Virus record (IMG/VR): IMGVR_UViG_3300042923_000601 | Location: 124,001 to 188,000 of that record | Length of the DNA: 64,000 bases | Direction: 5' to 3' (one strand) | Part shown: positions 1 through 64,000 of the stretch, piece by piece | Position numbering within the stretch: position 1 is the stretch's first letter | How the letters are laid out: every line of letters starts with the position of its first letter | Program-made: the position numbers and the translations under genes | The notes under the pieces: model-generated | Told to the model about the DNA's origin: nothing | Databases searched by the model: none | What the model saw: the letters and a program-made list of their open reading frames with translations, nothing else

Positions 1-2
1 CA

Positions 3-242
3 GCGCTAACTTCCCCTAGCCGTATTGCGATTAACGGTACTCCACAGGCTGGAGACTATGTATTGACCTCAGCAGCAGGTTGGGTGCATGTTGAAATCAC
101 CCTGCAAATCTTCGTTGGGACAGATGTATATTTCCCTAACCTCTATGGTACATCTGGAAGCACTATACAGATTGCTATGCCGGTATTGGTACCAGGAAGG
201 CACGGTGTAGGGATTCATGAATCCCCAATTTCAGCCGTATAA
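3..242 (+). CDS. 3' end of a truncated upstream gene, probably a beta-rich tail/virion protein
   Basis: Open frame from the window start to TAA at 240-242 (ALTSPSRIAING...GIHESPISAV), followed by a terminator hairpin. Confidence 0.6.
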   Translation, partial: ALTSPSRIAINGTPQAGDYVLTSAAGWVHVEITLQIFVGTDVYFPNLYGTSGSTIQIAMPVLVPGRHGVGIHESPISAV

Positions 243-259
243 CGTATCGCACAAATCGA

Positions 260-291
260 GAAGAGACGGTAAATACTGTCTCTTCTTTTTT
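260..291 (+). terminator. Rho-independent terminator
   Basis: Stem GAAGAGACGGT / ACTGTCTCTTC, loop AAAT, followed by a T-run. Confidence 0.85.
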
Positions 292-312
292 GCATGAGAG
301 TCTATTCGACAA

Positions 313-324
313 AACAACATGATA
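313..324 (+). promoter_or_regulatory. AR9-type late promoter AACA-N6-TA
   Basis: AACA ACATGA TA upstream of the giant fibre gene; the same motif precedes many structural genes in the window. Confidence 0.65.
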
Positions 325-369
325 AGTACATGTATCAAAATCATACTTACACGAAGGGGGATAAGCCCG

Positions 370-3300
370 ATGTCATTACCTTATGTGCTTTCTGAATTGG
401 GGAAATTGAGCAACTCGCTCACAAATGTAATCCAGCAGATTGAAACTCAGCTGGGAAACGGCACGTTAACGTTAGACGGGCTGAAAAGTGATATCCAGGC
501 TATCTTGAATAGCGCTGGTCAGGCGAATGGGCTGGCACCACTCAATGGTACAGCCACGATCAACAAGCAGTATCTGCCACCTATACAAGAGCTGGTTAAA
601 CACGGCAACGAGTGGCATGACAAAGCGTATGTGACTCAGACCGAGATTGATACCTCGGTTAGCGCGTATGCGGCTAGACGGGACAACCCGAACGTCGTTA
701 CAAAGGCACAGGTCGGTTTGAGTAACGTGGACAACGTTAAACAAGAACCCTACCGTAACCTTGGTCTGAACGCCAAATCGGCGACTGACTTGCCGAATAC
801 CTACCCTGTAGGGATCAGCTATATGCTGGCTGATAGCACTAAAGGATTCCCATTTACCGGAGTCCATAATGGTGTAATGACTTACAACTTGAGCGATGGC
901 ACCACATCTACTTACCAATTTGCATTCAATTATGAGAATGCAAGGGTTCCCCGTATACGCGTACGCTCAGCTACCCTGGGTAATACAGCATGGGGTGACT
1001 GGGCTGTTATGTATACCAGCGCAGAGCCTCCTACAAAGGCTGATCTGGGTCTTGGGAATGTACAGAACTACCCAGTTGCAACTGATGCTGAAGCAGCTGC
1101 TGGGGTATCTAACGTAACGTACATGACACCTGCCCGGACTAAAACTACTGTAGATGCTGCGGTTTCCAGTGTCAGCAATACACAGGTACTTGGCCCAGGT
1201 ACAAATCTTGTAACGGCTGGTAAAGAGGGCGCAGAGCTTGACCTGAAGGTTAATGGTCGCACCCTTGTAAATATTCTGGGTACAATGGGTAGTGGGGAGT
1301 CCGTGGCAAACTGGGGTATATCCGGTACAGCACCAACTATATCCACTACACAGAAACGGTCAGGAACAGCTTCGTTTAAATTCAGCACGACTGACACGTC
1401 AGGTGTGTTGGTCAAAGACCTTGCCATCCCACTGGATAAATCCAAGTATTATATGGTGACTTGCTGGGCGTATGTTGAATCGTATACTAGCGGTGGAGCA
1501 ACACTTAACATTCGTGAATACAATACATCAAATGTACGATACAATGTGAGTGTGAATACGACGAAAGTCGGCGAATGGCAGCAGCTTCTTCTTAAGGTAC
1601 CTAATAACAACACCATCTCTACCACTGAAGGGTTCCGTATCATTGCTGGTGTCAACACCACTGGTACAATGGTTGTATACTACGATGAACTTCGACTGTA
1701 TGAAGTTTCTGCAGCTGAATACGCCGCCATTGGTACTACGCTGGCCACACCAGAGCAGATCGACGCCTATTTCCCGTACGTGGATGGTAAACAACACGTT
1801 CAAGGCGTTGCTATTACGAAGCAGGGTAAGAACTTGCTGCTCCCACTGACTCAAAGAGGTACAAACAACGGTACTGTAATCGATGCGTATGCATTTGACC
1901 ATCCAGCACTCGTTGCCTTCGGTAATGGGTACATGACGTATGATGTAATTCCCAATACCGACTACGTTTTTTCTGCGGTGCCAGGTGCTACAGGTCAAAT
2001 GGGTGTATACAATGACACTGCTACGGTAGCGTTATCGGATTATGCCAACACTCCACGTGCATTTAATAGTGGAGCAAATACAAAGGTGCGCATATATTTC
2101 AGAAATACAGTTGTAGGCACAGTTCGATTCTCTGATCTTCAACTGGAATTCGGCACTGTAGCTACACCATTCGCACCCGCTGAACCTCAAACTGTCGTCC
2201 TTCCAGTGACACTTGGTGAAGTTGGAGGGATAAAAGACTCCGTATCGAACGCAGGTACTGAGTGGTTGTACACTGAGAGAGTAAGGAAGAACGTAGTAAT
2301 CGACGGGTCATTAACATGGGCCTATAATGATTCTCCCGGTACTGGGCTTAGAGTTGTCAAAACCGCAATGGCTGGTGGTAGTTCTGCAATGCCTGTCCGT
2401 ACCGTGTTGTATGATGGCCGTGTAGGGGGTTCACACTTACCTGCCGGTACAAATAACCGTGCAAGTGCAACCACGGATACGTTCTACATTATGGTTTCAA
2501 ATGCTGAAGCTGGGTGGACAGATACACTTACACCTAGCGCCAATGCAATTAAAGCGCTGATGAATGGATGGGAGGCAGTTGCTAACAACGGTACCACGTA
2601 CACAAGCTGGACGTCTATCCTTGACGGAAGTGTAGCACCGACAAATACTGAAGCATGGGTTGCCGCAAATAAGGCACCGAGCTGGAGTGCATGGTGTTCA
2701 CTTGACTATGCGTTGGGAACCGCCGCTATACCGGTTACTATCTCATCTGCTGAAGGTGCAATCAGCCTTCACCCGGGTGGCAATCAGGTAACCGTTGAGA
2801 CCGGTATTATTCAACGCGAGAAAATCGCCCCTCAACTTTCAACTACCTACGGTAGATACTACATCAATGAAGTGGGTGCAACAGTATCCGCTGTTGACTC
2901 TCCTTTGAAGTACAAAACAAATCGGATTTTGGATGTCTATGCTGGCGGAACCAAAGCCAAATGGATATCTGAAACCAATGCATCTAACCAGAACGGGACG
3001 GCGATCGCCTCCATTCTCACAGCCGACTATGACGCGTCCAAAACTTACTATGCAACGTATATTGCACTGGATAAGTATCTGATGACGCCATCTGTCGCGG
3101 AAGTAAATGCATCATGGAAATCCGGTTTAAACGGTGTTGTGCCTGAATTGGCTCAAAGCGTTGCCGATCTTAAATCAGCAATGGATTATCCTGTACTCTA
3201 TTCGCCTGAAATGCTAGGTGAACCAACAGTACCGACAGCGCCTGATGGTACTCGAAATAAGCAAGCTGCTAGTACAGAGTTTGCAGCTAAAGTTGCCGAA

Positions 3301-6300
3301 TCCTATGCAAATGCAAAGTTCATTAAAGAAGACCATACTCAGGCCATCAGCCAAGGGCTGTCGATTATCAATGGTGGTGAGACAGGCGCAGACGTTGATT
3401 TCAGTATTAACGGTCGCACATTAGTCAACCTTCTTGGTAATTACGGTAATTTTGAGGTTGATAGTAATAATGACGGTCTCGGAGATGGCTGGATTCGACA
3501 AGGTGGAACGCTTACCCTGTCAACGACAGGTGTAGCATATGGCACTAAATCTCAACGGATCACATCGACTTCATCTGACACATCCATAACAGACCGCGGT
3601 ATGTATCGGTATGTATGGCTTGAGGCAAGTAAGTACTATGTGGCAATTGCACATTTGACTACTGATGGTACTACTATTGGTATGATTCGCATGGAGGAAG
3701 GTGCATCTGGTACCAATATAGATACAAGTTCCTCAGTTAACCAAACGTTGTTCATTAAGTTCTCGCCAGTAGCTACCAAAAACTTTGTCTTCCGGGTATT
3801 TAACCGGGCACCTGTTGGGTCTGTTGGCTGGATTGAAATTGACGGTATTAGTATTTACGAAGTAGATGCGGCCACGTATGCACGAATTGGTGTAGATATT
3901 ACTGCATCCAACATTCGCACATATCTCCCATATGTGGATGGTAAACAGCATCTGCAGAATATTGTCATCAGTAAGCAAGGACTTAACCTAATGCCAAACG
4001 CGCCTGAAAGTGTTAGCACTGTTGCTAAGCTGGATGGGCCGTATGCCATGACTTTAGTTGCAACCGCAGCAGGACAGAGCAGTTTCTGGGATATTCCTGT
4101 TAAACCTGGTGTAACGTATACAATACGAGCTGAACTGACAGGTACAGTTGGTATTATCGCACGCACTCTGTTTAAGGAAGACCTATCTACGAACGCTGCA
4201 TATGCAACAGCTTTAACTTCTACAGGTACGTACACCTTCACCGCATTTGAAGGTTCGGCATTTGTACGGGTATATTTTAATAGCACGGCTGCAGGCACAT
4301 CTACACTTAAGAATTGGATGATGGTAGTTGGTGATGCAACTGCTTTACCGACAACATTTGTTCCGTCTGATATCCCGCAAACCGTTATTCTCCCGGTTAC
4401 TCTCGGTGAAACGAGTGGGGTTACAGATACCGTTTACAACTCTGGGTCTGAGTGGCTCTACGTTGAACGGATTAAGAAAAATGTACCGCTTGTAGGTGGC
4501 CTTGCATGGGCGTTTAATACAACCTTCACTGGTGTAAAACGTCTATCTCTTGCTCTATCACCAGCAGCACTCAGCGGGTTTTCATCCGCTCGTGTTGTCC
4601 GGTATGATGGTCTCCAGTTTAAAAATAATGAAACTACGGCGTCCGGCAATCCTAACGTCAGTCAGATATCAAACAATCAACTTCTTTTGAATTTGGCTAC
4701 TGCTGATACGGGCTGGGTTGACGCACTAACCCCTAACACAAATGCAATCAAGGCATTCTTCAACGGCTGGAAAGCGACTGCTAATAATGGAACGGCTTAT
4801 ACCACATGGGCATCCTCTATTGATGGTAGCGCACCAGCCACTAACACCGAAGCATGGGTTGCAGAGAATAAGGCACCGGGAATGACTACATGGGGTACTG
4901 TAGACTATGTACTGGCATCTGCTGAAGTACCAACTGCTGTTTCAGCCGCAGAAGGTAGTATCACCTTACACCCTGGTAATAATCAGATTTCTGTAAACAC
5001 TGGTGTTATCGTTCGTGAGAAAGTTAACCCTGTGTTTTACGTATCTGGTAATTACTACGTCATCAATAATATCGCAACCACACAGAATCTCTACCTCAGC
5101 ATGTTGAAGTACCGCATGGCTGATGTAGTGACACTGTACGAAGAATCAACTGTGTTCAACCGGTATATCAAGCGTGCACATGGTAATGCGTACGGGACGT
5201 ATCAAATGGAGATTTCACCATCAAATTTTGATACCACCAAGGATTACTACCTCACGTACATCGCACGGGATAAACCAGCGTTCTCTGGTTTTGTCACCGA
5301 CATGACCGCAAACTGGAAGACAGGTATTACTGGCACCGTGACCGAACTTGTTCAAGCTGTTGCTGAGCTTCGTAACGGTGACGATACGAAAATGTACCAT
5401 AATCCACACTTTACAGGTGAGCCAACTGTACCAACGGCAGCCGATGGTACTCGTACCAAGCAAGCTGCCAGTACCGAGTTCACAGGTAGAGCGATCGACA
5501 ATTTCTCGGCTTCCAAGCTACAACGTGCGGATAACGTGCAGGTTTTGAGTCAAGGTACAAATATCATTGATGGTGGTGACACCGGAGGTGATCTTGATCT
5601 TACCGTAAACGGTCGCACACTGGTCAACCTCCTTGGTAACTACGGTTCCGGAGAGAGTTTATCTGGGTGGTCACTGGCCGGTACCACGGTGCCAACGATA
5701 TCCACCACCCAAAAACGTTCAGGTACCTCGTCATTTAAAATGGCAACGGGTGCAACTGGAGGAAGTTATCTGTTCCGAGACTTCAACACTTCCCTTCAAT
5801 CGACTAAGCAATATGTAGTAGCCGGGTGGGCATTTGTTGAGTCATGGTCGTCAGTAGCGGCTGGCCCCTCAATTACCTTGTATGATGTAGGTACAAATAC
5901 TCAGAAATATCAGGTACTGGGCGATAAAGCGATTATTGGTTCATGGCAGCCTCTGGTTCTGAAAGTACCAACTAGCAATACTCTTGTAGGGACAGGGTTC
6001 AGAATCTTAATAGGGCATGGTAGTGCAGGTGCAAGTGTGTCTTATTACAGCGACATTCGTCTGTATGAAGTTACTGCCGCCGAATATGCTGCTATCGGTA
6101 CGACGATTACAGGTGATGCATTTGACACTGCTTTCCCATACGTTAATGGTAGACAGCATGTGCAAGGTGTTGCTATCACTAAGCAAGGTCAAAACTTACT
6201 AGCAAGTAAACCACCCGTGCTTAATGCAAGAGCAAGAATGAATGGTCCGTATGATATGGTATTGGATGCCACTGGAGGTAACGATTCGTCGTATTTCCTA

Positions 6301-9300
6301 ATTGATGTCCCTGCCAACACTACGATTACGCTAAGTTTAGCACATAACGGACGCGTAGCTATTGCCAACGCAGCCGGGACTGTGAATCTCGTAGGGTATT
6401 CGTCATCCCAATTACTTACGGTAAACACCGGCAGTAATACTACTATCGGGGTACACTTCAGTAACTACTCGGCTGGAACGGGTACATTTACATTTAAGAA
6501 CTGGATGCTTGTCATTGGGGATGCAACCGCACTCCCGTCGACATTCACTCCAGCTGAACCACAAACCGCTATTCTACCTGTAACTCTCAGCCAGATTGGA
6601 GATGCACGGGATACCGTGTACAAAGAGGGTTCAGACTGGATGTATAACGAACGAATCAAGAAAGGAGTCACACTGACGGGTGCTCTGCCATGGACACTTG
6701 GGACTAGCTATACTGGATACAAGTACGTAACCGTGCAGTCCAGTAATTTCCCAGGAATGTATATGGATAAAACAGCCGCGAATATATCGACAGCTCCACC
6801 GCTTCGTGTCACTAAGTATAACGGAGAACCTGTTACGCATGCAGTGTCTTTCTCATCCGAAGGGTCGGACAGATTTAACTATGGTACCGACGTGTCCAAG
6901 GTTGATATCACGGTGTCATCAGGAGATTCTGGATGGGGTGACAGCTACAGTCCATCAGCGGCTGAAATTGCTGCCTATTTCTATGGATATCGCATGAATA
7001 ACGGTACATTTGGTACTGCGTATAACGGAACTGGTACTAAAACATGGGCTGTTATTGGCGCGACAAATAATACCGGTGCGGTAACCGTTGTCCCAACATC
7101 TCAAGCACCAATCACGGCATTGTGGAGTCCGTATATTCTTGACTACACGTTGTCATCAGCTGCAGCACCTTCATTCATCCCTAATGCTGAGGGTGACATC
7201 ACTCTGCATCCGGGAAAGAACCAAATTGCTGTAGAGACCGGAATTATCCAGAGAGAGAAGGTTACACCAAGTCCATATCTAACCAATTACTACATCAACG
7301 CACTTTCAGGGGATAAACTGTCCCTAAGACCATCACGCATACTACAGGTTTATAAAGGAAATAATGCGGATTCTAAGTGGATACAGATAACTAGATCGAC
7401 ATCTGAGGAACCTTCGTATTCTGTATATGGGCCAGCGTATGCCATTATAAAGTCTGGTGATTTTGACCCGACTGCAACCTATTACGTAACATATGTGGTT
7501 GCCCAGAAACACACCAGATCAGCTAATCTGTCTGACGTAACTACATCATGGAAATCCGGTATTAACGGGGTAGTTGCCGAGCTTACTCAGGCCGTAGCTG
7601 ATCTTCGCGAATCCATCGATTATCCTGTACTCTATTCACCTGAAATACTGGGTGAGCCAACAGTTCCAACAGCACCAGACGGTACTCGAAATAAGCAAGC
7701 GGCTAGTACAGAGTTTGCAGCCCGGGTTGCCGAGAATTACACCGCTGCCACGCTTGACGGTGTGACAAACGTCCAAACACTTGCTTCCGGTGTGTCCCTT
7801 ATCACCGCAGATAAGGTTGGGTCGGACCTTGACCTGATCATTAATGGTCGGACGCTGGTTAACATCTTGGGCACCGTTGGGGGTGGAGAAAGCTTAACTG
7901 GTACCATACCAGCCGGTGTTGCTCCAGTGATTTCTACTACCCAGAAACGGTCTGGTTTATCGTCATACAAGTATGTACCAACGGCATCATCTCCGAGTTA
8001 CTTTTATAAAGACTACACTGTTTCGCTTGACAAGTCAAAGTACTATGTACTTGGCGCATGGTTTTATACTGAGTCAACAGCGAATACTGGTATGACTGAA
8101 GTGTCACTACGTGACGCTGGATCGTTTACAGCTAGATACTCGATATACGGAGCCCAATCGGTTACGGGTAGCTGGCAATGGCGGTTCGCGAAAATACCGG
8201 CTAACAATACCTTAGTTGGAAATGGGTTTAGACTTCTTGTCGGTATGGGCGGTGGTTATGCAGGTGTGTTCTATATCGATGATATTCGTCTCTATGAGAT
8301 CACTGCTGCGGAATACAACGCAATTGGGACAACGATTGATGGAGATGCTGTTGACCAGTACTATCCGTATGTGGATGGGAAAAAGCATACCCAAGGTTTA
8401 GCGATCACTAAATTCGGGCGAAATTTGCTGGATGGTATTCCGATCACGCTTCATGCTAACGCTAAGATGAATGGGCTGTATGATCTGACACTAACTGCAA
8501 CCGCCACCTGGTCTCATAGCTGGTTACCAACTATACCAGTTGTCGGTGGCCGAAAGATGACGTTCTCAATTGATCCGTTAACAGTGAACGGTGCCTATGT
8601 CTACGTCTTTGAGTATGACAGTAATGGGACGCAGCTTTCATCCGTGGGAGCGGTTGCGAATATCAACTTCTCATCTCTGACATTCACAACCAATACACAA
8701 ACGGTAACAATTCGTGTTCAACTTACTAATGCGATTGCTAGTGGCACGTTCACCTTTAAGAATTGGAAGTTGGAATACGGTGACAAGACACCATTTGAAC
8801 CAGCGGCACCACAGAATGTAATCATCCCAGTTACCCTTGGGCAAATTGGTGATGTTACTGACACTGTGTACAATGCAGGTTCAGACTGGATGTACGCTGA
8901 GCGCATTAAGAAAGATGTTGTTTTGGACGGTTCTTTGACTTGGGGAGTGTATAGTACAGTAACAGGGTTTAAGAATGTTCAGGCCGCAATCCCTTCACTG
9001 AGTGGGACGGGCGGCGCTGATGACGCTGCACTTGCTGTGCGATATGACGGAATACCCCTTAAGAATGTAGATGAAGCTGTTGCATCTTGGACACAGCCGG
9101 ATTATTTCAGACTGTATAACGGATCGGTTTATATGTCTATCAGATCGACCGACTCTGGTTGGACTGATGCGCTGAACCCTAACGTTAACGCGGTCAAAGC
9201 ATTTATGAATGGGTGGAAGGCTGTTGGAAGCAATGGTACTGTATACACAAGCTGGGTATCCATCCTTGATGCAAGTGTACCGACAACCAATACCGAAGCA

Positions 9301-12300
9301 TGGGTTGCTGCCAATAAAGCACCGGGCTGGACTGGTTGGGCGACGCTTGATTATGTGATGACATCAGCACCAGCACCTGTACCGATTCGACTCTCTGAAG
9401 GCAGCATCTCTCTACATGGTGGCGTAAACCAGATTATGGTTGAAACCGGGGTCATCCAACGGGAAAAAGCTAAGCCGATCTATGACAACGGATTTTGGAA
9501 CATCAACGCCCAAGTCGGAAGTAACAACGATTCAAAACTTGCATACCGCACTAAACGGACACTAGCTATCTATAAAGACGCTAACATCGATCCAAGCTGG
9601 ATTGTTGGAACACGTCCAAGTACAAGCACACTGATTCCACTATTCGGCAATGATGGGGTTCAGGCTCCGACTGCCATGTATGATCCAACTGCTACTTATT
9701 ACGTCACATATCTGGTATTAGATCAGTATGCTGTGACTCCTAGTCTTACGAATATCAGTGCATCGTGGAAAACCGGTCTTAACGGTGTAGTAACATCCCT
9801 TGCACACGATGTCGCCATGCTTCAGGCAGACAACGATCGTCAGGACTTTGCTGACAAGTATCTGAATGACAAAGTGGCAGTGTTGCAAAACCTCTACCCT
9901 ACCACACTTACAGGAGATTTTGCCATCAATGCAAACGGTAAAGACCTTCTGCAAATGGTTGTAGCTGCTGGTAATGGATTTAAGACGCTTTGCGCCAATT
10001 CAACATCCACTAACATACCTTCTGGGGTAACATTCCGAGGGCATTCTTTTGGATCAGTTGGGTCTGACGGGGAGTGGACTGGCTTTGTACAGCTGTACAG
10101 TCAGCTTAACACTAACTTCAGTAACTTCCGGTACGGTGCTTCCGGTTGGGGTGGTTGGCAGAAAAACATCAATGAAAATATGGCATCCGGTGAAACTCGC
10201 GTCAATGCTATCAGCCTCGGCGGGTATAATGTTGAGAAGACGAAGTCGTATGCGATCCCAAATACCTTAACTAACGCAAAAATGGATATTACTTGGGAAC
10301 CAGTTCTTAGTTCCGGCACGGTGGAAATCACAGTCACATGTGGATTTAACACTGTGAACGCGAACGGGGTTATCCGAAAGGTGATCAGCTACGGCTCAAA
10401 CGCATCAGGTGGAATCAATCCGTATAACTCCTATTACAAAGAGGTACTTGGACCAATCAAGAACTACCTTGGTGTATCGGAGCTGGTATACGACTCAACT
10501 ACCGCAAATTTAAAAATTACGGTAGAGACACTAGCCAATGGGTACGTGTTTGGTGGTACTGTAACGGTGAAGTTTCTTTCATCTATGGGACGCGCTGTTC
10601 CAAATATCACAATCGGTGATCCGTACTCTGGTGCTTCCCTCGGGTCAGTTGTCCCTGTACAGGTAATACCGGATGATACAGTAACTACCTCCGGATACCA
10701 GATTCAGAAGCATCCGCTGACGAACAATATCGGTCAAAATATTCTACTGACGGCCAACACCGACCTCAACACCGTTGTTACAGCAGGTTTCTACAGCGGA
10801 AATGGATTAACAAATGCTCCAACCAATGAAGTAACATGGTGGTATGTTCAGGTATATGTACACAGCGGGTCTGTCGGGTATGTATTACAGAGAGCCTATC
10901 ATTTGAGTGCAACTGGAACGCCGACCGAGTATATTCGCCGCAGGGTCAATAATACTTGGACAACATGGGTTTACGTACCAAATAGCAGTATGCTTAATGT
11001 GGCAAACGGTATTCTACAACTGGACAGCAGCGGACTCGCACCACTGGCACAACTCCCAGCTATTCAGAAATGGCTGCTTACTAGCAATACTGGTTCTGGT
11101 AAGGATGGTGTTGCAACGTACGACCTCAACACACTCATTACCACAGGGTACTATTCCATAAATACCAACAGCACGAATATGCCGATATCAGGATCATCCA
11201 CCATGCTTCTTGTGATGTACTTCGGATCGACATACTACCAGCAAGAAGCTACAGTCTATGCAACAGGGCCAGTGGTTCGTAAGTTCGTTCGCGAAACACG
11301 AAACTCTGGTACTACTTGGACCGCATGGGCGGAAATCGAAACAACTGCTAAAAAGGATGTCGCGAACGGTTATGCAGGGTTAAATGCCAGCGGGGTTTTA
11401 CTACCTTCTGTCATGCCAGCCACTGTGACCAAACGGGTCAACCTGTATGGACAGCTTCAGATTACGTCATATCGTAGATCGGTTGTTGCGCTTTGCGAAG
11501 TGACAAACACTGAACCTGGGGCTACTTCCTATACCAATGGCGTACTCACCTTCAAGCGTGTTAATGGGCTTGCTGGACAGACTACCATTATGGTAAGTGC
11601 TGAAAAACGATGGAGTAGTACAGCGATGAATATCTCAGTCCTTAAGATGGGATTGACTGGTGCTGCCATTCGCCCATGTACGTTTACGTATAATGGTGTG
11701 AAATACGGTGGACTTGAAATCTATATCGAGGCTGCTGAATCGCAACTGGTTGAGTTTAATGGTGCTGGTAACTTCACACCGTTTGGTGTGGATTACTATA
11801 CCGTAAACACATCCACTGTCGTTAATGCCGAGATAAACAACTCGCTTGGGCTTGTCGAGGGAACCGACTTCTATTACATCAACGGGATTTTCATGAATGA
11901 TGTCAGTATTTCCCCTACGACAGACTCAATTGCGAACAGACCAGTGCTACGCGACAGTAACAAAAAGATCGCAGAAGTTGCATCTACTCGTAGCAACGGG
12001 GTCAACATTGCCCTTACTGCCACGAATACGTTGACAACAGCTGTCTCTTACACCACGTCAGGTGTCGTAGCGAACTATGTTGTGTATGTCACAATATGGC
12101 CAAGCGTAGCGACCACATTAACAATCCAACTGACGTACACTTCACCAATGGGAGGCTCACAAACTACGGTGATCTTAAACGCCAAACAGCTTGCAGCCGG
12201 GGCTGAGTCTAGCCTAATCCCACTGTACGTTACAGCAAATGCATTCTCAACTATGAACCTCCAGTATCTGAGCACGACGACGAACTCGACGAATCCTCTG

Positions 12301-12330
12301 AGAATATCGTACACAATACAGGAGATGTAA
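370..12330 (+). CDS. Giant modular tail fibre / receptor-binding protein (~3990 aa)
   Basis: Likely start ATG 370 after GAAGGGGG (track start 319). Contains the fibre motifs DNPNVVTKAQVGLSNVDN and PTVPTAPDGTRNKQAASTEF, four ~730-aa cassettes each opening with NGRTLVNxLG and carrying carbohydrate-binding-like beta domains, and C-terminal knob-like repeats (DLNTVVTAGFY / DLNTLITTGYY). Confidence 0.85.
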   Translation: MSLPYVLSELGKLSNSLTNVIQQIETQLGNGTLTLDGLKSDIQAILNSAGQANGLAPLNGTATINKQYLPPIQELVKHGNEWHDKAYVTQTEIDTSVSAYAARRDNPNVVTKAQVGLSNVDNVKQEPYRNLGLNAKSATDLPNTYPVGISYMLADSTKGFPFTGVHNGVMTYNLSDGTTSTYQFAFNYENARVPRIRVRSATLGNTAWGDWAVMYTSAEPPTKADLGLGNVQNYPVATDAEAAAGVSNVTYMTPARTKTTVDAAVSSVSNTQVLGPGTNLVTAGKEGAELDLKVNGRTLVNILGTMGSGESVANWGISGTAPTISTTQKRSGTASFKFSTTDTSGVLVKDLAIPLDKSKYYMVTCWAYVESYTSGGATLNIREYNTSNVRYNVSVNTTKVGEWQQLLLKVPNNNTISTTEGFRIIAGVNTTGTMVVYYDELRLYEVSAAEYAAIGTTLATPEQIDAYFPYVDGKQHVQGVAITKQGKNLLLPLTQRGTNNGTVIDAYAFDHPALVAFGNGYMTYDVIPNTDYVFSAVPGATGQMGVYNDTATVALSDYANTPRAFNSGANTKVRIYFRNTVVGTVRFSDLQLEFGTVATPFAPAEPQTVVLPVTLGEVGGIKDSVSNAGTEWLYTERVRKNVVIDGSLTWAYNDSPGTGLRVVKTAMAGGSSAMPVRTVLYDGRVGGSHLPAGTNNRASATTDTFYIMVSNAEAGWTDTLTPSANAIKALMNGWEAVANNGTTYTSWTSILDGSVAPTNTEAWVAANKAPSWSAWCSLDYALGTAAIPVTISSAEGAISLHPGGNQVTVETGIIQREKIAPQLSTTYGRYYINEVGATVSAVDSPLKYKTNRILDVYAGGTKAKWISETNASNQNGTAIASILTADYDASKTYYATYIALDKYLMTPSVAEVNASWKSGLNGVVPELAQSVADLKSAMDYPVLYSPEMLGEPTVPTAPDGTRNKQAASTEFAAKVAESYANAKFIKEDHTQAISQGLSIINGGETGADVDFSINGRTLVNLLGNYGNFEVDSNNDGLGDGWIRQGGTLTLSTTGVAYGTKSQRITSTSSDTSITDRGMYRYVWLEASKYYVAIAHLTTDGTTIGMIRMEEGASGTNIDTSSSVNQTLFIKFSPVATKNFVFRVFNRAPVGSVGWIEIDGISIYEVDAATYARIGVDITASNIRTYLPYVDGKQHLQNIVISKQGLNLMPNAPESVSTVAKLDGPYAMTLVATAAGQSSFWDIPVKPGVTYTIRAELTGTVGIIARTLFKEDLSTNAAYATALTSTGTYTFTAFEGSAFVRVYFNSTAAGTSTLKNWMMVVGDATALPTTFVPSDIPQTVILPVTLGETSGVTDTVYNSGSEWLYVERIKKNVPLVGGLAWAFNTTFTGVKRLSLALSPAALSGFSSARVVRYDGLQFKNNETTASGNPNVSQISNNQLLLNLATADTGWVDALTPNTNAIKAFFNGWKATANNGTAYTTWASSIDGSAPATNTEAWVAENKAPGMTTWGTVDYVLASAEVPTAVSAAEGSITLHPGNNQISVNTGVIVREKVNPVFYVSGNYYVINNIATTQNLYLSMLKYRMADVVTLYEESTVFNRYIKRAHGNAYGTYQMEISPSNFDTTKDYYLTYIARDKPAFSGFVTDMTANWKTGITGTVTELVQAVAELRNGDDTKMYHNPHFTGEPTVPTAADGTRTKQAASTEFTGRAIDNFSASKLQRADNVQVLSQGTNIIDGGDTGGDLDLTVNGRTLVNLLGNYGSGESLSGWSLAGTTVPTISTTQKRSGTSSFKMATGATGGSYLFRDFNTSLQSTKQYVVAGWAFVESWSSVAAGPSITLYDVGTNTQKYQVLGDKAIIGSWQPLVLKVPTSNTLVGTGFRILIGHGSAGASVSYYSDIRLYEVTAAEYAAIGTTITGDAFDTAFPYVNGRQHVQGVAITKQGQNLLASKPPVLNARARMNGPYDMVLDATGGNDSSYFLIDVPANTTITLSLAHNGRVAIANAAGTVNLVGYSSSQLLTVNTGSNTTIGVHFSNYSAGTGTFTFKNWMLVIGDATALPSTFTPAEPQTAILPVTLSQIGDARDTVYKEGSDWMYNERIKKGVTLTGALPWTLGTSYTGYKYVTVQSSNFPGMYMDKTAANISTAPPLRVTKYNGEPVTHAVSFSSEGSDRFNYGTDVSKVDITVSSGDSGWGDSYSPSAAEIAAYFYGYRMNNGTFGTAYNGTGTKTWAVIGATNNTGAVTVVPTSQAPITALWSPYILDYTLSSAAAPSFIPNAEGDITLHPGKNQIAVETGIIQREKVTPSPYLTNYYINALSGDKLSLRPSRILQVYKGNNADSKWIQITRSTSEEPSYSVYGPAYAIIKSGDFDPTATYYVTYVVAQKHTRSANLSDVTTSWKSGINGVVAELTQAVADLRESIDYPVLYSPEILGEPTVPTAPDGTRNKQAASTEFAARVAENYTAATLDGVTNVQTLASGVSLITADKVGSDLDLIINGRTLVNILGTVGGGESLTGTIPAGVAPVISTTQKRSGLSSYKYVPTASSPSYFYKDYTVSLDKSKYYVLGAWFYTESTANTGMTEVSLRDAGSFTARYSIYGAQSVTGSWQWRFAKIPANNTLVGNGFRLLVGMGGGYAGVFYIDDIRLYEITAAEYNAIGTTIDGDAVDQYYPYVDGKKHTQGLAITKFGRNLLDGIPITLHANAKMNGLYDLTLTATATWSHSWLPTIPVVGGRKMTFSIDPLTVNGAYVYVFEYDSNGTQLSSVGAVANINFSSLTFTTNTQTVTIRVQLTNAIASGTFTFKNWKLEYGDKTPFEPAAPQNVIIPVTLGQIGDVTDTVYNAGSDWMYAERIKKDVVLDGSLTWGVYSTVTGFKNVQAAIPSLSGTGGADDAALAVRYDGIPLKNVDEAVASWTQPDYFRLYNGSVYMSIRSTDSGWTDALNPNVNAVKAFMNGWKAVGSNGTVYTSWVSILDASVPTTNTEAWVAANKAPGWTGWATLDYVMTSAPAPVPIRLSEGSISLHGGVNQIMVETGVIQREKAKPIYDNGFWNINAQVGSNNDSKLAYRTKRTLAIYKDANIDPSWIVGTRPSTSTLIPLFGNDGVQAPTAMYDPTATYYVTYLVLDQYAVTPSLTNISASWKTGLNGVVTSLAHDVAMLQADNDRQDFADKYLNDKVAVLQNLYPTTLTGDFAINANGKDLLQMVVAAGNGFKTLCANSTSTNIPSGVTFRGHSFGSVGSDGEWTGFVQLYSQLNTNFSNFRYGASGWGGWQKNINENMASGETRVNAISLGGYNVEKTKSYAIPNTLTNAKMDITWEPVLSSGTVEITVTCGFNTVNANGVIRKVISYGSNASGGINPYNSYYKEVLGPIKNYLGVSELVYDSTTANLKITVETLANGYVFGGTVTVKFLSSMGRAVPNITIGDPYSGASLGSVVPVQVIPDDTVTTSGYQIQKHPLTNNIGQNILLTANTDLNTVVTAGFYSGNGLTNAPTNEVTWWYVQVYVHSGSVGYVLQRAYHLSATGTPTEYIRRRVNNTWTTWVYVPNSSMLNVANGILQLDSSGLAPLAQLPAIQKWLLTSNTGSGKDGVATYDLNTLITTGYYSINTNSTNMPISGSSTMLLVMYFGSTYYQQEATVYATGPVVRKFVRETRNSGTTWTAWAEIETTAKKDVANGYAGLNASGVLLPSVMPATVTKRVNLYGQLQITSYRRSVVALCEVTNTEPGATSYTNGVLTFKRVNGLAGQTTIMVSAEKRWSSTAMNISVLKMGLTGAAIRPCTFTYNGVKYGGLEIYIEAAESQLVEFNGAGNFTPFGVDYYTVNTSTVVNAEINNSLGLVEGTDFYYINGIFMNDVSISPTTDSIANRPVLRDSNKKIAEVASTRSNGVNIALTATNTLTTAVSYTTSGVVANYVVYVTIWPSVATTLTIQLTYTSPMGGSQTTVILNAKQLAAGAESSLIPLYVTANAFSTMNLQYLSTTTNSTNPLRISYTIQEM

Positions 12331-12342
12331 AACAATATGGTG
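12331..12342 (+). promoter_or_regulatory. Late-type promoter AACA-N6-TG
   Basis: AACA ATATGG TG between the fibre stop codon and the next RBS. Confidence 0.5.
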
Positions 12343-12390
12343 GGGACCTTGTGTCCCCACTCTATTTATATCAAATAGGAGGCGAATACA

Positions 12391-13845
12391 ATGGGTCAAC
12401 TAATCGTGTCAGGCGACGCAACCGCAGCTGACGTCCTTATAGGGCATACTTTTAGTGCTGGGCCGTTAAACGGTGTAGCCGGTACAATGCCTGATAACGG
12501 AGCCGGAGGAACGGTAACTCCTTCTGCATCCACACAAACAAAGGCCGCAGGATATTATTCAAGCGCTATTACAATATCGGCTGTAACGTTCACCGCAGCA
12601 AATGTATTAACAGGAACAACAATCGCGGGTACGGCAGGTACGATGCCAAACCGTGGAGCAGTAACAATCACCCCGTCTTCCGCTGCTCAAACTATCGCCG
12701 CCGGATACCATAATGGGTCAGGTACAGTTGCCGCAGTTACCGTGCCTGCCGCTAACGTATTGACAGGAACAACAATTGCAGGTGTGGCAGGGACCATGGT
12801 GAATAATGGTGCAGGTGGAACCGTAACTCCTTCTGCATCTACACAAACCAAACCAGCCGGATATTATTCAAGTGCTATTACAATTTCGGCAGTATCGGTT
12901 CCTGCAGCCAACGTTTTAACAGGTACTACAATTGCAGGAACCGCAGGTACGATGCCTAACCGTGGAGCAGTAACAATCACCCCGTCTGCCTCCGCTCAAA
13001 CCATTGCTGCTGGGTACCATAATGGCTCAGGTAGTGTTGCTGCTGTAACATTTCCGACAGAGTATGTTCTAAATGGTGTTGTTATTGCAGGCACTGAAGG
13101 AACGATGGCGAGTTATGGTGACCAAGAGATGATAACCGCTGGTGGGACAATGGGCGAAGGTTATGTCACGCTATCCAGTTACGCAGAGGGGTATGTTAAT
13201 AGTGGAACCACATACTCTTTGCAGTCGGGCGTTATTTCAGCCTCTAAGATTCTAGCCGGGCAGAATATTCTCGGTTTAGGGGGAACTGCGACATCTGATG
13301 CGACTGCTGTGGCCGCTGACGTCTTATCTGGTAAGACAGTATATATTAACGGGGCAAAAATTATTGGGACGATGCCTAACATTACGTCTGGATCAGACCC
13401 AGCACAAGGCGTTGGTCTATGGGGGGATGGCGGCTTAGCAGTGTATCCATCACCAGGATATCGTAAGGGTGGTGCGGGTGCTGGTGAAATTAAAGTATCT
13501 GTGGCTCAGCTCCAAACAGTCGCAAGTATACAGCCGGGGAACATCCGTAGTGGGGTTACTTTATTTGGAGTGGTGGGTAATGTGGTACCACGCGTGTATT
13601 CATACTATTCCTTCAGTATGGACGCGGGCTCTAACGTAGTCGGATATAACGCGGGGTTTACACCAAGGGCGATTGCAGTTAGAGGTACAGTTGGACAAAC
13701 TGTAGTTGCCGCATCCTGGTTTTCGGACGGCAATGTGTATGGGTCATTTGCCCAATACATTGCCATTTCCACAGCTGGAAATAACATCACTTTTACTAGA
13801 CAAACCTCCGGGACTATCAATTTTGATGTATCGATATTTGGCTAA
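12391..13845 (+). CDS. Tail fibre / fibre-associated protein with A/G/T-rich repeats
   Basis: RBS AGGAGG; repeats AANVLTGTTIAGxAGTM and ATAxAADVLxGxT typical of Firmicute phage fibres; ~102-aa tandem duplication. Confidence 0.7.
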   Translation: MGQLIVSGDATAADVLIGHTFSAGPLNGVAGTMPDNGAGGTVTPSASTQTKAAGYYSSAITISAVTFTAANVLTGTTIAGTAGTMPNRGAVTITPSSAAQTIAAGYHNGSGTVAAVTVPAANVLTGTTIAGVAGTMVNNGAGGTVTPSASTQTKPAGYYSSAITISAVSVPAANVLTGTTIAGTAGTMPNRGAVTITPSASAQTIAAGYHNGSGSVAAVTFPTEYVLNGVVIAGTEGTMASYGDQEMITAGGTMGEGYVTLSSYAEGYVNSGTTYSLQSGVISASKILAGQNILGLGGTATSDATAVAADVLSGKTVYINGAKIIGTMPNITSGSDPAQGVGLWGDGGLAVYPSPGYRKGGAGAGEIKVSVAQLQTVASIQPGNIRSGVTLFGVVGNVVPRVYSYYSFSMDAGSNVVGYNAGFTPRAIAVRGTVGQTVVAASWFSDGNVYGSFAQYIAISTAGNNITFTRQTSGTINFDVSIFG

Positions 13846-13873
13846 AAACGCAACACTAGACCTGGTATTATCA

Positions 13874-13885
13874 AACAATCTAATA
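13874..13885 (+). promoter_or_regulatory. Late promoter AACA-N6-TA
   Basis: AACA ATCTAA TA upstream of the endolysin RBS. Confidence 0.65.
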
Positions 13886-13915
13886 ACCCAAGTAAAAAAG
13901 GAGTGGATAAATCAT

Positions 13916-14860
13916 ATGCAAACCAAAGGCAATTTCCTGCTGATGGAACTGTCTGAGTTTCAGGCGTGGTTGGAGAAGCAAGTAATCACCCGTGCTGTTT
14001 CTAAAGTTCAGTTCCATCACACCGCAAGTCCTAACTACACAACACGTAAGATGGTTAATGGTGTAGCGACCCAGGATCACTTTAAGTGTCTGGAAGGCAT
14101 GCGCGACTACCATATCATCACCAACGGATGGTCTGCAACCGGTCAAAACATCACCATCTTCGAAGACGGTAAAGTGGCAATCAGTCTTGACCGCGATTTG
14201 AACAAAACTCCTGCTGGTATCACTGGCCAGAACACCGGTCAAATCTGTATCGAAAACATCGGTAACTTCGACAAGGGTGGCGACACGATGACAGCTAAGC
14301 AACGCGAAGCTATCATCCATGTGTATGCTTGCTTGGCTAAGAAGTTTAACCTGCCGATCGATACTGACCATTTTGTATACCATGCATGGTTTACAGCTAG
14401 TGGCACAAGACTCGCTGACTATACCCCTGGTAAGTCCTCGAAGTCCTGCCCGGGCACCAACTTCTTCGGCGCAGGAAACACGGTTGCATCTGCTAAAACG
14501 GTCGTGTTCCCGCTGATTCAAGCTGAACTCAACAGATTGAACGCGCCTGTTACTCCGCCGCAGCCGGTTCCATCAACAGATATCCCGCAGGAAATCACAG
14601 TGTATTACAACACCGTGAAGGATACCGGGGTACTGTACAATAACAAAACGTATGTCAAGCTTACCAAGCTGGCTGAAGTACTTGGATTTGAAGCCGGTTA
14701 TGATAACGCCACGAAGAAAGCAACAATCAACGGTAAGGAACTGCAAGATACCCTTGTAGTTGACGGTCGTGCATTTATTCAGGCACGTCCAATCGTTGAT
14801 GCCTTCGGCGGTGAACTGAGCTGGAATAATGATACCAAGGTGCTCAAGGTCACTAAGTAA
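13916..14860 (+). CDS. Endolysin: N-acetylmuramoyl-L-alanine amidase (Amidase_2-like) with a C-terminal copper-amine-oxidase-N-like wall-binding domain
   Basis: Start ATG 13916 after AAGGAG (track start 13706 overlaps the upstream gene). Zn-ligand motifs FHHTA, YHAWF and KSCPG; Pro-rich linker; C-terminal TYVKLTKLAEVLGFEAGYDNATK...LSWNNDTKVLKV. Confidence 0.85.
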   Translation: MQTKGNFLLMELSEFQAWLEKQVITRAVSKVQFHHTASPNYTTRKMVNGVATQDHFKCLEGMRDYHIITNGWSATGQNITIFEDGKVAISLDRDLNKTPAGITGQNTGQICIENIGNFDKGGDTMTAKQREAIIHVYACLAKKFNLPIDTDHFVYHAWFTASGTRLADYTPGKSSKSCPGTNFFGAGNTVASAKTVVFPLIQAELNRLNAPVTPPQPVPSTDIPQEITVYYNTVKDTGVLYNNKTYVKLTKLAEVLGFEAGYDNATKKATINGKELQDTLVVDGRAFIQARPIVDAFGGELSWNNDTKVLKVTK

Positions 14861-14883
14861 TCGGCCACTCTGGTAACATGCAC

Positions 14884-14913
14884 AAAAGCATGAGGTTAAT
14901 CCCTCATGCTTTT
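14884..14913. terminator. Intrinsic terminator hairpin
   Basis: AAAAGCATGAGG / CCTCATGCTTTT inverted repeat. Confidence 0.8.
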
Positions 14914-14963
14914 CTATCTTAAACAAATGATAAATCATGTAACGGAGTTGAGGAGGGTTTACA

Positions 14964-15998
14964 ATGAAATTTCTTGGGAAAAAAGTGAAACGCCGTATTT
15001 ATGTATTTATATCTTCGGCTGTTATCGCCATTACACTGCTGGTGACTTATCAGTCGATTGTATATGCTGCTAAACTGGATGCTGATGATAGGCAATCAGA
15101 TAAAATAACAGCTATTCGCTCTGCTGAATGGAATGCTGTAAATGTTATTATTAAGGACACGATTGAGCAGGCAGGGCAGAAGCTCGATCAAGAGATAATT
15201 CCTGCTCTCTTAGATGATATCAACTCCTATTATGGAGATGATACCGAAAAGCTTAGTCATGATTTGGAAAATTTAGCCAACCCTGACTATGATAATCCGT
15301 TGACTCACACTATTGCTAAACATATTAGAGGGAAGTACCTATTTGGTGTCACATCAGACGCCAATGACATCTTCGCCCTCACAAAAAAAGACGGCGTTAT
15401 TGCCGATTTGTCTGTTAGTACAAGCTCTCCTGAGCGACCTCGGAGTTTATCAGCCGAGGCGAATGCACACTACAACGTAACGTTAGCAAACTCTGCGTTC
15501 AGTGCGATTGTAAATCAAGCTCGTTCGGTGAACCAGCCGGTGATCTTCTGGCAATTTAATCAACCAGATGACACATACGCAGGGTCAATAACCGGTATGA
15601 AGCTAAGTGAAATGCGAAAATACTTTGAAGAGAATAACGGGAGTTTGGACTCCCTACGTTCGTTTGAATTTTTGGTGCCCAGATATATCTTCTTTGACCA
15701 TGACCTTTTAGGTAATGAGCTTGTAGATGATAGGGGTGTCCAGCATTCTATTTATCAAATTGTGTTAGTTCAAGGATTTAGCATTACCGAGATTATTGAA
15801 AATACGGATATGCTAGATTCTATTTATAACGGTATTAACGTTAACGATATCGCTAATGTAAGTGGGTATTTATCTCTCAGCCGAATGCAGCAGATTCTCA
15901 TTTTTGGGGGACTGTTTGTGATTACGTGTTGGGTGCAGTTTTCAGTACAAACTAAAAGGAAATACGTGGATCAGCATGAATCAACTATAAATATATAG
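14964..15998 (+). CDS. Membrane protein with N- and C-terminal TM segments and a large extracytoplasmic domain; possibly a lysis regulator
   Basis: RBS GAGGAGGG; hydrophobic IYVFISSAVIAITLLV and QILIFGGLFVITCWV; located next to the endolysin. Confidence 0.6.
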   Translation: MKFLGKKVKRRIYVFISSAVIAITLLVTYQSIVYAAKLDADDRQSDKITAIRSAEWNAVNVIIKDTIEQAGQKLDQEIIPALLDDINSYYGDDTEKLSHDLENLANPDYDNPLTHTIAKHIRGKYLFGVTSDANDIFALTKKDGVIADLSVSTSSPERPRSLSAEANAHYNVTLANSAFSAIVNQARSVNQPVIFWQFNQPDDTYAGSITGMKLSEMRKYFEENNGSLDSLRSFEFLVPRYIFFDHDLLGNELVDDRGVQHSIYQIVLVQGFSITEIIENTDMLDSIYNGINVNDIANVSGYLSLSRMQQILIFGGLFVITCWVQFSVQTKRKYVDQHESTINI

Positions 15999-16104
15999 AT
16001 AATTAACCCCGCGTGGTTTCCGTGCATCCACCAAACCCTGATTTCGATTATCCATTACACCGATGCATATCACAAAACGGGCCGTGGAGGTGAGGGGGAG
16101 TTTT

Positions 16105-16452
16105 ATGAGCCAGCCATTCCAGATCGAGCCATTTTTACAAGATGATATCACATTGTTTCTCGTTGTACTCTCGCTTACCATCCTCGGGTCGTACGTGAAA
16201 GATGTGTTCTCCAGGAAGCAATCGAGGCGGAAAACGACCTTACCAATGATATACTCATCTGCAGTAATCATGACCATCTTAATTTTTGCTACGTCGGATA
16301 TTATCATGAAGTACTTTCCGGGTCGGAACTTCCTTGCTGTCTGTGTTGTCGGGGGATTGGTTTCTGTTGAAGTTGTCCAGAGACTGACGACGCTTGGTGG
16401 TATAAAGAAGTTTATCGACGAGTTCATTGAGTTTTACAAGAAGAAAAAATAA
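16105..16452 (+). CDS. Small multi-TM membrane protein, holin-like
   Basis: Likely start ATG 16105 after GAGGGGGAG; three hydrophobic segments and a basic C-terminus (YKKKK). Confidence 0.55.
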   Translation: MSQPFQIEPFLQDDITLFLVVLSLTILGSYVKDVFSRKQSRRKTTLPMIYSSAVIMTILIFATSDIIMKYFPGRNFLAVCVVGGLVSVEVVQRLTTLGGIKKFIDEFIEFYKKKK

Positions 16453-16466
16453 ATTGTAAAGAAGAG

Positions 16467-16493
16467 GGAGAGACAGCTAAATGCTGTCTCTCC
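16467..16493. terminator. Bidirectional terminator
   Basis: GGAGAGACAGC / GCTGTCTCTCC between convergent genes. Confidence 0.8.
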
Positions 16494-16515
16494 TTTCTTA
16501 AGTTTGGAAGAAGAA

Positions 16516-16605
16516 TTACTTCTTCTTACCGTCGCCAGTGGTACCTACCGGAATACCAATAGTAGTGTGGTCGATATCACCGCGTTTTTGTCTGAGGTTG
16601 ATCAA
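16516..16605 (-). CDS. Small 29-aa peptide MINLRQKRGDIDHTTIGIPVGTTGDGKKK (not in the ORF track)
   Basis: TTG start preceded by a strong GAGGAGGTG RBS; TAA at 16516-16518; followed by the terminator. Confidence 0.6.
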   Translation of the reverse strand: MINLRQKRGDIDHTTIGIPVGTTGDGKKK

Positions 16606-16628
16606 TGTTGTCACCTCCTCCAATATAA

Positions 16629-16658
16629 AGTGAACCTAGATTTGTTGCTAGGTTCACT
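16629..16658 (-). terminator. Hairpin/terminator after the ppk operon
   Basis: AGTGAACCTAG / CTAGGTTCACT perfect 11-bp stem. Confidence 0.7.
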
Positions 16659-16688
16659 AATATGATATATACTTGGAACCCTATAAAA

Positions 16689-16910
16689 TTACGGCTTGAA
16701 CGGCGGTGTGATTTGAACACCAAGATCATGCGCCATCGTAAAAAGTTGGCGTGTTTCTGCCGTAAGATGCATCATTGCAATGGCAGCAAGCGAGACCTCG
16801 ATCTCATCCATTGACTGCACAATGATATCAGAATGGTGTTCGATCTGCTGGCTCAGATTGTTGACACGAGCCTGAATGTGCATTCGAGTTAGCTCTAATG
16901 CTTTATCCAT
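16689..16910 (-). CDS. Hypothetical protein (73 aa)
   Basis: GGGAG RBS; directly downstream of ppk. Confidence 0.6.
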   Translation of the reverse strand: MDKALELTRMHIQARVNNLSQQIEHHSDIIVQSMDEIEVSLAAIAMMHLTAETRQLFTMAHDLGVQITPPFKP

Positions 16911-16928
16911 CCGGTTTCTCCCCTTGTG

Positions 16929-19900
16929 TTATCTAATGAAATACTTGTGAGCATCCAGGGATGACGGTGCATCAGGTGCCGCACCATCTTCACCCCGAAC
17001 AAGGTTTAATTCACGGTAAGGAACATACCCTACAGCATAACTGATGAAACTATTCTCCGTATCATCCAGCAATACCTGAAGGTTTCCTTGTACCCGCAGT
17101 TTAAGGTTTGGATCAGATACCATGAACATCAACTCCAACCGGCGATCCAGATTACGGGTCATCAGGTCGGAAGAACTGAGGAATACATCATCCCCGAATT
17201 GGAATACCCGGCTGTGCTCAAGGAACCGGCCAACAATCGATTTTACTTTGATATTTTCGCTGTACCCTGGAATACCTGCAATCAGAGAGCAAGCTGACCG
17301 GCAAATGATATCGATATTAACACCGGCATTAGATGCTTGATACAGTTTTTCCGCCATACCAGGGTCAGACAGATTGTTCACCTTAATGATAATTCGGCCA
17401 TCAGACCCAAGCGCGATCTGCTGGTCAATCAAGGTGTATAAGGTTGACCGGATTGCAATTGGTGCAATCTTGATATTGTTAAGCTGACTATCTTCGGAGA
17501 TGAATCCGCCAGTCAGCATGTTAAAGATACTATTGATATCCGAGCAGACTTTCTTATCCGAAGTGAAGTAGCTGTAATCGGTATACACCTTGGAGTTCTT
17601 TTCACTGTAGTTACCAGTGCCGATATGACAGAACTGTTCACCTGTCTTTCCTTTGAGGCGGAATACATGAGTCATCTTGGCATGAGTCTTAATATGCTCA
17701 TAACCATAGACAACGGTTGCACCTGCCCGCTGGAGTTTATCTGCCCATTCAATATTGGTTCCTTCATCATACCGAGCTTTAAGTTCCATTACCACGGTCA
17801 CGTTCTTTCCAGCCTCAGCCGCTTTGATCAGGTGACGGATGATCTTAGAATCATTACCCGACCGGTACAGCGTCTGTTTGATGGAAATGACATGAGGGTC
17901 TTCGCATGCATCGCGGATGAATCGTACGACGCTATCAGTGAAGCTTTCATACGGATGATGTACCAGCACATCCCGTTTCGCAATCCGAGCCAGCATCGTT
18001 TTCTTATTATGCTCTTCATACAGTGGACGCGGCTTGAAGTGAGGGTACTTAAGTGCAGGGTCATCAGATGCTTTATACAGCTGAATGACATCCGACATTT
18101 TGATCCGTTCTTGAACGTGGAATACATACCGGCTTGGGATATCCAAGGACGACTGAAGTGCTGATTTGATTTTCTTATTCGCACCAGCCAAGATATCCAG
18201 TCGAACCGGATCGTTGTACAGCATACGGCTTTGGACATTCATAACCATTGTTTCCACATAACCTTTATCCTCATCCACAACCACAGTGTCACCATCGCGG
18301 ATCACACGGAAAATCGTGATATCAGAGCAGGTTGAACCCGGATAGAGATCAGTGATGTTAGCAAGGATGATGTCTTCGATGAAGTACCAACCGTGTTTAC
18401 CGATCTTAACAATCCGATCCAAGTGGGTTGGGATTTCGATCAGCCCCATACGTTCAGTACCGTCTGCTGTCTCTACAAAGAGTGCAATGTAGATAGAGAG
18501 TGGTTTAAGGTGCGGGATTGGACGAGTCACATCCAGAGCCAGTGGTGCAAGTGCAGGCTTGATAGTGTAATTGAAGTACTTCTTGACCTTGTTACGTTCA
18601 AAATCGGTCAGGATGTGAATGTCAGACTCAGCCAGCTTGTCAATTAAATGCCGATATGTGGAATCCATTCGTTCCACCATGGACTTGCATTCGCTGATAA
18701 TGTTATTAACGACCTGACGGTCTTCGACTTCATCTTCTTCCTCATCATCCAGTTCTTCATCGTCTTTGAGTCTGGATGCTACACGAACAGCGAAGAATTC
18801 ATCCAGATTAGAGTTCGCGATAGATAAGAACTTCACTCGTTCCAGGAGAGGTGTAGTGTCCTTATCTGCAAGGGACAATACCCGATTGTTGAAGCTTATC
18901 CAGGAAAGCTCCCGGTCAATGTAGGGCATTTCAGCCGTATTAATTCCAGTTGTCATTGTAGTACCTCCGTTTACTTTGTTGATTATATCATCAGTGTTAG
19001 CCATTAAATCAGGATGCTGGAAATCAAGGATCATGGCTTCAATATCAGCCAAACTTCTTTCTATACCATGCACATTCTTCAGTTTCTTCTGTATCTTTTC
19101 AGCAACCGTTGGTGTAGATTCTAACTTAAATCGGCCGAAGTGTGCAGGTGGCGTAGGATCAAGAATTTGAGTCATCCGTAGAATGATCTCCTTAATGTCA
19201 TGTAACTCCATTGATATATTACATATCGATTTCAGATCACGCTGAATCTCAACTGGTGTCTTGTATATGGGCCCAGCCTCATACTCTGCCTGAGACCGAA
19301 AAGTGTGCTCTTCGTTATCTTGCAGTATTGTTATGATCGCATCAAACTGCTGGGGTATACCTATTGGCAGGGTTTGTGCCGTTCTTAGAACAGACATCGC
19401 ATGCTTTACCGGTATATTAGGTTTGTTGAATAACATAGGCGCAATTCGAATATCTTCTTTATTGACAATAATTCTGTCATTAATCTTCGCACCTAGCTTA
19501 TCTTTGTCGAAGTTCAACCTTACAGGTTCGGCGTTAATCGTCTTAACTAGCCGGTCGTATTGCTGGATAGTGGATGTGATCAGTTTAATACCCACGTCCA
19601 CACCATAATCAGACTTCAGTATGCCATCAATCTCGTCTGGCGTCAGGTGCACAGCATCTTCTCCACGCTCAGCCCATTGTATATAAGCCTGAGAATTTTG
19701 AAGTAATGCTATGATAGCCTTGAATATTTTTGAAATACTGAGTGATGACCACGGTATCGAGGTCAACGTATGCCTAGCTTCATCCGCCGTCAGCTGATTA
19801 TCAAAGAAGGCAGGTGCAATTCTAATGCCTTCGTCATCAATAATGATTCTTTTAAAGCGAACCTTCGGCGCATCCGCGCTATGGCTTCCGCCACGTCCAG

Positions 19901-20051
19901 GTTCATTGTCAGTTCTGGTTTCACTCCCTTCATCGTCAAGCTGTGTATTTTCATTGTTGTTACTGGTCTCAACGTCAGAAAGCATTTCGCCAGAACGAGT
20001 TCCCCCGTCATTCATTCCATTTCCACTCGCACTGCCGTTCGTTTCGTTCAT
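16929..20051 (-). CDS. ppk1: Polyphosphate kinase 1 with a ~365-aa N-terminal extension
   Basis: Motifs DRELSWISFNNRVL, SNLDEFFAVRV, DVLVHHPYESF, IKQTLYR, ELKARYDE, KTHAK (phospho-His), HIGTGNY, SIVGRFLEHSRV and MTRNLDRRLE. RBS GGAGG at the 5' start; a second GGAGG precedes the in-frame ATG at 18956. Confidence 0.93.
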   Translation of the reverse strand: MNETNGSASGNGMNDGGTRSGEMLSDVETSNNNENTQLDDEGSETRTDNEPGRGGSHSADAPKVRFKRIIIDDEGIRIAPAFFDNQLTADEARHTLTSIPWSSLSISKIFKAIIALLQNSQAYIQWAERGEDAVHLTPDEIDGILKSDYGVDVGIKLITSTIQQYDRLVKTINAEPVRLNFDKDKLGAKINDRIIVNKEDIRIAPMLFNKPNIPVKHAMSVLRTAQTLPIGIPQQFDAIITILQDNEEHTFRSQAEYEAGPIYKTPVEIQRDLKSICNISMELHDIKEIILRMTQILDPTPPAHFGRFKLESTPTVAEKIQKKLKNVHGIERSLADIEAMILDFQHPDLMANTDDIINKVNGGTTMTTGINTAEMPYIDRELSWISFNNRVLSLADKDTTPLLERVKFLSIANSNLDEFFAVRVASRLKDDEELDDEEEDEVEDRQVVNNIISECKSMVERMDSTYRHLIDKLAESDIHILTDFERNKVKKYFNYTIKPALAPLALDVTRPIPHLKPLSIYIALFVETADGTERMGLIEIPTHLDRIVKIGKHGWYFIEDIILANITDLYPGSTCSDITIFRVIRDGDTVVVDEDKGYVETMVMNVQSRMLYNDPVRLDILAGANKKIKSALQSSLDIPSRYVFHVQERIKMSDVIQLYKASDDPALKYPHFKPRPLYEEHNKKTMLARIAKRDVLVHHPYESFTDSVVRFIRDACEDPHVISIKQTLYRSGNDSKIIRHLIKAAEAGKNVTVVMELKARYDEGTNIEWADKLQRAGATVVYGYEHIKTHAKMTHVFRLKGKTGEQFCHIGTGNYSEKNSKVYTDYSYFTSDKKVCSDINSIFNMLTGGFISEDSQLNNIKIAPIAIRSTLYTLIDQQIALGSDGRIIIKVNNLSDPGMAEKLYQASNAGVNIDIICRSACSLIAGIPGYSENIKVKSIVGRFLEHSRVFQFGDDVFLSSSDLMTRNLDRRLELMFMVSDPNLKLRVQGNLQVLLDDTENSFISYAVGYVPYRELNLVRGEDGAAPDAPSSLDAHKYFIR

Positions 20052-20092
20052 AACTTAAATTCCTCCAGTATAGTTAGGATGTGATACACTTG

Positions 20093-20105
20093 TATAATAT
20101 ATACC
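20093..20105 (-). promoter_or_regulatory. Early-type AT-rich promoter (GGTATATATTATA)
   Basis: Recurrent motif upstream of non-structural genes; resembles the phiKZ early promoter TATATTAC. Confidence 0.6.
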
Positions 20106-20144
20106 TGAAATCAATAATATTTGCACGTTATGCTATGTGTAAGA

Positions 20145-20156
20145 AACAATAGGATA
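20145..20156 (+). promoter_or_regulatory. Late promoter AACA-N6-TA
   Basis: AACA ATAGGA TA upstream of 20172. Confidence 0.6.
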
Positions 20157-20171
20157 ATCTAAGATAAAGGA

Positions 20172-20555
20172 GTGAAAGCCATGCTGACACCATCTGAATT
20201 TTTGATCATCGTCGCTGTGGTAGCTGGTGCAATTGCAGTTACCGGTCGCTGGGTATATTACAAAAGAACGGGGAAAGAACTGGTTGAGGGTGATAGCAAC
20301 CTGATTCTGAATCTCCGCAACACAGTGGTATCGACTCTCCTCGAAGGTATTCACCTGAAGGAAATCGAAACCGAGCAAGGTCGAGATGCTGTCCGGGATG
20401 AAATCGCAGCTAAGGCTAAGCAAATCCTCGCTGAAACCACAGCTTTGACGGAAGGTGAAAAGGAGCTTGTATCCAAGCTCGACTTCACATTATTCATTGC
20501 ACTGGTTGAGAAGGAACTTATTAGTCGCGGTGTACTCGAACCTGAGAAATCATAA
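20172..20555 (+). CDS. N-terminally anchored membrane protein, possibly holin-like (LL-H-type architecture)
   Basis: Single N-terminal TM FLIIVAVVAGAIAV followed by a charged helical domain; late-type promoter. Confidence 0.5.
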   Translation: MKAMLTPSEFLIIVAVVAGAIAVTGRWVYYKRTGKELVEGDSNLILNLRNTVVSTLLEGIHLKEIETEQGRDAVRDEIAAKAKQILAETTALTEGEKELVSKLDFTLFIALVEKELISRGVLEPEKS

Positions 20556-20561
20556 GAAGAA

Positions 20562-20587
20562 CGGACATGGAGATTCCTCCATGTCCG
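20562..20587. terminator. Bidirectional terminator
   Basis: CGGACATGGAG / CTCCATGTCCG between convergent genes. Confidence 0.8.
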
Positions 20588-20591
20588 GTTT

Positions 20592-21854
20592 TTATTTGTC
20601 GTAATCCTTGCCCTTACTATTGAGGTCTCGCTCGTTGATCAATTTCTGAATCTCCATGATATAAGGCATGTTCAGATACACACATACCGTATATACACTT
20701 TGAGGCTTAGCCTGCTTCATGGTCAGTTCATACGTATCACCCTTGAACTCATAGACATCAGGGTTCTCAGGAACAAGTTCTTCCCATTCATAGATAACGA
20801 TCTGGGAATACGGTTCCGTAAGACCATTGTCATTAATGTACTTGATTGCATCACGGACATCAACCCCTATAAAATCCATCAGTCCAAGGGTTTCCTTAGG
20901 CTTATCATACTCAACCTTAACTGAGGTGTACAGGCTGTATCCGTTACGTACAGTCTCAATCACAGGAGCTTTGGACTCAAGATAAATACGAACCGTGTAA
21001 GAGTTCAGCATATCCGTTGGGTTACCCGGGAGGATATCCTTAGTCACCAAGAGGAAATTCTCCATTACGTTAACCTCTACCCGGATTTGGAATTCCAATT
21101 GGGTAAGATGGTCAATACGCTGAGACCGAGTTCGATCCAGTGTAGGTAGGTCAGGGAGATGAAGTTGCAAGGTACTCTTTGCTAATACAAAGAACTCCGT
21201 CTTTCCTGTAGCCGGTCGGTGCAGTCGAACAATAGTTGCAGTTGACATTCGGTTTAGCTCGGCCAGGAATTCAGGGGTAGACTGATCCATCCCTAATCGC
21301 TCTGCCAAATAATCAATGAATGCCTTTGGGATCAGCGTTTCGGTATACCGCTCAATACCAAACATGTGCCGGAACCGAAGGTTTGCACGAAGGTATTTAA
21401 GCAGGTTAGTACCGAGCATATTGGTTTCAGTCAGCATAACAATACGAAATGCAAAGCTTTCTCTGGCGATAGTATAGCCCAGCGCATAGTCAGGTGGATC
21501 ACCATCCGTCAGGAAGAACTCCGCATTCATGTGATTGAACACAGGGTCGTTCATATGGTCAATCGGAATAAATTTATCCCATTGTATCTTAGGGAGAGCC
21601 GAGGATTCATCATCCGGTAGATACTTAGGGTCGATAATCAAGGTCGGTGTTTCACGCTGGATCATGTTTTTATTCTGACCCCGGATATTCTTAAAGGCAA
21701 CCTCAGTTGTAACATACGTTTCTTTAAAGAAACTAGGAGACGGCATCGCATCCTTGATGTAGTGCTCAATGATTGCAGTCAAATTGCCTAGTATGTGAGA
21801 GAATGAGGTGGTCGCTTTATACATCTTACTCTGCCATTCATGCTTTTCGCCCAC
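20592..21854 (-). CDS. Hypothetical protein (420 aa), probable virion structural protein
   Basis: GTG start with AAGGA RBS; has its own late promoter; no recognisable catalytic motif. Confidence 0.6.
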   Translation of the reverse strand: MGEKHEWQSKMYKATTSFSHILGNLTAIIEHYIKDAMPSPSFFKETYVTTEVAFKNIRGQNKNMIQRETPTLIIDPKYLPDDESSALPKIQWDKFIPIDHMNDPVFNHMNAEFFLTDGDPPDYALGYTIARESFAFRIVMLTETNMLGTNLLKYLRANLRFRHMFGIERYTETLIPKAFIDYLAERLGMDQSTPEFLAELNRMSTATIVRLHRPATGKTEFFVLAKSTLQLHLPDLPTLDRTRSQRIDHLTQLEFQIRVEVNVMENFLLVTKDILPGNPTDMLNSYTVRIYLESKAPVIETVRNGYSLYTSVKVEYDKPKETLGLMDFIGVDVRDAIKYINDNGLTEPYSQIVIYEWEELVPENPDVYEFKGDTYELTMKQAKPQSVYTVCVYLNMPYIMEIQKLINERDLNSKGKDYDK

Positions 21855-21878
21855 GGGTATTCAGTCCTTTCCTTGGTT

Positions 21879-21890
21879 TAATGGGTTGTT
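21879..21890 (-). promoter_or_regulatory. Late promoter AACA-N6-TA
   Basis: Minus strand AACA ACCCAT TA. Confidence 0.6.
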
Positions 21891-21937
21891 TTAACGAAAA
21901 AAATATAGGTACACCCGAAGGTGTACCTATTGTCAAT

Positions 21938-23455
21938 TTACGAAGCATTTTCACCCAGAGCGTAGAGTTCAGACAGGATCAAGATGTAGTCCTTAATGAA
22001 CTTCATGCGCTCAGAATAGTTACCATGCGTACGAGACACATAGTTGTATTTCGGGCTGAGGGTTGGTTCGAAGGTCTTGATCAATCTCCAGTCCTTCATT
22101 GGGAAGTAGTACAAGCTGTCCCCGTCATGGTCTCCCGCATATCCGTCAAGCAGAGATGGTGAGATACGCATACACAGGTCGTCAATGTCATTACCAACAG
22201 CCACGACTTGCAGTAGACGAATGGAACGGTCAGATAGAGTAGGTGGACGACCAACCATTACACAAATCGGCGTCTTGGACTCTTTCAAGATCGTCATCAT
22301 CAGTGCATAGATACGTGGATTGTAAATCCGCAGGCTATCGTTGATGATCTTGTAAGCTTCATTCTCCGTAATATCATCCAAGATACACAAGAGGTGAATC
22401 AACTCAAGTTCAAGGAATACGATACCTGTAATGTACGGGATTTGAACATCGCATGGTCTAAGATGTACACCTGGGATGATGATGCTTCGGGCCGCGTAGT
22501 CAATACGAACGCCACCGAAGTTCGATCGGAACATCCCTTCTTTACCGGAATACGTATCAACCAGCCATGCATACAGGTCATTCAGTTTCTGCTGAATACC
22601 ATGCAGTGCGGGCACGATGGTCAGCTCGTTATCCGGCTCCGTTACGATCAGGTTGTATTGAGACATGATCATACCATAGAGCTTGTTCGGTTTAAAGGCA
22701 CGAACCTTTTCATTATTCTCGATATGCGGGCGAATGATCGCGCTGTATACCGGGATATAGTTAGTAAAGATCGATTCCTTGTCCCTAACCAGGAGCTCGT
22801 AATGATCACGCTTCTTATTGGCTGTATCAAGACCCATATAGAAATCAAGGATTTCGTCAATGTGCTTATACAGATACATCATGCCTACATTATGGTATCG
22901 TTTACGCGGCTCAACATCATCTCTGAGATTCCCATCGACTGACCATCTGGCGGTGCTCATCTTGAGGATGTTCTCAAGTTCGCCTTTACCAAACAAGATG
23001 TTCATATGGGTATACATAGCTGGGTTGATAACCACATACTGCTGCAGGGGAATCCAGCCCATGATGCTAAGGTCAGCATCCATGAATTTAACTGGTGTTC
23101 CGCACACTGGGCAAATCTCATCAATGGAAATTGCACCGCCTGTTTCACCGCACTGACACCGGTAAGCATCTTGCCGTCCGGTTTGGTTGTCGAATTGGGT
23201 GTAACCATAACGAGGTGAGAAGATACCGTCCACGGTTTTATTGCCAGCTTTATCAATGGCTTCAGGGTTTGTCACAAGGAAGTCTTTCCCGGACTTAAGA
23301 CCCTTCTCCGCCTCTTTACGGAGATTTACTTTAATCAACTGCTCAGATTCGATGGACTGATCATAGTCCTCAAAGTAGCGTTTAACCTCGGGTAATTGGA
23401 ATTGCTTGACGTCACCATAGTCGATGACGTCTCCGTTTAACATAACTTCTTGCAT
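21938..23455 (-). CDS. Phage RNA polymerase beta'-like subunit, N-terminal half (Zn finger, clamp, catalytic DPBB)
   Basis: Start ATG 23455 after GGAGG. Motifs DGIFSPRYG, CQCG..CPVC, GKEGMFRSNFGGVRIDYAARSII, GRPPTL and catalytic loop YAGDHDGD. Confidence 0.9.
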   Translation of the reverse strand: MQEVMLNGDVIDYGDVKQFQLPEVKRYFEDYDQSIESEQLIKVNLRKEAEKGLKSGKDFLVTNPEAIDKAGNKTVDGIFSPRYGYTQFDNQTGRQDAYRCQCGETGGAISIDEICPVCGTPVKFMDADLSIMGWIPLQQYVVINPAMYTHMNILFGKGELENILKMSTARWSVDGNLRDDVEPRKRYHNVGMMYLYKHIDEILDFYMGLDTANKKRDHYELLVRDKESIFTNYIPVYSAIIRPHIENNEKVRAFKPNKLYGMIMSQYNLIVTEPDNELTIVPALHGIQQKLNDLYAWLVDTYSGKEGMFRSNFGGVRIDYAARSIIIPGVHLRPCDVQIPYITGIVFLELELIHLLCILDDITENEAYKIINDSLRIYNPRIYALMMTILKESKTPICVMVGRPPTLSDRSIRLLQVVAVGNDIDDLCMRISPSLLDGYAGDHDGDSLYYFPMKDWRLIKTFEPTLSPKYNYVSRTHGNYSERMKFIKDYILILSELYALGENAS

Positions 23456-23469
23456 ATTGTGTCTGCCTC

Positions 23470-24048
23470 CTATTGCTTTTTGTGTATACTGCGTCCTACT
23501 TCTTTGTATAAAAGATCGCAAAATACCTTCATATGAGTTTTGCGGAATTCGACCGGTAAATTTGGCACTCCCACTAATTCATATGGGAATGCATACTTGC
23601 CGATGTGTTTATACGGGATGATTTCGTTAGACATGTGCTTGAGAAATATGGTTCGTCTACCTTCATGAATATCTTTCCGAGTAAGTTCGGTGAATTCAGA
23701 TAAGTATCGCCACTCATGATAGATTTTCTCCGGCGCGTAGGTTGTCATTTCAACCGCCGTGTTAACAAAGATTAAAATCGTTTCGATCAGGATCATTTCC
23801 AGCAACTGACCGAACTTTGCTCTTTCTACAGCGCCGTAATTTGCCTTGATGGCAGCCACGATAGCGTTTGGTGATATCGTAACTTCTCTTACAACGGTTC
23901 TTGCACGGCCGGTAAACTTAAACCGGACCAGTTCACCAGTGGGTATATTCCCAATGATAACGTTCGTTGCTAATTTCAGGCTGTTATCTCCCCTACAGAC
24001 CTGAATCATTTCGTTGAGCCGCCTCTTGACTCTCCGTTTACTGAACAT
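23470..24048 (-). CDS. Hypothetical protein (192 aa) co-transcribed with beta'-N
   Basis: GGGAGGG RBS; early-type promoter upstream. Confidence 0.65.
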   Translation of the reverse strand: MFSKRRVKRRLNEMIQVCRGDNSLKLATNVIIGNIPTGELVRFKFTGRARTVVREVTISPNAIVAAIKANYGAVERAKFGQLLEMILIETILIFVNTAVEMTTYAPEKIYHEWRYLSEFTELTRKDIHEGRRTIFLKHMSNEIIPYKHIGKYAFPYELVGVPNLPVEFRKTHMKVFCDLLYKEVGRSIHKKQ

Positions 24049-24100
24049 TGCACAACCCTCCCTACTAACGGTATAGTGAACATCTCTGTGTTTACACAGC

Positions 24101-24114
24101 TATAATATATAACC
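24101..24114 (-). promoter_or_regulatory. Early-type promoter GGTTATATATTATA
   Basis: Recurrent motif, lying between a terminator and the gene start. Confidence 0.65.
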
Positions 24115-24137
24115 ATTCATTTCATCCATAAAGATAA

Positions 24138-24162
24138 GAGATACGGAACAAATCCGTATCTC
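24138..24162 (-). terminator. Terminator after beta'-C
   Basis: GAGATACGGA / TCCGTATCTC. Confidence 0.75.
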
Positions 24163-24169
24163 TCCCTTT

Positions 24170-25369
24170 TTATTTACCGATAAGGTCATCCACCGTCACG
24201 CGGTAAGTATAAACCTTTTTGTTATGGAACGCCTTAAGCCGCTTATTCATCATCGTCGATCCAATCTTGGACGACGCTATACCAACGGCTTTAAGTTTAA
24301 GTCTATACGATTGTGAACCCAGACATGCATTACAGATATGCGGTTTAGGCTGGTGGCAGAACATTGGTGATCTAAACTTCATCCGTCTTCCCTCATACTG
24401 CTTGAAGTTTTCAGGGGTCAGTTCCACCAACTTCTTACCATCAATCATATTCATGTACATGAGTTCGTTCTTAAAGAATGGGTCTACAACCATGTGGATG
24501 TACCCATCAGTACCGCAGTCTGAACCCTTTGGTCCAGATGCAACGTCTTGCAGGGTTGCAATAAACTTCTGAGCTGCATAACCACCCATCGCAACCCCTT
24601 TAGCGCGCTGGAATGTACCATATACAGCTGAGTCAGCAAGCAAGTGATACTCTTCTTTGGATATCCCGTCATCGTAGTTTGAGGTAGCGATCTTCCAATC
24701 GCCTGTCCCTGTATCAACGATCGGACCCTTCATGAGCATCATGGTCTTGAAGTTATTATCGAAATTGAGCTTCGCGTCAGAAGCAAAGTTATCCCACTCT
24801 GGGAGTTTCTCCAAATGCTTCTTCGCCATATCAACCAGCTCTTTTTCAATCTTCGCGCCGACGATAACATCACCCTCGGCGATTTCCTTCGCGTATTTCT
24901 TAAAGAGCATTGCGCGGTGTTCCTTGACCTCTTTCGGGATGGTAAAGAGTCTAGGCGAGAGTGATACATTGATCAATTCTGCCAAATCACCACCACCAAG
25001 CCAGTCAAGAGAGTCAATTAACTCAAAGAACTGCGCAGACACAATCTTGTCTTCAAACAGGGCTTGGGAGATTAACGTGTAAATTTTCTTTAGCACGCCG
25101 CCTGTAATCGGGGTGTTTACATAACCAACCACATCCGAGAAATGTTTATCGATAACCAAGCGGTTAAAGATGTACAATCCGATTGTGGTCAGACCCTTTA
25201 TATTTTTGCAGCATGCATTCTCCGGTAAGAAGAACCAATCTGTTGTGGTGAACCTTGGTGTTGGGTTATTGCGTGTCCGGCCAAAGTAACTCTTCAGCAG
25301 CGTGGTTGTGATGTCGTCTTGTGTTAACTTAATGACTTCCTGTATTTCTTCGGGAGTCAGTGATCTCAT
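24170..25369 (-). CDS. Phage RNA polymerase beta'-like subunit, C-terminal/middle part (bridge helix to trigger loop)
   Basis: Bridge-helix-like AKGVAMGGYAAQKF, QD...SDCGT, RSPMFC, Zn motif ICNACLG, and trigger-loop-like KIGSTMMNKRLKAFH. Confidence 0.88.
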   Translation of the reverse strand: MRSLTPEEIQEVIKLTQDDITTTLLKSYFGRTRNNPTPRFTTTDWFFLPENACCKNIKGLTTIGLYIFNRLVIDKHFSDVVGYVNTPITGGVLKKIYTLISQALFEDKIVSAQFFELIDSLDWLGGGDLAELINVSLSPRLFTIPKEVKEHRAMLFKKYAKEIAEGDVIVGAKIEKELVDMAKKHLEKLPEWDNFASDAKLNFDNNFKTMMLMKGPIVDTGTGDWKIATSNYDDGISKEEYHLLADSAVYGTFQRAKGVAMGGYAAQKFIATLQDVASGPKGSDCGTDGYIHMVVDPFFKNELMYMNMIDGKKLVELTPENFKQYEGRRMKFRSPMFCHQPKPHICNACLGSQSYRLKLKAVGIASSKIGSTMMNKRLKAFHNKKVYTYRVTVDDLIGK

Positions 25370-25383
25370 AGTATAACCTCCCT

Positions 25384-26211
25384 TTAGATGATGTACACCT
25401 TATACGAGAAGGTGAAGAATGATTCAGCATCCCGCAAGAACATGTTTGGAATGTTAAGCTTGGTCACCGCACGCACACCTGCAAAGTCGGTTCCATCAAG
25501 GAAGCCAGCGATCAGGGTGATACTGTTGAATCGGCAGTTTGCGATGTTACCATACGTTGCCACGTACCACTCACGTACATCTTGCGGTGAAATCGTGAAT
25601 ACGACTTCTGCGAACGCAAGAATGCCAAGTGTAGTGTCCACACTGTCAATGTTCGGAGGAACTTCAGTTCCATCGGTGAACAGGTGACGAACGACCGGGT
25701 CTACGTCAAAGCGTTTACCGTAATAATAGAACTTAGAACCAACCTGTTTCTTCATGGCGTACTTGGCCTGGTCGGCTGTAGACAAGTCAGCGGTAGTGTC
25801 AACCACACGAATCGGGATCATACCGGATACGGATTTGTCTTTGAACTTAACAGCGCGGATCAAGTCAGGTGTTTCTACACCGGCATTACCGATCATGATG
25901 CCAAAGATCGTCTCATTTTTGAGGTTATCTTGGTTCGGCGTGATCGTATGTTTGATCTGCAGGTCTTGGGATAGCGTGGTCTGTCCAAATGACGACCGAC
26001 GTTTAAACATTTGCTCCAAGATGTACGTGGAACCCGGGAGAATGATATCATTGAATCGAAACATCTTTCTCCCAGTGATCCCATTCGTGATTTCAAGCAC
26101 ACCAACTACCTTTGTTTTGTCCAGCCCTCCGACGAGCAAACGCCCATCGGAAAGCATAAGTTCATCACGAACGCCTACCTTATCTGTTAAACTATCCGGA
26201 AATATATTCAT
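25384..26211 (-). CDS. Probable baseplate/tail structural protein (275 aa)
   Basis: In the late operon with the 756-aa protein; beta-rich; GGAGG RBS. Confidence 0.55.
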   Translation of the reverse strand: MNIFPDSLTDKVGVRDELMLSDGRLLVGGLDKTKVVGVLEITNGITGRKMFRFNDIILPGSTYILEQMFKRRSSFGQTTLSQDLQIKHTITPNQDNLKNETIFGIMIGNAGVETPDLIRAVKFKDKSVSGMIPIRVVDTTADLSTADQAKYAMKKQVGSKFYYYGKRFDVDPVVRHLFTDGTEVPPNIDSVDTTLGILAFAEVVFTISPQDVREWYVATYGNIANCRFNSITLIAGFLDGTDFAGVRAVTKLNIPNMFLRDAESFFTFSYKVYII

Positions 26212-28462
26212 ACTGACTACCTCCTAATTGGGCTATAATTTCAAGATCATCGGTAACGCGAATCGAAGTCTCTTTCTTTAGTGTTCCCCGAATACCGACA
26301 TCGTCGACCACAGTAACGTTGTTATGGTAGAATGCGGTACCGGCTGCACTGTATGAATCCACCACTTTGATATTATTGAGCATATCGTCAATATTGTAAG
26401 TGACAGACATAGAGAATACATTGATCGAGAACGCTTTAAAGGTATTGATGAGTTTAAGGACATACGTCTTGAGGATATTCTCACTTGATACGGTCGGCAT
26501 CTTTAAGAAGACGTAATCAAACCGTGTTGTTTGAATATACTCCTCTAGAGTAGTGAGTAATTTGAAGATTGTGGTGTCGATTAGATCGTCATCCAGGTTT
26601 TCAAGATAAATACCCACAACTTGGTTAGCCGCCGATAGGTAGTCCTGATACGTTTCAGCGATCTGACCGTTTGGTTTTGTGAATACTGAGGCGGATAGTT
26701 TTGACTGACTCATGTATCGGAGCAATTCACTTACCGTTTGGTATTCAGCAAGGCTCCGAGTCGAGGTCTTGATAGCCAGTAGGCGATCGTAAACCTCTTT
26801 GTTTCGGAAGTACAGGTTAATGAGTTCAGACGGCTGGGTAAATGGGCCTGGTGGAAGGATTGCAGATACATTCCCAGGCACGGTGTAGCCATATTTCTTC
26901 ATGATTGCATCAACGTCTGCCATATTTCGGTCAAAGTTGAACTTGTGTACGACGGCAATATCAATCGGGTCAGTGATAATGTCACCCGCAAAGCCTACCT
27001 TGCGGCTAGTCAATGCTGCCAGCATATTGATAGCATAGAAAAGGGTGATACGTTGTCCAAGGAAAGGCTCTGTCAGTACCAATCGATCCAGTGACGCACG
27101 AAGTGCCATCGTCATAGATAAGAAGTAAGATACTTCAAAGGACAGTTTGGACATATTGTACGCAGTATTGATATTGATGTAGTCCGTGTCAATATAGTTG
27201 AAAGGCTTCTCAAGGAGTTTCTGTCTGATACCTTCCTTGGACTCGTAGCCTCCCCAGTACGGGTCATCGGTAACCACATCTACGTAGGCCAACCGGTTCT
27301 CTGGTTTACGAATCTCATTGTCGATATTGGTTGAGTTAATATCAACCTGTGCGAAGTTAACATCGTACATTTCGTCATACTTTGGTGTCACACCGTCGGC
27401 CTCGTATGAGAAGATATAGTTATCGTCTGAGTCCTTCAGGTGTTCCTTTACCAAGATGAATTTACGGACAGTGATGTCATCAAAGCCAAAGATTGAGAAT
27501 ATCTTTGCGATAACTTCATCCGTGCCTCTAGATACGATTAGGGAGTTGATGTTGTCCGCAATCTTCTTACGGTACACAAACGGAATGTCATCGAAGATAT
27601 CAAGTTTATAGGACTGAAGTAGATTATGGATCATAAGTTCATTGGTGTATTCCTTGGCATTATAAATATCAATGGCTTCGTTAATGGTCATAATTAAGGC
27701 GTTTACCATAATCATAAAGCCGATGTATGAATCGAAGTACGTCTGGTCAACAGAAAATCGCCGATTGTAGTAGTTGTTAAGAATGTAAGTCTGGGATCGG
27801 ATATAGTTGACATCAAACCGCTGTTTAATAAAGGCATTGTTCGGCGGGGATGACCGGATAATATCAAACCGCTTAGCTTCACGGGCAGTCATAACCCCAA
27901 TCCGATTCGCACCCAAGTACTTCAGGTACGCACGGTCAGGATACTTCGTCTTCAGGGATTCAATGTATCCCATATTATTCAGAATGAAGATTTCATCATC
28001 CGTCATTTCATGGACGGGCTTAGAAACATCAACCCCCTGGATAGGAGCCTGAATGTAGATTTTGAGATAATCGGTTGTAGATGGGAGGCCATTGAGCATT
28101 CGGTAGTAGTTGTTCTTCTCCTCGAACTCTTCCAATATCTTCTCCCGTTTAAGCTCAACCAGTGCATCACGAAGCTCATATGGGATATTCCGCTTAGATT
28201 TAAGCGCCTCTGCAATCTGTGCAGTTGTTAACCCAACGGCTTCTAATAGATCAACCTCAAAGTTCAGATACGTATCGAAGGTATCACTACCCCGTATAAC
28301 AGCAGCGTATTCTTCATAATTGCGAAGTGTGTCTAACGTCTCACCGGCGTTAGCCAAATCTTCTCGCTTTACAACGACGTTTGCCATCATTGCTATAAGT
28401 TCTTTCGCCAGTTCCATTACATATGACGCTTCAACATTAAGTTCATCAGCCACTCTGATCAC
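26192..28462 (-). CDS. Probable baseplate-wedge-like virion protein (756 aa)
   Basis: GTG start; motifs EEKNNYYRMLNGLP and RGTDEVIAKIFSIFGF recalled from jumbo-phage structural proteins; late-like promoter upstream. Confidence 0.55.
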   Translation of the reverse strand: MIRVADELNVEASYVMELAKELIAMMANVVVKREDLANAGETLDTLRNYEEYAAVIRGSDTFDTYLNFEVDLLEAVGLTTAQIAEALKSKRNIPYELRDALVELKREKILEEFEEKNNYYRMLNGLPSTTDYLKIYIQAPIQGVDVSKPVHEMTDDEIFILNNMGYIESLKTKYPDRAYLKYLGANRIGVMTAREAKRFDIIRSSPPNNAFIKQRFDVNYIRSQTYILNNYYNRRFSVDQTYFDSYIGFMIMVNALIMTINEAIDIYNAKEYTNELMIHNLLQSYKLDIFDDIPFVYRKKIADNINSLIVSRGTDEVIAKIFSIFGFDDITVRKFILVKEHLKDSDDNYIFSYEADGVTPKYDEMYDVNFAQVDINSTNIDNEIRKPENRLAYVDVVTDDPYWGGYESKEGIRQKLLEKPFNYIDTDYININTAYNMSKLSFEVSYFLSMTMALRASLDRLVLTEPFLGQRITLFYAINMLAALTSRKVGFAGDIITDPIDIAVVHKFNFDRNMADVDAIMKKYGYTVPGNVSAILPPGPFTQPSELINLYFRNKEVYDRLLAIKTSTRSLAEYQTVSELLRYMSQSKLSASVFTKPNGQIAETYQDYLSAANQVVGIYLENLDDDLIDTTIFKLLTTLEEYIQTTRFDYVFLKMPTVSSENILKTYVLKLINTFKAFSINVFSMSVTYNIDDMLNNIKVVDSYSAAGTAFYHNNVTVVDDVGIRGTLKKETSIRVTDDLEIIAQLGGSQYEYISG

Positions 28463-28473
28463 CCTCTCATTTA

Positions 28474-28502
28474 AACATTCGATAAAGCATTTATCCCATG
28501 TT
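28474..28502. promoter_or_regulatory. Divergent pair of AACA-N5-TA late-like promoters
   Basis: Plus strand AACA TTCGA TA (28474-84) and minus strand AACA TGGGA TA (28492-502). Confidence 0.45.
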
Positions 28503-28539
28503 TTCGAGCTAAAATCACACTTAATATAAGGAGGTTTAT

Positions 28540-28830
28540 ATGAAAATTAAAGAGATGCAAATGTCTGGCGGCAGGACAGCGTGGCGTATTTATTGCCCAG
28601 GCTGTAAGGCTTTTCATATGATCACAGCTGATGGCTGGAGTTTTAACGGTGACATTGATAAACCGACGTTCTCACCTTCTCTGGTTGTCGATGCGAACTC
28701 CAGTACAGTATGTCATAGCTTTATTCGCGAAGGTAAGATCGAGTTTCTGTCAGACTCCTACCATGAGTTAGCTGGCCAGACCGTTGACTTACCGTCATTT
28801 GAATTAGAGCTTAGATCATCATATAGATAA
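28540..28830 (+). CDS. DUF6527-like small metal-binding protein
   Basis: CPGCxxxH, WSFNGDIDKPTFSPS, CHSFIREGKI and HELAGQTVDLP. Confidence 0.65.
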   Translation: MKIKEMQMSGGRTAWRIYCPGCKAFHMITADGWSFNGDIDKPTFSPSLVVDANSSTVCHSFIREGKIEFLSDSYHELAGQTVDLPSFELELRSSYR

Positions 28831-28849
28831 TCAGGAGAGGAGAATCATA

Positions 28850-29479
28850 ATGAGCGATATTACATTTAAGGGGAAACGTAATCCTAAGATCGTATCGAAT
28901 ATAGACCCTGACCAAGCTATCCGGTTTTATCTGAACAGCAAAGATTTATTCCATGAGGATGATTTCTCTAACTTCCGGAATGCATGTAAGGGTATTACCC
29001 GACAGAGCGCGCGGTACACCAATGTTAAAGCTGCATTATTTGAGCTTGGGCTTGATCGTTGCCAAGTATTCTCGGGTATCACCAAGGACATGGCTCCACT
29101 TGAAATGCATCATGGGCCGATCTTTGATATGAACGCGATCTGCTCTATTGTCATTGACCACCTTTTGATGGAAGAAGAGCCTGAATTGACGACATTTAAA
29201 GTGGCTGATCTCGTACTGCGTGAACATGAGCTACATAACATTCAGCTTTTCATGCTGTGTGAAACGGCTCATCAAGCAGCAGAGAATGGCTCTGTATTCC
29301 TTAACTTCAATCAAGCGTATGGTCGTCTTGACCGGTTCATCAAGAAATACCGTAAGGGTATCCGTATTGAACACCTTGATCTTATCGAGGACTATATTGA
29401 AAAATCCAAGGAATTCAAGTCAACAGATAACGGTGTATTTGACCTGTACAAAAAGGTCAAAAAATATGTAAAAAAATAA
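28850..29479 (+). CDS. HNH-like (His-Me finger) protein, paralog of 39231-39974
   Basis: LEMHHGP...LCETAH. Confidence 0.5.
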   Translation: MSDITFKGKRNPKIVSNIDPDQAIRFYLNSKDLFHEDDFSNFRNACKGITRQSARYTNVKAALFELGLDRCQVFSGITKDMAPLEMHHGPIFDMNAICSIVIDHLLMEEEPELTTFKVADLVLREHELHNIQLFMLCETAHQAAENGSVFLNFNQAYGRLDRFIKKYRKGIRIEHLDLIEDYIEKSKEFKSTDNGVFDLYKKVKKYVKK

Positions 29480-29481
29480 GG

Positions 29482-29507
29482 GTAGTGGCTCCGACTGGGG
29501 CCACTAC
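29482..29507 (+). terminator. Terminator
   Basis: GTAGTGGCTCC / GGGGCCACTAC followed by a T-run. Confidence 0.75.
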
Positions 29508-29537
29508 TTTTTACTATACCCGACAATTAATAAATCA

Positions 29538-30011
29538 ATGAAAAGGACTGATAATATGTACACAACATGGTTTATGTTAGCCTTGCTTTTAGCAGGTGTA
29601 ATCTGCCTCATATCCATTTCGTTTGCAGTATGGATGTACGGTTTGAACCTTAGAAAAATACGGAAGAACCCACCTCGGAAACCACTTGAGTACAATCCGG
29701 CTGTGGTTCAGGCATTTAATGAATGGTTGCTGAGTAATATAGGGATGCACTTGACGGAATACGTCGAGGGGAAGACTGGGCTTACCCGTTCTAAGCTGAA
29801 GGAACTCACTCTTGATTCCAAGTTCACATCCGACTGTGTTGAAAAGGTATCCCAAAGCGTTACCTCTAATATGCCGGTGTACTACGAGGTTTATATGACA
29901 CAATTCCATGGGCGTGATCGATTTGCTAATGTTATCTACCGGATGACGAAGCGTGTCGTTACCCAGTGGGTCACCAAGCAATTAGCCGACCGCCGAGACG
30001 AATTTCAATAA
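29538..30011 (+). CDS. Membrane-anchored hypothetical protein
   Basis: N-terminal TM WFMLALLLAGVICLISISFAVWMY. Confidence 0.6.
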   Translation: MKRTDNMYTTWFMLALLLAGVICLISISFAVWMYGLNLRKIRKNPPRKPLEYNPAVVQAFNEWLLSNIGMHLTEYVEGKTGLTRSKLKELTLDSKFTSDCVEKVSQSVTSNMPVYYEVYMTQFHGRDRFANVIYRMTKRVVTQWVTKQLADRRDEFQ

Positions 30012-30041
30012 AAAAGAGAAGCCTCTAAGGGCTTCTCTTTT
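30012..30041. terminator. Bidirectional terminator
   Basis: AAAGAGAAGCC / GGCTTCTCTTT between convergent genes. Confidence 0.8.
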
Positions 30042-30052
30042 CACCGGTTGAT

Positions 30053-30508
30053 TTAGCTGAACGTAACTTCTACGGATATTGCATCCGGAATCTCCATCTT
30101 GAATTCCGATGTTATAGACGCATGGGCTTTGGTAATGACATCGGCAGTCCACCCGAACCACATGTCAGTCCAAGGTTCTGTAAACTCAACAACCACAGTG
30201 GCATCAGTTGCTTCAAATTCCATTCGGGTAGTGTTACCACTTGTCTTGACACTGAATGCATACCGTTCAAAATCATCGCGAAACCGTTTATTCTGATCCA
30301 CCAGATCGAGCAATTCGAATGTAGGGGCACCTTCGTCATGTAAGACTTCTGCCACATTACATTCAGACATATCCATATTCTCACCGGATGTGTTGAACTC
30401 CTGGATCGCAGCTGCGATAATTTCTTCGTTTGTCATACCATCGGTATCATCAAGGGCAATATGGCGTTTAAATTCCACTACAGTTCTGCGTGATTGTTTG
30501 GTTGTCAT
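30053..30508 (-). CDS. Hypothetical acidic protein (151 aa)
   Basis: ORF with GGGGA RBS in the early cluster. Confidence 0.6.
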   Translation of the reverse strand: MTTKQSRRTVVEFKRHIALDDTDGMTNEEIIAAAIQEFNTSGENMDMSECNVAEVLHDEGAPTFELLDLVDQNKRFRDDFERYAFSVKTSGNTTRMEFEATDATVVVEFTEPWTDMWFGWTADVITKAHASITSEFKMEIPDAISVEVTFS

Positions 30509-30550
30509 TTTAATATCCCCATTCGTTTAATTATTAGTGAAAAAGCCTAC

Positions 30551-30829
30551 CTATTCGGTAGGCTTATCAGTTTGGCGTGTATCATCAGAGGCCAGATACT
30601 CTCGTAATCCTGGCATTTGTGTTATTGGGTGTGGCGGAGCGTCATTTTCTTCATCTAGCGCGGCTTCAAAGAACGCGTTCAATGTGTCCATGATACCTGC
30701 ACCGCTGAAATATATAGCCCGCTCAACGTTATCCACCGCCTTAAGTTCAGCTAATGGATCGTCATTATGGGTTCTAGGCTTAAAGGGTATAACGTTACTT
30801 TTAGATTCGTGTTCGTTTTGCATGTTCAA
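30551..30829 (-). CDS. Hypothetical protein (~90 aa)
   Basis: ORF after GGAAGGG; terminator at 30543-30565. Confidence 0.55.
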   Translation of the reverse strand: MNMQNEHESKSNVIPFKPRTHNDDPLAELKAVDNVERAIYFSGAGIMDTLNAFFEAALDEENDAPPHPITQMPGLREYLASDDTRQTDKPTE

Positions 30830-30844
30830 ACGCCCTTCCAGAGT

Positions 30845-31852
30845 TTAAATTGTCCCGCGCTTAGTTAGCGAATGGTAGTATTCTTCTGCTGACCAAGTCT
30901 GCGGACGATATACTGGTACATATGTGTCAATATAGTCCATCATGGTTTTATATGGCACAGTATTAACCAACACCCTCAGGCCGTTCGGTAATAAGCATAT
31001 TGCTCTATGAGTAGAGCGTGGATCGCGCGGGTAATCGGTATTGTATATGAAATGTGCTGCAAGAACCCGATTTCCAGCCTTCTTAGATAAACGACGGAGG
31101 ACACGTCTCTCCTTTCGAGATAAGCCATTCTTAGCATCAATGTTCCATTTGATATAAGGCTCTCTCCTCGGTGAGAACGGAGTTCTTGCAGATTGTCCCT
31201 CCAGTATAATAAGTTCCTGATGCTCAGGTTTAAAGTCTGCACCAAATGGCTTGAGTGTATCGCCTATCGTAGAGTCACCCTTTATACCAATTGTCTGGAA
31301 TAATGTATGGCCGAGTGGTTTGAGTGCAATTCGGTCACCATCAAAATCAGGTGGCTGCTTACCCTCGTGTATATGCAACTGCTCAACGGGCATATACAAT
31401 CTGTCACCGTCGAAGTTAGCATCCCATCTTGATCTGTCAAATGCCCCGAGGTCCTCAACGGGAATGTCATTGACCGCAGGATTTGCCTTGAGTAATTCCT
31501 TTAGTCTAGATTTCGGCATGACAAGGGCGTCATCAATCTCAGCATCGCGCCCCAATGATCCCTTGGTATGTACATACGCGAGGAGCGAATCGCTGATACG
31601 CTTCGAATTGGCAACATCACCTTCTGCATACCTTGAAATCGCATCGTTTGCCTCTGACCCTAACCCCACATCGATAGGATGGTCAGGTAGACAGTCCAGT
31701 AGGCGTTGATGTTCCTCAATAGACATTTCAATTTCGTTTGGCTTTCCATTAGGGAGAATACTGGCCCGTGCTGAAAAGCTCTTTGGTCTATCATTATTAC
31801 CTTTCCCGAAAAGTCTATTCAGCATTCCTTTTACAGCTGCTCTCTTTGTCAT
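30845..31852 (-). CDS. Hypothetical protein with RNAP beta'-like motifs (degenerate DPBB-like)
   Basis: Start ATG 31852 after AAGGAG; KGMLNRLFGK..SFSARASILPN.KPNEI, WDANFDGD and PDFDGD. Confidence 0.65.
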   Translation of the reverse strand: MTKRAAVKGMLNRLFGKGNNDRPKSFSARASILPNGKPNEIEMSIEEHQRLLDCLPDHPIDVGLGSEANDAISRYAEGDVANSKRISDSLLAYVHTKGSLGRDAEIDDALVMPKSRLKELLKANPAVNDIPVEDLGAFDRSRWDANFDGDRLYMPVEQLHIHEGKQPPDFDGDRIALKPLGHTLFQTIGIKGDSTIGDTLKPFGADFKPEHQELIILEGQSARTPFSPRREPYIKWNIDAKNGLSRKERRVLRRLSKKAGNRVLAAHFIYNTDYPRDPRSTHRAICLLPNGLRVLVNTVPYKTMMDYIDTYVPVYRPQTWSAEEYYHSLTKRGTI

Positions 31853-31888
31853 ACGAATTTCTCCTTTTAGTGGGTTATTGTGCACATT

Positions 31889-31900
31889 TATAATATATAT
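31889..31900 (-). promoter_or_regulatory. Early-type promoter ATATATATTATA
   Basis: Recurrent motif. Confidence 0.55.
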
Positions 31901-31966
31901 CTGTATAGGTTGGTTATTACATATAAAAATACTCAGTAGGAGGTTATCCTACTGAGTATTCGTTAT

Positions 31967-32149
31967 CTATTCTCTGAGTCGAACTTCATATCGGTCAGAT
32001 ACGTCTTCATTCGACAGCCATGTGTCTCCACCCATGCAGGCAGCAGTGAGTTCATACACAAAGCCATCTACTCCAACGTAAAGCCGACTATCTTCAGAAT
32101 TAACTGCGACATCGTTTTGTTTATCCCATATGACGATTTGTATTGGCAT
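31967..32149 (-). CDS. Hypothetical protein (60 aa)
   Basis: Coupled to the upstream gene; terminator at 31928-31960. Confidence 0.55.
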   Translation of the reverse strand: MPIQIVIWDKQNDVAVNSEDSRLYVGVDGFVYELTAACMGGDTWLSNEDVSDRYEVRLRE

Positions 32150-32829
32150 TAGAGTCCCTCCGGTGGAGACAGTCTCTCTACAGCATCGAGAGCGAGCCTG
32201 ATGACGTACTCTCGGCGGCTTTCTTTAGCTCTCTTCGCCAATTCGTGATCGTCAGGGAACATAACCGATCTGGTTTCGATTACTATCTTGGCACCAGCAT
32301 GTTTACCGCTGGCTGCATATAGTGCGAATTGAGTTGGGCGCGCCACATTATCAAATGTGCGATCCACTTCCCAACCTGCTGGGAGTGCATTATCAATATC
32401 ATTATGATACCATGGTATATCCGATGTGAATTCAAGCTTCTCGGATAAAACGGTTGCTTCCCTTAGCCGTTCCATTGGATCAGACATCACTGTAAGCGGG
32501 CCGATCTTCTCACCTGTAAAATATGAGGTGTAGGCGTATTGCTTAACCTTAACTACATTATTAAAAGCTGCCAACACGATTTCTAATGCATTAGTTATAA
32601 TAGCGTCAGCTATAAGATTAGCCCGGGTAGCACCTGCTTCACCAGCCGTACTCTCATATAGTGAGGCCATATCAACCGAAAGTGGAATTTCCACTGTTGG
32701 ATCATCGATTAGGCTAATTGAGATACATGGAATGGCTGGGGAGTATCTCTTGCGATCTACGTTTAATATCCACCCAGTAGGCAGTTTTGCATTCACTCTA
32801 GCATACGCTTCTTCAATAATTGGTAGCAT
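32149..32829 (-). CDS. Hypothetical protein (226 aa)
   Basis: AAGGAG RBS. Confidence 0.6.
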   Translation of the reverse strand: MLPIIEEAYARVNAKLPTGWILNVDRKRYSPAIPCISISLIDDPTVEIPLSVDMASLYESTAGEAGATRANLIADAIITNALEIVLAAFNNVVKVKQYAYTSYFTGEKIGPLTVMSDPMERLREATVLSEKLEFTSDIPWYHNDIDNALPAGWEVDRTFDNVARPTQFALYAASGKHAGAKIVIETRSVMFPDDHELAKRAKESRREYVIRLALDAVERLSPPEGL

Positions 32830-32905
32830 TAGTATCGACTCCTTTAGATTATTAAAAACGTGTTAAAGGTAGAGTAGAAACCTACTCTACCTAAATGACT
32901 GCTAC

Positions 32906-33649
32906 TTAACGCCAGGTGGCATCCACGTACGTGATTGCACGATCGCTGACAATGTCAGCTGTTTCAGGGGCATCGAATTGAAGACCAAGAATGTCCACAA
33001 CAGCCTGATCCAAGACACTGGCTGCCACATCCAAGAGTTCTCTCATTTCGAACGGGTTTGTTTTGGTGATTACTTGGCGCGTTTGGTATACCACGCGATT
33101 CTGACCCACTTCGGTATGTGGGTTGTGCTTAATCGCAAGCTGCTGGAATACTACATATGTAGCATCTGTAATGATGACATGGTCTGATGGTATACGAATG
33201 TCAAGTGACAAGACGTTAACCTCGGACCCGTTATGCGTAACCGTTTGTGTGCCGTGTTTGTACGGTTTAAGTTCAACTGCGCCGTCAGTCACAATCTGGT
33301 ATGCGTCAATGACATTAGGTTTAACGGAGAACCGAGCCGGGATAGCGACCCGAGGTTCTTTGTTAATCACCCGTGTCAAGCCGTATTTATCAAGAAGCTG
33401 CTGGAATGCATCCGACCGGAAGTAGAAATACTCCTCAGTTGGGCTTTGTACAATGACAATTTCGCCGTCTTCCAGCTTATGGTGAAGCTGCTTTCCTTTG
33501 ACAACGTACAAGTAGCCGTTATCAACGTAGATACGATACCCTTCGATTTCAAATTGATTCTTAGGAGATGTCGATTTAGTAGCATCTTCCACGTCAATTC
33601 GAACTCGGGTATACTTTTTAGAATTGGTCTGTGAGCTTATAACATGCAT
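32906..33649 (-). CDS. Hypothetical protein (247 aa)
   Basis: GGCGGGG RBS; terminator at 32867-32892. Confidence 0.6.
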   Translation of the reverse strand: MHVISSQTNSKKYTRVRIDVEDATKSTSPKNQFEIEGYRIYVDNGYLYVVKGKQLHHKLEDGEIVIVQSPTEEYFYFRSDAFQQLLDKYGLTRVINKEPRVAIPARFSVKPNVIDAYQIVTDGAVELKPYKHGTQTVTHNGSEVNVLSLDIRIPSDHVIITDATYVVFQQLAIKHNPHTEVGQNRVVYQTRQVITKTNPFEMRELLDVAASVLDQAVVDILGLQFDAPETADIVSDRAITYVDATWR

Positions 33650-33801
33650 GGATAATTCCCCGCCTTCAATTGTATAATGATGATGGAAGACTGTGGCCCA
33701 GCCTCCCGGTCAATAAATTGTTTCCAGAATATAGTATTTCATACTCCGGAACGCAGAGAAAAAAAGATACTGAGAGACGGAATTAGCCGCCTCTCAGTTC
33801 T

Positions 33802-34101
33802 CTACTGTAAATTAATCGTGACAACACCCGGTGCAGGAGATGTGACCAGCCCAACACTGGATAATCCCGGCGGGAATTTGTCGATTACTGATGCTTTGGT
33901 TCGAATCATAAAAGCACCATCTTCGTTTGGATACAGTCCGCCGACGTAATGCTCGTCAGCATATACCTCACCGGGGGAAGCCATGTTGTATTTAGCCTGA
34001 ATATCCAACATTTGTTCATGTGTAATTGAGATGTTAATATCTGAGACAACGCATTGCATATCAATTACGTATACGGGTAACGTATATGACATATTAGCCA
34101 A
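33802..34101 (-). CDS. Hypothetical protein (99 aa), late-type promoter
   Basis: GAGGAG RBS; AACA GGGCAA TA at 34118-34129; terminator at 33769-33798. Confidence 0.6.
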   Translation of the reverse strand: MANMSYTLPVYVIDMQCVVSDINISITHEQMLDIQAKYNMASPGEVYADEHYVGGLYPNEDGAFMIRTKASVIDKFPPGLSSVGLVTSPAPGVVTINLQ

Positions 34102-34137
34102 CTCCTCTGAATGATTATATTGCCCTGTTAGAGCAAA

Positions 34138-34941
34138 TCATTTCGAGATGAAAAAGAACCGCTGGATAAGCGTGATGATATAGGTCATGTAGTTGAAACT
34201 ATGGTCTACATCAAACCCATCCAAGTAATGTAATGCGTATATGGAGTTATCTCTACCCGGTATACCTAGATTATACATGCTATTGGCATTTAGTTCCCGG
34301 TAGTAGTGATAGTCTAACTCCTGAGCTTTATACTGAGAAGCAAACTTCTTGATCTTAGTAACGACTCGTTTGTTATCAGCTGTCTCCAGCAGTGAGAATA
34401 TATCTTTCAGGAATGAAAGCATAGCTTCATGGTACTGTAGTTTATCGTCATTGATACCCTTGACCGCTATCTCTCTCCCTTTATTTCGGAAGTAGTATTC
34501 GTAATTACCAAACTTATGAAACGATGTGTACCTGTTCTTTAAGGCAAATTCCACATTAGAGAAGGAGGTTTTATCACACCGCTTATTAATCAGAAAGATC
34601 GCATCCTTACGGATCGAGAGAATCTGGTGCTCCTCGATCTTATTGTCAATAAAGAACTTCTTACGCATCTTGGCAAAGCCCTTCAGCATTTCCTTGGCTA
34701 GGTTACGGTCTTCTCGTTGTAATAGACCGATACGAATCTTACGCTCGTCCTTAGATAGTGAAGCTAAGTATTTGATGGTGCTGTCGTCTAGCAGTTCGTA
34801 ATACTTGATGATGTTAAAGCCTGCATCCCGCATATCATACTCGAAGATGTTGGCTCCGATGATATAGTCAATATCTTGAGTGTATAACTCTCGTTTCCAT
34901 AAGCTATGGTTAAGTAATTCTATAGGAACCAGTTTGTCCAC
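34138..34941 (-). CDS. Small polymerase-palm-like protein (divergent family-B-like)
   Basis: GTG start with GGAGG; motifs FEYDMRDAGFNII and LSIRKDAIF resemble PolB palm motifs A and C. Confidence 0.45.
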   Translation of the reverse strand: MDKLVPIELLNHSLWKRELYTQDIDYIIGANIFEYDMRDAGFNIIKYYELLDDSTIKYLASLSKDERKIRIGLLQREDRNLAKEMLKGFAKMRKKFFIDNKIEEHQILSIRKDAIFLINKRCDKTSFSNVEFALKNRYTSFHKFGNYEYYFRNKGREIAVKGINDDKLQYHEAMLSFLKDIFSLLETADNKRVVTKIKKFASQYKAQELDYHYYRELNANSMYNLGIPGRDNSIYALHYLDGFDVDHSFNYMTYIITLIQRFFFISK

Positions 34942-35038
34942 TGATGTAAACCTCCTTCCTCTTTAATATACAGTTATGTATTTAACCAAAAAAGAAGGAG
35001 AGGCAATAAGCCCCTCCTACCTTTGTCTAGCAGCCGGA

Positions 35039-35851
35039 TTATTCGGCAGTGTCGTTAATCATGTCGTACACTTTGTGCGCCACGTTAATAGCGTCTTCTT
35101 TGCTCCAGCGATCACGTTTCTTGGAAACGTCAGCTGCAGCGATTGCCTTCTTGACGCGTTTAGCAGCCTTTTCGCTGTGGTTTTCATACAGCCCAATTGC
35201 TTTGACCACGGAACCCTTCTTAACTTCGTCCAGATCATCGCATTGGCCGATGTACAGTACGATGCGAGTAATCGCATGCTTTCCTTCCAGCTTGTCAAGC
35301 GCCTTCACGCCGTCGAAGGAGAGCGATACGTTTTCCTTTGCATAGTCCTGCATGTAGGATTTGAATTTCTTGTTGCGCTTGGATTCGCCTTTGGTGGATT
35401 TCCAGTTGTCCTTAACGGACTTCAGGTAATCACCAAGCTTGATACGTTTAACACCGAAGGTGTCCTTGAAGTACTCCGCCAGTGCTTGCAGGAAGCCGGT
35501 TTTCCATTCTTCGTCGGATACAACGAGAACCGGAATATAAGTTCCTTCATTCAAGCCCCGGATGATGGTGTAGACAAAGAATTCCTTCTCGCTCTGCTTC
35601 AGCTCTTTAGCATATGCCTTAGCGAACTTCTTTTTGGCCTTCTTACTGACATTGTCTCCAGTAACAGTTGCCAGAAGCTCGGCAGATGGGCGCAGTGCGC
35701 TGAGTGTATCATTGCCGATAACGACTTCATCGTCGCCATCTTTCATTGTCAGTTTCAGTTCCGGTGACATGAGATACACGAATGTGTTTTCCAGTGGACG
35801 GGAACCATCAGCTGCCAACTTTTCGAACTTGCTTTCGTTTACAATAATCAT
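35039..35851 (-). CDS. Hypothetical Lys-rich protein (270 aa)
   Basis: AGGAGG RBS; late-type AACA CTCCAA TG at 35887-35898. Confidence 0.65.
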   Translation of the reverse strand: MIIVNESKFEKLAADGSRPLENTFVYLMSPELKLTMKDGDDEVVIGNDTLSALRPSAELLATVTGDNVSKKAKKKFAKAYAKELKQSEKEFFVYTIIRGLNEGTYIPVLVVSDEEWKTGFLQALAEYFKDTFGVKRIKLGDYLKSVKDNWKSTKGESKRNKKFKSYMQDYAKENVSLSFDGVKALDKLEGKHAITRIVLYIGQCDDLDEVKKGSVVKAIGLYENHSEKAAKRVKKAIAAADVSKKRDRWSKEDAINVAHKVYDMINDTAE

Positions 35852-35944
35852 TACGTATTCCTCCTAGGGATTGGTTATAATTTCATCATTGGAGTGTTTC
35901 CGGAGTAGTATAATACTACTCCGGTATTTCCATGAATTGATACC

Positions 35945-37660
35945 TTAATTGTTTCCTTCGCCTTCAAAATACTGGCCGTCGTAATCCTTATTGAATTCAC
36001 GGATCGGCTTTGCAACCATAGACGATACAATCATGTCGTCCATGTGGTCAGGTGGGAGATACTCCACCAGCCGTTTCAAGTGCTCCACCAGGTCAATCGT
36101 AAACACAGTGCCATTGGCAGATGCCACGATAATCGGGTGACGTTTTAAGTCTTCAACAACCATACCAATATGAATCTCATTGCTATAGCCGTTAGGTATT
36201 AACATTGTAATTCCAGCATCCTTGGCCACGTCCCGCTGATCTTGCTCAGCCTGTGGTGACACGGGAGCTGTTGCGACTGGCTCAGGTGTAGTTCCAAACC
36301 GGGCATGGATCATTTGAATGAGTCCAAGTGCATCGGTCTTAGAGAGGTCACCGATATGCTCAGATGCTTTACTCCAGTCAAAAGCTGGAGGTGCAATCGG
36401 CTGAGGCGTATCTGTAACTTTCACGTATTGTGCTTCCTGTACTTCAACCGGGCTGCTTTCAGGTTCAACATGTGCAACCGGCCGGTTGTTAAGGCTTTTG
36501 AGATTTTCCAGCATACGCCGTTCTTCCTCTTCAGCCAGTCTGCTTTGCTCTTGAAGCTCTGCATCATCGACCTCTGTTTCATCCGGGTGTACATTATATT
36601 TACGAAGGTCGGATAATGCAGCTTCGACGACATCATTCCCAGAAGTAAGAGCACGCTGAGGAGTTTCCTCCCGGTACTCAGGGGTGATATCAATTATACC
36701 ACCACGCTTTTTTTGCCAAATGTCTACCGATGGACCAGCCGAGGATGACGGGGTGTAATCCTGTCGACTGTCATCAGATTGCTTGGAACCTCCAAGCTTC
36801 TTCTTCCACATGTCTTTCACGGACACCATGCCAGATTCTCCTTTCGGGGTTTTGTCCCGGGTAATCTTAACGTACTCTTTCAGGTTGTCGTTGTATGACG
36901 TCGCATCAGATTTGTGCCGGGTTGTCTTATAAGATCGATAAAATTCCGCCAGCTCAGGTGTAAGCTCAAAGTAGTCCGTCCTTGGAGGGACGGCATACAT
37001 ATCGGAATTGTATCCTTCCATTAATACCGAAATCGAAAATACGTTACCACATTTCGGACATTGCATCATCGTGAAGGTCTTATTGTATTCAAGAGTTCCC
37101 TTACACTGCTTATAATCGTTATCAAGTGCTTGATGCGGGCATCTGAACTCGGCCAGGGATTTATATTCCACATAACCGAAGTCGATAACCGATATGTTGC
37201 CGTTTTTATCCCGTCCATAGTTCTTAGGTTTATCTGTACCCAAGTCTACGAGAACGAAGCCTGCTTTATCCAAATCTTGGAGCAGCTTCCTTACGGCCTT
37301 TTGTGTGTCTTTGGCATAGAATTCATTCAAACTGAAGGTTTTCTTCTTAGTCTGAACCAGTATATAGCCATCAGCATCAATATCATGGCTCGTTGGGAAA
37401 GCGCTGTGTTTTGCGGATTTCTCATACTCATTCAGATTATCCGATACGCCTTGCTCATCAAGCGCAACTTTGAAGACGACTTTTGGAAATTCGTTATGAG
37501 TAAAGATTTGCCGGTTCGTACCCATGTCGAGTTCTTTGAAGTCAAGCTTCTTCAGAATCTTTTTGTAGTAGTCGGCTTTTTCATGCTGATCGACCGGTTT
37601 AATAACCATCTTCCCGATCTTCTCCAGTATTTCGTCATTCAGTAAATCGTGTAAAATCAT
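35945..37660 (-). CDS. Protein-kinase-like domain plus Zn ribbon plus a long acidic, probably disordered C-terminus
   Basis: ELDMGTNR (Gly loop), VFKVA, NLNE, LVDLGTDKPKNYG (catalytic loop), VIDFGY; CPH...CKG...CPKCG. Confidence 0.7.
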   Translation of the reverse strand: MILHDLLNDEILEKIGKMVIKPVDQHEKADYYKKILKKLDFKELDMGTNRQIFTHNEFPKVVFKVALDEQGVSDNLNEYEKSAKHSAFPTSHDIDADGYILVQTKKKTFSLNEFYAKDTQKAVRKLLQDLDKAGFVLVDLGTDKPKNYGRDKNGNISVIDFGYVEYKSLAEFRCPHQALDNDYKQCKGTLEYNKTFTMMQCPKCGNVFSISVLMEGYNSDMYAVPPRTDYFELTPELAEFYRSYKTTRHKSDATSYNDNLKEYVKITRDKTPKGESGMVSVKDMWKKKLGGSKQSDDSRQDYTPSSSAGPSVDIWQKKRGGIIDITPEYREETPQRALTSGNDVVEAALSDLRKYNVHPDETEVDDAELQEQSRLAEEEERRMLENLKSLNNRPVAHVEPESSPVEVQEAQYVKVTDTPQPIAPPAFDWSKASEHIGDLSKTDALGLIQMIHARFGTTPEPVATAPVSPQAEQDQRDVAKDAGITMLIPNGYSNEIHIGMVVEDLKRHPIIVASANGTVFTIDLVEHLKRLVEYLPPDHMDDMIVSSMVAKPIREFNKDYDGQYFEGEGNN

Positions 37661-37706
37661 GCTACACTCTCCTTTTGTGCTCTACATAATAAGTCGGATT
37701 CACATC

Positions 37707-37720
37707 TATAATATATAACT
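37707..37720 (-). promoter_or_regulatory. Early-type promoter AGTTATATATTATA
   Basis: Upstream of the kinase gene. Confidence 0.6.
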
Positions 37721-37736
37721 ATACTGCAAAATGAAC

Positions 37737-38327
37737 TTACAATCCATGCTTGGTCCAGAAGCTCTCAGTAATATCCTGACGCCCTTCTTTAATATTACGT
37801 AGTGCTTCTTTGAAGTCCTCCAGATTCTCGTCATACTGAGTTCCTGATAGGCGACTTCTATCTTTGTCAGCCATTTGACTGATAAGTTTCCTATGATCCT
37901 TCTTACTGAGATGGACTTGGTCATATGACTTGTACTCCATCATCGAAGCAAGTTTGCCCTTCTTCTTCCTCTCTTTCGCCAGTTTTTTGTTTTTCTTCTT
38001 GGTCTTCTGGATGTCCCGACGAAGACCAGCCAATGTTTTGGCTGGTTTAGAATTCAAAGGTCGATTTGTTTCATTTGGAATTTCCGGTTCATCCGGGGTC
38101 CTAAGATGTTCCTGCGCAGCCCATTCCTCTTCTTTAACCAAGAATTGAATAAACTGTTCCTTTCGTGTAGGTGATAGACTATCATAATAAATTTTGACAT
38201 TCCCAGACAGTTTGCTTTCGATGAACTCTCCCTTGGTTACATGGGGATTCTCATCGTGAAGTTTTTTGTCTAGCTTATCTAATTTGCCAAGCAACTTATT
38301 CAGCTTTTTGGTACCTTTCTTTTTCAT
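37737..38327 (-). CDS. Hypothetical Lys-rich protein
   Basis: Likely start MKKKGTKK at 38327, overlapping the RNase H 3' end. Confidence 0.6.
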   Translation of the reverse strand: MKKKGTKKLNKLLGKLDKLDKKLHDENPHVTKGEFIESKLSGNVKIYYDSLSPTRKEQFIQFLVKEEEWAAQEHLRTPDEPEIPNETNRPLNSKPAKTLAGLRRDIQKTKKKNKKLAKERKKKGKLASMMEYKSYDQVHLSKKDHRKLISQMADKDRSRLSGTQYDENLEDFKEALRNIKEGRQDITESFWTKHGL

Positions 38328-39057
38328 CCATGATGCCGCCTTTCTTCTGCGACTTTCTAATGATACCACGACGGAGAAGCCCGTCATCTAATTCTTCAGT
38401 TGCAAGTTGATCCACCTCCATATTACATACAAGTAGACGAAGTAATTCTAGACTAGAAATTGACATCTTATTCTTACGATAAAAGGTTTCCTTAGCTTTA
38501 ATAAATTTCGAATTACTAAATAGCTCATTATGCAGTTTACCTAAGAGTTCTTTATCAGGCACTCCATGTACTAAACAATCTTTAAGTCGACGAATACTTT
38601 GCTTGAAGAACTTCTTATCAATACAGTGACTATTCAAATGCAAGAAATGAATATTGTATTTCGAATTCATCAAGAATCGGTGATAGATTTCCTCATATAG
38701 TTCGTGACTAGCTACAGGTTCACCTTTAGCTGTCCGCATAACGCCACCTTTAGAATCTTTAACCCATTGGAATATCCGATACTCTAAAGCTTCTTTTGTG
38801 ATCAAATTGTCGGTAAATAAATTTATGGTATAGGGAGGCTTGACTTTTTCCTTATCGACCTTTTTGATTGCTTGGTCAAAAGCTTCCAGCGCCGATAGAA
38901 TTCCATCAATTTCAGCATGATTCCCAGTTTCTCCTACCATAAACTTGCTACCTGCCGTAATTGTGCGTCCGATTATACATAATTGGTAGGCGCTTGAGCT
39001 GTAGAATTCAGCATCGTGGACGTAGGCCGCGCCGTCGGTGAAAATTTCAAATACCAC
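38296..39057 (-). CDS. rnhA: Ribonuclease HI-like protein
   Basis: IFTDGA, NHAEIDGI, LFTDN, WVKDSKG..RTAKGEPV and HLNSH...NMEVDQLA. Confidence 0.8.
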   Translation of the reverse strand: MVFEIFTDGAAYVHDAEFYSSSAYQLCIIGRTITAGSKFMVGETGNHAEIDGILSALEAFDQAIKKVDKEKVKPPYTINLFTDNLITKEALEYRIFQWVKDSKGGVMRTAKGEPVASHELYEEIYHRFLMNSKYNIHFLHLNSHCIDKKFFKQSIRRLKDCLVHGVPDKELLGKLHNELFSNSKFIKAKETFYRKNKMSISSLELLRLLVCNMEVDQLATEELDDGLLRRGIIRKSQKKGGIMDEKERYQKAE

Positions 39058-39123
39058 TTGTCAGGCCCTCCTTATTGGTTTTTTAGTTCGTGATGTATTT
39101 AGCTTATATGTATGATGGCACAT

Positions 39124-39138
39124 TTATAATATATCACT
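39124..39138 (-). promoter_or_regulatory. Early-type promoter AGTGATATATTATA (coordinates approximate)
   Basis: Upstream of the RNase H gene. Confidence 0.5.
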
Positions 39139-39230
39139 AAAATTGCATATAAAATTCAAAATATTGTCATCTGGCCCAGTAGTTTGGCAATAGAAATAAG
39201 CAAGGGAATTATCTCCCTTGCTTAGCATTA

Positions 39231-39974
39231 CTACATATAGCCCTTATCTCTCTTGATATCATGCAAGACTTTCTCAAATGCATCCACCTTTAGGAAACCA
39301 GGGCACTCATAGTAGAGCATTTTAGGTTTCATGTAATTCGGGATGATGTCTTCGAACTTCTCATACCGGACAGAGAGGTCTTGAAGGTATTCGTAATTTT
39401 CCCGAGTAGAATCCGGAATCCACTTCTTATACTCTTTGTAGAATGCATGGAAGTCCCATGGGTCGTCGATAAATTGTAGCGGTACAAAGACTTCAGGTGC
39501 ATTCTCACTATGAATCAGGGAGTGAGTTGTCTTATCTAGAGGTACTAAGCCGACCTGTCCGGTGAAGTGGAGATACATGACTTCATGTGCAACCTCCAAA
39601 GCATCCAGGCTTTCACCCATTTCTTGACGTTTACGTGCAACTGCATACACAATATCCTCCAGGGTGAACGGTGTGTGGTGAATCTCGATAGAGAACTTCT
39701 TGTCCGCCACATCCTCTATACCCTTGAAGAACATACTTTTATTCATACCACGGTGTACCTTTAAAAAAGGTATGAGCCTGGTCTTGTACTCGAACGACCC
39801 ACGAACGGTCTTCTTATACTCATTCATTGCACGGCGCAGTTCCTTTGGATTATCAAAGTCAAAAGCCGGGTCAAACTCAATAGGTTCAAGACTATCTTCG
39901 TCAATATGCTTAATGACGACCTCATCATGGCTAGTCTCAGCATATGCTTTTAAATCAATTTTTGGGCTTCTCAT
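39231..39974 (-). CDS. HNH-like protein, paralog of 28850-29479
   Basis: Likely start ATG 39974 after AGGAGGAG; IEIHHTP...LVPLDKTTHSLIH; late promoter AACA GCCAAT TA at 40011-40022. Confidence 0.55.
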   Translation of the reverse strand: MRSPKIDLKAYAETSHDEVVIKHIDEDSLEPIEFDPAFDFDNPKELRRAMNEYKKTVRGSFEYKTRLIPFLKVHRGMNKSMFFKGIEDVADKKFSIEIHHTPFTLEDIVYAVARKRQEMGESLDALEVAHEVMYLHFTGQVGLVPLDKTTHSLIHSENAPEVFVPLQFIDDPWDFHAFYKEYKKWIPDSTRENYEYLQDLSVRYEKFEDIIPNYMKPKMLYYECPGFLKVDAFEKVLHDIKRDKGYM

Positions 39975-40092
39975 GGTCAGGACTCTCCTCCTATATAGCG
40001 TAGTTGCCTTTAATTGGCTGTTGGTTAACTCCGGATAGGTTCCATAAACGACAAAAAAGAAGAGAGCCATTTGGCCCTCTTCTACAACGTGA

Positions 40093-40629
40093 TCAATAAT
40101 CGTCGTCATCGTCTTCATTCCTAGTGACGATGACACCAAGCGGGCCCGGATTTGCTGGTGGAATAGTCAGACCAATGTCGTCCAGTCCTTCATCATCCTC
40201 AGCGTCATCATCTTCGTCGTCAGCTTCAGCCGCGTTTTCAGCTGCGCGAGTAGCAAAGAGTTCAAGCTCCTCTTTAGCTGTCTCAAACGAATGATGGAAG
40301 TCCTGTGCTTCGTCAGGGATCAGGTTTGTTCTAATATTAAACACACCATAACCCTGAACGTAGTCGTTCTCCGGAGCCTCAACCGCTTCAGATTCCTCAC
40401 TATAGATGTCGACAACGTCGCCGTCATCATCGACTGTGGCATACAGCGGTCTGGTTTCATACCGGCCACGTCTAGCGTACTTAACCGCCGCATCCTCGTC
40501 GCGATCGAAATCAAGCAAGGTCTCATCGCATGTGCGGCACATTAAAACGACGTTGTCGTCACCATACTGTATGGCCTTGATCTTGTGTCCAACGTGCGGT
40601 TCCAAATCGTAGAATCCTTCCAATGCCAT
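40093..40629 (-). CDS. Highly acidic protein with a putative Zn motif
   Basis: HVGH...CRTC and D/E-rich tracts; early-type promoter at 40676-40689. Confidence 0.65.
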   Translation of the reverse strand: MALEGFYDLEPHVGHKIKAIQYGDDNVVLMCRTCDETLLDFDRDEDAAVKYARRGRYETRPLYATVDDDGDVVDIYSEESEAVEAPENDYVQGYGVFNIRTNLIPDEAQDFHHSFETAKEELELFATRAAENAAEADDEDDDAEDDEGLDDIGLTIPPANPGPLGVIVTRNEDDDDDY

Positions 40630-40693
40630 TGTTCATCCCATCCTTTTGTCTAAGATTTTGTGGTCTTACTTTGATTATAATATATAACTATAA

Positions 40694-41353
40694 TCACAGA
40701 ATAATTTGAAATGACTGTGGTACAGTCGGGTTAGCGATAAGTTCCCTGAACGCCCTGATGATATGTGCAGTATCATCCTGGCTGAACTCAATAGTACCAT
40801 AAAGTTCCGATTGTACCTTCAGTGTGAAGGTAGTGCCCTCAATCTGTGGCTCTCGAATAAAGTCCATCCACTTATGCCGATGCATCGTTTCGAGGAAATG
40901 GAATGAATCTGCGTCAACTTGAAAATCAATGGTGTTGACAGTCGGTACCAACGTCGGGTCACTCTGAATAGGTAAGTCACGCACGGTTAATGTCACCGTT
41001 ACGACGCCGTCTTCGATTGGCATTCCAGCAGCCGTATTAACTACGTTAGAAAAGCTATGCGGTGCAATCCCGTCTTCCTGAATTGATTGGATAACGGGCT
41101 GCATGACGTTTATATGGCGAACAAGCTGATTCAAAAACGCTGGAGTCACGTCAATCTTAATTTGATCATCCGTCAGTCGTTCCCCTGTAATAAGCTGGGT
41201 TTCTCCAAGACCAAGTTGACTCGTGTCAAATGGTCGCAGGATGTCTAATGCCTCTTCTGGTGTAACAGCATGGGTCTCACGGTGTAATGCACCGCATTTA
41301 CTTGCAAAATCAACAAGAAGCGTAAATTCCTCATTATTTACAGTAATCTGCAT
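40694..41353 (-). CDS. Hypothetical protein (219 aa)
   Basis: AAGGAGG RBS. Confidence 0.65.
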   Translation of the reverse strand: MQITVNNEEFTLLVDFASKCGALHRETHAVTPEEALDILRPFDTSQLGLGETQLITGERLTDDQIKIDVTPAFLNQLVRHINVMQPVIQSIQEDGIAPHSFSNVVNTAAGMPIEDGVVTVTLTVRDLPIQSDPTLVPTVNTIDFQVDADSFHFLETMHRHKWMDFIREPQIEGTTFTLKVQSELYGTIEFSQDDTAHIIRAFRELIANPTVPQSFQIIL

Positions 41354-41371
41354 GTGTCATTTTCCTCCTTA

Positions 41372-41938
41372 TTATATTCTGCTCACTGTAAGATCAAATA
41401 CTATACCAGAGTATAATGCGCTCGACATTGATGCATCCTTGGTATACATATGATCTTCGATCTCGTACTTGATCAGAATCTGATTGATATCCGACTCTGT
41501 GATAAAGACATCCCGGAAATGAGTAGGTGTGAGGTCATCGTTATGGTCTTCCAAATATTCCCTGAGGGTCTCATAGAAATTCGAATAGCCCTCAGCGTTA
41601 TCGTTATAAAGGACGTACTGGATTTCATCATCCTCCATTTTCAGATAATCTGTGATGATATCTGCGATCTCAGCAGCGATGTTCTCATCACCCTGGGCGT
41701 TCTGGATGGTCACGCTGACTGTCACGTCAGAGTTAAAGAATCTGGAGTCAGTTTCTTCAGTGATGATATCCTGGAGGATACCTTGGATATTAGAAGTATC
41801 CACATTAGGCCCAACCAGATTGAAGGCTCTGACATATGGACCGTGCATAATCAGAATAGCAACTTCTTGAACTTCCTCATTGTCGTCCATCGACGCATAG
41901 ATAACAGCTTTTGGAACTCTTGTGATTGGTAGTTTCAT
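41372..41938 (-). CDS. Hypothetical acidic protein (188 aa)
   Basis: Overlaps the upstream stop (ATGA); AGGAG RBS. Confidence 0.65.
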   Translation of the reverse strand: MKLPITRVPKAVIYASMDDNEEVQEVAILIMHGPYVRAFNLVGPNVDTSNIQGILQDIITEETDSRFFNSDVTVSVTIQNAQGDENIAAEIADIITDYLKMEDDEIQYVLYNDNAEGYSNFYETLREYLEDHNDDLTPTHFRDVFITESDINQILIKYEIEDHMYTKDASMSSALYSGIVFDLTVSRI

Positions 41939-42933
41939 CTTCGATCATCTCCTAGTATAATATATGACATATTGCTATCAATACGAAGCATCGTCCATAC
42001 CAGATCACTGATGGTCTTAGTATACGTCTTGGCTGGAGGCTCTGCATGATACTCAAACAACTCTGCCATCTCACTGAATGAAATAGAGATAAAAGCGTCA
42101 ACCATTACGGATGATGGCAAGACGGCATCTAGTACCGACTTAGACCGTTTACGTGACCGAACGAACCGTGTGATAAATCGAAGGACTCGATTCGTATTGA
42201 CATCTATCTGGACACGGTCGGAGTCAAGGTTTGCATCCGGTGTAAGATCACTAAGCCGAAGTGTGGTTGGTGTCTCCGTGATAAAAGCATCATCAGATTC
42301 AAACCGAATCCCTTGGTGGGTACAATAGTCATTAGCGACAACGTTATATCCATCCAGTACAAGATCACGGTAGATATACTGAGGAACTTTTAACTGAATC
42401 GTTACGGAAAAGAGATAGCTCAGTTCTTCTCTGGATAATTCGGATGCACTGAGTGCGGCCAAGAAATCTCGACCCAGCGTCCGCATGTCGTTAAGGATGT
42501 TATGTGCGAAGTTAGATTGATAATGGAATTCGGTGTCTTTCGATTTCCATTCTCCCCCGCTTATCGGGTCTTTCCGGGCATTGATGAAACGAGTGGTTTG
42601 AGACAACCGTGACAACTGATACGCGATATCATTGGTTTCCGCCATTTGGATAATATCCTCATAGGCACCAACTGTCACGCTCATGTAGTAGTGGTTATCC
42701 GTCTCAACCAACTTAATGTATTGCCGGTGAGGCGACTTAATATTCATGATCTGAAGAAGTTCGGTTGAAAGGTATTCATCTTCCCGTTTTGGGATTTCGA
42801 CAATAAGTAACAGGTGGCGGTAGCTGCGACTATCATGCTCGCTAATATCATCCAGACCATATTTATTGGCCAGTATACGGGAGATATAGGAGCTAATATT
42901 CCTACCATTTGGGGTAAAATACAGCAATTTCAT
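41935..42933 (-). CDS. ThyX-fold-like protein lacking the catalytic RHRx7SxR motif
   Basis: FSVTIQLKVPQYIYRDL and KSVLDAVLPSS...FISISFSEMAELFEYHAEPPAK mirror the ThyX FTFxxKAPIFVARQ and ARxVLP...NxRxLxxFxxLRxxxxAQ segments. Confidence 0.45.
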   Translation of the reverse strand: MKLLYFTPNGRNISSYISRILANKYGLDDISEHDSRSYRHLLLIVEIPKREDEYLSTELLQIMNIKSPHRQYIKLVETDNHYYMSVTVGAYEDIIQMAETNDIAYQLSRLSQTTRFINARKDPISGGEWKSKDTEFHYQSNFAHNILNDMRTLGRDFLAALSASELSREELSYLFSVTIQLKVPQYIYRDLVLDGYNVVANDYCTHQGIRFESDDAFITETPTTLRLSDLTPDANLDSDRVQIDVNTNRVLRFITRFVRSRKRSKSVLDAVLPSSVMVDAFISISFSEMAELFEYHAEPPAKTYTKTISDLVWTMLRIDSNMSYIILGDDRR

Positions 42934-43024
42934 TAGTGATCCTCCTTTAATATTCCGGTAAAGTTATCCTATTCTGATGTCGTATTTGGAATTAGTTACT
43001 ATTGCCGTAATTACCTTGATTTCG

Positions 43025-43037
43025 GGTTATATATCAT
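43025..43037 (+). promoter_or_regulatory. Early-type promoter variant GGTTATATATCAT
   Basis: Upstream of 43075. Confidence 0.45.
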
Positions 43038-43074
43038 CTACGTAGAAACCAATACAAATTAGGAGGAATTTAAT

Positions 43075-43710
43075 ATGTCAACAGTAAAAATCTCTCGTGA
43101 AAACCGCAAAGGTCCAGTTGGATATGCAGCTCGTATTTACAAGGTGGTAGAAGAAGGACATCAAGCAGGACGGTCACCTCGGAAAATTTCCAAGTCCGTT
43201 CGCGAAATCCTTGGGCAGGTGAAAGAAAAGGACATGGCTGAAACTGCCACGCTTCTATTCGATGATCTGCTGGTCGATCACGACCTCTACACCTTGTTCG
43301 CACGGGTACAAGCCAATCTGGAAGTTGAAGCTTTCACTGAGAAATTCAGAGCACTGCAAGCCAATGCCGAGAAAGCCCCACTCTTCAAGGTTAACGGCTA
43401 TGACTTCACTGACAAGGATGGGGTGAAAGCTGCTGCCCGTACTGAGGCTAAGGCTGATGGTGCTGATGATATGTGGGCAGCTGAGGATGAAGAATCTGAA
43501 GAACCACGCGTTGTCCTGACCAATACGAAGAAAGACGGCGTAGAAAAAGAAGACAAGAAGCCGAACTTCTTCACGATGGATAAGGAAGAACGTAACGCTC
43601 TGATCAAAGAAGAGCTGGAACTGCGTCCTCGTATCATCAAAGCCAAAATTGACACACAGGCTCGGATGTCATGGTTCCACCTGAAACATGCATTTGGTTT
43701 CAAAGGATAA
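43075..43710 (+). CDS. Hypothetical charged protein (211 aa)
   Basis: AGGAGG RBS; terminator at 43710-43734. Confidence 0.7.
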   Translation: MSTVKISRENRKGPVGYAARIYKVVEEGHQAGRSPRKISKSVREILGQVKEKDMAETATLLFDDLLVDHDLYTLFARVQANLEVEAFTEKFRALQANAEKAPLFKVNGYDFTDKDGVKAAARTEAKADGADDMWAAEDEESEEPRVVLTNTKKDGVEKEDKKPNFFTMDKEERNALIKEELELRPRIIKAKIDTQARMSWFHLKHAFGFKG

Positions 43711-43801
43711 AGAAGGAGGACTTTCCTCCTTCTTCTTTTTTGTACAAAAGTATCGCTTAAACTACGATGTGATATGAAATTTATAGAGGCGGTGTTTATT
43801 A

Positions 43802-44191
43802 ATGGGTAATTATCAGGTATCATTCGACAAAGACGCGGATTTGGAACTCGTTGAAAAGCAGCTTGCTAAGCTGGTAGAGGAGTGGACCGAAGAGTCCGGT
43901 GATAACTGGGTGATTTCGACTGGGTTCCTCCCACGGAAAGTTATCGAAGCTAAGGGATGGTCAACGGCGATCCACGACATGTTCGATCGTGTTATCCCGG
44001 AAGGTCACATTCTGCATGTGAACCAATCGTTTGAAACGCTGGAAGAATGCATGGCTAATCTTGAAGAGACCCGGCGTATCATTGCAAATGGAACAACTCG
44101 GCTGTATGTACTGGGTACGAAGTTGAACCCTGGTGTAGTAGCTGAAATCAATGCACGTGCATCCGGCTCAATCTTCTTCCCATCGGTTTAA
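43802..44191 (+). CDS. Hypothetical protein (129 aa)
   Basis: GAGGCGG RBS; terminator at 44200-44223. Confidence 0.65.
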   Translation: MGNYQVSFDKDADLELVEKQLAKLVEEWTEESGDNWVISTGFLPRKVIEAKGWSTAIHDMFDRVIPEGHILHVNQSFETLEECMANLEETRRIIANGTTRLYVLGTKLNPGVVAEINARASGSIFFPSV

Positions 44192-44228
44192 CGTAGAAAA
44201 GAGACTACCTCACGGTAGTCTCTGTTTT

Positions 44229-44789
44229 TTATGAAATCATGAGTTTATCATAGCAAGCCTTGACGACGCGAGCGTCGTGCAGCGCGTTACGTTTATTGCC
44301 CGGTACACAGTGATCCACGAAGTCTTCGCGTGTGACATCAGGGTCAACGCCTTTCGTAGTCATCAGTGTACAAATATCCATTGGGATATATGAAATCTGT
44401 CTTGGGATTGCATATTCGGGTGCCCACAGTTCCCGGAAAAGTGTCCAATCATAGTTAAGGCAATCCGACCATACGGTGACACCACCTGTATCGACGTCTT
44501 TTGCCACTCTGTTGATCCACTCTCCAAGTTTTGTACGCACGAACCGTTTATGCCCCTTATACCAGAGCGTGTCACCCTGATCTTTTACCCACACTTCACC
44601 GTCGCTGTCATTCATGACAAGATTGTCAATGACATTAGTCAGCAGCCAAGTGTCACCAGCTACATGATCGCGATTGTAGTCGGTAAGTTCCGCATAAAAA
44701 CTTTTACCGGTTTCGGTTACAAACCCAATACTAACCAGAGTCGTATCTTGACGTAGCCCTGTGTATTGAGCTCGCATAAATAAATTCAT
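44229..44789 (-). CDS. DEDDh 3'-5' exo(ribo)nuclease-like protein (Rv2179c/DUF5051-type) with substituted catalytic residues
   Basis: TGLRQDTTLVSIGFVTETGKSFYAE, DCLNYDW, PMDICT and NALHDAR; the usual DTEF reads RAQY and HNAL reads RNAL. Confidence 0.7.
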   Translation of the reverse strand: MNLFMRAQYTGLRQDTTLVSIGFVTETGKSFYAELTDYNRDHVAGDTWLLTNVIDNLVMNDSDGEVWVKDQGDTLWYKGHKRFVRTKLGEWINRVAKDVDTGGVTVWSDCLNYDWTLFRELWAPEYAIPRQISYIPMDICTLMTTKGVDPDVTREDFVDHCVPGNKRNALHDARVVKACYDKLMIS

Positions 44790-44818
44790 CTAAATCCATC
44801 CTCTCAAATTGTGAATAT

Positions 44819-44838
44819 GGCGGAGGTTGTCCTCCGCC
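44819..44838 (-). terminator. Hairpin after RNAP beta
   Basis: GGCGGAGG / CCTCCGCC. Confidence 0.55.
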
Positions 44839-44846
44839 CATCTATC

Positions 44847-47800
44847 TTATAGTTCCTCTCCATATATTTCCTGATACATCTTAGCAGTATTTTTCTTGGC
44901 CCCAATCAAGATACCGTTAATCATAGAGGTCTTGATCAAGCTAAGAACCATACGTGCTCCGACCGAAATAACCCCGATATACGCATCAATCTTGTCGTTA
45001 GGATCGCTAAGCAAATAGGGTTCTTCGCCTTCCTTGAACACGTCACAGGCGATTGCTTTGGTTGCAACGAATGAAGTCAGCTTATCACCAACGCCGAAAA
45101 CGTCTCTATACTTAGTGTAGATTTCAATCAGGAGACCTTCACCTACACGAGTACCTTTGACCTTTCCTGTGGCATCAGGCGTAACTTGCTCGACTTCAGT
45201 GAGGGTTACATCCAGCATTTTAGCATCAATACCCGTTTCCTTAGATACCCGGCGGAGTACTTTCGCATTTTCTGCTTCGTAGTAGTCGATGACCTTACGG
45301 GCAGATTCAGATAGTTCTTCCTTTGGAACGGTGTAATAAATCTTGATATCCTCGATTACGCCGTTGTGTTTGGATACAACTGGTGTCTTAGACGCTTCCT
45401 TGATATCTCCGCTGAACTCATCTGACATTTTAGCCAGCATTTTATTCGTCAGTTCATCATCATGGGACGTATCGAATATGATCAGAGGGTCGTTAACCTT
45501 GATTTCCTGACCCTTCTTAACGATATAGTCGATATTCGAGTTCCGACCAAGTGTGAGCGGTCTCTTTACAACGATATCCGAACTCATCTTACCAGCTAGT
45601 GGCGTGGATACGATAGTTGAATCCTCGAATACCTTGGAGGAGTACCGGATAGCAATACGGGCAAGTGGTCCTGTCATAGTGACAGGGTTACCTGTACGTT
45701 TGTCAATTGTGAAGAAGTCCTTATTGCAAGCAACAATGGCTCCTTCTTTAAAGGATGCACCAGCCTCAAGTATAGGGGAGAGTTTATTGGAGATGAAGAA
45801 TCCACTACCAGCATTCTTACCCATATCTGGACTGAGGTTAACCGTGTCAATTGTACCGTCCCCATACTTCAAAATCATGGTATGCGAGACGTCATCAATT
45901 TTCAGGATTGTACCGTCTTTTTTAGCTTTGAATACGAAGGTATCCCCGATGATATGCGGGAGGACCTTTTCATATCCCGTTCCAAGTGGAGCACGTTCAC
46001 TACCAACGCAAGCCAAGGTATGACGGCTTTGCGCTGAGGTCATTGCTGTACGTTCAGGGTCATCAGATGACACACCAAACGGGATCAATGATTCGGCAGC
46101 ACTAATCATCTTAGCCGTAGACAGTTGGTTGATCTCGTCTTTATTCTGAGCTACTTTGATGTAACCGCGAGCCGATGTGATATTTGCGTCCAGTGTCAAG
46201 GTACGTGCGATACCAATCGAACCCGAGATCGGGGACGCCTGACTGAGTACGCCGACCATACTCGGATGGTATGAACGTTTCGACAGGTTAAAGGCTCGGT
46301 CTTGGTTCATACCGCCGATACCTTTCCAAGTCGTGGAGGATTTAAGTTCGGCTGTGTAGATTGGGTTAAGGTCAGAGTAGTCTTTGGTTAATTGGTTAGA
46401 CAAGATGTCGACCAATACCGCGTCTTTACGAACTGACATCTTAACCGGGTTAGGATTGTTAGCTGTAAACCGGTACGTTTGGTATGCCTTAGCCAGTGCC
46501 TTATATAAGAAGGCGACCACGGCCTCATTCGACCGCGCCCGGTGAACACTCATGTCACCATCATCTGTCATTGAGTTATCTTCAAGCAGCATGTTAGCAT
46601 ACAGGAAAATGTCAATGAAGTTTGTTGGTAGACCATAGTCGCGGAGTACTTCTTCAGTAACGGGGTCAATCAGCAATTGCTGGAAGTTCTCAAACGCATA
46701 CCCGATATTCTTCCGACCAAAGAGGTTCTCGAAGAGTTCAAAGTACACATCCTTACCCAGAAACTCTTGAATCTTGTAAATCTTCGTTGGGATTTCACAG
46801 AAGCCGTTCATAAGAAGAGAGTTTCTCAGTGGATACATTGGGTATACCAACCAAGCATCTTCAAACTCAATGGCTTCTTCTTCGCCAGACTTAAGGTCAA
46901 GCGCCTTTTTACCATCCTCTTTAGCTATGATGCGGTAGTTGATCTCGGCACGCTTCATCATGGAGAGTAACCCATCAAGGAAGGAAAGAAGGAGAGCGAC
47001 AGGAACTTTCTTTTCCATGATTTTTGCCCGGTTATACATATACTTACGACCTGGACGGATATTCGCGAACGGTTTCTCAAACTCTGGGTTGGTTTTCCCG
47101 ATCTCAGAGATCACGAAGTCCATAAGCTGCATGTTGGTACCTTCAACCTTACTGGACTCCGTATCCAGATAGATAATATCCTTACCGTTACGGATCGCGA
47201 TAGGAAGCTTCGTGCTGGTTGCTTCAGGCACAGGCTTCTTCATATCAGCCAGTAACTGGCGGATGAACTTCTGGTTGAAGAAGATTTCGATATTCGGTGT
47301 TTTGATACGGCGATATTTAGTAGCCAGTTCATCATACTCAATGGTGCGGATGTACTCCCGGTTTGCACGAGTGGATTCACCGACTTCGACCTTTACATCT
47401 TTATGCCGGTTCTCACCAATCGACTTCAGGAATACCGCAACCTTAGGAGAGATAGACTGGCCAAACCGCTGAATGAATACCTTTTGATAGGTTGCAATCT
47501 GGACAGTATCCGGCCCGGTTTTCGTGATCGGGAGAGGAATGATCTGATTGGACATGATCTTCTTATTCCCGCCGACCTTGAGGAATCGACCGTTGATAAA
47601 TTTAGGCATGTTAACCACCACAGTGTGGCGACGGCCAGCCTCATCTTCAAACTTGTACGTATGCTCTTCCAGCGAGTTCAGGGAATCACTGATGTCTTTG
47701 ATCTCAGCATCAATGAGATACAGAGGATGATCCTTATACTGGAACGAGCTAACGATCTTAGCGATGTCGGCACGATACAGCTTTTTCAGGTAGGCTTCAT

Positions 47801-49130
47801 CAAAGTTCGGGAATGTCATTTCTTTGAGAGCCGGGTTAACGGTATCAATAGGGAATGTAACCGGTTCGATCGTATTAGCTTCTGCACGAGCCAACACCTC
47901 ACCCAGTGTCATATCGCCCATCTTAACGTCTTTCATCTCTTGAACCAGCTTAACCTCACGGGCAAGACGTGCTCTGGACTTTGGAACGATGTTTTGCATC
48001 TCTGCTTGAATTCTTTCCAGTTCCATCTCCTTGGTCTCTACAACATCAGCCACTTCTTCAGGTGGTAGTTCAGCCTTAGAGACGTCAACATCAGCTTTAC
48101 CGATCGCGTTATCGACGATCTTACTAACGGCATCGTCCGTTGGCGTAACACCTGATGCGGTTAAATCTTCAACAACTTTATCTGCAATAGCCGTTTTGTT
48201 TATAGCGACTGTTGCATCAGCATTTTGCGCCGCTGGTTCCTGTGAGGTAGTGGCGGCATCTACCTTAGGTTCAATCTTGCGGAACTTCGTCATCAGCGTT
48301 ACGAACTCGTCCGCAGACTTTTCATTAACGGTATCCGGTTCCCACAGAAGAATCTGGTTGCCCGACATGAAGTAGAATTTCCATCCGGCGAAGTTGGTGC
48401 TGAAATAAGCATGGTCATTCGCCAGTTTATTGTAGAACAAGGAAATCCAGTTTGACGTATTCTGGAGACGATAGAGTGTACGATCACGTGGGTCGCTGAT
48501 CCAGTCATCCAGTTGGATAAGCATATGTCGATTTGGGTAATTAGCTGATACAACCTTGTCCGCAGTAAATTCTTTGAAGAGGCGGAAGTACTCATTGACG
48601 CGATTCATCGCAAGACGAGTATCCTTTTCACCAAAGAATCTTTCATTATAAGGACCGATTTCGTAGATATAGTTTTTCCGGTTGAGTGCACTCTGATTGA
48701 GGACTAACGTAAAATGTGGAAGCGTAGGCTGAACCTGCCCTTTGAAAATAGTCTGGGCTTCCATGTCGGATAACCGGTATTTGACAAGTGAATTATATAT
48801 TCTATAATTGTATACACGATCCAGTACATATGCACTGGTGTAGCGCATGAGGATATTTGGCCGGTTAAAGAACTCGACCGTTGACTGGATACTCTTTGTG
48901 ACTGCCACGTATACAGACCCATGATTAATATCCTTAGGATCAGTAGGGAGGCGAAACTGCGATGGACTTCTGTACACCTTGTTTGGAACGAGCTGTTCCA
49001 AGCCCAGCCCTGCTTCAAGTAGTATTTGGGCATTTTCTGTTAACAAATCATCGTCCACTGAATCAGGTGGGGATGGCATTTGGTACGTGCCTGCTTGAAT
49101 AGCACGAAGTTGGTCTTGTAGATTATTCAT
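44847..49130 (-). CDS. Phage RNA polymerase beta-like subunit, unsplit, with a long N-terminal extension (virion-RNAP type)
   Basis: RAFNLSKRSYH, SPISGSIGI, AESLIPF, DDPERTAMTSAQSRH, FEDSTIVS and GDKLTSFVATKA; late promoter AACA GACTAA TA at 49175-49186. Confidence 0.9.
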   Translation of the reverse strand: MNNLQDQLRAIQAGTYQMPSPPDSVDDDLLTENAQILLEAGLGLEQLVPNKVYRSPSQFRLPTDPKDINHGSVYVAVTKSIQSTVEFFNRPNILMRYTSAYVLDRVYNYRIYNSLVKYRLSDMEAQTIFKGQVQPTLPHFTLVLNQSALNRKNYIYEIGPYNERFFGEKDTRLAMNRVNEYFRLFKEFTADKVVSANYPNRHMLIQLDDWISDPRDRTLYRLQNTSNWISLFYNKLANDHAYFSTNFAGWKFYFMSGNQILLWEPDTVNEKSADEFVTLMTKFRKIEPKVDAATTSQEPAAQNADATVAINKTAIADKVVEDLTASGVTPTDDAVSKIVDNAIGKADVDVSKAELPPEEVADVVETKEMELERIQAEMQNIVPKSRARLAREVKLVQEMKDVKMGDMTLGEVLARAEANTIEPVTFPIDTVNPALKEMTFPNFDEAYLKKLYRADIAKIVSSFQYKDHPLYLIDAEIKDISDSLNSLEEHTYKFEDEAGRRHTVVVNMPKFINGRFLKVGGNKKIMSNQIIPLPITKTGPDTVQIATYQKVFIQRFGQSISPKVAVFLKSIGENRHKDVKVEVGESTRANREYIRTIEYDELATKYRRIKTPNIEIFFNQKFIRQLLADMKKPVPEATSTKLPIAIRNGKDIIYLDTESSKVEGTNMQLMDFVISEIGKTNPEFEKPFANIRPGRKYMYNRAKIMEKKVPVALLLSFLDGLLSMMKRAEINYRIIAKEDGKKALDLKSGEEEAIEFEDAWLVYPMYPLRNSLLMNGFCEIPTKIYKIQEFLGKDVYFELFENLFGRKNIGYAFENFQQLLIDPVTEEVLRDYGLPTNFIDIFLYANMLLEDNSMTDDGDMSVHRARSNEAVVAFLYKALAKAYQTYRFTANNPNPVKMSVRKDAVLVDILSNQLTKDYSDLNPIYTAELKSSTTWKGIGGMNQDRAFNLSKRSYHPSMVGVLSQASPISGSIGIARTLTLDANITSARGYIKVAQNKDEINQLSTAKMISAAESLIPFGVSSDDPERTAMTSAQSRHTLACVGSERAPLGTGYEKVLPHIIGDTFVFKAKKDGTILKIDDVSHTMILKYGDGTIDTVNLSPDMGKNAGSGFFISNKLSPILEAGASFKEGAIVACNKDFFTIDKRTGNPVTMTGPLARIAIRYSSKVFEDSTIVSTPLAGKMSSDIVVKRPLTLGRNSNIDYIVKKGQEIKVNDPLIIFDTSHDDELTNKMLAKMSDEFSGDIKEASKTPVVSKHNGVIEDIKIYYTVPKEELSESARKVIDYYEAENAKVLRRVSKETGIDAKMLDVTLTEVEQVTPDATGKVKGTRVGEGLLIEIYTKYRDVFGVGDKLTSFVATKAIACDVFKEGEEPYLLSDPNDKIDAYIGVISVGARMVLSLIKTSMINGILIGAKKNTAKMYQEIYGEEL

Positions 49131-49328
49131 TTCACTTCTCCTTTCGAGAGGAACAATCTCGGCATTTTGATGATTATTAGTCTGTTTTGGAGGTGGCTTT
49201 CTAACAGTATCTTAATATAGTCCCATAATAGTATAGTTTTTAAGTTGCATAGAAACTGTATAGTATAGACTCTGATAAAGGAGGAATTTTTAATGCGGGC
49301 ACTTATCGATATTAATAGGGGCACGATT

Positions 49329-49559
49329 ATGAGCATGCTTCGTACTGATCTGGAGGGCTTCCAGCCTAAGGCAGTCGAAGATGTTGCGAAAGACGTGCAT
49401 CATCTGGTAAGCGGCGGTGACGATTCTGGTTACCAGCAGCGTAGTTTCAAAATCGTAAATGGCTATGGTCGCAATAAAGATGGATTCATCATGCTCTTTC
49501 CGATCGAATCAAATAATACTACGAGTAACAGTAAAAAGAAGACGGCTAAGAAAAAGTAA
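49329..49559 (+). CDS. Hypothetical protein (start may be 49293)
   Basis: AGGGGG RBS before MSMLRTD; late promoter AACA GTATCT TA at 49203-49214. Confidence 0.55.
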   Translation: MSMLRTDLEGFQPKAVEDVAKDVHHLVSGGDDSGYQQRSFKIVNGYGRNKDGFIMLFPIESNNTTSNSKKKTAKKK

Positions 49560-49625
49560 TCATTGATAGTTTCCTATTTTATGGACTATCATATAACTCA
49601 CCACTATTTTAAGGAGGCAATTAAA

Positions 49626-50171
49626 ATGAGTACAGAACTTACTGTAGCACAAACCTTGGCAAAACTGAAAGAAAACAATCCTAACCCGCGTAAAATCTAC
49701 AACCGTAATGAACTGACTTCGCTGGTGCAGGCCATCCTGTCGGATGATACCTACCTGGCTAAGGTTCTGAAGGTTAAAGGCGGCGAGTTCATGACTGAAG
49801 ATCGTCAGCTGGCTGGCGCATTCAAGAAGGCTCTGGTTGATGTGGTTAAGAAACTCGGCCTGAGCACAAAAGAAGCTGAAGATGCAATCGCAGACTACAA
49901 AGTGTCCAAGGCACTGGCTGCGTCTATCATCGATGCCGTATCTTACGGCCAGCATACTTACATGAAAGAAGTAGGCAAAGGTGTTACCCTGCTGGGCGAC
50001 GGCGATGTTCAGCAAACCTTCTTCTTCAAAGAAGTTGGCGAGAAAACGCACAACATTCCGAAGGATCGCAATGGCAACGCGCCAGCGCACAGCCAGGTTA
50101 AGGTACAACCTCATGCCCGTATCGGCACAAAGGTTAAGTACAATCCGGCTCTGAAACAGCTGCTTAAATAA
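49626..50171 (+). CDS. HU/IHF-like DNA-binding protein with an N-terminal extension
   Basis: AAGGAGG RBS; C-terminal KGVTLLG...TFFFKEVGEKTHNIP...VKVQPHARIGTK resembles the HU beta-arm. Confidence 0.5.
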   Translation: MSTELTVAQTLAKLKENNPNPRKIYNRNELTSLVQAILSDDTYLAKVLKVKGGEFMTEDRQLAGAFKKALVDVVKKLGLSTKEAEDAIADYKVSKALAASIIDAVSYGQHTYMKEVGKGVTLLGDGDVQQTFFFKEVGEKTHNIPKDRNGNAPAHSQVKVQPHARIGTKVKYNPALKQLLK

Positions 50172-50205
50172 TCGGCATACCGTCTGCACGCACAGATTAG
50201 CCGAG

Positions 50206-50246
50206 AAGAGAGTACGTGGGGATAATTCCCTGCGTACTCTTTTTTT
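50206..50246 (+). terminator. Terminator
   Basis: AGAGTACGTGGG / CCCTGCGTACTCT followed by a T-run. Confidence 0.8.
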
Positions 50247-50267
50247 CGTTTTGATCGGTATTTAGAA

Positions 50268-50279
50268 AACATCAGGATA
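50268..50279 (+). promoter_or_regulatory. Late promoter AACA-N6-TA
   Basis: AACA TCAGGA TA upstream of the tape-measure gene. Confidence 0.65.
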
Positions 50280-50302
50280 ATGCATATACAGGAGGTGGAA
50301 TC

Positions 50303-53300
50303 ATGGCTAAAGAAAACACAGCGGTTAAATCATACGTGGCTAATATCACACAGTCACTACTGCATGCGGGAAAGATCGTTGTTAAGGATGCAATGCCGAC
50401 GATGAGTTCGACGGTAGACAAGAACCAGCAGCTTGTAAAGTCGGGTCTTACTTACACCCGAGAGTTTCTTTCTCACAAAGGCCCTGCCAGTGGTGGATCA
50501 AACAAACTCCTCACTAACGTGATGAAAGACGTTGATGCAATCAAGAAGAATGCATTCGAACGTTTGAAGTCTGGTAAACTGACAGACTTCGATAAGCAAA
50601 CGGATGATCTTGATGATCTGCTCAACATGGGAGGCGAATTCGCGATCGATTGGGGTGACAGTAATGGAGACCCTTTCGCTGACCCGAATGAACCTTGGCT
50701 CAATGATGATACAATGGCGTCGATTAAAGCTGTACGGTCGGCTGCCAAGATTCAGCATGATGGTGATAATATCCGAACCAAAGTAATGGTGGATTCGATT
50801 TATCAGTCTGCTGAACAGGCTGCCAACTACACGGCAAAGACAGCTACCAAGCTTCAAACGATCAAGATGAATATGGCAGCTCAAATGCATACGGAAACTG
50901 TCAAACTGATGGGTAATACAAATGCTCTCCTTCAGAACATGGTTAGTTTCAATAATAACCAAGTCGTAGAGCAGATGAACCGTCAGACGGACTTCTACCA
51001 AGCTGTCATCCTTGAACTTCAAGAGATTAAGGCGTCTGTTAAGATGCCTGAAAAGCAGCAGAGAGGACTTGAAACGTCTGCTGTGGATGAGGTATTCGGT
51101 AGCGGTGGTCTTGATCTGGCAGCCTACGCTAAGCAAATCAAAGGTAACTTCATGAATAGCTCCGTTGGTACCATGCTTGGTATGGGTAAAACGGGTGCTG
51201 ACATGATGGGCGGTAGTGTAATGGATCGCCTGAAGAACGATCCTTTTGGTGTAGTCATTAGTATGCTTGGTGCTGGACTACTCCCTAAGAGCATTGGTTC
51301 GGCGATGAAGAATCTTGACAATTCCTTCTCGGGTCTGATGTCCGCTATGGTACTTAGGCTCAATGGTATGAGAGATAATATCTCGATTCTGGGTGATCTG
51401 TCTCTCCCAAACCTGCTTGGTCTTAATATCGGTCAGAAAAAGACGTTCAATGTGGGTGGTTACCACCGGGAAGCGATGCAATATAACGGTAAAGCAGATA
51501 AAGCGCTGACTGAAGTTATCCCGACCTTACTGAGTCATATTCTCTCCACTCTGCAAGGTACTTCATCCGTTGCTCACTTCGATTACACTACCGGCCGGTT
51601 TAGAGACGGTGCGGCAATAATCAAAGAGAATAATCAACGGGTTAAGGATGCGAAACGTAGTCCTCTGCTGGATGTTAAATCCTCCATGAGACGGTCTCTG
51701 CGTGCATTACCAGGCGGTGATTCAGCAGCTATGGAGAAAGACCTGGACACATTCCTGGAGTATATCGTGGATAGTGGAAAGCTGTACAACCCACGTAAGG
51801 AAACCAGTGCACAAGAAATGAAGAATAAGGGCTTAGACCTTAGTAGTCCTGATGTGTACAACGCCTTGCGGGCGGCATTCCTTAATATGCCTAAGCATTT
51901 ACAGAACACTGCACCACGAGGGGCACTTGAGGGTCGAGGTGCTGGCGACCGTACCATGCGGACAATCGAAAATGATCTGTTTGACACCGGTCTGTCGTCT
52001 GTATATGGTGACTTAACCAAGGTTACTGGCCCGACCGTTAAAGGCCCGGGTGCAATTACACCGGTATCACTCCTGAAAGATATCAAAAATATTCTCATAG
52101 ACGGGATTATCGTCTATGGGGCAGGGAATGTGAACGATCGTAACCCGTCTTCACCTAAGCAGATTCTTAAACGTCGCACGAAGAATCGCCGGGCTAACTC
52201 CGAGGAAGCTCGTGCTGAACTGCAGGCTAGAATTCGGGAAACCGAAGCCAATGGTCCTCGTCCAGAGCTTGATGACATCACAAGAATGCCGTTTGACGAC
52301 ATGCGTACAAGAATGGCTTCGGCTAATAATCCGGGTGACGATCGTGATCGTATGAACTCCGGATTCCTTCGTCGTTTGCTTAATGAACGCAGTATGGTCA
52401 GACGCGCTGGGATGATTCGAGATAAGGTTACCAACCCATCTCAGCTTATTACTGGTATCATTGGCCGTATGGATAGCATGATCTATCGTATGATTTACGG
52501 GAAAGATGATAGTAGTGGTGGAAGTGACGACGCTGACGGCGACGGTGGGGGCGGTGGACGACGCGGTATCATCGGGCGTATCACAGATGCGCTCAGACGT
52601 GGGATGGATAAATCTATCCGGTTTATTGATGCCAAAATCTTCACGCCCATGCATGAGAAGTTCTTCGGTGAACAAGGTCTCTTCACTAAATTTATGGAAA
52701 GCTTCGATCCATTTATTGATAGAATGAAAGAGATGGGTGCTACCGGGTTTAAGAAAGTCACCAAGTTCTTAATGGGTGATAAAAACGCACAGGGATTTTA
52801 TACTGGCGGTGCCCTAGCTGACGTTGGGAACATGTTCGTTGATTTCGGTAATGCTACCCGTAACCTTTTGACCGGTGGCGGTTACACTAGATCAGACGGT
52901 ACCCAAGTTGGTGAGAACGGTCAAAGCGTGTTCTCCTACGTGAAGCAGTACTCCAAAGCCTTATTTGAGAATATCAAAGTGGGGTTGTTTGGGGAAAAGA
53001 AGGAGATCATCAAAGAGGATGGTACTGTTGTCCTCCAGCATGATGGAACCGGTCTGTTTAACGGTGTTGTAGATAGCCTTAAGAACTCTATGAGCGTTTT
53101 CACCTCGATGTTTAAAACCAAAGAGGGCGAAGACCCAAGTGATGTTCAGAAGACTGTTGATAAGTGGAAGGGTGAGCTGAAAGGTTTCCTTCCAAAAGGT
53201 ATTGCCGGTGGAACCGCTGGTATGATGGCAAGCATGTTGTTACCGGGCGGACCAATCCTCGGCGCAATGCTTGGTTCCACATTAGCGTTTGCTTCACACT

Positions 53301-56300
53301 CCAGTCAGTTCCGTGAGATGCTCTTTGGTAACGAAGAGGCCGGAAAAGACGGTATGATTCCAAAGAAATACGTGGACGGGTTCAAGAAATACTTCCCTTC
53401 CATGAGTGCTGGTGGGCTCCTTGGTATGGTTGGTAGCGTTGTACTCCCGGGCGGTCCACTACTTGGACTGATGCTGGGATCATCTATCGGCTATGCATCT
53501 AAGTCTGAACGAGTACAGGAACTCCTCTTTGGTAAAGAAGAGGATGGTAAGGTTATCAAAGAAGGTTTGCTCGGTTCGAAATTCAAGGGCAACCTCAAAA
53601 AGTTCTTCCCTAACATGGGTGCTGGCGGTATCATGGGTATGATCGGTAGTGCATTCCTCCCAGGGGGTCCACTTATTGGTCTGATGCTCGGTTCTGCTGC
53701 TGGATTTGCATCCAAGTCAGAAGCCATCAAGGAGATGCTATTCGGTAAAGAGGAAGACGGTAAGGTAACGAAAAAGGGTTTGTTCTCCCCTGCTACACAA
53801 GCGAAGCTTAAAAAGGCTCTCCCAGTGGGCGTCCTTGGTGGACTTGCAGGTGTTGTTTCCGGCACCGTCGGATTCTTATCCCCAGCAGGACCATTACTCG
53901 GTGCTATGCTCGGAGCCACACTGGCTATCGCTGGTACGGGCGACAAATTCAAAGACATGATCTTTGGTAAGTATGACCCTGAAGAAGAGAAACGTAAGGG
54001 CGGAGCACTTGGCCGCATACGTGACTTTATGAAAACTGAACTGTTCGACCCATTCCGTGAGTGGAGAAAGAAGAAAGGTCTTCAGGTACAGGACTGGTTC
54101 ATGGAATCCGTTCGTAAGCCATTTGAGGCCGCTCTTGATCCATTCAAGCAGGCTATGGGTATGATTGGAACGAAGTTCAGAGATTCATTCGTTGAACTGA
54201 AAGACAGCTTTAAGGGTGCAATCAACCGCGTGTTTGAAAAGAGCGTCGGTGCGCCTTTAGGTGAACTGGTTAAGAAATACATTACCGATCCAATGAAGGG
54301 TGTGCTTGATAAACTCTTTAACGCTATCGGTAAAGGACTCGCTGTAATTGCAACTTCTCCAATCAAGTTCATGACACGCGTTGCGAATAGTGTACTTGAA
54401 AAAGAGGAAGATGAAAAGAAAACAGACAAGTCCGATAAGAAGAAAAAGTCGTTCCGTGATCGGTTTGAAGGTGCAATGGGCAGCCTTAACGGTGCTTACA
54501 TTGGATTCCTTGACTCCATGAAACCTGCAAAGGATAAAGCAGTTAAGGATACCAAAGAGAAAGCTGCTTCTGCATCCAATCAAGTACGTAGAGTCGCTAC
54601 CAATATTAAGGGAAGTCTCCTTAATCTGATTGGTCGATTGAAGTTTGATCCTAAGACGGGCGACGTTATCGTAGACACTGAGCAAGAAGGTGCTGCACAT
54701 ACGGATCAAGGCGTTCGCGTAGATGCTAAGGCGAACTCCACTGTCCCAAATAACGCTGTATTACCACCAACAGCTCCTCAGCCAGAGAACCTTGCTACAA
54801 AAGCTATTGAGGAAGCAAAGGCGGAGTCTGACAAAAATACGGGCCTGGGCACAGGAGAAAAACCACCCCATTCTTCATCTGGTATAAACGGATTGTTCTT
54901 TGACGGTGTGGTTACCTTGTCCGGAGAACTTGATCTCAAGAAACTTGGTTCACACGTTGAGACCACAAATAAGAACGTCCAAACCATTCGTGACGAGGTT
55001 CATGGTCAACTGAACGGTGTGGGCTGGAACTTGCAGTACATTGCAAATATCTTAACCGATGTATACGGGTCACCATCAACTTCCCCTGAAGAGATGGAGA
55101 AACGTGGTAACAAACGTCGTAAAGGGTTCTTCGGTAGAATGACAGATATGCTTAGAAACCCTGTTAAGGCATTCGGTGGACTTTTGAAAGACCTGGTTAC
55201 AGCCCCATTTAAGATGGTAACATCCCTTACGAAGAGTCTCATCGGTGGGATTGTTGGTACTGTCAAGAATGTTATCGGTCCGATCCTAAGACTCCCGGCT
55301 GAAATCGTTAAGATCACTGGTAAAGTCATTGGTACGGTAGGAAGAGTGTTTGCAACCGCACTTGATATGGTTGCACCAGCCGTTAAGGGTATTCTGACCA
55401 CCATTGGCACAGCCACGACTTCAATCATGAAGGGTGCGGGTAAGCTTCTGGTTGGAGCAGCTGACGGGCTAGGAAGAATTATAGCTGGCGCGGGTAAAAC
55501 CGTAGGTTCAGCAATCGCATTAGTAGGCGACTTTGCTCGCCACACCATACCTAAACTCACCAGCGCGCTTGGTCGTTTGACTGGTGTAGTGGGCGACGTT
55601 GTTGTGGGTATTGGTAAGTTTGCTAAAGATATGGTACTTGGCAGTATTCGAGGTGTTGCGAATCTCTTTAAGAAGATTCCGACCCTGACAAAATCGGTTC
55701 AGCAAGTATACGTTGCTGGCGGTACGCTGGATACTGTTAAATCCGTAACAACCATCAAGGAGATTCATACACTGGAACGCTTGGTTAACATTGGTCCACC
55801 TCCGATTGCACCGGGTTCGATTATGAGACGAGTTGCTCGTCGACAGAGTCATGCATCCGGCCTTGACGTCGTACCATACGATAACTACCAAGCCAACCTC
55901 CACCGTGGGGAAATGGTTGTACCGGGCGAACAAGCCAACTTGCTCCGTATTGCAGCAGGTGAATCTCCAGTTCCGATCAGTACAACAAAAGGTCTTCGTG
56001 GTATCAAGAATCAACTCAGCAATAAAATTGGTCAAGCCGTTCAAAAATCTCCAGTATTGCGTAACTTTAGTAAATTTGGTCGCATGCTGAGACGCTTTAC
56101 CTCTAACTTCATTCGTCCAATGTTCCCTCGTATTGATTATCTGGCAAAACAAATCGAGCGAGTTAACACTGAGGACGGATTCAATCAGGCACACATTGGA
56201 TTACTGAATGATATCGCGGTAAGTAACATCCAGATTCTCAACGCGATTGGTGCCAAGCAAAAAGATTCCCTGTGGGATATGCTGAAGGGATTACTAACGG

Positions 56301-59300
56301 GTCTTGGTTCACTCCTTAACCCACTTAAATTCCTTAAAGGATTCCCGGGTAGCTTAATTGACCGACTCCGGTCAACATTCCCATCTCTGAACTGTCCGTG
56401 CCCAACCCCAACCGGTGGCGGTGGAGGCGGTGGGGGAGGCGGTACTCGCACTGTCATTGTAGGTGGTGCTACAAAATCTGGTTCTGGCACGAAAACAACA
56501 TCCTCTGATACTAGAGGTCGTCAGACTCCTGAACGTGGACCAAGCACCTCGCCTACAGTCAAGCCAGGTACAAAAGCACCTAGTCGTACGGTTATACCGG
56601 GTCCAGGTCGCACTACACCTACGGAGCCTACTCCGATACGCACGGTTGTGCCAGGTACTCAAGAGACAGTAACACCTGCAGGGCCTAGAATAGTGAACCC
56701 ATCACGTAATACACCTGCTGAGCCAACTCCTCTTAGACCTGCAGCATCTGCTTCTACCACATTAACAAATGCATTTAATGACATCCAAGCTAGAAAATTG
56801 ATGTTCCAGCCGCAGACTCTGCAACTTGCTGCTACTGGCACTGACGGTGCAGTAATGTACAGCCCTCTGGGGTCGAACTCACCTGTTATGTCCGCTGGTT
56901 CGAATTCAGGCAACATCGTTCAGTTCAGAGGTAGCACATCTTCAACTGGATCATCATATGCGGGTGGATCAAGTAGCACTGGTGGGCCACGTGTACCATC
57001 CAACCTTAGGGTCTTGAACCCAACTGCTACAGTATCAACCGCACCTCCTATCACTGTAGATTCAGCAGGTCGAATCATCAGAAATCCGCAAATCGTACCA
57101 TCTACTCCAGTGACCGTGTCTGGTACAGGTAAGATCAACCGGATTGCAGGTGCTACTGAACCGACTGTGACTTCATCTAATAATGTAGTGACATTCGGGT
57201 CAAAGGCAGCTAAGAGTACGACAGCACCAATTACGGTTGATGGGACAGGGCGAATTATTATCAACACAAACGCCGTGTCATCGGGTAAAGTCGTAGACTT
57301 CGCTCCACGTACAGGCGGCCCGTTTATCAATCAAAATGCCCCATTGACAGTAGATTCAGCTGGTAGAATTACCCGTACTGCCACAAACGTAGTTGAATTC
57401 AATGGTGCAAAATCGGGTACTTCAACATCATCAAGCGTCATGAAAGTTCCTAATGGCGCAGCTGCATATGCACCACTGATTGACACAGCTACTGGGTTTA
57501 GTAAGTGGCTTCCAGCAATTGGCCAGGCTGTGCAGTATGGCGATGCATTAAGACAAGTCGTTGTGGCTGAAGACAAGAATAAAGCATTCTCAGGTGCGCT
57601 AGGGACAATCTCTGGTGGTACTATGGGGGCTGAAATCGGTGCTGCCGTTGGTGGTCCATACGCTCCAGTAACAGGGGCGCTCGGCGGACTGCTAGGCATG
57701 TTTGTGGGTAAAGAGGCCATGGTTGCTATGCATGATAAAGTAACTAAGGGTGTAGACTGGCCGAAGCTTGCATTAAACGTCACCCACGGCATTCAAGATT
57801 ATATCTTCACACCTGTAACAGACACCGTATCAAATATTGGCAAGCGTCTTTCATCTCTGGGTAAAGCTATGGGTGATACATGGGATGCAATTGCCAAGGA
57901 AGGGATAACGTGGGGTACAATAAAGGATAAAATGTTTAGTGCTACCACTTTATTCACGAAGATCACCAATGGAATATCAGATGGGGCTACTAACCTCTGG
58001 AACAAGATTACCGGTAAGGAAGATAAGGAGGAGGAAACTACTCCAACTTGGAAGCCTTTAAACACACCTTCTGGTAATACGCTTACTGACGCGATTACGA
58101 ATTACATGAACGGCAGTAAGACCGAGACCAAGAAGGCTGAAACACCGGCTCCGAAATCTGTTGTCTTTAAGCCTGTCACTACAACTAAACCCCAACCTAA
58201 AATCACTGATTTCCTACTGGGTGGTAAAGGCGGCGAATCTAGTGAGGCGAAACAATACTTGCTCCCATCTTCGATCGGAAATGCATCCACTCTCAACACG
58301 TATGCGAATGGGACAGCAAGTACAATCGGTAGTCTGGCACCAGCAGCTGTAATCAACAGTGTACCTCATATTTCACAGCTGAGTACGGGTGTCAAAACCC
58401 AGAAGTTCGGTAAAACGAAAGATACACTGGGTGATTCCGGATGTGCACCTGCGGTAGCTGCGATGGCGTTGTCTGCTATTATTGGACGCCAAGTAACGAT
58501 CACAGAGATGGCAAATCTGGCGGCAAGCAAAGGATTTAAGGTTGGTTTTAACGGCACTAACCCTCTCTTCTTTAAGTATCTGGAGAAGGATTATCCAGTT
58601 CGTGTGACTAACGTCACCGGCCAATCCATGTCTAAACGAGTCCTGAAAGCACTGCAAGATGGACACCTCGTCATCTTGATGGGTGGTGGACAGGATAAAA
58701 CGGACGCCTTGACCAGAAGCACTGGGTCATCGACTCCATTTGGATCGGTTGCTCACTATGTACTGGCCACAGGCTACGATCAAACGAAGAACCGAATCAC
58801 CGTAAATGATCCATTGTCAAAATCGGGTAGTGACACTTACAACCTGACATCCACATTGGCATCTTCTACCGGCGCGTTCGTCATTCAATCACGCTCGTCT
58901 GGAATGGGAGCCTTCAGCTTGAGAGATATGGACAAATTCCTTCCTGGTTTGACCATGCCTATGCTGGGTAAAGGTGATGATACAGACGCTGGTATCCGTA
59001 GTGAATTCGGGTATGCTATCGGTAAGGGTAAGTCTGACATTACCGTAGATGACATCCGAATGATTAAAAAGCTGGGTGCAGAGTACGGCGTTAACCCGCA
59101 TTTATGGCTTGCACTGGCTGAAGTTGAAAGTGGCTGGAACTCGAAAGCAGAGAACTCCAAGTCTTCTGCTAAGGGTTGGGGTCAAGTTATTAAGGGTACT
59201 GGTAAGTGGTTGTATACTGACAAGCTTAAACTCGGCTCCTACTACGACCATGATACAATGGCTCTTGACAAAGAAACAAATGCTAGAATGTCGATGTACT

Positions 59301-60685
59301 ACTTGGCATCTAACATCAAGTCCCATAGTGGTAATATTGACCGTGCCTTGATCCGTTACAACGGTAATGAGCTAGGTCAAGAATATCCAAACCGGGTATC
59401 CAAATATCTGAGGGAGAACTCTGGTCTGACCTTCGCAGATGTAGGCAACGTTGAAGCCACTGGTGTAAACACCTACAACGGAAGCAGTGATTCCAGCACT
59501 CCAGTAGATGATGGTAAAATCCGTTCAATGTCTGACTTGATGACAAACATCACCAGCACTCTCACATCTCTGACAACGGATCGATACGGTATTGATGTTA
59601 CGAAGTTGCTGAGTGGCGTGGATGAATTATTTGGCCTCGTTGATCCACTTAACGACGGCACAATGTCATCTGACTCATCCTCTAGCGCTTCGTCTAGCAC
59701 TATTGCATGGAACCCTAATGCATCCTCAAGTAGCGATGACGGAAAAGCCGGAGAGTATAAGAACTACATCTTGAGTAAATACACCAACCTGAAGGGCGAT
59801 ACTGACATGCACGAGTTCTTGGCGCAGCGTATCAGTAATCTGGCTTCAGCATATGGTAAATCCGTCGATGTAACAAGCGGCTGGAGAAGTGCTCAGGAGC
59901 AACAAAGACTGATCACGGAATGGCGTCAACGTAACCCAGGGGCGTCCGATACTGAACGTCGTAAATGGGTTGCTGATCCAGGTCAAAGTAAGCATGACAT
60001 TGGCCTTGCAGCAGACTTAGCAGGTTGGATCAAGCAAGTTCCAGCTGCTGAGCTTGCCAAGTATGGTCTCTGGAAGCCAATGTCGAATGAGGACTGGCAC
60101 TTTGAACCAATTGAAACGAAGGCTATTGGGCGGGATAAGCAAGAATATCTGCGTTCAATCTTCGGTCAACCTTATAGTCCTGCAACTGGATATGAAAAGT
60201 ATCTACAGGCAGGGTTTGGCAAGGGTGGAACACCTAAGCCTGTTCTTAAAGCCGTCTCGGTTGGTAAAGAACTGCCGGTTGTTGGTAATGGTATCGGCGA
60301 TCCTGACAGTAATCCGGGTGCTGTTGTAAACGGTGCGCCTAGTGCGGCTGAATATGCAGCAAATGCCCAGCTTGCAGCGTCCTACTTCATGCCATCCTCA
60401 TCTTCACGTGCTGGAGGAGGGGACGATCAAGTCGTTGCTCTGCTGAAAACCATCATCGATCGCTTGGATAGTCTGGTTAATATTTCAGCCGAATCCAAAA
60501 CCATCTTCAAAAACCTTGCATCATCCCTTATGAATGGAACAATTTCTCAAGAAAGTGGTTCGCCAACGGTAGCCATCATCCGCCCTTCTAGCCAAACACA
60601 ATCAACAAATCCTATGATAGATGGGCAGGGACGGTCTCCGTCTAAATCAAGTATTATGGCGGCCATAGCTGCGGGAACAAGATAA
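50303..60685 (+). CDS. Tape measure / tail-associated lysin (3460 aa) with C39-like peptidase, SLT transglycosylase and M15-type peptidase domains
   Basis: Helical N-terminus; four LPGGPxxGxMLG repeats; SGCAPA..HYVL..NDP (papain-like); ALAEVESGWN...GWGQV (SLT); TSGWRS..SKHDIGLAAD..EDWHFE (M15). Confidence 0.85.
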   Translation: MAKENTAVKSYVANITQSLLHAGKIVVKDAMPTMSSTVDKNQQLVKSGLTYTREFLSHKGPASGGSNKLLTNVMKDVDAIKKNAFERLKSGKLTDFDKQTDDLDDLLNMGGEFAIDWGDSNGDPFADPNEPWLNDDTMASIKAVRSAAKIQHDGDNIRTKVMVDSIYQSAEQAANYTAKTATKLQTIKMNMAAQMHTETVKLMGNTNALLQNMVSFNNNQVVEQMNRQTDFYQAVILELQEIKASVKMPEKQQRGLETSAVDEVFGSGGLDLAAYAKQIKGNFMNSSVGTMLGMGKTGADMMGGSVMDRLKNDPFGVVISMLGAGLLPKSIGSAMKNLDNSFSGLMSAMVLRLNGMRDNISILGDLSLPNLLGLNIGQKKTFNVGGYHREAMQYNGKADKALTEVIPTLLSHILSTLQGTSSVAHFDYTTGRFRDGAAIIKENNQRVKDAKRSPLLDVKSSMRRSLRALPGGDSAAMEKDLDTFLEYIVDSGKLYNPRKETSAQEMKNKGLDLSSPDVYNALRAAFLNMPKHLQNTAPRGALEGRGAGDRTMRTIENDLFDTGLSSVYGDLTKVTGPTVKGPGAITPVSLLKDIKNILIDGIIVYGAGNVNDRNPSSPKQILKRRTKNRRANSEEARAELQARIRETEANGPRPELDDITRMPFDDMRTRMASANNPGDDRDRMNSGFLRRLLNERSMVRRAGMIRDKVTNPSQLITGIIGRMDSMIYRMIYGKDDSSGGSDDADGDGGGGGRRGIIGRITDALRRGMDKSIRFIDAKIFTPMHEKFFGEQGLFTKFMESFDPFIDRMKEMGATGFKKVTKFLMGDKNAQGFYTGGALADVGNMFVDFGNATRNLLTGGGYTRSDGTQVGENGQSVFSYVKQYSKALFENIKVGLFGEKKEIIKEDGTVVLQHDGTGLFNGVVDSLKNSMSVFTSMFKTKEGEDPSDVQKTVDKWKGELKGFLPKGIAGGTAGMMASMLLPGGPILGAMLGSTLAFASHSSQFREMLFGNEEAGKDGMIPKKYVDGFKKYFPSMSAGGLLGMVGSVVLPGGPLLGLMLGSSIGYASKSERVQELLFGKEEDGKVIKEGLLGSKFKGNLKKFFPNMGAGGIMGMIGSAFLPGGPLIGLMLGSAAGFASKSEAIKEMLFGKEEDGKVTKKGLFSPATQAKLKKALPVGVLGGLAGVVSGTVGFLSPAGPLLGAMLGATLAIAGTGDKFKDMIFGKYDPEEEKRKGGALGRIRDFMKTELFDPFREWRKKKGLQVQDWFMESVRKPFEAALDPFKQAMGMIGTKFRDSFVELKDSFKGAINRVFEKSVGAPLGELVKKYITDPMKGVLDKLFNAIGKGLAVIATSPIKFMTRVANSVLEKEEDEKKTDKSDKKKKSFRDRFEGAMGSLNGAYIGFLDSMKPAKDKAVKDTKEKAASASNQVRRVATNIKGSLLNLIGRLKFDPKTGDVIVDTEQEGAAHTDQGVRVDAKANSTVPNNAVLPPTAPQPENLATKAIEEAKAESDKNTGLGTGEKPPHSSSGINGLFFDGVVTLSGELDLKKLGSHVETTNKNVQTIRDEVHGQLNGVGWNLQYIANILTDVYGSPSTSPEEMEKRGNKRRKGFFGRMTDMLRNPVKAFGGLLKDLVTAPFKMVTSLTKSLIGGIVGTVKNVIGPILRLPAEIVKITGKVIGTVGRVFATALDMVAPAVKGILTTIGTATTSIMKGAGKLLVGAADGLGRIIAGAGKTVGSAIALVGDFARHTIPKLTSALGRLTGVVGDVVVGIGKFAKDMVLGSIRGVANLFKKIPTLTKSVQQVYVAGGTLDTVKSVTTIKEIHTLERLVNIGPPPIAPGSIMRRVARRQSHASGLDVVPYDNYQANLHRGEMVVPGEQANLLRIAAGESPVPISTTKGLRGIKNQLSNKIGQAVQKSPVLRNFSKFGRMLRRFTSNFIRPMFPRIDYLAKQIERVNTEDGFNQAHIGLLNDIAVSNIQILNAIGAKQKDSLWDMLKGLLTGLGSLLNPLKFLKGFPGSLIDRLRSTFPSLNCPCPTPTGGGGGGGGGGTRTVIVGGATKSGSGTKTTSSDTRGRQTPERGPSTSPTVKPGTKAPSRTVIPGPGRTTPTEPTPIRTVVPGTQETVTPAGPRIVNPSRNTPAEPTPLRPAASASTTLTNAFNDIQARKLMFQPQTLQLAATGTDGAVMYSPLGSNSPVMSAGSNSGNIVQFRGSTSSTGSSYAGGSSSTGGPRVPSNLRVLNPTATVSTAPPITVDSAGRIIRNPQIVPSTPVTVSGTGKINRIAGATEPTVTSSNNVVTFGSKAAKSTTAPITVDGTGRIIINTNAVSSGKVVDFAPRTGGPFINQNAPLTVDSAGRITRTATNVVEFNGAKSGTSTSSSVMKVPNGAAAYAPLIDTATGFSKWLPAIGQAVQYGDALRQVVVAEDKNKAFSGALGTISGGTMGAEIGAAVGGPYAPVTGALGGLLGMFVGKEAMVAMHDKVTKGVDWPKLALNVTHGIQDYIFTPVTDTVSNIGKRLSSLGKAMGDTWDAIAKEGITWGTIKDKMFSATTLFTKITNGISDGATNLWNKITGKEDKEEETTPTWKPLNTPSGNTLTDAITNYMNGSKTETKKAETPAPKSVVFKPVTTTKPQPKITDFLLGGKGGESSEAKQYLLPSSIGNASTLNTYANGTASTIGSLAPAAVINSVPHISQLSTGVKTQKFGKTKDTLGDSGCAPAVAAMALSAIIGRQVTITEMANLAASKGFKVGFNGTNPLFFKYLEKDYPVRVTNVTGQSMSKRVLKALQDGHLVILMGGGQDKTDALTRSTGSSTPFGSVAHYVLATGYDQTKNRITVNDPLSKSGSDTYNLTSTLASSTGAFVIQSRSSGMGAFSLRDMDKFLPGLTMPMLGKGDDTDAGIRSEFGYAIGKGKSDITVDDIRMIKKLGAEYGVNPHLWLALAEVESGWNSKAENSKSSAKGWGQVIKGTGKWLYTDKLKLGSYYDHDTMALDKETNARMSMYYLASNIKSHSGNIDRALIRYNGNELGQEYPNRVSKYLRENSGLTFADVGNVEATGVNTYNGSSDSSTPVDDGKIRSMSDLMTNITSTLTSLTTDRYGIDVTKLLSGVDELFGLVDPLNDGTMSSDSSSSASSSTIAWNPNASSSSDDGKAGEYKNYILSKYTNLKGDTDMHEFLAQRISNLASAYGKSVDVTSGWRSAQEQQRLITEWRQRNPGASDTERRKWVADPGQSKHDIGLAADLAGWIKQVPAAELAKYGLWKPMSNEDWHFEPIETKAIGRDKQEYLRSIFGQPYSPATGYEKYLQAGFGKGGTPKPVLKAVSVGKELPVVGNGIGDPDSNPGAVVNGAPSAAEYAANAQLAASYFMPSSSSRAGGGDDQVVALLKTIIDRLDSLVNISAESKTIFKNLASSLMNGTISQESGSPTVAIIRPSSQTQSTNPMIDGQGRSPSKSSIMAAIAAGTR

Positions 60686-60697
60686 TAAGGGACGGAG

Positions 60698-60721
60698 GAC
60701 GGAGGGTTAACACCCTTCGTC
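60698..60721 (+). terminator. Hairpin after the tape-measure gene
   Basis: GACGGAGGG / CCCTTCGTC. Confidence 0.6.
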
Positions 60722-60754
60722 TTTCCTTATATTCGAATGAACGAGGTGAGTAAT

Positions 60755-62476
60755 ATGGCTATAAGCATTGTATATCAGGTTGGTGATAGTACCGTCGTTG
60801 GTACGATTGGTACAGCGGCGGGTATCCACACTTCTGCCGACATGACGTCTGTTGTTGTCGGGCAATTAGCCCGAGGTGACAAGGTTACCGTAACTGAAAT
60901 TAAGAAAGACCCGATGTTGGCAAAAACCACATGGGGAAAGCATAGTAGAGGATGGACACCTATAACATCATCGGGGATTGTTGTTATGGTACCTATCACT
61001 ACCAATCAAGCACCTGCAACTACACCTGTAACAACACCAACGGTGAATGAGACTCAATCTTTCACGGACGATGAAATCACTCAGACGATCCGTACCATCA
61101 ATAATGAGTACAAGATGACATCCGACGTTCAATTTCGGATGAAATCTGCACGATCGATTATGGGACTCCCCCATCAATTCATCAATACAGCTGATCCTCG
61201 TATCAAGAACTCTGGGTTTGGCCGCATGTTTACTGAGAATATTCTTATGGACATGCCGATTGTATCCATTATCCCAGGTGGGCCAAAGTTCCTTTCGGGT
61301 AAAGGAATCAGTAAGAAAGCCAGAGCTGACCTTGTCAACGCTGTCGTTAAAGGGCTTAACGCTCCTACCGAAATGGTCGGTAACATGATTGATGACCTGA
61401 CCGGTGGTAAGAATGCTAAGTATTACTCCTTTGAAACACAGTACTCGGAGTATATGATGTACGTTAACAACCTTACACGTATCATGTCGATCTATCTTGG
61501 ACTCCGAAAGAATGCGCTCTGGGGCGGAAATAAATCCTACGGAGACTTCAACTGGGAAACCAAGAAGACTGAGGTTGATGGTGCAACATCTCTGATCGAA
61601 TTGCTGGGTAGTCACGGTGCCGTTACTTTTTATTATGACAAATCAGGCACAGGAATGAACGAATCCATGAGTAACAGCACGGATAAGTCCATGCTTGACT
61701 CCGCGATGAATAACGCCTCGAACATGGCGAAAGAAGCCGAATTTATCTTCGGTGTCGGAGCCGGTAAGAGCGTAGACTTCATGAATGAGGCTTTGGCTGA
61801 GCAGAAGATCAACACTCTCTCGGAAAATTTGGCTGGGAATAGTAATATTTTCAGTACGTTATGGACAAATCTAAAAGCTGGGATGACCACAGTTGTATCT
61901 GGTGCCAATATGCTTTTGCCTGAGATTTGGAGAGGTCATACATTCTCCCGTAACTACACGGTGGATATCAACCTCGTATCTCCATATGGTACACCTGAGG
62001 CATTTTATCTCAACATTGGCGTCCCACTATGCTTCCTACTGCCACTTGTTGCTCCTAGACAATTTGGTGCCAATGGCTTCTATTCTCCATTCTTGGTACA
62101 GGCATTCTCAAACGGGATGTTCAACTGCTCTCTTGGCATTGTAGACTCCATGTCGATTAGCCGATTTGGTACAGGGGATTCGATCTCTAGAAAGGGATTG
62201 CCACTTGAGGTTAAGGTGAGTTTGACCTTTAAGGATATGTATGATGCAATGGGTGTCTCTACTGCTGCTAACATGACAGCCCTTATGAATAATACGCCTT
62301 TGCTCGACTTTATGGCGAACTTATCCGCCGTTAACCTTAATGACCCTGACTTGGTTCGTAAAATGAGAATCTTCATTTCATCCAAAGCAGATACGATCAC
62401 AGACCTACCGGGTAACGTTATCAACCGGATATTTGACGCTGCTCGTGACAATATAAATAATTCAATCACATACTAA
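60755..62476 (+). CDS. Probable baseplate hub / tube-initiator-like protein with an N-terminal SH3b-like domain
   Basis: Start after GAGGTG; N-terminal IHTSA...VVGQLARGDKVTV...WGK..RGW, Thr/Pro linker, C-terminal YTVDINLVSPYG...GIVDSMSISR...LPLEVKVSLTFKD. Confidence 0.55.
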   Translation: MAISIVYQVGDSTVVGTIGTAAGIHTSADMTSVVVGQLARGDKVTVTEIKKDPMLAKTTWGKHSRGWTPITSSGIVVMVPITTNQAPATTPVTTPTVNETQSFTDDEITQTIRTINNEYKMTSDVQFRMKSARSIMGLPHQFINTADPRIKNSGFGRMFTENILMDMPIVSIIPGGPKFLSGKGISKKARADLVNAVVKGLNAPTEMVGNMIDDLTGGKNAKYYSFETQYSEYMMYVNNLTRIMSIYLGLRKNALWGGNKSYGDFNWETKKTEVDGATSLIELLGSHGAVTFYYDKSGTGMNESMSNSTDKSMLDSAMNNASNMAKEAEFIFGVGAGKSVDFMNEALAEQKINTLSENLAGNSNIFSTLWTNLKAGMTTVVSGANMLLPEIWRGHTFSRNYTVDINLVSPYGTPEAFYLNIGVPLCFLLPLVAPRQFGANGFYSPFLVQAFSNGMFNCSLGIVDSMSISRFGTGDSISRKGLPLEVKVSLTFKDMYDAMGVSTAANMTALMNNTPLLDFMANLSAVNLNDPDLVRKMRIFISSKADTITDLPGNVINRIFDAARDNINNSITY

Positions 62477-62482
62477 CAATAA

Positions 62483-62505
62483 ACGGATAGGGCTCTCCTA
62501 TCCGT
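62483..62505 (+). terminator. Terminator
   Basis: ACGGATAGG / CCTATCCGT. Confidence 0.7.
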
Positions 62506-62819
62506 ACTTCATTTATTAAAAAGATAAATGGGTTATGACAAAAAAGTATACCCTAACCAAAATCTCTGAGACAGAGGGGCGGCGGGCGGGATTAGATAAG
62601 AATTAAGAACAAATAACTCGAAGAAGGAAAGAGGAATAGGATAGTGATAATATAACTAGCTTAGATAAAGTAAATCCCCGAAGGGGAGAGAAGGATAAAT
62701 AAAAGGTTTAAAAGAATTAAAGACAGGTGGAACCCCCCTCCTGGAAGGACCCGTTAAATTTCGATACATAGGAGAAGCTTTAGGGCTTCTCTTTTGTCTA
62801 TGTAAAAACATACCCATCT

Positions 62820-62833
62820 GGTTATATATTATA
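62820..62833 (+). promoter_or_regulatory. Early-type promoter GGTTATATATTATA
   Basis: Exact copy of the 24101-24114 motif, upstream of 62864. Confidence 0.65.
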
Positions 62834-62863
62834 AAGGTGAACCCTACTAAATAGGAGGTAAAA

Positions 62864-63190
62864 ATGAACACTTATTTAATCGTTGCAACTGGTAAAACGT
62901 CATATCGATTTTATGTAGGAGCATCATCCTACAAACAAGCTGTTGAAAACGCAGCTGACACTCTGATTGAATCCGTGGTAGACTTATTCCACGAGGTCAC
63001 AGACCCTAATCTTGATCCGGTATGCTACTTTGCCATTCAGGATGAAGATGGTGACCAACGCAATGTATTCTTCCTCTATATCGTTAATGAGGAAAACAGC
63101 GCACGGTATAGCTTAAAGACATTCACTAGAGCTACAGATGCGGTGTACCTAGAGAAAAAATTCAATCTGTTAATTAGGAGAGACGTTTAA
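62864..63190 (+). CDS. Hypothetical protein (108 aa)
   Basis: AGGAGG RBS. Confidence 0.65.
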   Translation: MNTYLIVATGKTSYRFYVGASSYKQAVENAADTLIESVVDLFHEVTDPNLDPVCYFAIQDEDGDQRNVFFLYIVNEENSARYSLKTFTRATDAVYLEKKFNLLIRRDV

Positions 63191-63627
63191 TGCCCCATGC
63201 ACCATTTAATACTGTAGAGTTTGCCAAGTACTATCCTGACAGACGGATGCTGGAATCAATGATGGCCAAGGTCACCTTATCCACGGATTCAGCAAGCGTT
63301 CGTGCTTTGATTGAAGAGTATATGCTGACTCATAAAGAGTTATCAGCTGATACCACAGCACTCTTATCTTTCATTCTGGTTCACCATCGTACGCTGCTTA
63401 AGACGACAGTTGTATCTGACACCAGTTGGTGCAATATTAAATTCTTGGTCAGACCTGAAAAGGTCTACGATCTATCAAATCCTAAATTCCGTATTGACGG
63501 AGACGTGGAACGGAAGCTCGTATGTTATACCCGGAATGCATCCAGAATCTTTATTAATTTATCTTCAATACCAACTGACGTTAATGCCAATCAATCGGGG
63601 TATCTTGTACACCCTACACTAACCTAG
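63190..63627 (+). CDS. Hypothetical protein (145 aa)
   Basis: Stop/start overlap TAATG; AGGAG RBS. Confidence 0.6.
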   Translation: MPHAPFNTVEFAKYYPDRRMLESMMAKVTLSTDSASVRALIEEYMLTHKELSADTTALLSFILVHHRTLLKTTVVSDTSWCNIKFLVRPEKVYDLSNPKFRIDGDVERKLVCYTRNASRIFINLSSIPTDVNANQSGYLVHPTLT

Positions 63628-63641
63628 GAGGAAATTGAATA

Positions 63642-64000
63642 ATGCCACTTATCGGAAAGAAAGAAGATTTGAATAGCTTGATCGCAAGACTGGAAAAGTA
63701 TCCTTACACCTCTAAACCATATAAAGAACTGCTGAAAGCCATCGCTAAACAATGCGAAGGTAAGTATAAGGATCAAGCAATCCTCTGTGTTCCTAGAGTG
63801 GCAGCTACGCCTGGGACACATAATATGAATCCAGCCAACGGGAAGCACAGTGATATTGCAACGTTGTTTGGGATGAAACTGGCGTTTGAAGAGGAAAGCC
63901 TCCTTACGTACAGACCACGTAACGAAGTGGAATATGATATGGCTTACCAGCAGGTTATTGCATGTGCTTACGTAACGGATGGAGACCGTTACGTATTCCT
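63642..64000 (+). CDS. 5' part of a Nudix-like (MutT-family phosphoesterase) protein, truncated by the window end
   Basis: AGGAGG RBS; MPLIGKKEDL...YRPRNEVEYDMAYQQVIACAYVTDGDRYVF resembles the RxxxExDxxxKQxIPY segment that precedes the Nudix box in this family. Confidence 0.45.
   Translation, partial: MPLIGKKEDLNSLIARLEKYPYTSKPYKELLKAIAKQCEGKYKDQAILCVPRVAATPGTHNMNPANGKHSDIATLFGMKLAFEEESLLTYRPRNEVEYDMAYQQVIACAYVTDGDRYVF

What the first reader, a model, noticed from the sequence alone, without database searches (positions are those of the whole stretch)
313..50279. Window-wide AACA-N6-TA/TG late promoters of AR9 type, raising the question of uracil DNA
The motif was found at 313, 12331, 13874, 20145, 49203 and 50268 on the plus strand and at 21879, 34118, 35887, 40011 and 49175 on the minus strand. 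N5 variants occur at 14922, 28474 and 28492. All sites are upstream of gene starts, many of them structural or lysis genes. In AR9 this consensus is read by the non-virion RNAP via template-strand deoxyuridines opposite the AA. This genome looks less AT-rich than AR9, so it either contains dU or has a uracil-independent version of the same recognition.
Basis: partly seen in the sequence, partly recalled or inferred. Interest (0 to 1): 0.62.

Follow-up and report, generated by a model that had tools for sequence, protein, structure and literature searches.

The report
AR9-type late promoters, probably thymine DNA
The AACA-N6-TA motif is a real, strongly enriched late-promoter signal of an uncultured soil jumbo phage that carries its own AR9-like RNA polymerase, but the phage's genes point to ordinary thymine DNA rather than uracil DNA, so the same promoter code seems to work here without uracil.

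Summary
The motif is real. All 14 coordinates hold. Across the 246,689-bp phage genome, 34 of 97 AACA-N6-TA sites lie within 80 nt upstream of a gene start in sense orientation; other spacings give 5-16. Shuffled upstream regions give 11.1±3.2 sites. AACA-N6-TAA ranks 3rd of 108,313 dyad patterns behind two ribosome-binding patterns. Any single change in AACA abolishes the signal.

The phage is a distant relative (25-33% protein identity) of the uracil-DNA phages AR9/PBS1, LPJP1, S6 and phiR1-37. It has orthologues of all five non-virion RNAP subunits, including the gp226 sigma-like subunit. Virion and virion-RNAP genes sit behind AACA sites. All five non-virion RNAP genes and most replication genes sit behind a second, AR9-like early motif (TATATATTATA).

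The genome encodes a dUTPase, a ThyX-like thymidylate synthase and a thymidylate kinase; five cultured dU phages have none. The gp226 valine that excludes thymine in AR9 is Arg here and Gly in the closest relatives, and Gly is the engineered change that makes AR9's enzyme accept T. Two complete relatives show the same promoter peak.

No RNA data exist, so start sites and base composition remain untested.

The parts
313..324 (+). Late promoter candidate AACAACATGATA. Predicted +1 is A324. It drives the giant gene 370-12330 (3986 aa from the start with an SD; the ORF opens at 319).
12331..12342 (+). TG-variant site AACAATATGGTG upstream of 12391-13845. Doubtful, because it overlaps a terminator-like hairpin at 12339-12361.
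13874..13885 (+). Late promoter candidate AACAATCTAATA upstream of 13916-14860, an endolysin (Amidase_2 plus Cu_amine_oxidN1 wall-binding domain).
14922..14933 (+). N5-class site AACAAATGATAA. It follows a hairpin plus T-run and lies upstream of 14964-15998.
20145..20156 (+). Late promoter candidate AACAATAGGATA upstream of 20181-20555.
21879..21890 (-). Late promoter candidate AACAACCCATTA upstream of 20592-21854 (homologue of AR9 RefSeq gp250).
28474..28485 (+). N5-class site AACATTCGATAA upstream of 28540-28830 (DUF6527).
28491..28502 (-). N5-class site AACATGGGATAA. It heads the operon 26192-28453 (virion protein), 25384-26211 and 24170-25369 (virion RNAP subunit).
32853..32864 (-). Late promoter candidate AACACGTTTTTA upstream of 32149-32829.
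34118..34129 (-). Late promoter candidate AACAGGGCAATA upstream of 33802-34092.
35887..35898 (-). TG-variant site AACACTCCAATG upstream of 35039-35851.
40011..40022 (-). Late promoter candidate AACAGCCAATTA upstream of 39231-39974 (start with an SD; homologue of AR9 RefSeq gp241).
49175..49186 (-). Late promoter candidate AACAGACTAATA upstream of the virion RNAP beta-like gene 44847-49130.
49203..49214 (+). Divergent late promoter candidate AACAGTATCTTA, 90 nt upstream of 49293-49559.
50268..50279 (+). Late promoter candidate AACATCAGGATA upstream of 50303-60685, a 3460-aa tape-measure-like protein with C39-like peptidase, SLT and VanY domains.
60676..60687 (+). Late promoter candidate AACAAGATAATA upstream of 60755-62476 (homologue of AR9 virion protein, RefSeq gp204).
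21938..23455 (-). Non-virion RNAP beta'-N subunit gene (orthologue of AR9 gp270, RefSeq gp269). This is part of the enzyme proposed to read the AACA sites. It is itself served by the early-type promoter at 24101-24111.
24101..24111 (-). Early-type promoter TATATATTATA, with the same core as annotated AR9 early promoters. Further copies on the minus strand have their TATATTAT 8-mer starting at 20101, 31897, 37715, 39133, 40684 and 41964; one on the plus strand starts at 62825.
24170..25369 (-). Virion RNAP subunit gene (orthologue of AR9 RefSeq gp263). It is a late gene behind the N5 site at 28491-28502.
44847..49130 (-). Virion RNAP beta-like subunit gene (orthologue of AR9 RefSeq gp188). It is a late gene behind the site at 49175-49186.

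Best explanation
AACA-N6-TA(A) sites are the late promoters of this phage. A minor AACA-N5-TAA class and some AACA-N6-TG sites belong to the same set.

Proposed cycle (inferred from AR9):
1. A virion-packaged RNAP reads the early motif TATATATTATA. This expresses the replication genes and the five subunits of a second, non-virion RNAP: beta'N, beta'C, betaN, betaC and a gp226-type sigma-like subunit.
2. That holoenzyme recognises the four bases at -11 to -8 (AACA on the coding strand, its complement on the template strand) and starts at the purine after the conserved T.
3. This expresses virion, lysis and virion-RNAP genes.

What is shown: the motif, its placement, the gene set, the gene-class logic and its conservation in relatives. 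What is inferred: the enzyme-promoter pairing, template-strand reading and the start site.

Unlike AR9, this phage most likely has thymine in its DNA. Its recognition pocket is remodelled so that it does not depend on uracil.
For: Motif statistics.

Extended consensus: aAACA-N4-A-W-TAAt, with AACA 29-79 nt before the start codon and always upstream of the SD, apart from one evident false positive.

Positive control: AR9 shows the same N6 peak, 63 against 9-36 for other spacings.

Closest known phages are the dU jumbo phages AR9/PBS1, LPJP1, S6-like and phiR1-37. 54 of 213 proteins hit AR9, with synteny.

The gp226 orthologue lies at genome 244636-246141 (-):
- 24% identity over 453 aa, E 8e-22.
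- phrog_25005.
- A profile of its clade matches AR9 gp226 structure 7S01_A at E 5e-55.

Gene class against promoter class: AR9-virion or virion-RNAP homologues are 17 late, 3 early, 2 none. Replication and non-virion RNAP homologues are 14 early, 2 late, 3 none (p 2.5e-5). All five non-virion RNAP genes are early-type and all four virion RNAP genes are AACA-type.

Conservation in relatives:
- Complete relatives G001 and G003 show the same N6 peak, 29 against 2-12 and 37 against 6-19.
- Orthologues share the motif: odds ratio 15, p 5e-7, and odds ratio 8.5, p 4.5e-5.
- Across 45 distinct relatives' loci, N6 sums to 156 against 43-99 for other spacings.

Thymine DNA:
- dUTP diphosphatase at 128 bits against a cut-off of 103, with all five dUTPase motifs.
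- ThyX-like protein with an RHR motif.
- Thymidylate kinase.
- Five cultured dU or presumed-dU phages score 0/5 for each of the three.
- The closest relatives have Dut in 3/3 and ThyX in 2/3.
- AR9 gp226 Val206, Ile207 and Tyr210 correspond to Arg, Met and Arg here, and to Gly, Met and Arg in the closest relatives. V206G lets AR9's enzyme accept thymine at -10 (PMC9209446).
Against: - No RNA data exist: only soil and silage metagenome DNA runs hold the sequence. Start sites, timing and the enzyme-promoter pairing are therefore all inferred from AR9.
- The A-W-TAAT part of the motif resembles a bacterial -10 hexamer, so a sigma70-type reader cannot be excluded from sequence alone.
- Arg at position 206 still has a C-beta, which is the atom that clashes with the thymine methyl in AR9. 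In AR9, U at -11 is enforced by DNA backbone packing, not by residue 206. The residue change alone therefore does not prove thymine tolerance.
- In the wider family, Val206 also occurs in records with ThyX or Dut (L054/G018, L051/G015), so residue 206 is not a clean marker of dU.
- The ThyX-like protein scores below NCBIfam's equivalog cut-off (38.6 against 87.9 bits).
- The betaN pocket residues R363 and K375 of AR9 could not be aligned reliably.
Confidence: 0.82

Rival explanations
1. The promoters are AR9-type and the genome does contain deoxyuridine, as in AR9. Recognition would be uracil-dependent, and the Dut, ThyX and Tmk genes would serve another purpose or be inactive at the relevant time.
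For: - Every cultured phage with a gp226-type subunit and this consensus has, or is presumed to have, dU DNA (PMC9209446).
- These phages are also the closest known relatives.
- Arg227 keeps a C-beta at the position that excludes thymine in AR9.
- Tmk-family kinases can also phosphorylate dUMP (my own knowledge).
Against: - The phage's own dUTPase carries all five catalytic motifs and would deplete the dUTP needed for dU DNA. PBS2 instead inhibits the host dUTPase (my own knowledge).
- ThyX and Tmk complete a dTTP route.
- No dCMP or dCTP deaminase, no AR9-type nucleotidase and no Ugi were found.
- Five dU phages score 0/5 for Dut, ThyX and Tmk.
- The 2.1bis helix, which is conserved in all dU phages, is not conserved here.
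Confidence: 0.12
2. The motif is read by a sigma70-family holoenzyme, either host RNAP or host RNAP redirected by a phage factor. In this view A-W-TAAT is a -10 hexamer and AACA is an upstream extension. The phage's non-virion RNAP would not be the reader.
For: - The extended consensus A-(A/T)-T-A-A-T differs from TATAAT at one or two positions.
- The host is probably a Gram-positive bacterium with a strong SD.
Against: - There is no -35 element or TG extension in the count matrix.
- The strictly required bases are AACA and TA at a fixed N6 spacing, exactly as in AR9.
- The phage carries two complete RNAPs of its own, and the gene-class logic mirrors AR9.
- AR9 and phiKZ development is independent of host RNAP (PMC7598289).
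Confidence: 0.04
3. The sites are chance matches or a composition effect of AT-rich intergenic DNA.
For: - The raw pattern is not enriched in the window as a whole (45 against 87 expected).
- Intergenic DNA is AT-rich.
Against: - The signal is specific for spacing, orientation and each base, against composition-matched shuffles.
- It is conserved upstream of orthologous genes in two diverged genomes.
Confidence: 0.01

Closest known systems
Late promoters of Bacillus phage AR9/PBS1 and their reader, the five-subunit non-virion RNAP with gp226 (PDB 7S01, 7UM0, 7UM1)
   Same: - The consensus is the same: 5'-AACA-N6-T-purine.
- The subunit set is the same, including a gp226 orthologue.
- The early promoter core is the same (TATATATTAT).
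- The wiring is the same: early promoters serve non-virion RNAP genes, and AACA promoters serve virion and virion-RNAP genes.
   Different: - Proteins are only 24-33% identical to AR9's.
- GC content is 44.6% against 27.8%.
- The motif carries extra conserved bases (A at -12, A at -3, AAT at +1 to +3).
- The 2.1bis helix D-x-V-I-W-x-Y/F of dU phages reads D-G-R-M-W-E-R here.
- Dut, ThyX and Tmk are present here. Ugi, dCMP deaminase, RNR and the gp150-type nucleotidase were not found.
Engineered AR9 gp226 V206G holoenzyme (Fraser et al. 2022, PMC9209446)
   Same: The closest relatives of this phage (L025-L031) naturally carry Gly at the position equivalent to 206. That is the substitution which made AR9's enzyme use -10T and -10U equally.
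   Different: - This phage itself has Arg at that position, with Gly one residue earlier.
- Positions 207 and 210 also differ.
- Tolerance of thymine at -11, which AR9 excludes through DNA backbone packing, is not explained by this residue.
phiKZ late promoters (5'-TATG-3' at the start site) read by the phiKZ non-virion RNAP with gp68
   Same: - A thymine-DNA jumbo phage with two multisubunit RNAPs.
- A very short late consensus.
- A fifth subunit (gp68) for which PMC7598289 reports homologues in all jumbo phages encoding beta/beta'-like subunits.
   Different: - phiKZ has no AACA element at -11 to -8 (PMC7598289).
- phiKZ encloses its DNA in a chimallin shell. No chimallin (phrog_4795) match was found here.
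Bacterial sigma70 -10 element recognition
   Same: A short element about 10 nt upstream of the start, read by a dissociable specificity subunit.
   Different: In AR9 the template strand is read, not the non-template strand, and gp226 has no sequence similarity to sigma (PMC9209446). No -35 element is seen here.

Membership tests
AR9-type non-virion-RNAP late promoter | Consensus 5'-AACA at -11 to -8, exactly six unspecified bases, then T(-1) and A/G(+1) | tested here: met
   The N6-specific peak is 34 against 5-16. Every base of AACA is required. TA gives 34 and TG gives 10, against 2 each for TC and TT. The same scan recovers AR9's own peak.
AR9-type non-virion-RNAP late promoter | Sites lie upstream of late (virion, lysis, virion-RNAP) genes in sense orientation | tested here: met
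   17 of 22 virion-type genes lie behind AACA sites, against 2 of 19 replication or non-virion RNAP genes, p 2.5e-5. An endolysin and a tape-measure-like protein are among them.
AR9-type non-virion-RNAP late promoter | Transcription starts at the purine after the conserved T | not testable with these tools
   Only soil and silage metagenome DNA runs hold the sequence; there is no RNA run.
   Orthologues of AR9 gp270, gp154, gp105 and gp089 are present. The gp226 orthologue matches at E 8e-22 pairwise, in phrog_25005, and at E 5e-55 by profile to 7S01_A.
AR9-type non-virion-RNAP late promoter | Recognition requires deoxyuridine at template positions -11 and -10, enforced by gp226 Val206 | tested here: not met
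   Val206 is Arg here and Gly in the closest relatives. Ile207 is Met and Tyr210 is Arg. The alignment from D204 to W208 is ungapped. Biochemical dependence on U could not be tested.
Deoxyuridine-DNA jumbo phages (PBS1/AR9, BpSp, LPJP1, S6, phiR1-37) | No route that removes dUTP or makes dTMP or dTDP (no dUTPase, thymidylate synthase or thymidylate kinase) | tested here: not met
   Dut, ThyX-like and Tmk are all present here. The five dU phages score 0/5 for each.
Deoxyuridine-DNA jumbo phages (PBS1/AR9, BpSp, LPJP1, S6, phiR1-37) | Enzymes that raise the dUTP pool or protect U-DNA (dCMP/dCTP deaminase, UDG inhibitor) | tested here: not met
   No PF00383 match. The only dCTP-deaminase-like hit is the weaker second hit on the Dut protein. 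There is no tblastn match to AR9 Ugi, dCMP deaminase or the gp150 nucleotidase. Ugi is short and divergent, so its absence is weak evidence.
Deoxyuridine-DNA jumbo phages (PBS1/AR9, BpSp, LPJP1, S6, phiR1-37) | dU replaces dT in virion DNA (chemical evidence) | not testable with these tools
   Sequence reads do not distinguish U from T, and no isolate exists.
gp226 / phrog_25005 sigma-like specificity subunit | Full-length sequence homology to AR9 gp226 | tested here: met
   phrog_25005 at E 5.8e-24 over residues 31-473. Clade profile against 7S01_A at E 5.3e-55 over 455 positions. The gene has the same neighbourhood as in AR9, next to the GroEL and RefSeq gp226 homologues, with an early promoter 52 nt upstream.

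The most novel reading that the evidence does not exclude
A large uncultivated family of soil and other environmental jumbo phages uses the AR9 promoter code (AACA-N6-T-purine, gp226-type subunit) on thymine DNA. These would be natural counterparts of the engineered V206G enzyme.

If so, template-strand -10 recognition is not tied to uracil genomes. It may predate them, with uracil dependence a later specialisation of the AR9/S6/phiR1-37 branch.

These phages also lack a detectable chimallin shell. They would then need another, unknown way to keep an enzyme with a six-base consensus off host DNA.
Probability: 0.55. Interest if true: 0.72.

Novelty: new variant of a known kind. Interest (0 to 1): 0.62.

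Why it matters
The AR9 late promoter is the only known case in which a multisubunit RNAP reads its -10 element in the template strand. Its need for uracil has been explained as a way to tell phage DNA from host DNA.

If the same consensus and the same specificity subunit work in phages that make dTTP and destroy dUTP, three things follow:
- The mechanism would be separable from uracil.
- There would be natural sequence variants of the recognition pocket to test: Gly, Arg and others at position 206.
- The question of how such a short promoter gives specificity would be open again.

There is also a practical point. [quoted passage not shown] In this family they can be, which allows temporal gene classes to be assigned in uncultured genomes.

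Tried and rejected
- Megablast of 7.7 kb of the window against phage records found nothing. Relatives are visible only at protein level.
- tblastn with AR9 gp226 against the genome failed, with E above 4. I found the orthologue by synteny and the early promoter, then confirmed it by BLASTP, PHROG and profile.
- I tested whether the motif is avoided inside genes. AACA is only mildly under-represented by a Markov model (observed/expected 0.88, rank 18 of 256). The N6-TA dip inside coding DNA is confounded by codon periodicity. I do not claim avoidance. The '45 against 87' deficit mostly reflects shuffles that ignore coding structure.
- I tried to check the betaN pocket residues, AR9 gp105 R363 and K375. 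The pairwise alignment is gappy there (R363 aligns to Lys, K375 is unclear), so the result is inconclusive.
- I tested residue 206 as a dU marker across 56 IMG/VR relatives. It is V, G, R, T, I, A, S, P, L, K or H, and some Val-type records carry ThyX or Dut. It is therefore not a clean marker outside the AR9 branch.
- The search for RNA runs found only DNA contigs from soil and silage metagenomes. I did not use read laying, because contigs cannot show start sites.
- A chimallin search with phiKZ gp54 by tblastn and with phrog_4795 found no match. The control genomes cannot ring for this family, so the absence is weak.
- One genome search exceeded the 50-locus limit and was resent with 33 loci.

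Full report
**What the window is.** The window is bases 124001-188000 of a 246,689-bp IMG/VR virus record with 44.6% GC. Its first and last 176 bases are identical but for one mismatch, so the assembly closes on itself. The same DNA occurs in soil metagenomes from two further studies, one of them possibly the source, and partly in a silage metagenome. No RNA run holds it.

The window encodes three split multisubunit RNAP subunits and two giant proteins of about 4000 and 3460 aa. By protein similarity of 30-33%, the closest known phages are AR9/PBS1/Goe21, Listeria phage LPJP1, Staphylococcus S6-like phages and Yersinia phiR1-37. These are exactly the jumbo phages shown or presumed to carry deoxyuridine DNA (PMC9209446). 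Only 54 of my 213 called proteins hit AR9, but they do so in conserved order.

**Checking the observation.** The pattern is not enriched in the window as a whole: 45 matches against 87±9 in shuffles. So 'window-wide' enrichment is not the right description. The signal is positional.

I called genes with a self-trained coding model and Shine-Dalgarno-guided starts. I then scanned AACA-Nk-TA for k from 0 to 12.
- At k=6, 34 of 97 genomic sites lie within 80 nt upstream of a start in sense orientation. Other spacings give 5-16.
- Against dinucleotide shuffles of the same upstream regions, AACA-N6-TA gives 34 against 11.1±3.2, and AACA-N6-TAA gives 28 against 3.2±1.8. The antisense strand of those regions has 6.
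- Without any prior, AACA-N6-TAA ranks third of 108,313 dyad patterns (28 observed, 0.77 expected). Only two ribosome-binding patterns rank higher, and the early-promoter patterns rank lower.
- Each single substitution in AACA reduces the near-start count from 28 to 0-6.
- At the start position, TA (34) and TG (10) stand out from TC (2) and TT (2).
- The aligned sites give aAACA-N4-A-W-TAAt. AACA lies 29-79 nt before the start codon and always ahead of the Shine-Dalgarno sequence, apart from one evident false positive.
- The same scan on AR9 reproduces its known late-promoter spacing, 63 against 9-36.

Weak points are the TG site at 12331, which sits in a terminator-like hairpin, and the modest enrichment of TG sites against shuffles.

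**What reads the motif.** The genome has orthologues of the four AR9 non-virion RNAP core subunits and of four virion RNAP subunits. BLAST could not find the fifth, promoter-specificity subunit gp226. Synteny with AR9's GroEL neighbourhood pointed to genome 244636-246141 (-), which has an early-type promoter 52 nt upstream. That 501-aa protein is 24% identical to AR9 gp226 over 453 residues (E 8e-22) and belongs to phrog_25005. A profile of it and its metagenomic relatives matches the solved AR9 gp226 chain 7S01_A at E 5e-55.

A second motif, TATATATTATA followed by N3-4 and TG, marks about 35 sites. It has the same core as the early promoters annotated in the AR9 record.

I assigned each gene the nearest upstream motif along its operon.
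- Homologues of AR9 virion and virion-RNAP proteins are 17 late, 3 early and 2 unassigned.
- Replication and non-virion RNAP genes are 14 early, 2 late and 3 unassigned (p 2.5e-5).
- All five non-virion RNAP genes are early-type, and all four virion RNAP genes are AACA-type.
- In the window, the AACA sites serve an amidase endolysin, a tape-measure-like protein with three peptidoglycan-hydrolase domains, virion proteins and two virion RNAP subunits.

This is the AR9/phiKZ regulatory circuit described in PMC7598289.

**Conservation in relatives.** The sigma-like protein has 22 relatives in the protein collection and 56 loci in IMG/VR. I fetched two complete relatives whose sigma-like proteins are 51-59% identical and whose GC is 41% and 35%.
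- Both show the same N6 peak: 29 against 2-12, and 37 against 6-19.
- Reciprocal-best orthologues of motif-bearing genes tend to bear the motif too: odds ratio 15, p 5e-7, and odds ratio 8.5, p 4.5e-5.
- Summed over 45 distinct 21-kb loci of the wider family, N6 gives 156 against 43-99 for other spacings.

**The uracil question.** Fraser et al. (PMC9209446) report three things about AR9.
- The -10 uracil sits in a pocket where its C5 is 3.9 Å from the C-beta of gp226 Val206.
- The V206G substitution makes the enzyme accept thymine.
- This valine and the surrounding 2.1bis helix are conserved in all dU-phage homologues.

My alignments reproduce that conservation: D-x-V-I-W-x-Y/F in AR9, BpSp, LPJP1, S6, SA1 and phiR1-37. 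This phage instead has D-G-R-M-W-E-R, and its closest relatives have D-S-G-M-W-x-R. The alignment has no gap between the invariant Asp-equivalent and Trp. In a midpoint-rooted tree of the subunit, the cultured dU phages form one branch, and this phage with its Gly-type relatives forms another.

Gene content is more telling.
- The genome encodes a dUTP diphosphatase above NCBIfam's equivalog cut-off, with all five dUTPase motifs.
- It encodes a ThyX-family protein above Pfam's cut-off, apparently a tandem fusion with the RHR motif in its second half.
- It encodes a thymidylate kinase.
- It has no ThyA, no dCMP deaminase, no UDG and no detectable Ugi or AR9-type nucleotidase.
- The five cultured dU or presumed-dU phages have no dUTPase, ThyX or thymidylate kinase.
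- The three closest complete relatives have Dut (3/3) and ThyX (2/3).

A phage that destroys dUTP and makes dTMP and dTDP is unlikely to build uracil DNA. I therefore rate thymine DNA at roughly 0.75-0.8 and the uracil alternative at about 0.12.

**Limits.**
- Arg227 still has a C-beta.
- AR9's exclusion of thymine at -11 depends on DNA packing rather than on residue 206.
- The betaN pocket residues could not be aligned.
- In the wider family, residue 206 varies widely, and some Val-type records carry ThyX or Dut.
- The ThyX-like protein is divergent.
- No start site has been mapped.

The residue argument is supporting evidence only. The nucleotide-metabolism genes carry most of the weight.

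**Verdict.** As a promoter class this is a new member of a known kind. The combination with a predicted thymine genome and a naturally altered uracil-discriminating pocket, across a sizeable uncultivated family, makes it a new variant.

No chimallin homologue was detected. If the DNA is thymine, it is unclear how a six-base consensus distinguishes phage from host DNA.

Noticed in passing
window 20093-20103 (-), 24101-24111 (-), 62823-62833 (+); 8-mer starts on the minus strand at 31897, 37715, 39133, 40684 and 41964; about 35 sites genome-wide: A second, very strong upstream motif, tATATATTATA-N3-4-TG-n-A. It has the same core as the early promoters annotated in the AR9 record (AAATATATATTAT). 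It precedes all five non-virion RNAP genes and most replication genes. It is often followed by a conserved ACTA-N4-GGAG element in the leader.
   Followed up: partly
window 319/370-12330 (+): A giant ORF of 3986-4003 aa has no Pfam match and no AR9 homologue. It sits behind a late promoter and is presumably a virion or ejected protein.
   Followed up: partly
window 50303-60685 (+): A 3460-aa tape-measure-like protein (weak N-terminal match to the AR9 tape measure) carries three cell-wall hydrolase domains near its C-terminus: C39-like peptidase, SLT transglycosylase and VanY.
   Followed up: partly
window 13916-14860 (+): The endolysin has an Amidase_2 domain plus a Cu_amine_oxidN1 wall-binding domain. 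Together with AGGAGG ribosome-binding sites before nearly every gene, this points to a Gram-positive (Bacillota) soil host. One relative's protein is filed in NCBI under a Chitinophagaceae MAG, probably through mis-binning.
   Followed up: no
genome 44015-47421 (-), outside the window (L017): The non-virion RNAP beta'-C gene is in two pieces, 44015-45187 and 46516-47421. An HNH-endonuclease ORF (45489-46295) lies between them, like the intron and homing-endonuclease insertions in AR9 RNAP genes.
   Followed up: no
genome 41650-42831 (-), outside the window (L023:829-2010): The ThyX-like protein is 393 aa. Its N-terminal half matches ThyX but lacks the RHR motif, and its second half carries RHRTLNHS. 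Several relatives have two ThyX matches in one 470-490-aa frame. This looks like a tandem-fused ThyX.
   Followed up: partly
genome 1-176 and 246514-246689: The contig ends repeat each other over 176 bases with one mismatch. The record is therefore probably a complete, circularly closed assembly, although IMG/VR labels it linear.
   Followed up: yes
L062 (IMGVR_UViG_3300007072_000073, 15.4 kb): A contig with 57% GC has a sigma-like subunit whose 2.1bis helix (YSDRVIWTYLQN) is nearly identical to the AR9 type. It groups with the cultured dU phages in the tree. It may be a high-GC uracil-DNA phage.
   Followed up: no
L051, L054, L057, L063-L066, L069-L074, L076, L080: In these relatives the sigma-like gene reads as an open frame of only 248-360 aa where about 500 aa are expected. 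They may carry introns, frameshifts or recoded stop codons.
   Followed up: no
genome 88864-90057 (-) and AR9 42157-43317 (RefSeq gp052): phiKZ chimallin (gp54) gives a weak tblastn hit (E 0.023) to AR9 RefSeq gp052. Its orthologue in this phage sits behind a late AACA promoter. No chimallin PHROG match was found in this genome. The hit may be chance.
   Followed up: partly

What the first reader, a model, noticed from the sequence alone, without database searches (positions are those of the whole stretch)
370..9850. Giant fibre built from four tandem ~730-aa cassettes whose sub-domains are independently shuffled
NGRTLVNxLG recurs near 1250, 3410, 5610 and 7845. Cassettes 1-3 each end in a PTVPTAxDGTRxKQAASTEF linker, and the linkers near 3181-3300 and 7616-7740 are near-identical at DNA level. 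The sub-domains are mosaic. The first beta-domain of cassettes 1, 3 and 4 shares PxISTTQKRSG while cassette 2 has GNFEVDSNNDG. The second domain of 2, 3 and 4 shares GxYxxxLxAT while cassette 1 differs. The third domain of 1, 2 and 4 shares TNTEAWVAxNKAP while cassette 3 differs. This suggests a multi-receptor fibre remodelled by recombination between conserved linkers.
Basis: partly seen in the sequence, partly recalled or inferred. Interest (0 to 1): 0.6.

Follow-up and report, generated by a model that had tools for sequence, protein, structure and literature searches.

The report
Four-cassette mosaic phage tail fibre
A soil jumbo phage encodes a 3,986-residue fibre made of four tandem copies of a receptor-binding unit that normally occurs once per Paenibacillus phage tail fibre; the copies share one duplicated scaffold, but some of their sugar-binding-like sub-domains were swapped in from other fibre genes.

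Summary
One claim is overstated: the two best-matching linkers are 88% identical over 116 nt, not near-identical.

Each cassette is predicted as helix, beta-stalk, two CBM-like beta-sandwiches (D1, D2), two further domains (D3, D4), helix. The inter-cassette linker is predicted to trimerise.

The cassette is the unit of a large, uncharacterised family of Bacillales tail-fibre proteins (PHROG 13022), mostly from Paenibacillus prophages. Of 171 relatives examined, 157 have one cassette, four have about 1.6-1.7, four have two, and none has more.

Mosaicism is real and statistically supported:
- On scaffold segments the four cassettes form one clade (96/97).
- On D1 and D3c, four-cassette monophyly is rejected (delta lnL about 90).
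- Cassette 2 D1 and cassette 3 D3c group with different external fibres.
- Relatives show near-identical segments whose ends lie mostly at or near domain borders.

The exchanges in this gene are old: the longest exact repeat is 20 nt. Multi-receptor binding is inferred, not shown. This is a new variant of a known kind.

The parts
353..360 (+). Shine-Dalgarno sequence GAAGGGGG ahead of the true start ATG 370
   Evidence: the database copy of the protein is 3986 aa, which matches a start at 370
370..12330 (+). Giant fibre gene, 3986 aa plus stop
370..1065 (+). N-terminal anchor region (aa 18-249 of the ORF numbered from 319). It gives weak matches to tail-collar-fibre PHROG 25620 and to PHROG 34368.
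   Evidence: distant relatives L082-L085 in IMG/VR
1066..3222 (+). Cassette 1 (aa 250-968). S 1066-1278, D1 1279-1707, K1 1708-1845, D2 1846-2154, D3a-c 2155-2724, D4 2725-3123, H 3124-3222. Its D2 is the odd one and groups with P0017.
3223..5421 (+). Cassette 2 (aa 969-1701). S 3223-3435, D1 3436-3864, K1 3865-3999, D2 4000-4332, D3a-c 4333-4923, D4 4924-5322, H 5323-5421. Its D1 is the GNFEVDSNNDG type, shared with P0014, P0018, P0026, P0032a, P0032b and P0033a.
5422..7656 (+). Cassette 3 (aa 1702-2446). S 5422-5634, D1 5635-6072, K1 6073-6207, D2 6208-6519, D3a-c 6520-7161, D4 7162-7557, H 7558-7656. Its D3c is the YNGTGTKxW type and is sister to P0003.
7657..9882 (+). Cassette 4 (aa 2447-3188). 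S 7657-7869, D1 7870-8301, K1 8302-8436, D2 8437-8781, D3a-c 8782-9369, D4 9370-9774, H 9775-9873. It ends in the NDRQDFAD motif that follows the cassette in single-cassette relatives.
3124..3435 (+). Inter-cassette junction 1/2: helix, then PTVPTAPDGTRNKQAASTEF, then helix and beta-stalk. It holds the best DNA match to junction 3/4, 7558-7869.
   Evidence: The trimer prediction was run on the equivalent 2/3 junction.
5266..5643 (+). Junction 2/3 (aa 1650-1775), the stretch folded as three copies. Contacts are heptad-spaced at 1655-1684, then continuous.
   Evidence: ipSAE 0.65, best control 0.00
9883..12327 (+). Non-cassette C-terminus (aa 3189-4003). Module aa 3281-3463 (nt 10159-10707) is 30% identical to residues 273-456 of Paenibacillus silagei tail protein P0040. 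Knob-like repeats plus a distal domain, aa 3477-3860 (nt 10747-11898), are 41% identical to P0040 1321-1714.
   Evidence: No Pfam, NCBIfam or PDB sequence match.

Best explanation
The gene encodes a homotrimeric virion fibre, most likely a tail fibre, of a soil jumbo phage distantly related to PBS1 and AR9. The host is probably Paenibacillus.

Its shaft is a string of four receptor-binding cassettes. Each cassette has a trimerising helix and beta-stalk, two CBM-like beta-sandwiches (D1, D2), and two further domains (D3, D4) with no clear solved counterpart.

The array arose by tandem duplication of a cassette that ordinarily occurs once per fibre in Paenibacillus phages and prophages. Individual sub-domains were later replaced by recombination with other members of the fibre family: D1 of cassette 2, D3c of cassette 3, and probably D2 of cassette 1. 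Crossovers fell at or near the conserved connectors.

The result is a fibre that displays up to 24 CBM-like modules in non-identical sets. It is inferred to bind several different cell-wall glycans, or one surface with high avidity.

Shown here: architecture, family membership, mosaic phylogeny and rarity of multi-cassette forms. Predicted: the folds and the trimer. Inferred: glycan binding, multi-specificity and host.
For: Architecture:
- One ORF with four full profile matches.
- AF2 model of cassette 3 has pLDDT 83.
- D1/D2 resemble the CBM22 tandem 4xup and CBM16 2zew (TM 0.80 by target) and Vip3 CBM-like domains.
- Three copies of the linker score ipSAE 0.65 against 0.00 for the best control. 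The runs share at least 83% of contacts and the partner pLDDT is at least 71. In calibration, 21 of 30 proteins solved as pairs and 0 of 23 solved as single chains reached the mark; that calibration used two copies, so the counts hold only roughly here.

Family:
- PHROG 13022 matches four times.
- 26 single-cassette hits, mostly Paenibacillus.
- 4,970 profile hits at E<=1e-3.
- Relatives lie after baseplate J in Paenibacillus phage Pd_22F and at the fibre position in Psychrobacillus phage Spoks.
- BFVD fold hits are tail proteins of Gram-positive phages.

Cassette number:
- Of 171 relatives, 157 have one cassette, four have about 1.6-1.7, four have two and none has more.
- In 78 IMG/VR loci no ORF has two cassettes.

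Mosaic:
- The scaffold tree places the four cassettes in one clade at 96/97.
- D1 data reject that clade (delta lnL 89.8). They also reject the D3c-type grouping (p 0.001).
- D3c data reject the four-cassette clade (delta lnL 91.0). They also reject the D1-type grouping (p 0.001).
- All four combinations of D1 type and D3c type exist.
- Relatives switch from 94-100% to 30-50% identity between adjacent segments.
- DNA-level segment ends lie mostly near domain borders.

Phage context:
- Split multisubunit RNA polymerase genes.
- Amidase_2 plus Cu_amine_oxidN1 endolysin.
- CheckV completeness estimate of 100%.
Against: - There are no experimental data: no virion proteomics, imaging or binding assays.
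- CBM assignment rests on predicted fold. Pfam CBM_4_9 is far below threshold in the window protein (11 bits against 25.9).
- D3 and D4 have no convincing structural match (best Z 6.0).
- The D2 test is marginal (p 0.048).
- D4 alone neither supports nor rejects four-cassette monophyly (p 0.33).
- Scaffold monophyly could reflect concerted evolution rather than duplication.
- Segment borders, and the choice of D1 and D3c, were guided by the pattern under test.
- The tail location in the jumbo phage itself is inferred from smaller phages.
- The trimer test was calibrated on dimers.
Confidence: 0.65

Rival explanations
1. Duplication and divergence only. Four in-gene duplicates diverged at different rates in different sub-domains, with no exchange from outside.
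For: The scaffold is monophyletic. All cassettes are old and divergent, and there are no recent conversion tracts.
Against: Cassette 2 D1 sits in a 98/96 clade with six external fibres. Cassette 3 D3c is sister to P0003 at 99/81. Four-cassette monophyly is rejected on both domains with delta lnL of about 90. Convergence on whole-domain sequence types is implausible.
Confidence: 0.05
2. Fusion of four pre-existing, different cassettes. The scaffold and linker parts were later homogenised by concerted evolution, because they must co-assemble in one trimer.
For: In every multi-cassette protein the scaffold parts of its own cassettes are sisters, which gene conversion would also produce. The linker is under strong purifying selection: 21 synonymous against 15 amino-acid differences in 70 codons.
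Against: Scaffold identity between cassettes is only about 40-58%. No DNA tract exceeds 88% identity. Any homogenisation would therefore be ancient and indistinguishable from duplication. It also needs four independent fusions.
Confidence: 0.15
3. Avidity or spacer fibre. The cassettes bind the same or similar ligand, or mainly lengthen the fibre, and the sub-domain differences have little functional meaning.
For: No binding data exist. Tandem CBMs often act through avidity (general knowledge). The backbone is conserved across cassettes.
Against: D1 and D3c types differ as much within the protein as between fibres of different prophages. Two-cassette relatives likewise pair unlike D1, D2 and D3c domains, for example P0031a against P0031b at 26-40%. 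That pattern suggests selection for diversity.
Confidence: 0.2
4. It is not a tail fibre but another surface adhesin of the virion, such as a head fibre or whisker, or a non-virion protein.
For: The flanking genes match PHROGs filed under 'head and packaging' as virion structural proteins. The N-terminal tail-collar match is weak (E 9.5e-5).
Against: Relatives occupy the tail-fibre position after baseplate J or after the distal tail protein. NCBI names some relatives 'phage tail protein'. The C-terminus is homologous to that of a Paenibacillus tail protein.
Confidence: 0.1
5. Assembly artefact that inflated a repeat.
For: The genome is a metagenome assembly.
Against: Cassettes are at most 88% identical in DNA over at most 116 nt, and the longest exact repeat is 20 nt. 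Identical contigs in an independent soil metagenome cross two junctions.
Confidence: 0.01

Closest known systems
Single-cassette tail-fibre proteins of Paenibacillus and other Bacillales phages and prophages (PHROG 13022). Examples: Paenibacillus phage Pd_22F QVQ56250.1, Psychrobacillus phage Spoks ORF16, and P0003 from Paenibacillus sp. BAC0078.
   Same: The same cassette end to end (profile positions about 30-720), at 27-50% identity. The same sub-domain types occur.
   Different: These proteins have one cassette in 850-1300 aa, and the phages are of ordinary size. The window protein has four cassettes and belongs to a jumbo phage.
Two-cassette Paenibacillus tail proteins: P0032 (P. aceti WP_120462841.1), P0031 (WP_379370386.1), and P0029 and P0030 from metagenomes.
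   Same: Tandem cassettes joined by a conserved helix and stalk linker. Scaffold parts within one protein are sisters, while D1, D2 and D3c are unlike.
   Different: They have two cassettes, not four. Each array duplicated independently in its own lineage.
Mosaic tail fibres of T-even, lambdoid, P2 and Mu-type phages, and the Streptococcus thermophilus receptor-binding protein whose variable regions are flanked by collagen-like repeats (my own knowledge). For CBMs in S. thermophilus phages see PMC7533335.
   Same: Host-range modules are exchanged by recombination at conserved flanking sequences.
   Different: No sequence relationship was found. The window gene has no collagen repeats. Here the exchange units are sub-domains inside a repeated cassette.
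CBM-rich adhesion devices of Gram-positive phages: the Deep-Blue and Vp4 baseplates (PMC11406892), and evolved Dit or Tal proteins.
   Same: CBM-fold modules on tail proteins that bind wall polysaccharides.
   Different: In those phages the CBMs are spread over several baseplate proteins. Here they are arrayed in series along one fibre.
Branched multi-tailspike systems (Ackermannviridae CBA120 TSP1-4, PMC11414711), and the BACON tandem repeats of crAssphage (PMC6949934).
   Same: They achieve polyvalency with several binding units, or with tandem repeats of carbohydrate-binding-like domains, in a phage structural protein.
   Different: The branched systems use separate polypeptides. BACON repeats are single small domains, not 730-aa multi-domain cassettes.

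Membership tests
PHROG 13022 / Paenibacillus-type tail-fibre cassette family | Full-length match to the family profile | tested here: met
   PHROG 13022 scores 1066 bits over 4 stretches. The cassette HMM matches four times at 1e-236 to 1e-273, covering profile positions 3-725.
PHROG 13022 / Paenibacillus-type tail-fibre cassette family | Gene lies in a tail or baseplate module | tested here: inconclusive
   This is met in relatives. In the window the neighbours are 'virion structural protein' PHROGs and an endolysin, and no recognisable baseplate gene was identified.
Carbohydrate-binding modules (CBM_4_9 / CBM16 / CBM22-like) | Sequence match above the Pfam gathering score | tested here: not met
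   PF02018 scores 11.1 bits against a cut-off of 25.9 in cassette 3. Relatives P0011 and P0022 reach 25.1-25.2 bits. The A3 profile against CBM16 chains gives E 0.02.
Carbohydrate-binding modules (CBM_4_9 / CBM16 / CBM22-like) | Beta-sandwich CBM fold | tested here: met
   Foldseek matches 4xup (CBM22 tandem, E 4e-7), 2zew (CBM16, target TM 0.80) and Vip3 domains. The model is a prediction.
Carbohydrate-binding modules (CBM_4_9 / CBM16 / CBM22-like) | Binds a carbohydrate ligand | not testable with these tools
   This needs binding assays.
Homotrimeric phage fibre | Trimerisation of shaft elements | tested here: met
   Three copies of aa 1650-1775 score ipSAE 0.65 against 0.00 for the best control, with heptad-spaced contacts. 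In calibration, 21 of 30 proteins solved as pairs and 0 of 23 solved as single chains reached the mark, but the calibration used dimers. This is a prediction only.
Pyocin-knob-type fibre tips | Recognisable knob domains at the C-terminus | tested here: inconclusive
   Internal repeats at aa 3477-3700 are homologous to repeats in P0040, and NCBI names relative P0016 'pyocin knob domain-containing'. However, no NCBIfam, Pfam or PDB sequence match was found.
Enzyme-driven fibre diversification (DGR, or Gin/Cin-type inversion shufflons) | Reverse transcriptase with template repeat, or inverted crossover sites flanking alternative segments | tested here: not met
   RVT_1 has no match in the 246.7-kb genome. 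Only short, imperfect inverted repeats were found, and no tandem DNA arrays.
PBS1/AR9/phiKZ-type jumbo phages (genome context) | Split multisubunit RNA polymerase beta and beta-prime genes | tested here: met
   PHROGs 2987, 2962 and 3148 match. Identity to Goe21, PBS1, AR9, Listeria phage LPJP1 and Staphylococcus phage S6-type jumbo phages is 31-33%.

The most novel reading that the evidence does not exclude
The fibre is a serial polyvalent adhesin. One trimeric shaft carries four differently specified receptor-binding heads, built by duplicating a scaffold and then exchanging individual CBM-like sub-domains with the fibre genes of the host genus's prophages. On this reading a lytic jumbo phage samples the receptor-binding repertoire of resident prophages and stacks it in one protein, which would widen or stabilise its host range. 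The family would then be a natural plug-and-play scaffold, with exchange points mapped here at the S/D1, D1/K1, D3a/D3b, D3b/D3c and D3c/D4 borders.
Probability: 0.35. Interest if true: 0.65.

Novelty: new variant of a known kind. Interest (0 to 1): 0.5.

Why it matters
Mosaic tail fibres are textbook, but three things here are less ordinary.

1. A complete multi-domain receptor-binding unit is repeated four times in one polypeptide. This is twice the largest number seen among the best-scoring relatives in 1.84 billion representative proteins.
2. There is a clean split between a scaffold that duplicates in place and binding-type sub-domains that are exchanged. This gives a map of natural exchange units, with apparent junctions, for a fibre family with thousands of members and no characterised representative.
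3. A jumbo phage fibre is linked to the prophage fibre pool of Paenibacillus, which points to the host genus.

If the cassettes bind different glycans, this would be a compact alternative to branched multi-tailspike systems for polyvalency. It would also be a template for engineering the receptor-binding proteins of Gram-positive phages.

Tried and rejected
- Megablast of 1-12400 against 50,697 phage records found no match.
- The word-index search for long relatives (2,200-7,000 aa) found only the protein itself.
- The first structure job, on the untrimmed alignment A2, failed and was rerun on A3.
- NCBIfam gave nothing for the N-terminus, a cassette, the C-terminus or the downstream ORF.
- Pfam gave nothing above threshold for any part of the fibre.
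- A PDB sequence search of the C-terminus found nothing.
- The D3-D4 model gave no Foldseek match at E<=0.001. The best VIA-align Z was 6.0, to a phage 812 neck protein covering D4 only. I treat this as a generic Ig-like sandwich, not a family assignment.
- I looked for related jumbo phages through the upstream structural protein and found none. The fibre N-terminus found only four distant IMG/VR loci. Cassette number among sister jumbo phages therefore could not be compared.
- A shufflon or DGR mechanism is rejected.
- Recent intragenic gene conversion is rejected.
- Three literature searches found no description of this family or of a multi-cassette fibre.
- The linker looks like the widespread 'PTAPTA..GT..TQIATTAFV' tail-fibre motif as I recall it from memory. 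Pfam Phage_fiber_2 did not match the window protein, so this stays a lead only.
Only genetic code 11 was used.


Full report
**What is there.**
The finding lies inside a single ORF, 319..12330 on the + strand. A GAAGGGGG Shine-Dalgarno sequence precedes ATG 370, and the database copy of the protein is 3,986 aa. The gene is therefore 370..12330.

The window is bases 124001-188000 of a 246,689-bp single-contig virus record with 44.6% GC. CheckV rates the record as complete. It carries split multisubunit RNA polymerase genes, 31-33% identical to those of PBS1, AR9, Goe21, Listeria phage LPJP1 and Staphylococcus phage S6-type jumbo phages. Its endolysin combines Amidase_2 with a Cu_amine_oxidN1 domain. 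This is a jumbo phage of a Gram-positive host, assembled from a soil metagenome.

**Check of the observation.**
A MAFFT alignment of aa 250-968, 969-1701, 1702-2446 and 2447-3200 gives 36-44% pairwise identity.

Identity is uneven along the cassette:
- Cassette 2 drops to 11-30% against the others in the first beta-domain.
- Cassette 1 drops in the second domain.
- Cassette 3 drops to 25-44% in part of the third domain, where cassettes 1, 2 and 4 keep 58-74%.

A profile of the cassette matches the protein four times at 1e-236 to 1e-273. The cassettes occur nowhere else in the genome.

The one overstated claim concerns DNA. The linkers at 3181-3300 and 7616-7740 are 87.9% identical over 116 nt, and 79% over 210 nt. 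This is the best DNA match between cassettes. Across 70 codons, 21 differ synonymously and 15 change the amino acid. The longest exact direct repeat in the gene is 20 nt.

The array is therefore old, and the linker is held by purifying selection rather than recent conversion. An independent soil metagenome from another study holds identical contigs. Two of them span the cassette 1/2 and 3/4 junctions, which argues against an assembly artefact.

**Anatomy.**
The AF2 model of cassette 3 has pLDDT 83 and pTM 0.77. In cassette numbering it gives:
- helix 13-33 and a short beta-stalk 36-68 that carries NGRTLVNLLG
- beta-sandwich D1 at 72-217
- a helical connector K1
- beta-sandwich D2 at 244-365
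- D3 at 381-580 and D4 at 590-712
- helix 714-732

Foldseek matches D1/D2 to tandem CBM22 (4xup), CBM16 (2zew, target TM 0.80) and the CBM-like domains of Vip3. By sequence the CBM link is sub-threshold.

D3-D4 was folded alone (pLDDT 80) and has no convincing solved counterpart. BFVD matches are tail and minor structural proteins of Gram-positive phages.

Three copies of the 2/3 junction (aa 1650-1775) score ipSAE 0.65 against 0.00 for the best control. The runs share at least 83% of contacts and the partner pLDDT is at least 71. In calibration, 21 of 30 proteins solved as pairs and 0 of 23 solved as single chains reached the mark. That calibration used dimers, so the counts hold only roughly here. 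Contacts are heptad-spaced at 1655-1684 and then continuous. This fits a trimeric coiled coil that runs into an intertwined stalk.

The last 815 aa are not cassette. They are 41% identical to the knob-like repeats and distal domain of a Paenibacillus silagei 'phage tail protein' (P0040). One further module appears in a different order in the two proteins.

**Family.**
PHROG 13022 (function unknown, 933 positions) matches each cassette. The word-index search with one cassette found 26 proteins of 659-1298 aa, mostly from Paenibacillus genomes, each with a single cassette. A profile search of 1.84 billion representatives gave 4,970 hits at E<=1e-3 and 1,273 at E<=1e-30.

Cassette number in the 171 relatives fetched:
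- 157 have one cassette.
- Four have about 1.6-1.7.
- Four have two (P0029-P0032, including P. aceti WP_120462841.1).
- None has more.

A closer protein with three or more cassettes should have ranked at the top of the profile search. The window protein itself was not listed, however, so the library is not exhaustive. In 78 IMG/VR loci no ORF has two cassettes.

In Paenibacillus phage Pd_22F the homologue follows baseplate J and precedes XkdX. In Psychrobacillus phage Spoks it is the annotated tail fibre that follows the tape-measure protein and a tail protein.

**Test of the mosaic.**
I aligned 34 cassettes: the four from the window, 20 single-cassette relatives, and the cassettes of multi-cassette relatives. 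I then built maximum-likelihood trees per segment.

- **D1.** Cassette 2 falls in a 98/96 clade with P0014, P0018, P0026, P0032a, P0032b and P0033a. Cassette 4 is sister to P0003 (96/89). Holding the four window cassettes together costs 89.8 lnL (p-AU 3e-68). Holding the D3c-type grouping together is rejected at p 0.001.
- **D3c.** Cassette 3 is sister to P0003 (99/81). Cassettes 1, 2 and 4 lie in a 99/96 clade of twelve. Four-cassette monophyly costs 91.0 lnL, and the D1-type grouping is rejected at p 0.001.
- **D1 and D3c types.** All four combinations of D1 type and D3c type exist among the 34 cassettes.
- **D2.** This segment is poorly resolved. Cassette 1 groups with P0017 (93/81) and four-cassette monophyly is marginally rejected at p 0.048.
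- **D4.** D4 alone does not reject monophyly (p 0.33).
- **Scaffold.** On the concatenated scaffold (S+K1+D3a+D4+H, 379 columns) the four window cassettes form a clade at 96/97. The cassette pairs of P0029, P0030 and P0031 are each sisters at 100/99 to 100/100.

The simplest reading is that each multi-cassette array arose by duplication within its own gene, and that single sub-domains were later replaced from the wider fibre pool. Ancient concerted evolution of the scaffold cannot be excluded.

**Mechanism of exchange.**
Among the Paenibacillus relatives, adjacent segments switch between near-identity and 30-50% identity:
- P0012 against P0011: D1 0.98, D2 0.43, D3a 0.96, D3b 1.00, D3c 0.63, D4 0.96.
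- P0019 against P0024: D2 0.94, other domains about 0.5.
- P0017 against P0024: S 0.97 and D3c 0.96, but D1 0.48.

The K1 connector is the most conserved segment, at mean identity 0.50 against 0.22-0.37 for most of the other segments (D3c 0.43).

In IMG/VR DNA, segments of 93-99% identity end at the following profile positions:
- 63-86, where the S/D1 border is 68/69
- 201-206, where D1/K1 is 211/212
- 414-419, where D3a/D3b is 442
- 490, where D3b/D3c is 488/489
- 558, where D3c/D4 is 570

Three further segment ends, at 174, 267 and 601, lie 10-37 positions from the nearest border. This is a small sample and partly non-independent, but it fits homologous exchange at conserved connectors.

No reverse transcriptase, inversion sites or DNA tandem arrays are present, so no dedicated diversification enzyme is implied.

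**Function.**
By homology and context this is a host-adsorption fibre. The CBM-like D1 and D2 are the likeliest glycan binders, and as a trimer the fibre would carry 24 of them. Whether the four unlike sets confer several specificities or only avidity is untested. Paenibacillus as host is inferred from the nearest relatives of every part of the fibre.

**Verdict.**

It is a new variant of a known kind. It is a mosaic phage fibre, but it has four serial copies of a complete receptor-binding cassette, with a demonstrable split between a scaffold that duplicates and domains that are exchanged. The family has no characterised member. Interest is 0.5.

Noticed in passing
window 50303-60685 (+): A second giant ORF of 3,460 aa. 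Near its C-terminus it has Peptidase_C39_2 (aa 2686-2837), an SLT transglycosylase (2920-3021) and VanY (3175-3241), with weak PHROG hits to tape-measure and tail proteins. It is probably a virion-borne wall-degrading or ejection protein.
   Followed up: partly
window 21938-23521 (-), 24170-25369 (-), 44847-49130 (-): Split multisubunit RNA polymerase beta and beta-prime-like genes, as in PBS1, AR9 and phiKZ-type jumbo phages. The 1,427-aa piece is 31-33% identical to those of Bacillus, Listeria and Staphylococcus jumbo phages.
   Followed up: partly
window 12391-13845 (+) and 13706-14860 (+): Directly downstream of the fibre gene is a 484-aa ORF that matches only unknown-function PHROGs 38337 and 13589. 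Next is an Amidase_2 plus Cu_amine_oxidN1 endolysin-like ORF whose listed TTG start overlaps the 484-aa ORF by 140 nt. Whether the 484-aa protein is a fibre accessory or chaperone is open.
   Followed up: partly
relatives P0031 (aa 1439-1620), P0056, P0070, P0089, P0133, P0161: Some family members carry an extra domain of about 120-300 aa inserted inside D3c, splitting the profile match at about positions 540-545. This is a further level of modularity that the window protein lacks.
   Followed up: no
relatives P0125 and P0037/P0171: In these proteins most of D3 (profile positions about 415-540) is missing or replaced by a short unrelated stretch, so D3 is dispensable for the cassette scaffold.
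   Followed up: no
window 10159-10707 against P0040 residues 273-456: A module that lies after the cassettes in the window protein lies before the cassette in the Paenibacillus silagei tail protein. Module order along the fibre is permuted between relatives.
   Followed up: no
window 2600-8599: A second soil metagenome from a different study holds contigs with no differences from the window at about 5x word depth. The same phage genotype therefore occurs in two samples.
   Followed up: yes
Bacillus SPO1-like phages (for example BSP14, Goe3, phiNIT1 'tail fiber II'): These phages share only the D3 region of the cassette (cassette aa 411-605, 32-36% identity). D3 therefore circulates on its own in fibres of Herelleviridae-type Bacillus phages.
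   Followed up: no

What the first reader, a model, noticed from the sequence alone, without database searches (positions are those of the whole stretch)
16929..18956. Intact phage-encoded polyphosphate kinase 1 under an early-type promoter
All PPK1 hallmark motifs, including the autophosphorylated His (KTHAK), are present. PPK1 is normally a cellular enzyme. A phage copy behind the TATATTATA motif implies active polyP synthesis early in infection, for example phosphate/energy storage, stress or stringent-response hijack, Lon modulation or condensate formation.
Basis: partly seen in the sequence, partly recalled or inferred. Interest (0 to 1): 0.65.

Follow-up and report, generated by a model that had tools for sequence, protein, structure and literature searches.

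The report
Jumbo-phage polyphosphate kinase with orphan N-terminal extension
An uncultured 247-kb soil phage related to Bacillus phage AR9 carries an intact polyphosphate kinase gene behind a virion-polymerase-type early promoter; the gene is conserved at the same position across a lineage of giant phages, and in this phage it has gained a 365-residue N-terminal extension with no detectable relatives.

Summary
The PPK1 call is correct, but the gene model was too short. The open frame runs 16929-20051 (minus strand, 1040 aa), not 16929-18956. Residues 377-1002 are a complete four-domain PPK1 (TIGR03705 676 bits, cutoff 466) with every catalytic residue checked conserved (H790/H809/H946 = E. coli H435/H454/H592).

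The TATATTATA motif lies 42 nt upstream of the long ORF. It matches the mapped AR9 virion-RNAP early promoter (TATATATTAT-N6-G) and predicts a start site at 20087.

The window belongs to a 246.7-kb viral record with split multisubunit RNAP genes, so the contig is not chimeric. The same neighbours and motif flank ppk1 in at least 11 other 200-258-kb viral contigs. These PPK1s form two viral-only clades on a long stem, nearest to Bacillota, and no cellular genome exceeds about 40% identity. Cultured Vibrio phages acquired PPK1 independently.

Residues 1-365 are an orphan: an acidic head plus two diverged 125-aa repeats, with no relative among 1.84 billion proteins. They score as coding, recur in an independent soil sample and vary in silage relatives. 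An SD-ATG at M366 suggests a second, canonical-length isoform.

PolyP synthesis and its role in infection are untested.

The parts
16929..20051 (-). Full ppk1 ORF, 1040 aa (P0001): orphan extension plus complete PPK1
   Evidence: ORF list and translation. Pfam and NCBIfam matches. Coding score positive along the whole length.
20087..20103 (-). AR9-type virion-RNAP early promoter TATATATTAT-N6-G; predicted transcription start at G 20087, giving a 35-nt 5' UTR
   Evidence: Sequence. AR9 consensus from PMC5312081. Genome-wide over-representation and placement. The same motif lies upstream of ppk1 in relatives. The start site is inferred, not mapped.
20062..20066 (-). GGAGG Shine-Dalgarno, 10 nt before the ATG at 20051
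   Evidence: Sequence.
19869..20051 (-). Residues 1-61: acidic, Asn/Gly/Ser-rich low-complexity head of the extension
   Evidence: Translation. No secondary structure in the model.
19494..19868 (-). Repeat A of the extension (residues 62-186)
   Evidence: Internal duplication: BLASTP E=3e-9 and 29% identity over about 125 aa. AF2 model with pLDDT 79.7: a beta-hairpin plus a helical bundle.
19116..19493 (-). Repeat B of the extension (residues 187-312)
   Evidence: There is no DNA-level tandem repeat, so the duplication is old.
18954..18968 (-).
   Evidence: Only 4 of 1,468 internal in-frame ATGs in the genome have such a Shine-Dalgarno. Relatives without an extension begin near this position.
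18609..18923 (-). PP_kinase_N domain (residues 377-481)
   Evidence: PF13089, 3.5e-30.
18078..18599 (-). PP_kinase middle (head) domain (residues 485-658)
   Evidence: PF02503, 8e-34.
17508..17996 (-). PP_kinase C1 domain (residues 686-848), containing KTHAK with H790 (codon 17682-17684) and H809
   Evidence: PF17941, 3e-65. Alignment to 1XDO.
17046..17468 (-). PP_kinase C2 domain (residues 862-1002), containing H946, R918, R971 and E973
   Evidence: PF13090, 2.9e-49. Alignments.
20562..20587 (.). Bidirectional terminator hairpin separating ppk1 and the small divergent gene from the upstream RNAP gene cluster
   Evidence: Terminator scan.
16629..16658 (-). First terminator-like hairpin downstream of ppk1 (after a 73-aa ORF at 16689-16910); a second lies at 16467-16493
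   Evidence: Terminator scan. This is a consensus match only.
20172..20555 (+). Divergently transcribed small gene (about 125 aa, hydrophobic N-terminus by eye) that is a conserved neighbour of ppk1
   Evidence: Homologues sit in the same position in L002, L003, L005 and L086-L088. No Pfam match.

Best explanation
This is a genuine, catalytically competent PPK1 gene. It is a long-standing resident of an uncultured lineage of AR9-like jumbo phages, which encode their own multisubunit RNA polymerases and probably infect soil and silage Bacillota.

It forms its own transcription unit. The promoter matches the type that the injected virion RNA polymerase reads in AR9, so the gene is most likely expressed within minutes of infection (inferred). 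The enzyme should autophosphorylate on His790 and transfer the gamma-phosphate of ATP processively onto a growing polyphosphate chain (inferred from conserved residues).

My preferred physiological reading is weakly held. The phage banks host ATP-derived phosphate and energy as polyP early on, then draws on it through PPK1's reverse and nucleoside-diphosphate-kinase reactions when a 247-kb genome must be replicated many times.

In this phage alone, a 365-residue orphan extension was added upstream of the ancestral start. It has an acidic head and two diverged 125-aa repeats. The old Shine-Dalgarno and ATG survive at M366, so both a 1040-aa and a 675-aa form may be made.
For: Identity:
- All four PPK1 domains are present, and TIGR03705 scores 676 bits against a 466-bit cutoff.
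- The match to E. coli PPK 1XDO scores 321.8 bits.
- H790, H809 and H946 align to E. coli H435, H454 and H592. N415, R730, S735, R760, Y823, D825, R918, R971 and E973 are invariant in alignment A1.

Phage residence:
- The record is 246.7 kb and rated 100% complete.
- Split RNAP subunit genes, virion genes, tail genes and an endolysin gene flank ppk1.
- GC content is uniform across the region.
- The gene order 756-aa virion protein, 275-aa gene, RNAP beta, RNAP527, p420, small divergent gene, ppk1 recurs in other contigs.
- An independent soil study tiles the locus at about 97-99% identity, including the extension/core junction and the promoter.

Selection: 25 of 33 listed strain differences in the core fall on third codon positions (p = 7.5e-7).

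Lineage:
- A clade of 16 has SH-aLRT 100 on a stem of 1.06 substitutions per site, with a second viral clade of 9 as its sister (support 94).
- The best cellular PPK1 among 185,579 species genomes reaches only about 40% identity.

Promoter:
- It matches the AR9 early consensus exactly at TATATATTAT-N6-G.
- There are 32 copies in the genome, mostly 30-50 nt before a start codon.
- The motif is conserved upstream of ppk1 in both viral clades.

Extension:
- It scores as coding and contains an internal duplication.
- The Shine-Dalgarno plus ATG at M366 is a 0.27% event by chance.
Against: - No enzyme assay and no transcript data exist, because no RNA run holds the locus. Early timing therefore rests on promoter similarity to a phage only about 32-34% identical in its RNAP subunit.
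- The upstream AAA of the AR9 consensus reads AGG here.
- The storage role is conjecture. The genome has no PPX, PPK2, PhoH or RelA/SpoT that would mark a polyP-use pathway.
- The long stem of the viral clade could hide a change in kinetics or substrate preference.
- The Bacillota host assignment is indirect. It rests on the nearest cultured phages, on the endolysin domains Amidase_2 + Cu_amine_oxidN1 here and SLH in a relative, and on tree position.
Confidence: 0.8

Rival explanations
1. PolyP acts as a takeover or anti-defence polymer rather than a store. The early-made polyanion would mimic a nucleic-acid backbone and so inhibit or mislocalise host DNA/RNA-binding enzymes such as nucleases, host RNA polymerase and the RNA degradosome. 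Alternatively, it could reprogramme host stress or sporulation physiology, or ATP could simply be drained to starve ATP-dependent defences.
For: - Expression from a virion-RNAP-type early promoter puts the gene in the class where AR9 host-takeover genes sit.
- There is no phage polyP-consuming partner.
- The N-terminus varies between relatives, and the repeat region differs between strains that share about 92% identity in the core. That pattern is seen in proteins engaged with variable host targets.
- From established knowledge: polyP inhibits degradosome RNA decay in vitro, alters RNA polymerase behaviour, and PPK is needed for normal sporulation in Bacillus cereus.
Against: There is no direct evidence. 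The variable N-terminus may only reflect low constraint. PPK1 is reversible, so a store needs no separate consuming enzyme.
Confidence: 0.3
2. The enzyme runs mainly in reverse during infection. It would mobilise the host's pre-existing polyP granules into ATP and GTP (polyP + NDP -> NTP) to fuel early transcription and replication.
For: - PPK1 is reversible and has NDP-kinase activity (established knowledge).
- Early expression.
- There is no phage PPX that would waste the polymer as free phosphate.
- The habitats are soil and silage, where polyP-storing Bacillota are common (own knowledge).
Against: Cellular PPK1 kinetics favour synthesis when ATP/ADP is high (own knowledge). Nothing in the sequence distinguishes the direction of the reaction.
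Confidence: 0.2
3. One reading: only a canonical 675-aa PPK1 starting at 18956 is made, and the upstream 1.1 kb is untranslated or non-functional.
For: A strong GGAGG-N7-ATG lies exactly at the canonical N-terminus. Relatives manage with N-terminal extensions of only about 0-130 residues. The extension has no homologue anywhere.
Against: - 365 codons stay open in frame, with a coding-type codon score and poor off-frame scores.
- The duplication is conserved at the protein level but not at the DNA level.
- Repeat A folds with pLDDT about 80.
- The promoter and Shine-Dalgarno sit in front of the long ORF.
- The extension is retained at about 98-99% identity in an independent soil sample.
- A 1.1-kb non-coding gap would be odd in a genome that is about 93% coding.
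Confidence: 0.08
4. The contig is chimeric, or the ppk1 segment is contaminating host DNA.
For: PPK1 is overwhelmingly a cellular gene, and no PHROG family covers it.
Against: - The gene lies mid-genome (140.9-144.1 kb of 246.7 kb) between phage genes.
- It has a phage-specific promoter.
- The same synteny is found in at least 11 other 200-258-kb viral contigs from different samples.
- A single 239-kb Logan contig spans the locus, and an independent study tiles it.
- No cellular genome has a close copy.
Confidence: 0.02

Closest known systems
Bacterial PPK1 (E. coli Ppk, PDB 1XDO/1XDP; TIGR03705)
   Same: It has the same four-domain architecture. All catalytic and nucleotide-binding residues that I checked are conserved, and it scores above the equivalog cutoff.
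   Different: - It is phage-encoded.
- It is at most about 40% identical to any cellular PPK1 and sits on a long viral-only branch.
- It carries a 365-aa orphan N-terminal extension.
- It is driven by a phage RNAP promoter rather than a sigma-70 type. Sigma-70-like sites are not enriched: 14 found against 11.4 expected.
Polyphosphate kinases of cultured Vibrio phages vB_VcorM_GR7B and vB_VcorM_GR11A (MT366760, MT366761)
   Same: These are annotated PPK1 genes in large (195-208 kb) cultured phages, so they are a precedent for a phage-borne PPK1.
   Different: - They are only 33-35% identical.
- They have canonical length (667-672 aa).
- They branch with Gammaproteobacteria, which indicates an independent acquisition.
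- They lack the RNAP/p420 neighbours and the TATATTAT motif.
- I found no paper on them in the library.
Viral ppk1/ppk2 'auxiliary metabolic genes' in metagenomic surveys (e.g. PMC13188868)
   Same: These are reports that viral contigs carry ppk1, interpreted as viral boosting of polyP accumulation.
   Different: They are survey-level listings. The papers I read describe no defined phage lineage, synteny, promoter, phylogeny or domain architecture. No paper in the library pairs 'polyphosphate kinase' with 'jumbo phage'.
Bacillus jumbo phages AR9 / PBS1 / vB_BpuM-BpSp
   Same: These are the nearest cultured relatives by RNAP subunit, at 32-34% identity. They have the same split multisubunit RNAP system, and the early promoter consensus is the same.
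   Different: They have no PPK1 (tblastn against 50,697 phage records). The ppk1-bearing lineage is known only from metagenomes.

Membership tests
Polyphosphate kinase 1 (PPK1, TIGR03705 / Pfam PP_kinase_N + PP_kinase + PP_kinase_C_1 + PP_kinase_C) | All four domains present, in the canonical order | tested here: met
   PF13089 at 377-481, PF02503 at 485-658, PF17941 at 686-848 and PF13090 at 862-1002, all far above their cutoffs.
Polyphosphate kinase 1 (PPK1, TIGR03705 / Pfam PP_kinase_N + PP_kinase + PP_kinase_C_1 + PP_kinase_C) | Score above the curated equivalog cutoff | tested here: met
   TIGR03705 scores 676.1 bits against a cutoff of 465.85. The lineage-specific 'RNA degradosome PPK' models all fall below their own cutoffs, which fits a divergent branch.
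Polyphosphate kinase 1 (PPK1, TIGR03705 / Pfam PP_kinase_N + PP_kinase + PP_kinase_C_1 + PP_kinase_C) | Autophosphorylated histidine (E. coli H435) plus H454 and H592 | tested here: met
   H790 (within KTHAK), H809 (within HIGTGN) and H946 (within LEHSR) align to these residues in 1XDO. H790 and H946 are invariant in A1, and H809 is at least 90% conserved.
Polyphosphate kinase 1 (PPK1, TIGR03705 / Pfam PP_kinase_N + PP_kinase + PP_kinase_C_1 + PP_kinase_C) | ATP/Mg-binding residues (E. coli N45, R375, S380, R405, Y468, D470, R564, R621, E623; list recalled from the structural and mutational literature) | tested here: met
   The aligned residues N415, R730, S735, R760, Y823, D825, R918, R971 and E973 are all invariant columns of A1.
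Polyphosphate kinase 1 (PPK1, TIGR03705 / Pfam PP_kinase_N + PP_kinase + PP_kinase_C_1 + PP_kinase_C) | ATP-dependent polyP synthesis activity | not testable with these tools
   This needs a purified enzyme or complementation of a ppk mutant.
AR9/phiKZ-type virion-RNAP early promoter | Sequence match to AAATATATATTAT-(6N)-G+1 | tested here: met
   The window reads aggTATATATTAT-ACAAGT-G. That is 10 of 13 consensus bases, with the G at the correct spacing.
AR9/phiKZ-type virion-RNAP early promoter | The motif is over-represented, intergenic and co-oriented with downstream genes | tested here: met
   There are 8 copies in the window against 0.73 expected. There are 32 in the genome, about 27 of them intergenic and most 30-50 nt from a start codon, with an extended TATATTATA-N3-RTG pattern.
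AR9/phiKZ-type virion-RNAP early promoter | The phage encodes split multisubunit RNAP subunits | tested here: met
   phrog_2987, phrog_2962 and phrog_3148 RNAP beta-type subunits lie at 21938-23521, 24170-25369 and 44847-49130.
AR9/phiKZ-type virion-RNAP early promoter | Mapped 5' end and early, translation-independent transcription | not testable with these tools
   No RNA run holds the locus, and there is no cultured host.

The most novel reading that the evidence does not exclude
The orphan, duplicated, strain-variable N-terminal module may be a targeting device. The weak fold hits are mostly helix-turn-helix-like, at Z <= 5.2, which is within noise. The module would tether the kinase to DNA, to the replication factory or to a host protein. 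PolyP would then be laid down locally in the first minutes of infection as an enzymatically made polyanion. It would serve as a backbone mimic that blocks host nucleic-acid-binding defences, or as a condensate scaffold. That would make PPK1 a conserved takeover or anti-defence enzyme of a whole jumbo-phage lineage rather than a metabolic helper.
Probability: 0.1. Interest if true: 0.85.

Novelty: new variant of a known kind. Interest (0 to 1): 0.5.

Why it matters
PolyP is a universal but poorly understood polymer, and its role in phage infection is essentially unstudied. Three results matter here.

- ppk1 is not a stray 'auxiliary' gene. It is a syntenic, promoter-conserved gene under purifying selection across a deep, uncultured lineage of giant phages that run their own transcription.
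- That turns a vague survey observation ('viruses carry ppk') into a defined, testable system with a predicted start site, two predicted isoforms and clear mutants to make.
- The orphan extension is a small example of domain accretion on a captured host enzyme. The phylogeny also shows that large phages acquired PPK1 at least twice, independently.

Tried and rejected
- **Single-protein scans of IMG/VR.** The core and the extension each found nothing. Only the alignment-based scan worked.
- **Extension, sequence searches.** There was no Pfam hit even at E <= 1 and no PHROG hit. PDB by sequence gave only a chance Fab match at E = 1.5. The word search found nothing else, nor did the exhaustive phmmer search over 1.84 billion proteins or the ESM Atlas feature search. 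There is no paralogue in the phage genome and no similarity to the N-terminus of the nearest relative.
- **Extension, structure.** Single-sequence AF2 of residues 1-376 was unusable (pLDDT 34). Repeat A folded with repeat B as its only alignment partner gave pLDDT 79.7. No fold search was significant: Foldseek PDB best E = 0.6, BFVD best E = 0.5, VIA-align best Z = 5.2 and Atlas TM <= 0.41. The many HTH or winged-helix rows are tied at noise level, so they are a lead, not evidence.
- **DNA-level tandem repeat in the gene.** None found.
- **Sigma-70-type promoters near the gene.** Not enriched.
- **Intron or intein in the L087 ppk1.** Rejected. It is a full gene plus an upstream partial duplicate.
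- **Chimeric contig.** Rejected (see rival explanations).
- **Other polyP or phosphate genes in the genome.** PPK2, PPX/GppA, PhoH and RelA/SpoT are all absent.
- **Literature.** Nothing on the GR7B/GR11A phages, and nothing pairing 'jumbo phage' with 'polyphosphate kinase'.
- **Not done.** Complex prediction was not used, because no binding claim is made.
Full report
**1. What is at the coordinates**

The minus-strand reading frame that ends at 16929 does not start at 18956. It stays open up to an ATG at 20051, giving 1040 residues.

Residues 377-1002 hold the four PPK1 domains in order: PP_kinase_N, the middle domain, C1 and C2, with E-values from 3.5e-30 to 3e-65. The protein scores 676 bits against the PPK1 equivalog TIGR03705, whose cutoff is 466. 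The best solved relative is E. coli PPK (1XDO/1XDP, 321.8 bits).

In that alignment KTHAK lies at 788-792. H790, H809 and H946 fall on E. coli H435, H454 and H592. The residues aligned to E. coli N45, R375, S380, R405, Y468, D470, R564, R621 and E623 are invariant in a 17-sequence alignment. I recalled the E. coli residue list from the structural and mutational literature; I computed the alignment here. No PHROG family matches the protein.

**2. The genomic setting is a jumbo phage**

The window is bases 124001-188000 of a 246,689-bp IMG/VR virus record that CheckV rates 100% complete. GC content is even across the region.

Genes around ppk1:
- Higher coordinates: two split RNAP beta-type subunits (21938-23521 and 24170-25369), a virion structural protein (26192-28462) and a 1427-aa RNAP subunit (44847-49130).
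- Lower coordinates: an Amidase_2 + Cu_amine_oxidN1 endolysin (13706-14860) and a 4003-aa tail-type protein (319-12330).

The nearest cultured phages by RNAP subunit are Bacillus phages vB_BpuM-BpSp, AR9 and PBS1, at 32-34% identity. Listeria and Staphylococcus jumbo phages come next. None of these carries PPK1.

**3. The promoter**

TATATTATA occurs 8 times in the window against 0.73 expected, and 32 times in the genome. Nearly all copies are intergenic, co-oriented with the next gene and 30-50 nt before its start. The extended pattern is TATATTATA-N3-RTG.

The AR9 early promoters were mapped by dRNA-seq and primer extension, and they stay active under chloramphenicol. Their consensus is AAATATATATTAT-(6N)-G+1, and they are attributed to the injected virion RNAP (PMC5312081).

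Upstream of the long ORF the window reads TATATATTAT-ACAAGT-G. That predicts a start at 20087 and a 35-nt leader, with GGAGG at 20062-20066 and the ATG at 20051.

A bidirectional terminator at 20562-20587 insulates the unit from the RNAP cluster. Terminator-like hairpins follow at 16629-16658 and 16467-16493. Sigma-70-like sites are not enriched.

Early timing is an inference from promoter homology.

**4. Relatives and phylogeny**

The word search shows a sharp gap. Fourteen proteins share 50-67% identity (703-986 bits), and after that come cellular PPK1s at 42% or less (471 bits or less).

Where I read the contigs (52.6, 215.6 and 257.7 kb), the neighbours are the same as in the window. The order is a virion protein of about 750 aa, a gene of about 273 aa, RNAP beta (399 aa), an RNAP subunit of about 510 aa, a gene of about 420 aa, a small divergent gene, then ppk1.

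An alignment-based scan of IMG/VR added four more close members. It also found a second group at 34-37% identity on contigs of 38-250 kb. That second group also has the RNAP527 and p420 homologues upstream, at 22-30% identity, and TATATTAT in front of ppk1. Counting the window, at least 11 contigs of 200 kb or more carry the syntenic gene.

A scan of 185,579 species-representative genomes found no cellular PPK1 above about 40% identity. The best hits are scattered over many phyla.

I built an IQ-TREE tree with 109 rows and the LG+G4 model, using the quick search, so support is SH-aLRT only and the root is at the midpoint. It shows:
- The window protein pairs with P0002 (support 99).
- The close clade of 16 has support 100 on a stem of 1.06 substitutions per site.
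- The second viral clade is its sister (support 94).
- A split with support 99 groups both viral clades, one long-branch viral row and the five Bacillota sequences against everything else.
- The two cultured Vibrio phage PPK1s (667-672 aa) sit with a gammaproteobacterial sequence (support 100), so they are an independent acquisition.

A Bacillota donor is suggested but not established. The tree is unrooted, the cellular sampling was the 80 best hits, and I ran no AU test.

**5. Population evidence**

Contigs of four public runs were laid on 16600-20400.
- **X1, soil.** This is probably the source sample. A 239-kb contig spans the stretch without a difference.
- **X2, soil, independent study.** It tiles nearly all of the stretch at about 97-99% identity. 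One contig crosses the extension/core junction (18802-19013) and one crosses the ORF start and promoter (19650-20400).
- **X3 and X4, silage.** These hold relatives at about 92% identity. They match the core and the 5' end, but run off into unlike sequence at 19109 and 19801, which brackets the two repeats.

Of the 33 listed differences inside the core, 25 fall on third codon positions (p = 7.5e-7). That indicates purifying selection. Only the best-supported 40 of 220 differences were listed.

**6. The extension**

Residues 1-365 score as coding in frame: 0.14 bits per codon. The genome's long ORFs give 0.25 +/- 0.10, and the off-frames give -0.86 and -1.38. GC3 is lower than in the core, 0.41 against 0.49.

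The layout is an acidic low-complexity head (1-61), repeat A (62-186), repeat B (187-312) and a linker. The repeats match at E = 3e-9 and 29% identity over about 125 aa. They have no DNA-level repeat, so the duplication is old.

Nothing else resembles the extension. Sequence and family searches found no relative. There is also no paralogue in the genome and no match to the nearest relative's own 130-aa N-terminus. Relatives carry 0-130 residues of unrelated N-terminal sequence.

Repeat A folded with repeat B as its only alignment partner gives a beta-hairpin plus helical bundle (pLDDT 79.7, pTM 0.73). No library gives a significant match. The many helix-turn-helix-like rows at Z 3-5 are within the tool's stated noise.

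The ATG at 18956 (M366) has GGAGG 7 nt upstream. Only 4 of 1,468 internal in-frame ATGs in this genome have that, and canonical relatives begin near this point. I read it as the retained ancestral start, which may yield a second, 675-aa product.

**7. Mechanism**

Shown:
- The gene is an intact PPK1.
- It is phage-resident.
- It is syntenic and under purifying selection across a viral lineage.
- It sits behind an AR9-type early promoter motif.

Inferred:
- It is transcribed by virion RNAP within minutes of infection.
- It autophosphorylates on H790 and synthesises polyP from ATP.

Conjecture: the role of the polymer. The genome encodes no PPK2, PPX/GppA, PhoH or RelA/SpoT. Any use of the polymer therefore runs through PPK1's own reverse reaction or through host enzymes.
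- I favour a phosphate and energy buffer for replicating a very large genome.
- A takeover or anti-defence role for the polyanion is nearly as likely.
- Mobilising host polyP stores is a third possibility.

**8. Novelty**

Viral ppk1 appears in metagenomic surveys (PMC13188868) and is annotated in two cultured Vibrio phages. A phage PPK1 is therefore not new in itself.

I did not find the following in the searched library:
- a defined jumbo-phage lineage in which ppk1 is a conserved, syntenic, early-promoter gene;
- evidence for independent acquisitions by large phages;
- the orphan-extended architecture seen here.

I rate it a new variant of a known kind, of moderate interest.

Noticed in passing
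window 50303-60685 (+): A 3460-aa ORF carries Peptidase_C39_2 (residues 2686-2837), SLT transglycosylase (2920-3021) and VanY carboxypeptidase (3175-3241) domains. It looks like a giant, probably virion-borne, protein with three different cell-wall-degrading activities.
   Followed up: partly
window 319-12330 (+): A 4003-aa ORF has no Pfam hit. It matches phrog_13022 at 1066 bits in four stretches and the tail-protein family phrog_6613 in three stretches, so it is internally repetitive.
   Followed up: partly
window 19110-19800 (-), the repeat region of the ppk1 extension: Silage-metagenome relatives are about 92% identical in the PPK core and at the 5' end. They run into unlike sequence exactly across the two repeats, with loose ends at 19109 and 19801. 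The extension is therefore strain-variable or replaced there. The contig sequences themselves could not be retrieved.
   Followed up: partly
L087 8001-8279 and 9248-11248 (IMGVR_UViG_3300025530_000275); L100 8016-10168 (IMGVR_UViG_3300025010_000081): In one relative, a partial duplicate of ppk1 (core residues 123-207) lies about 1 kb upstream of the full gene. In another, ppk1 is frameshifted near 9765-9773 and a 37-residue N-terminal duplicate lies upstream. The 5' side of ppk1 seems prone to rearrangement.
   Followed up: partly
G000 record ends (outside the window): last ~100 nt versus positions ~76-176: The last 100 bases of the 246,689-bp record recur at positions 77-176 near its start, but the first 50 bases do not recur at the end. 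This is a near-terminal direct repeat rather than a clean terminal overlap.
   Followed up: no
window 13706-14860 (+); L003 16173-16997: The endolysin is Amidase_2 with a Cu_amine_oxidN1 domain. A relative's lysin is Amidase_3 + SLH. Both wall-binding modules point to Bacillota hosts, which fits the soil and silage habitats.
   Followed up: partly
L005 6100-6864 and 15933-20438 (JGI 3300076269 contig, 257,735 bp): This ppk1-bearing relative also encodes an Anti-Pycsar Apyc1-type metallo-beta-lactamase-fold protein and two radical-SAM proteins close to ppk1.
   Followed up: no
window 16689-16910 (-): A 73-aa ORF lies between the ppk1 stop and the first downstream terminator, so it is probably co-transcribed. 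Strain differences there show a 3-nt periodicity, which suggests it is coding. It has only faint coiled-coil-type Pfam hits.
   Followed up: no
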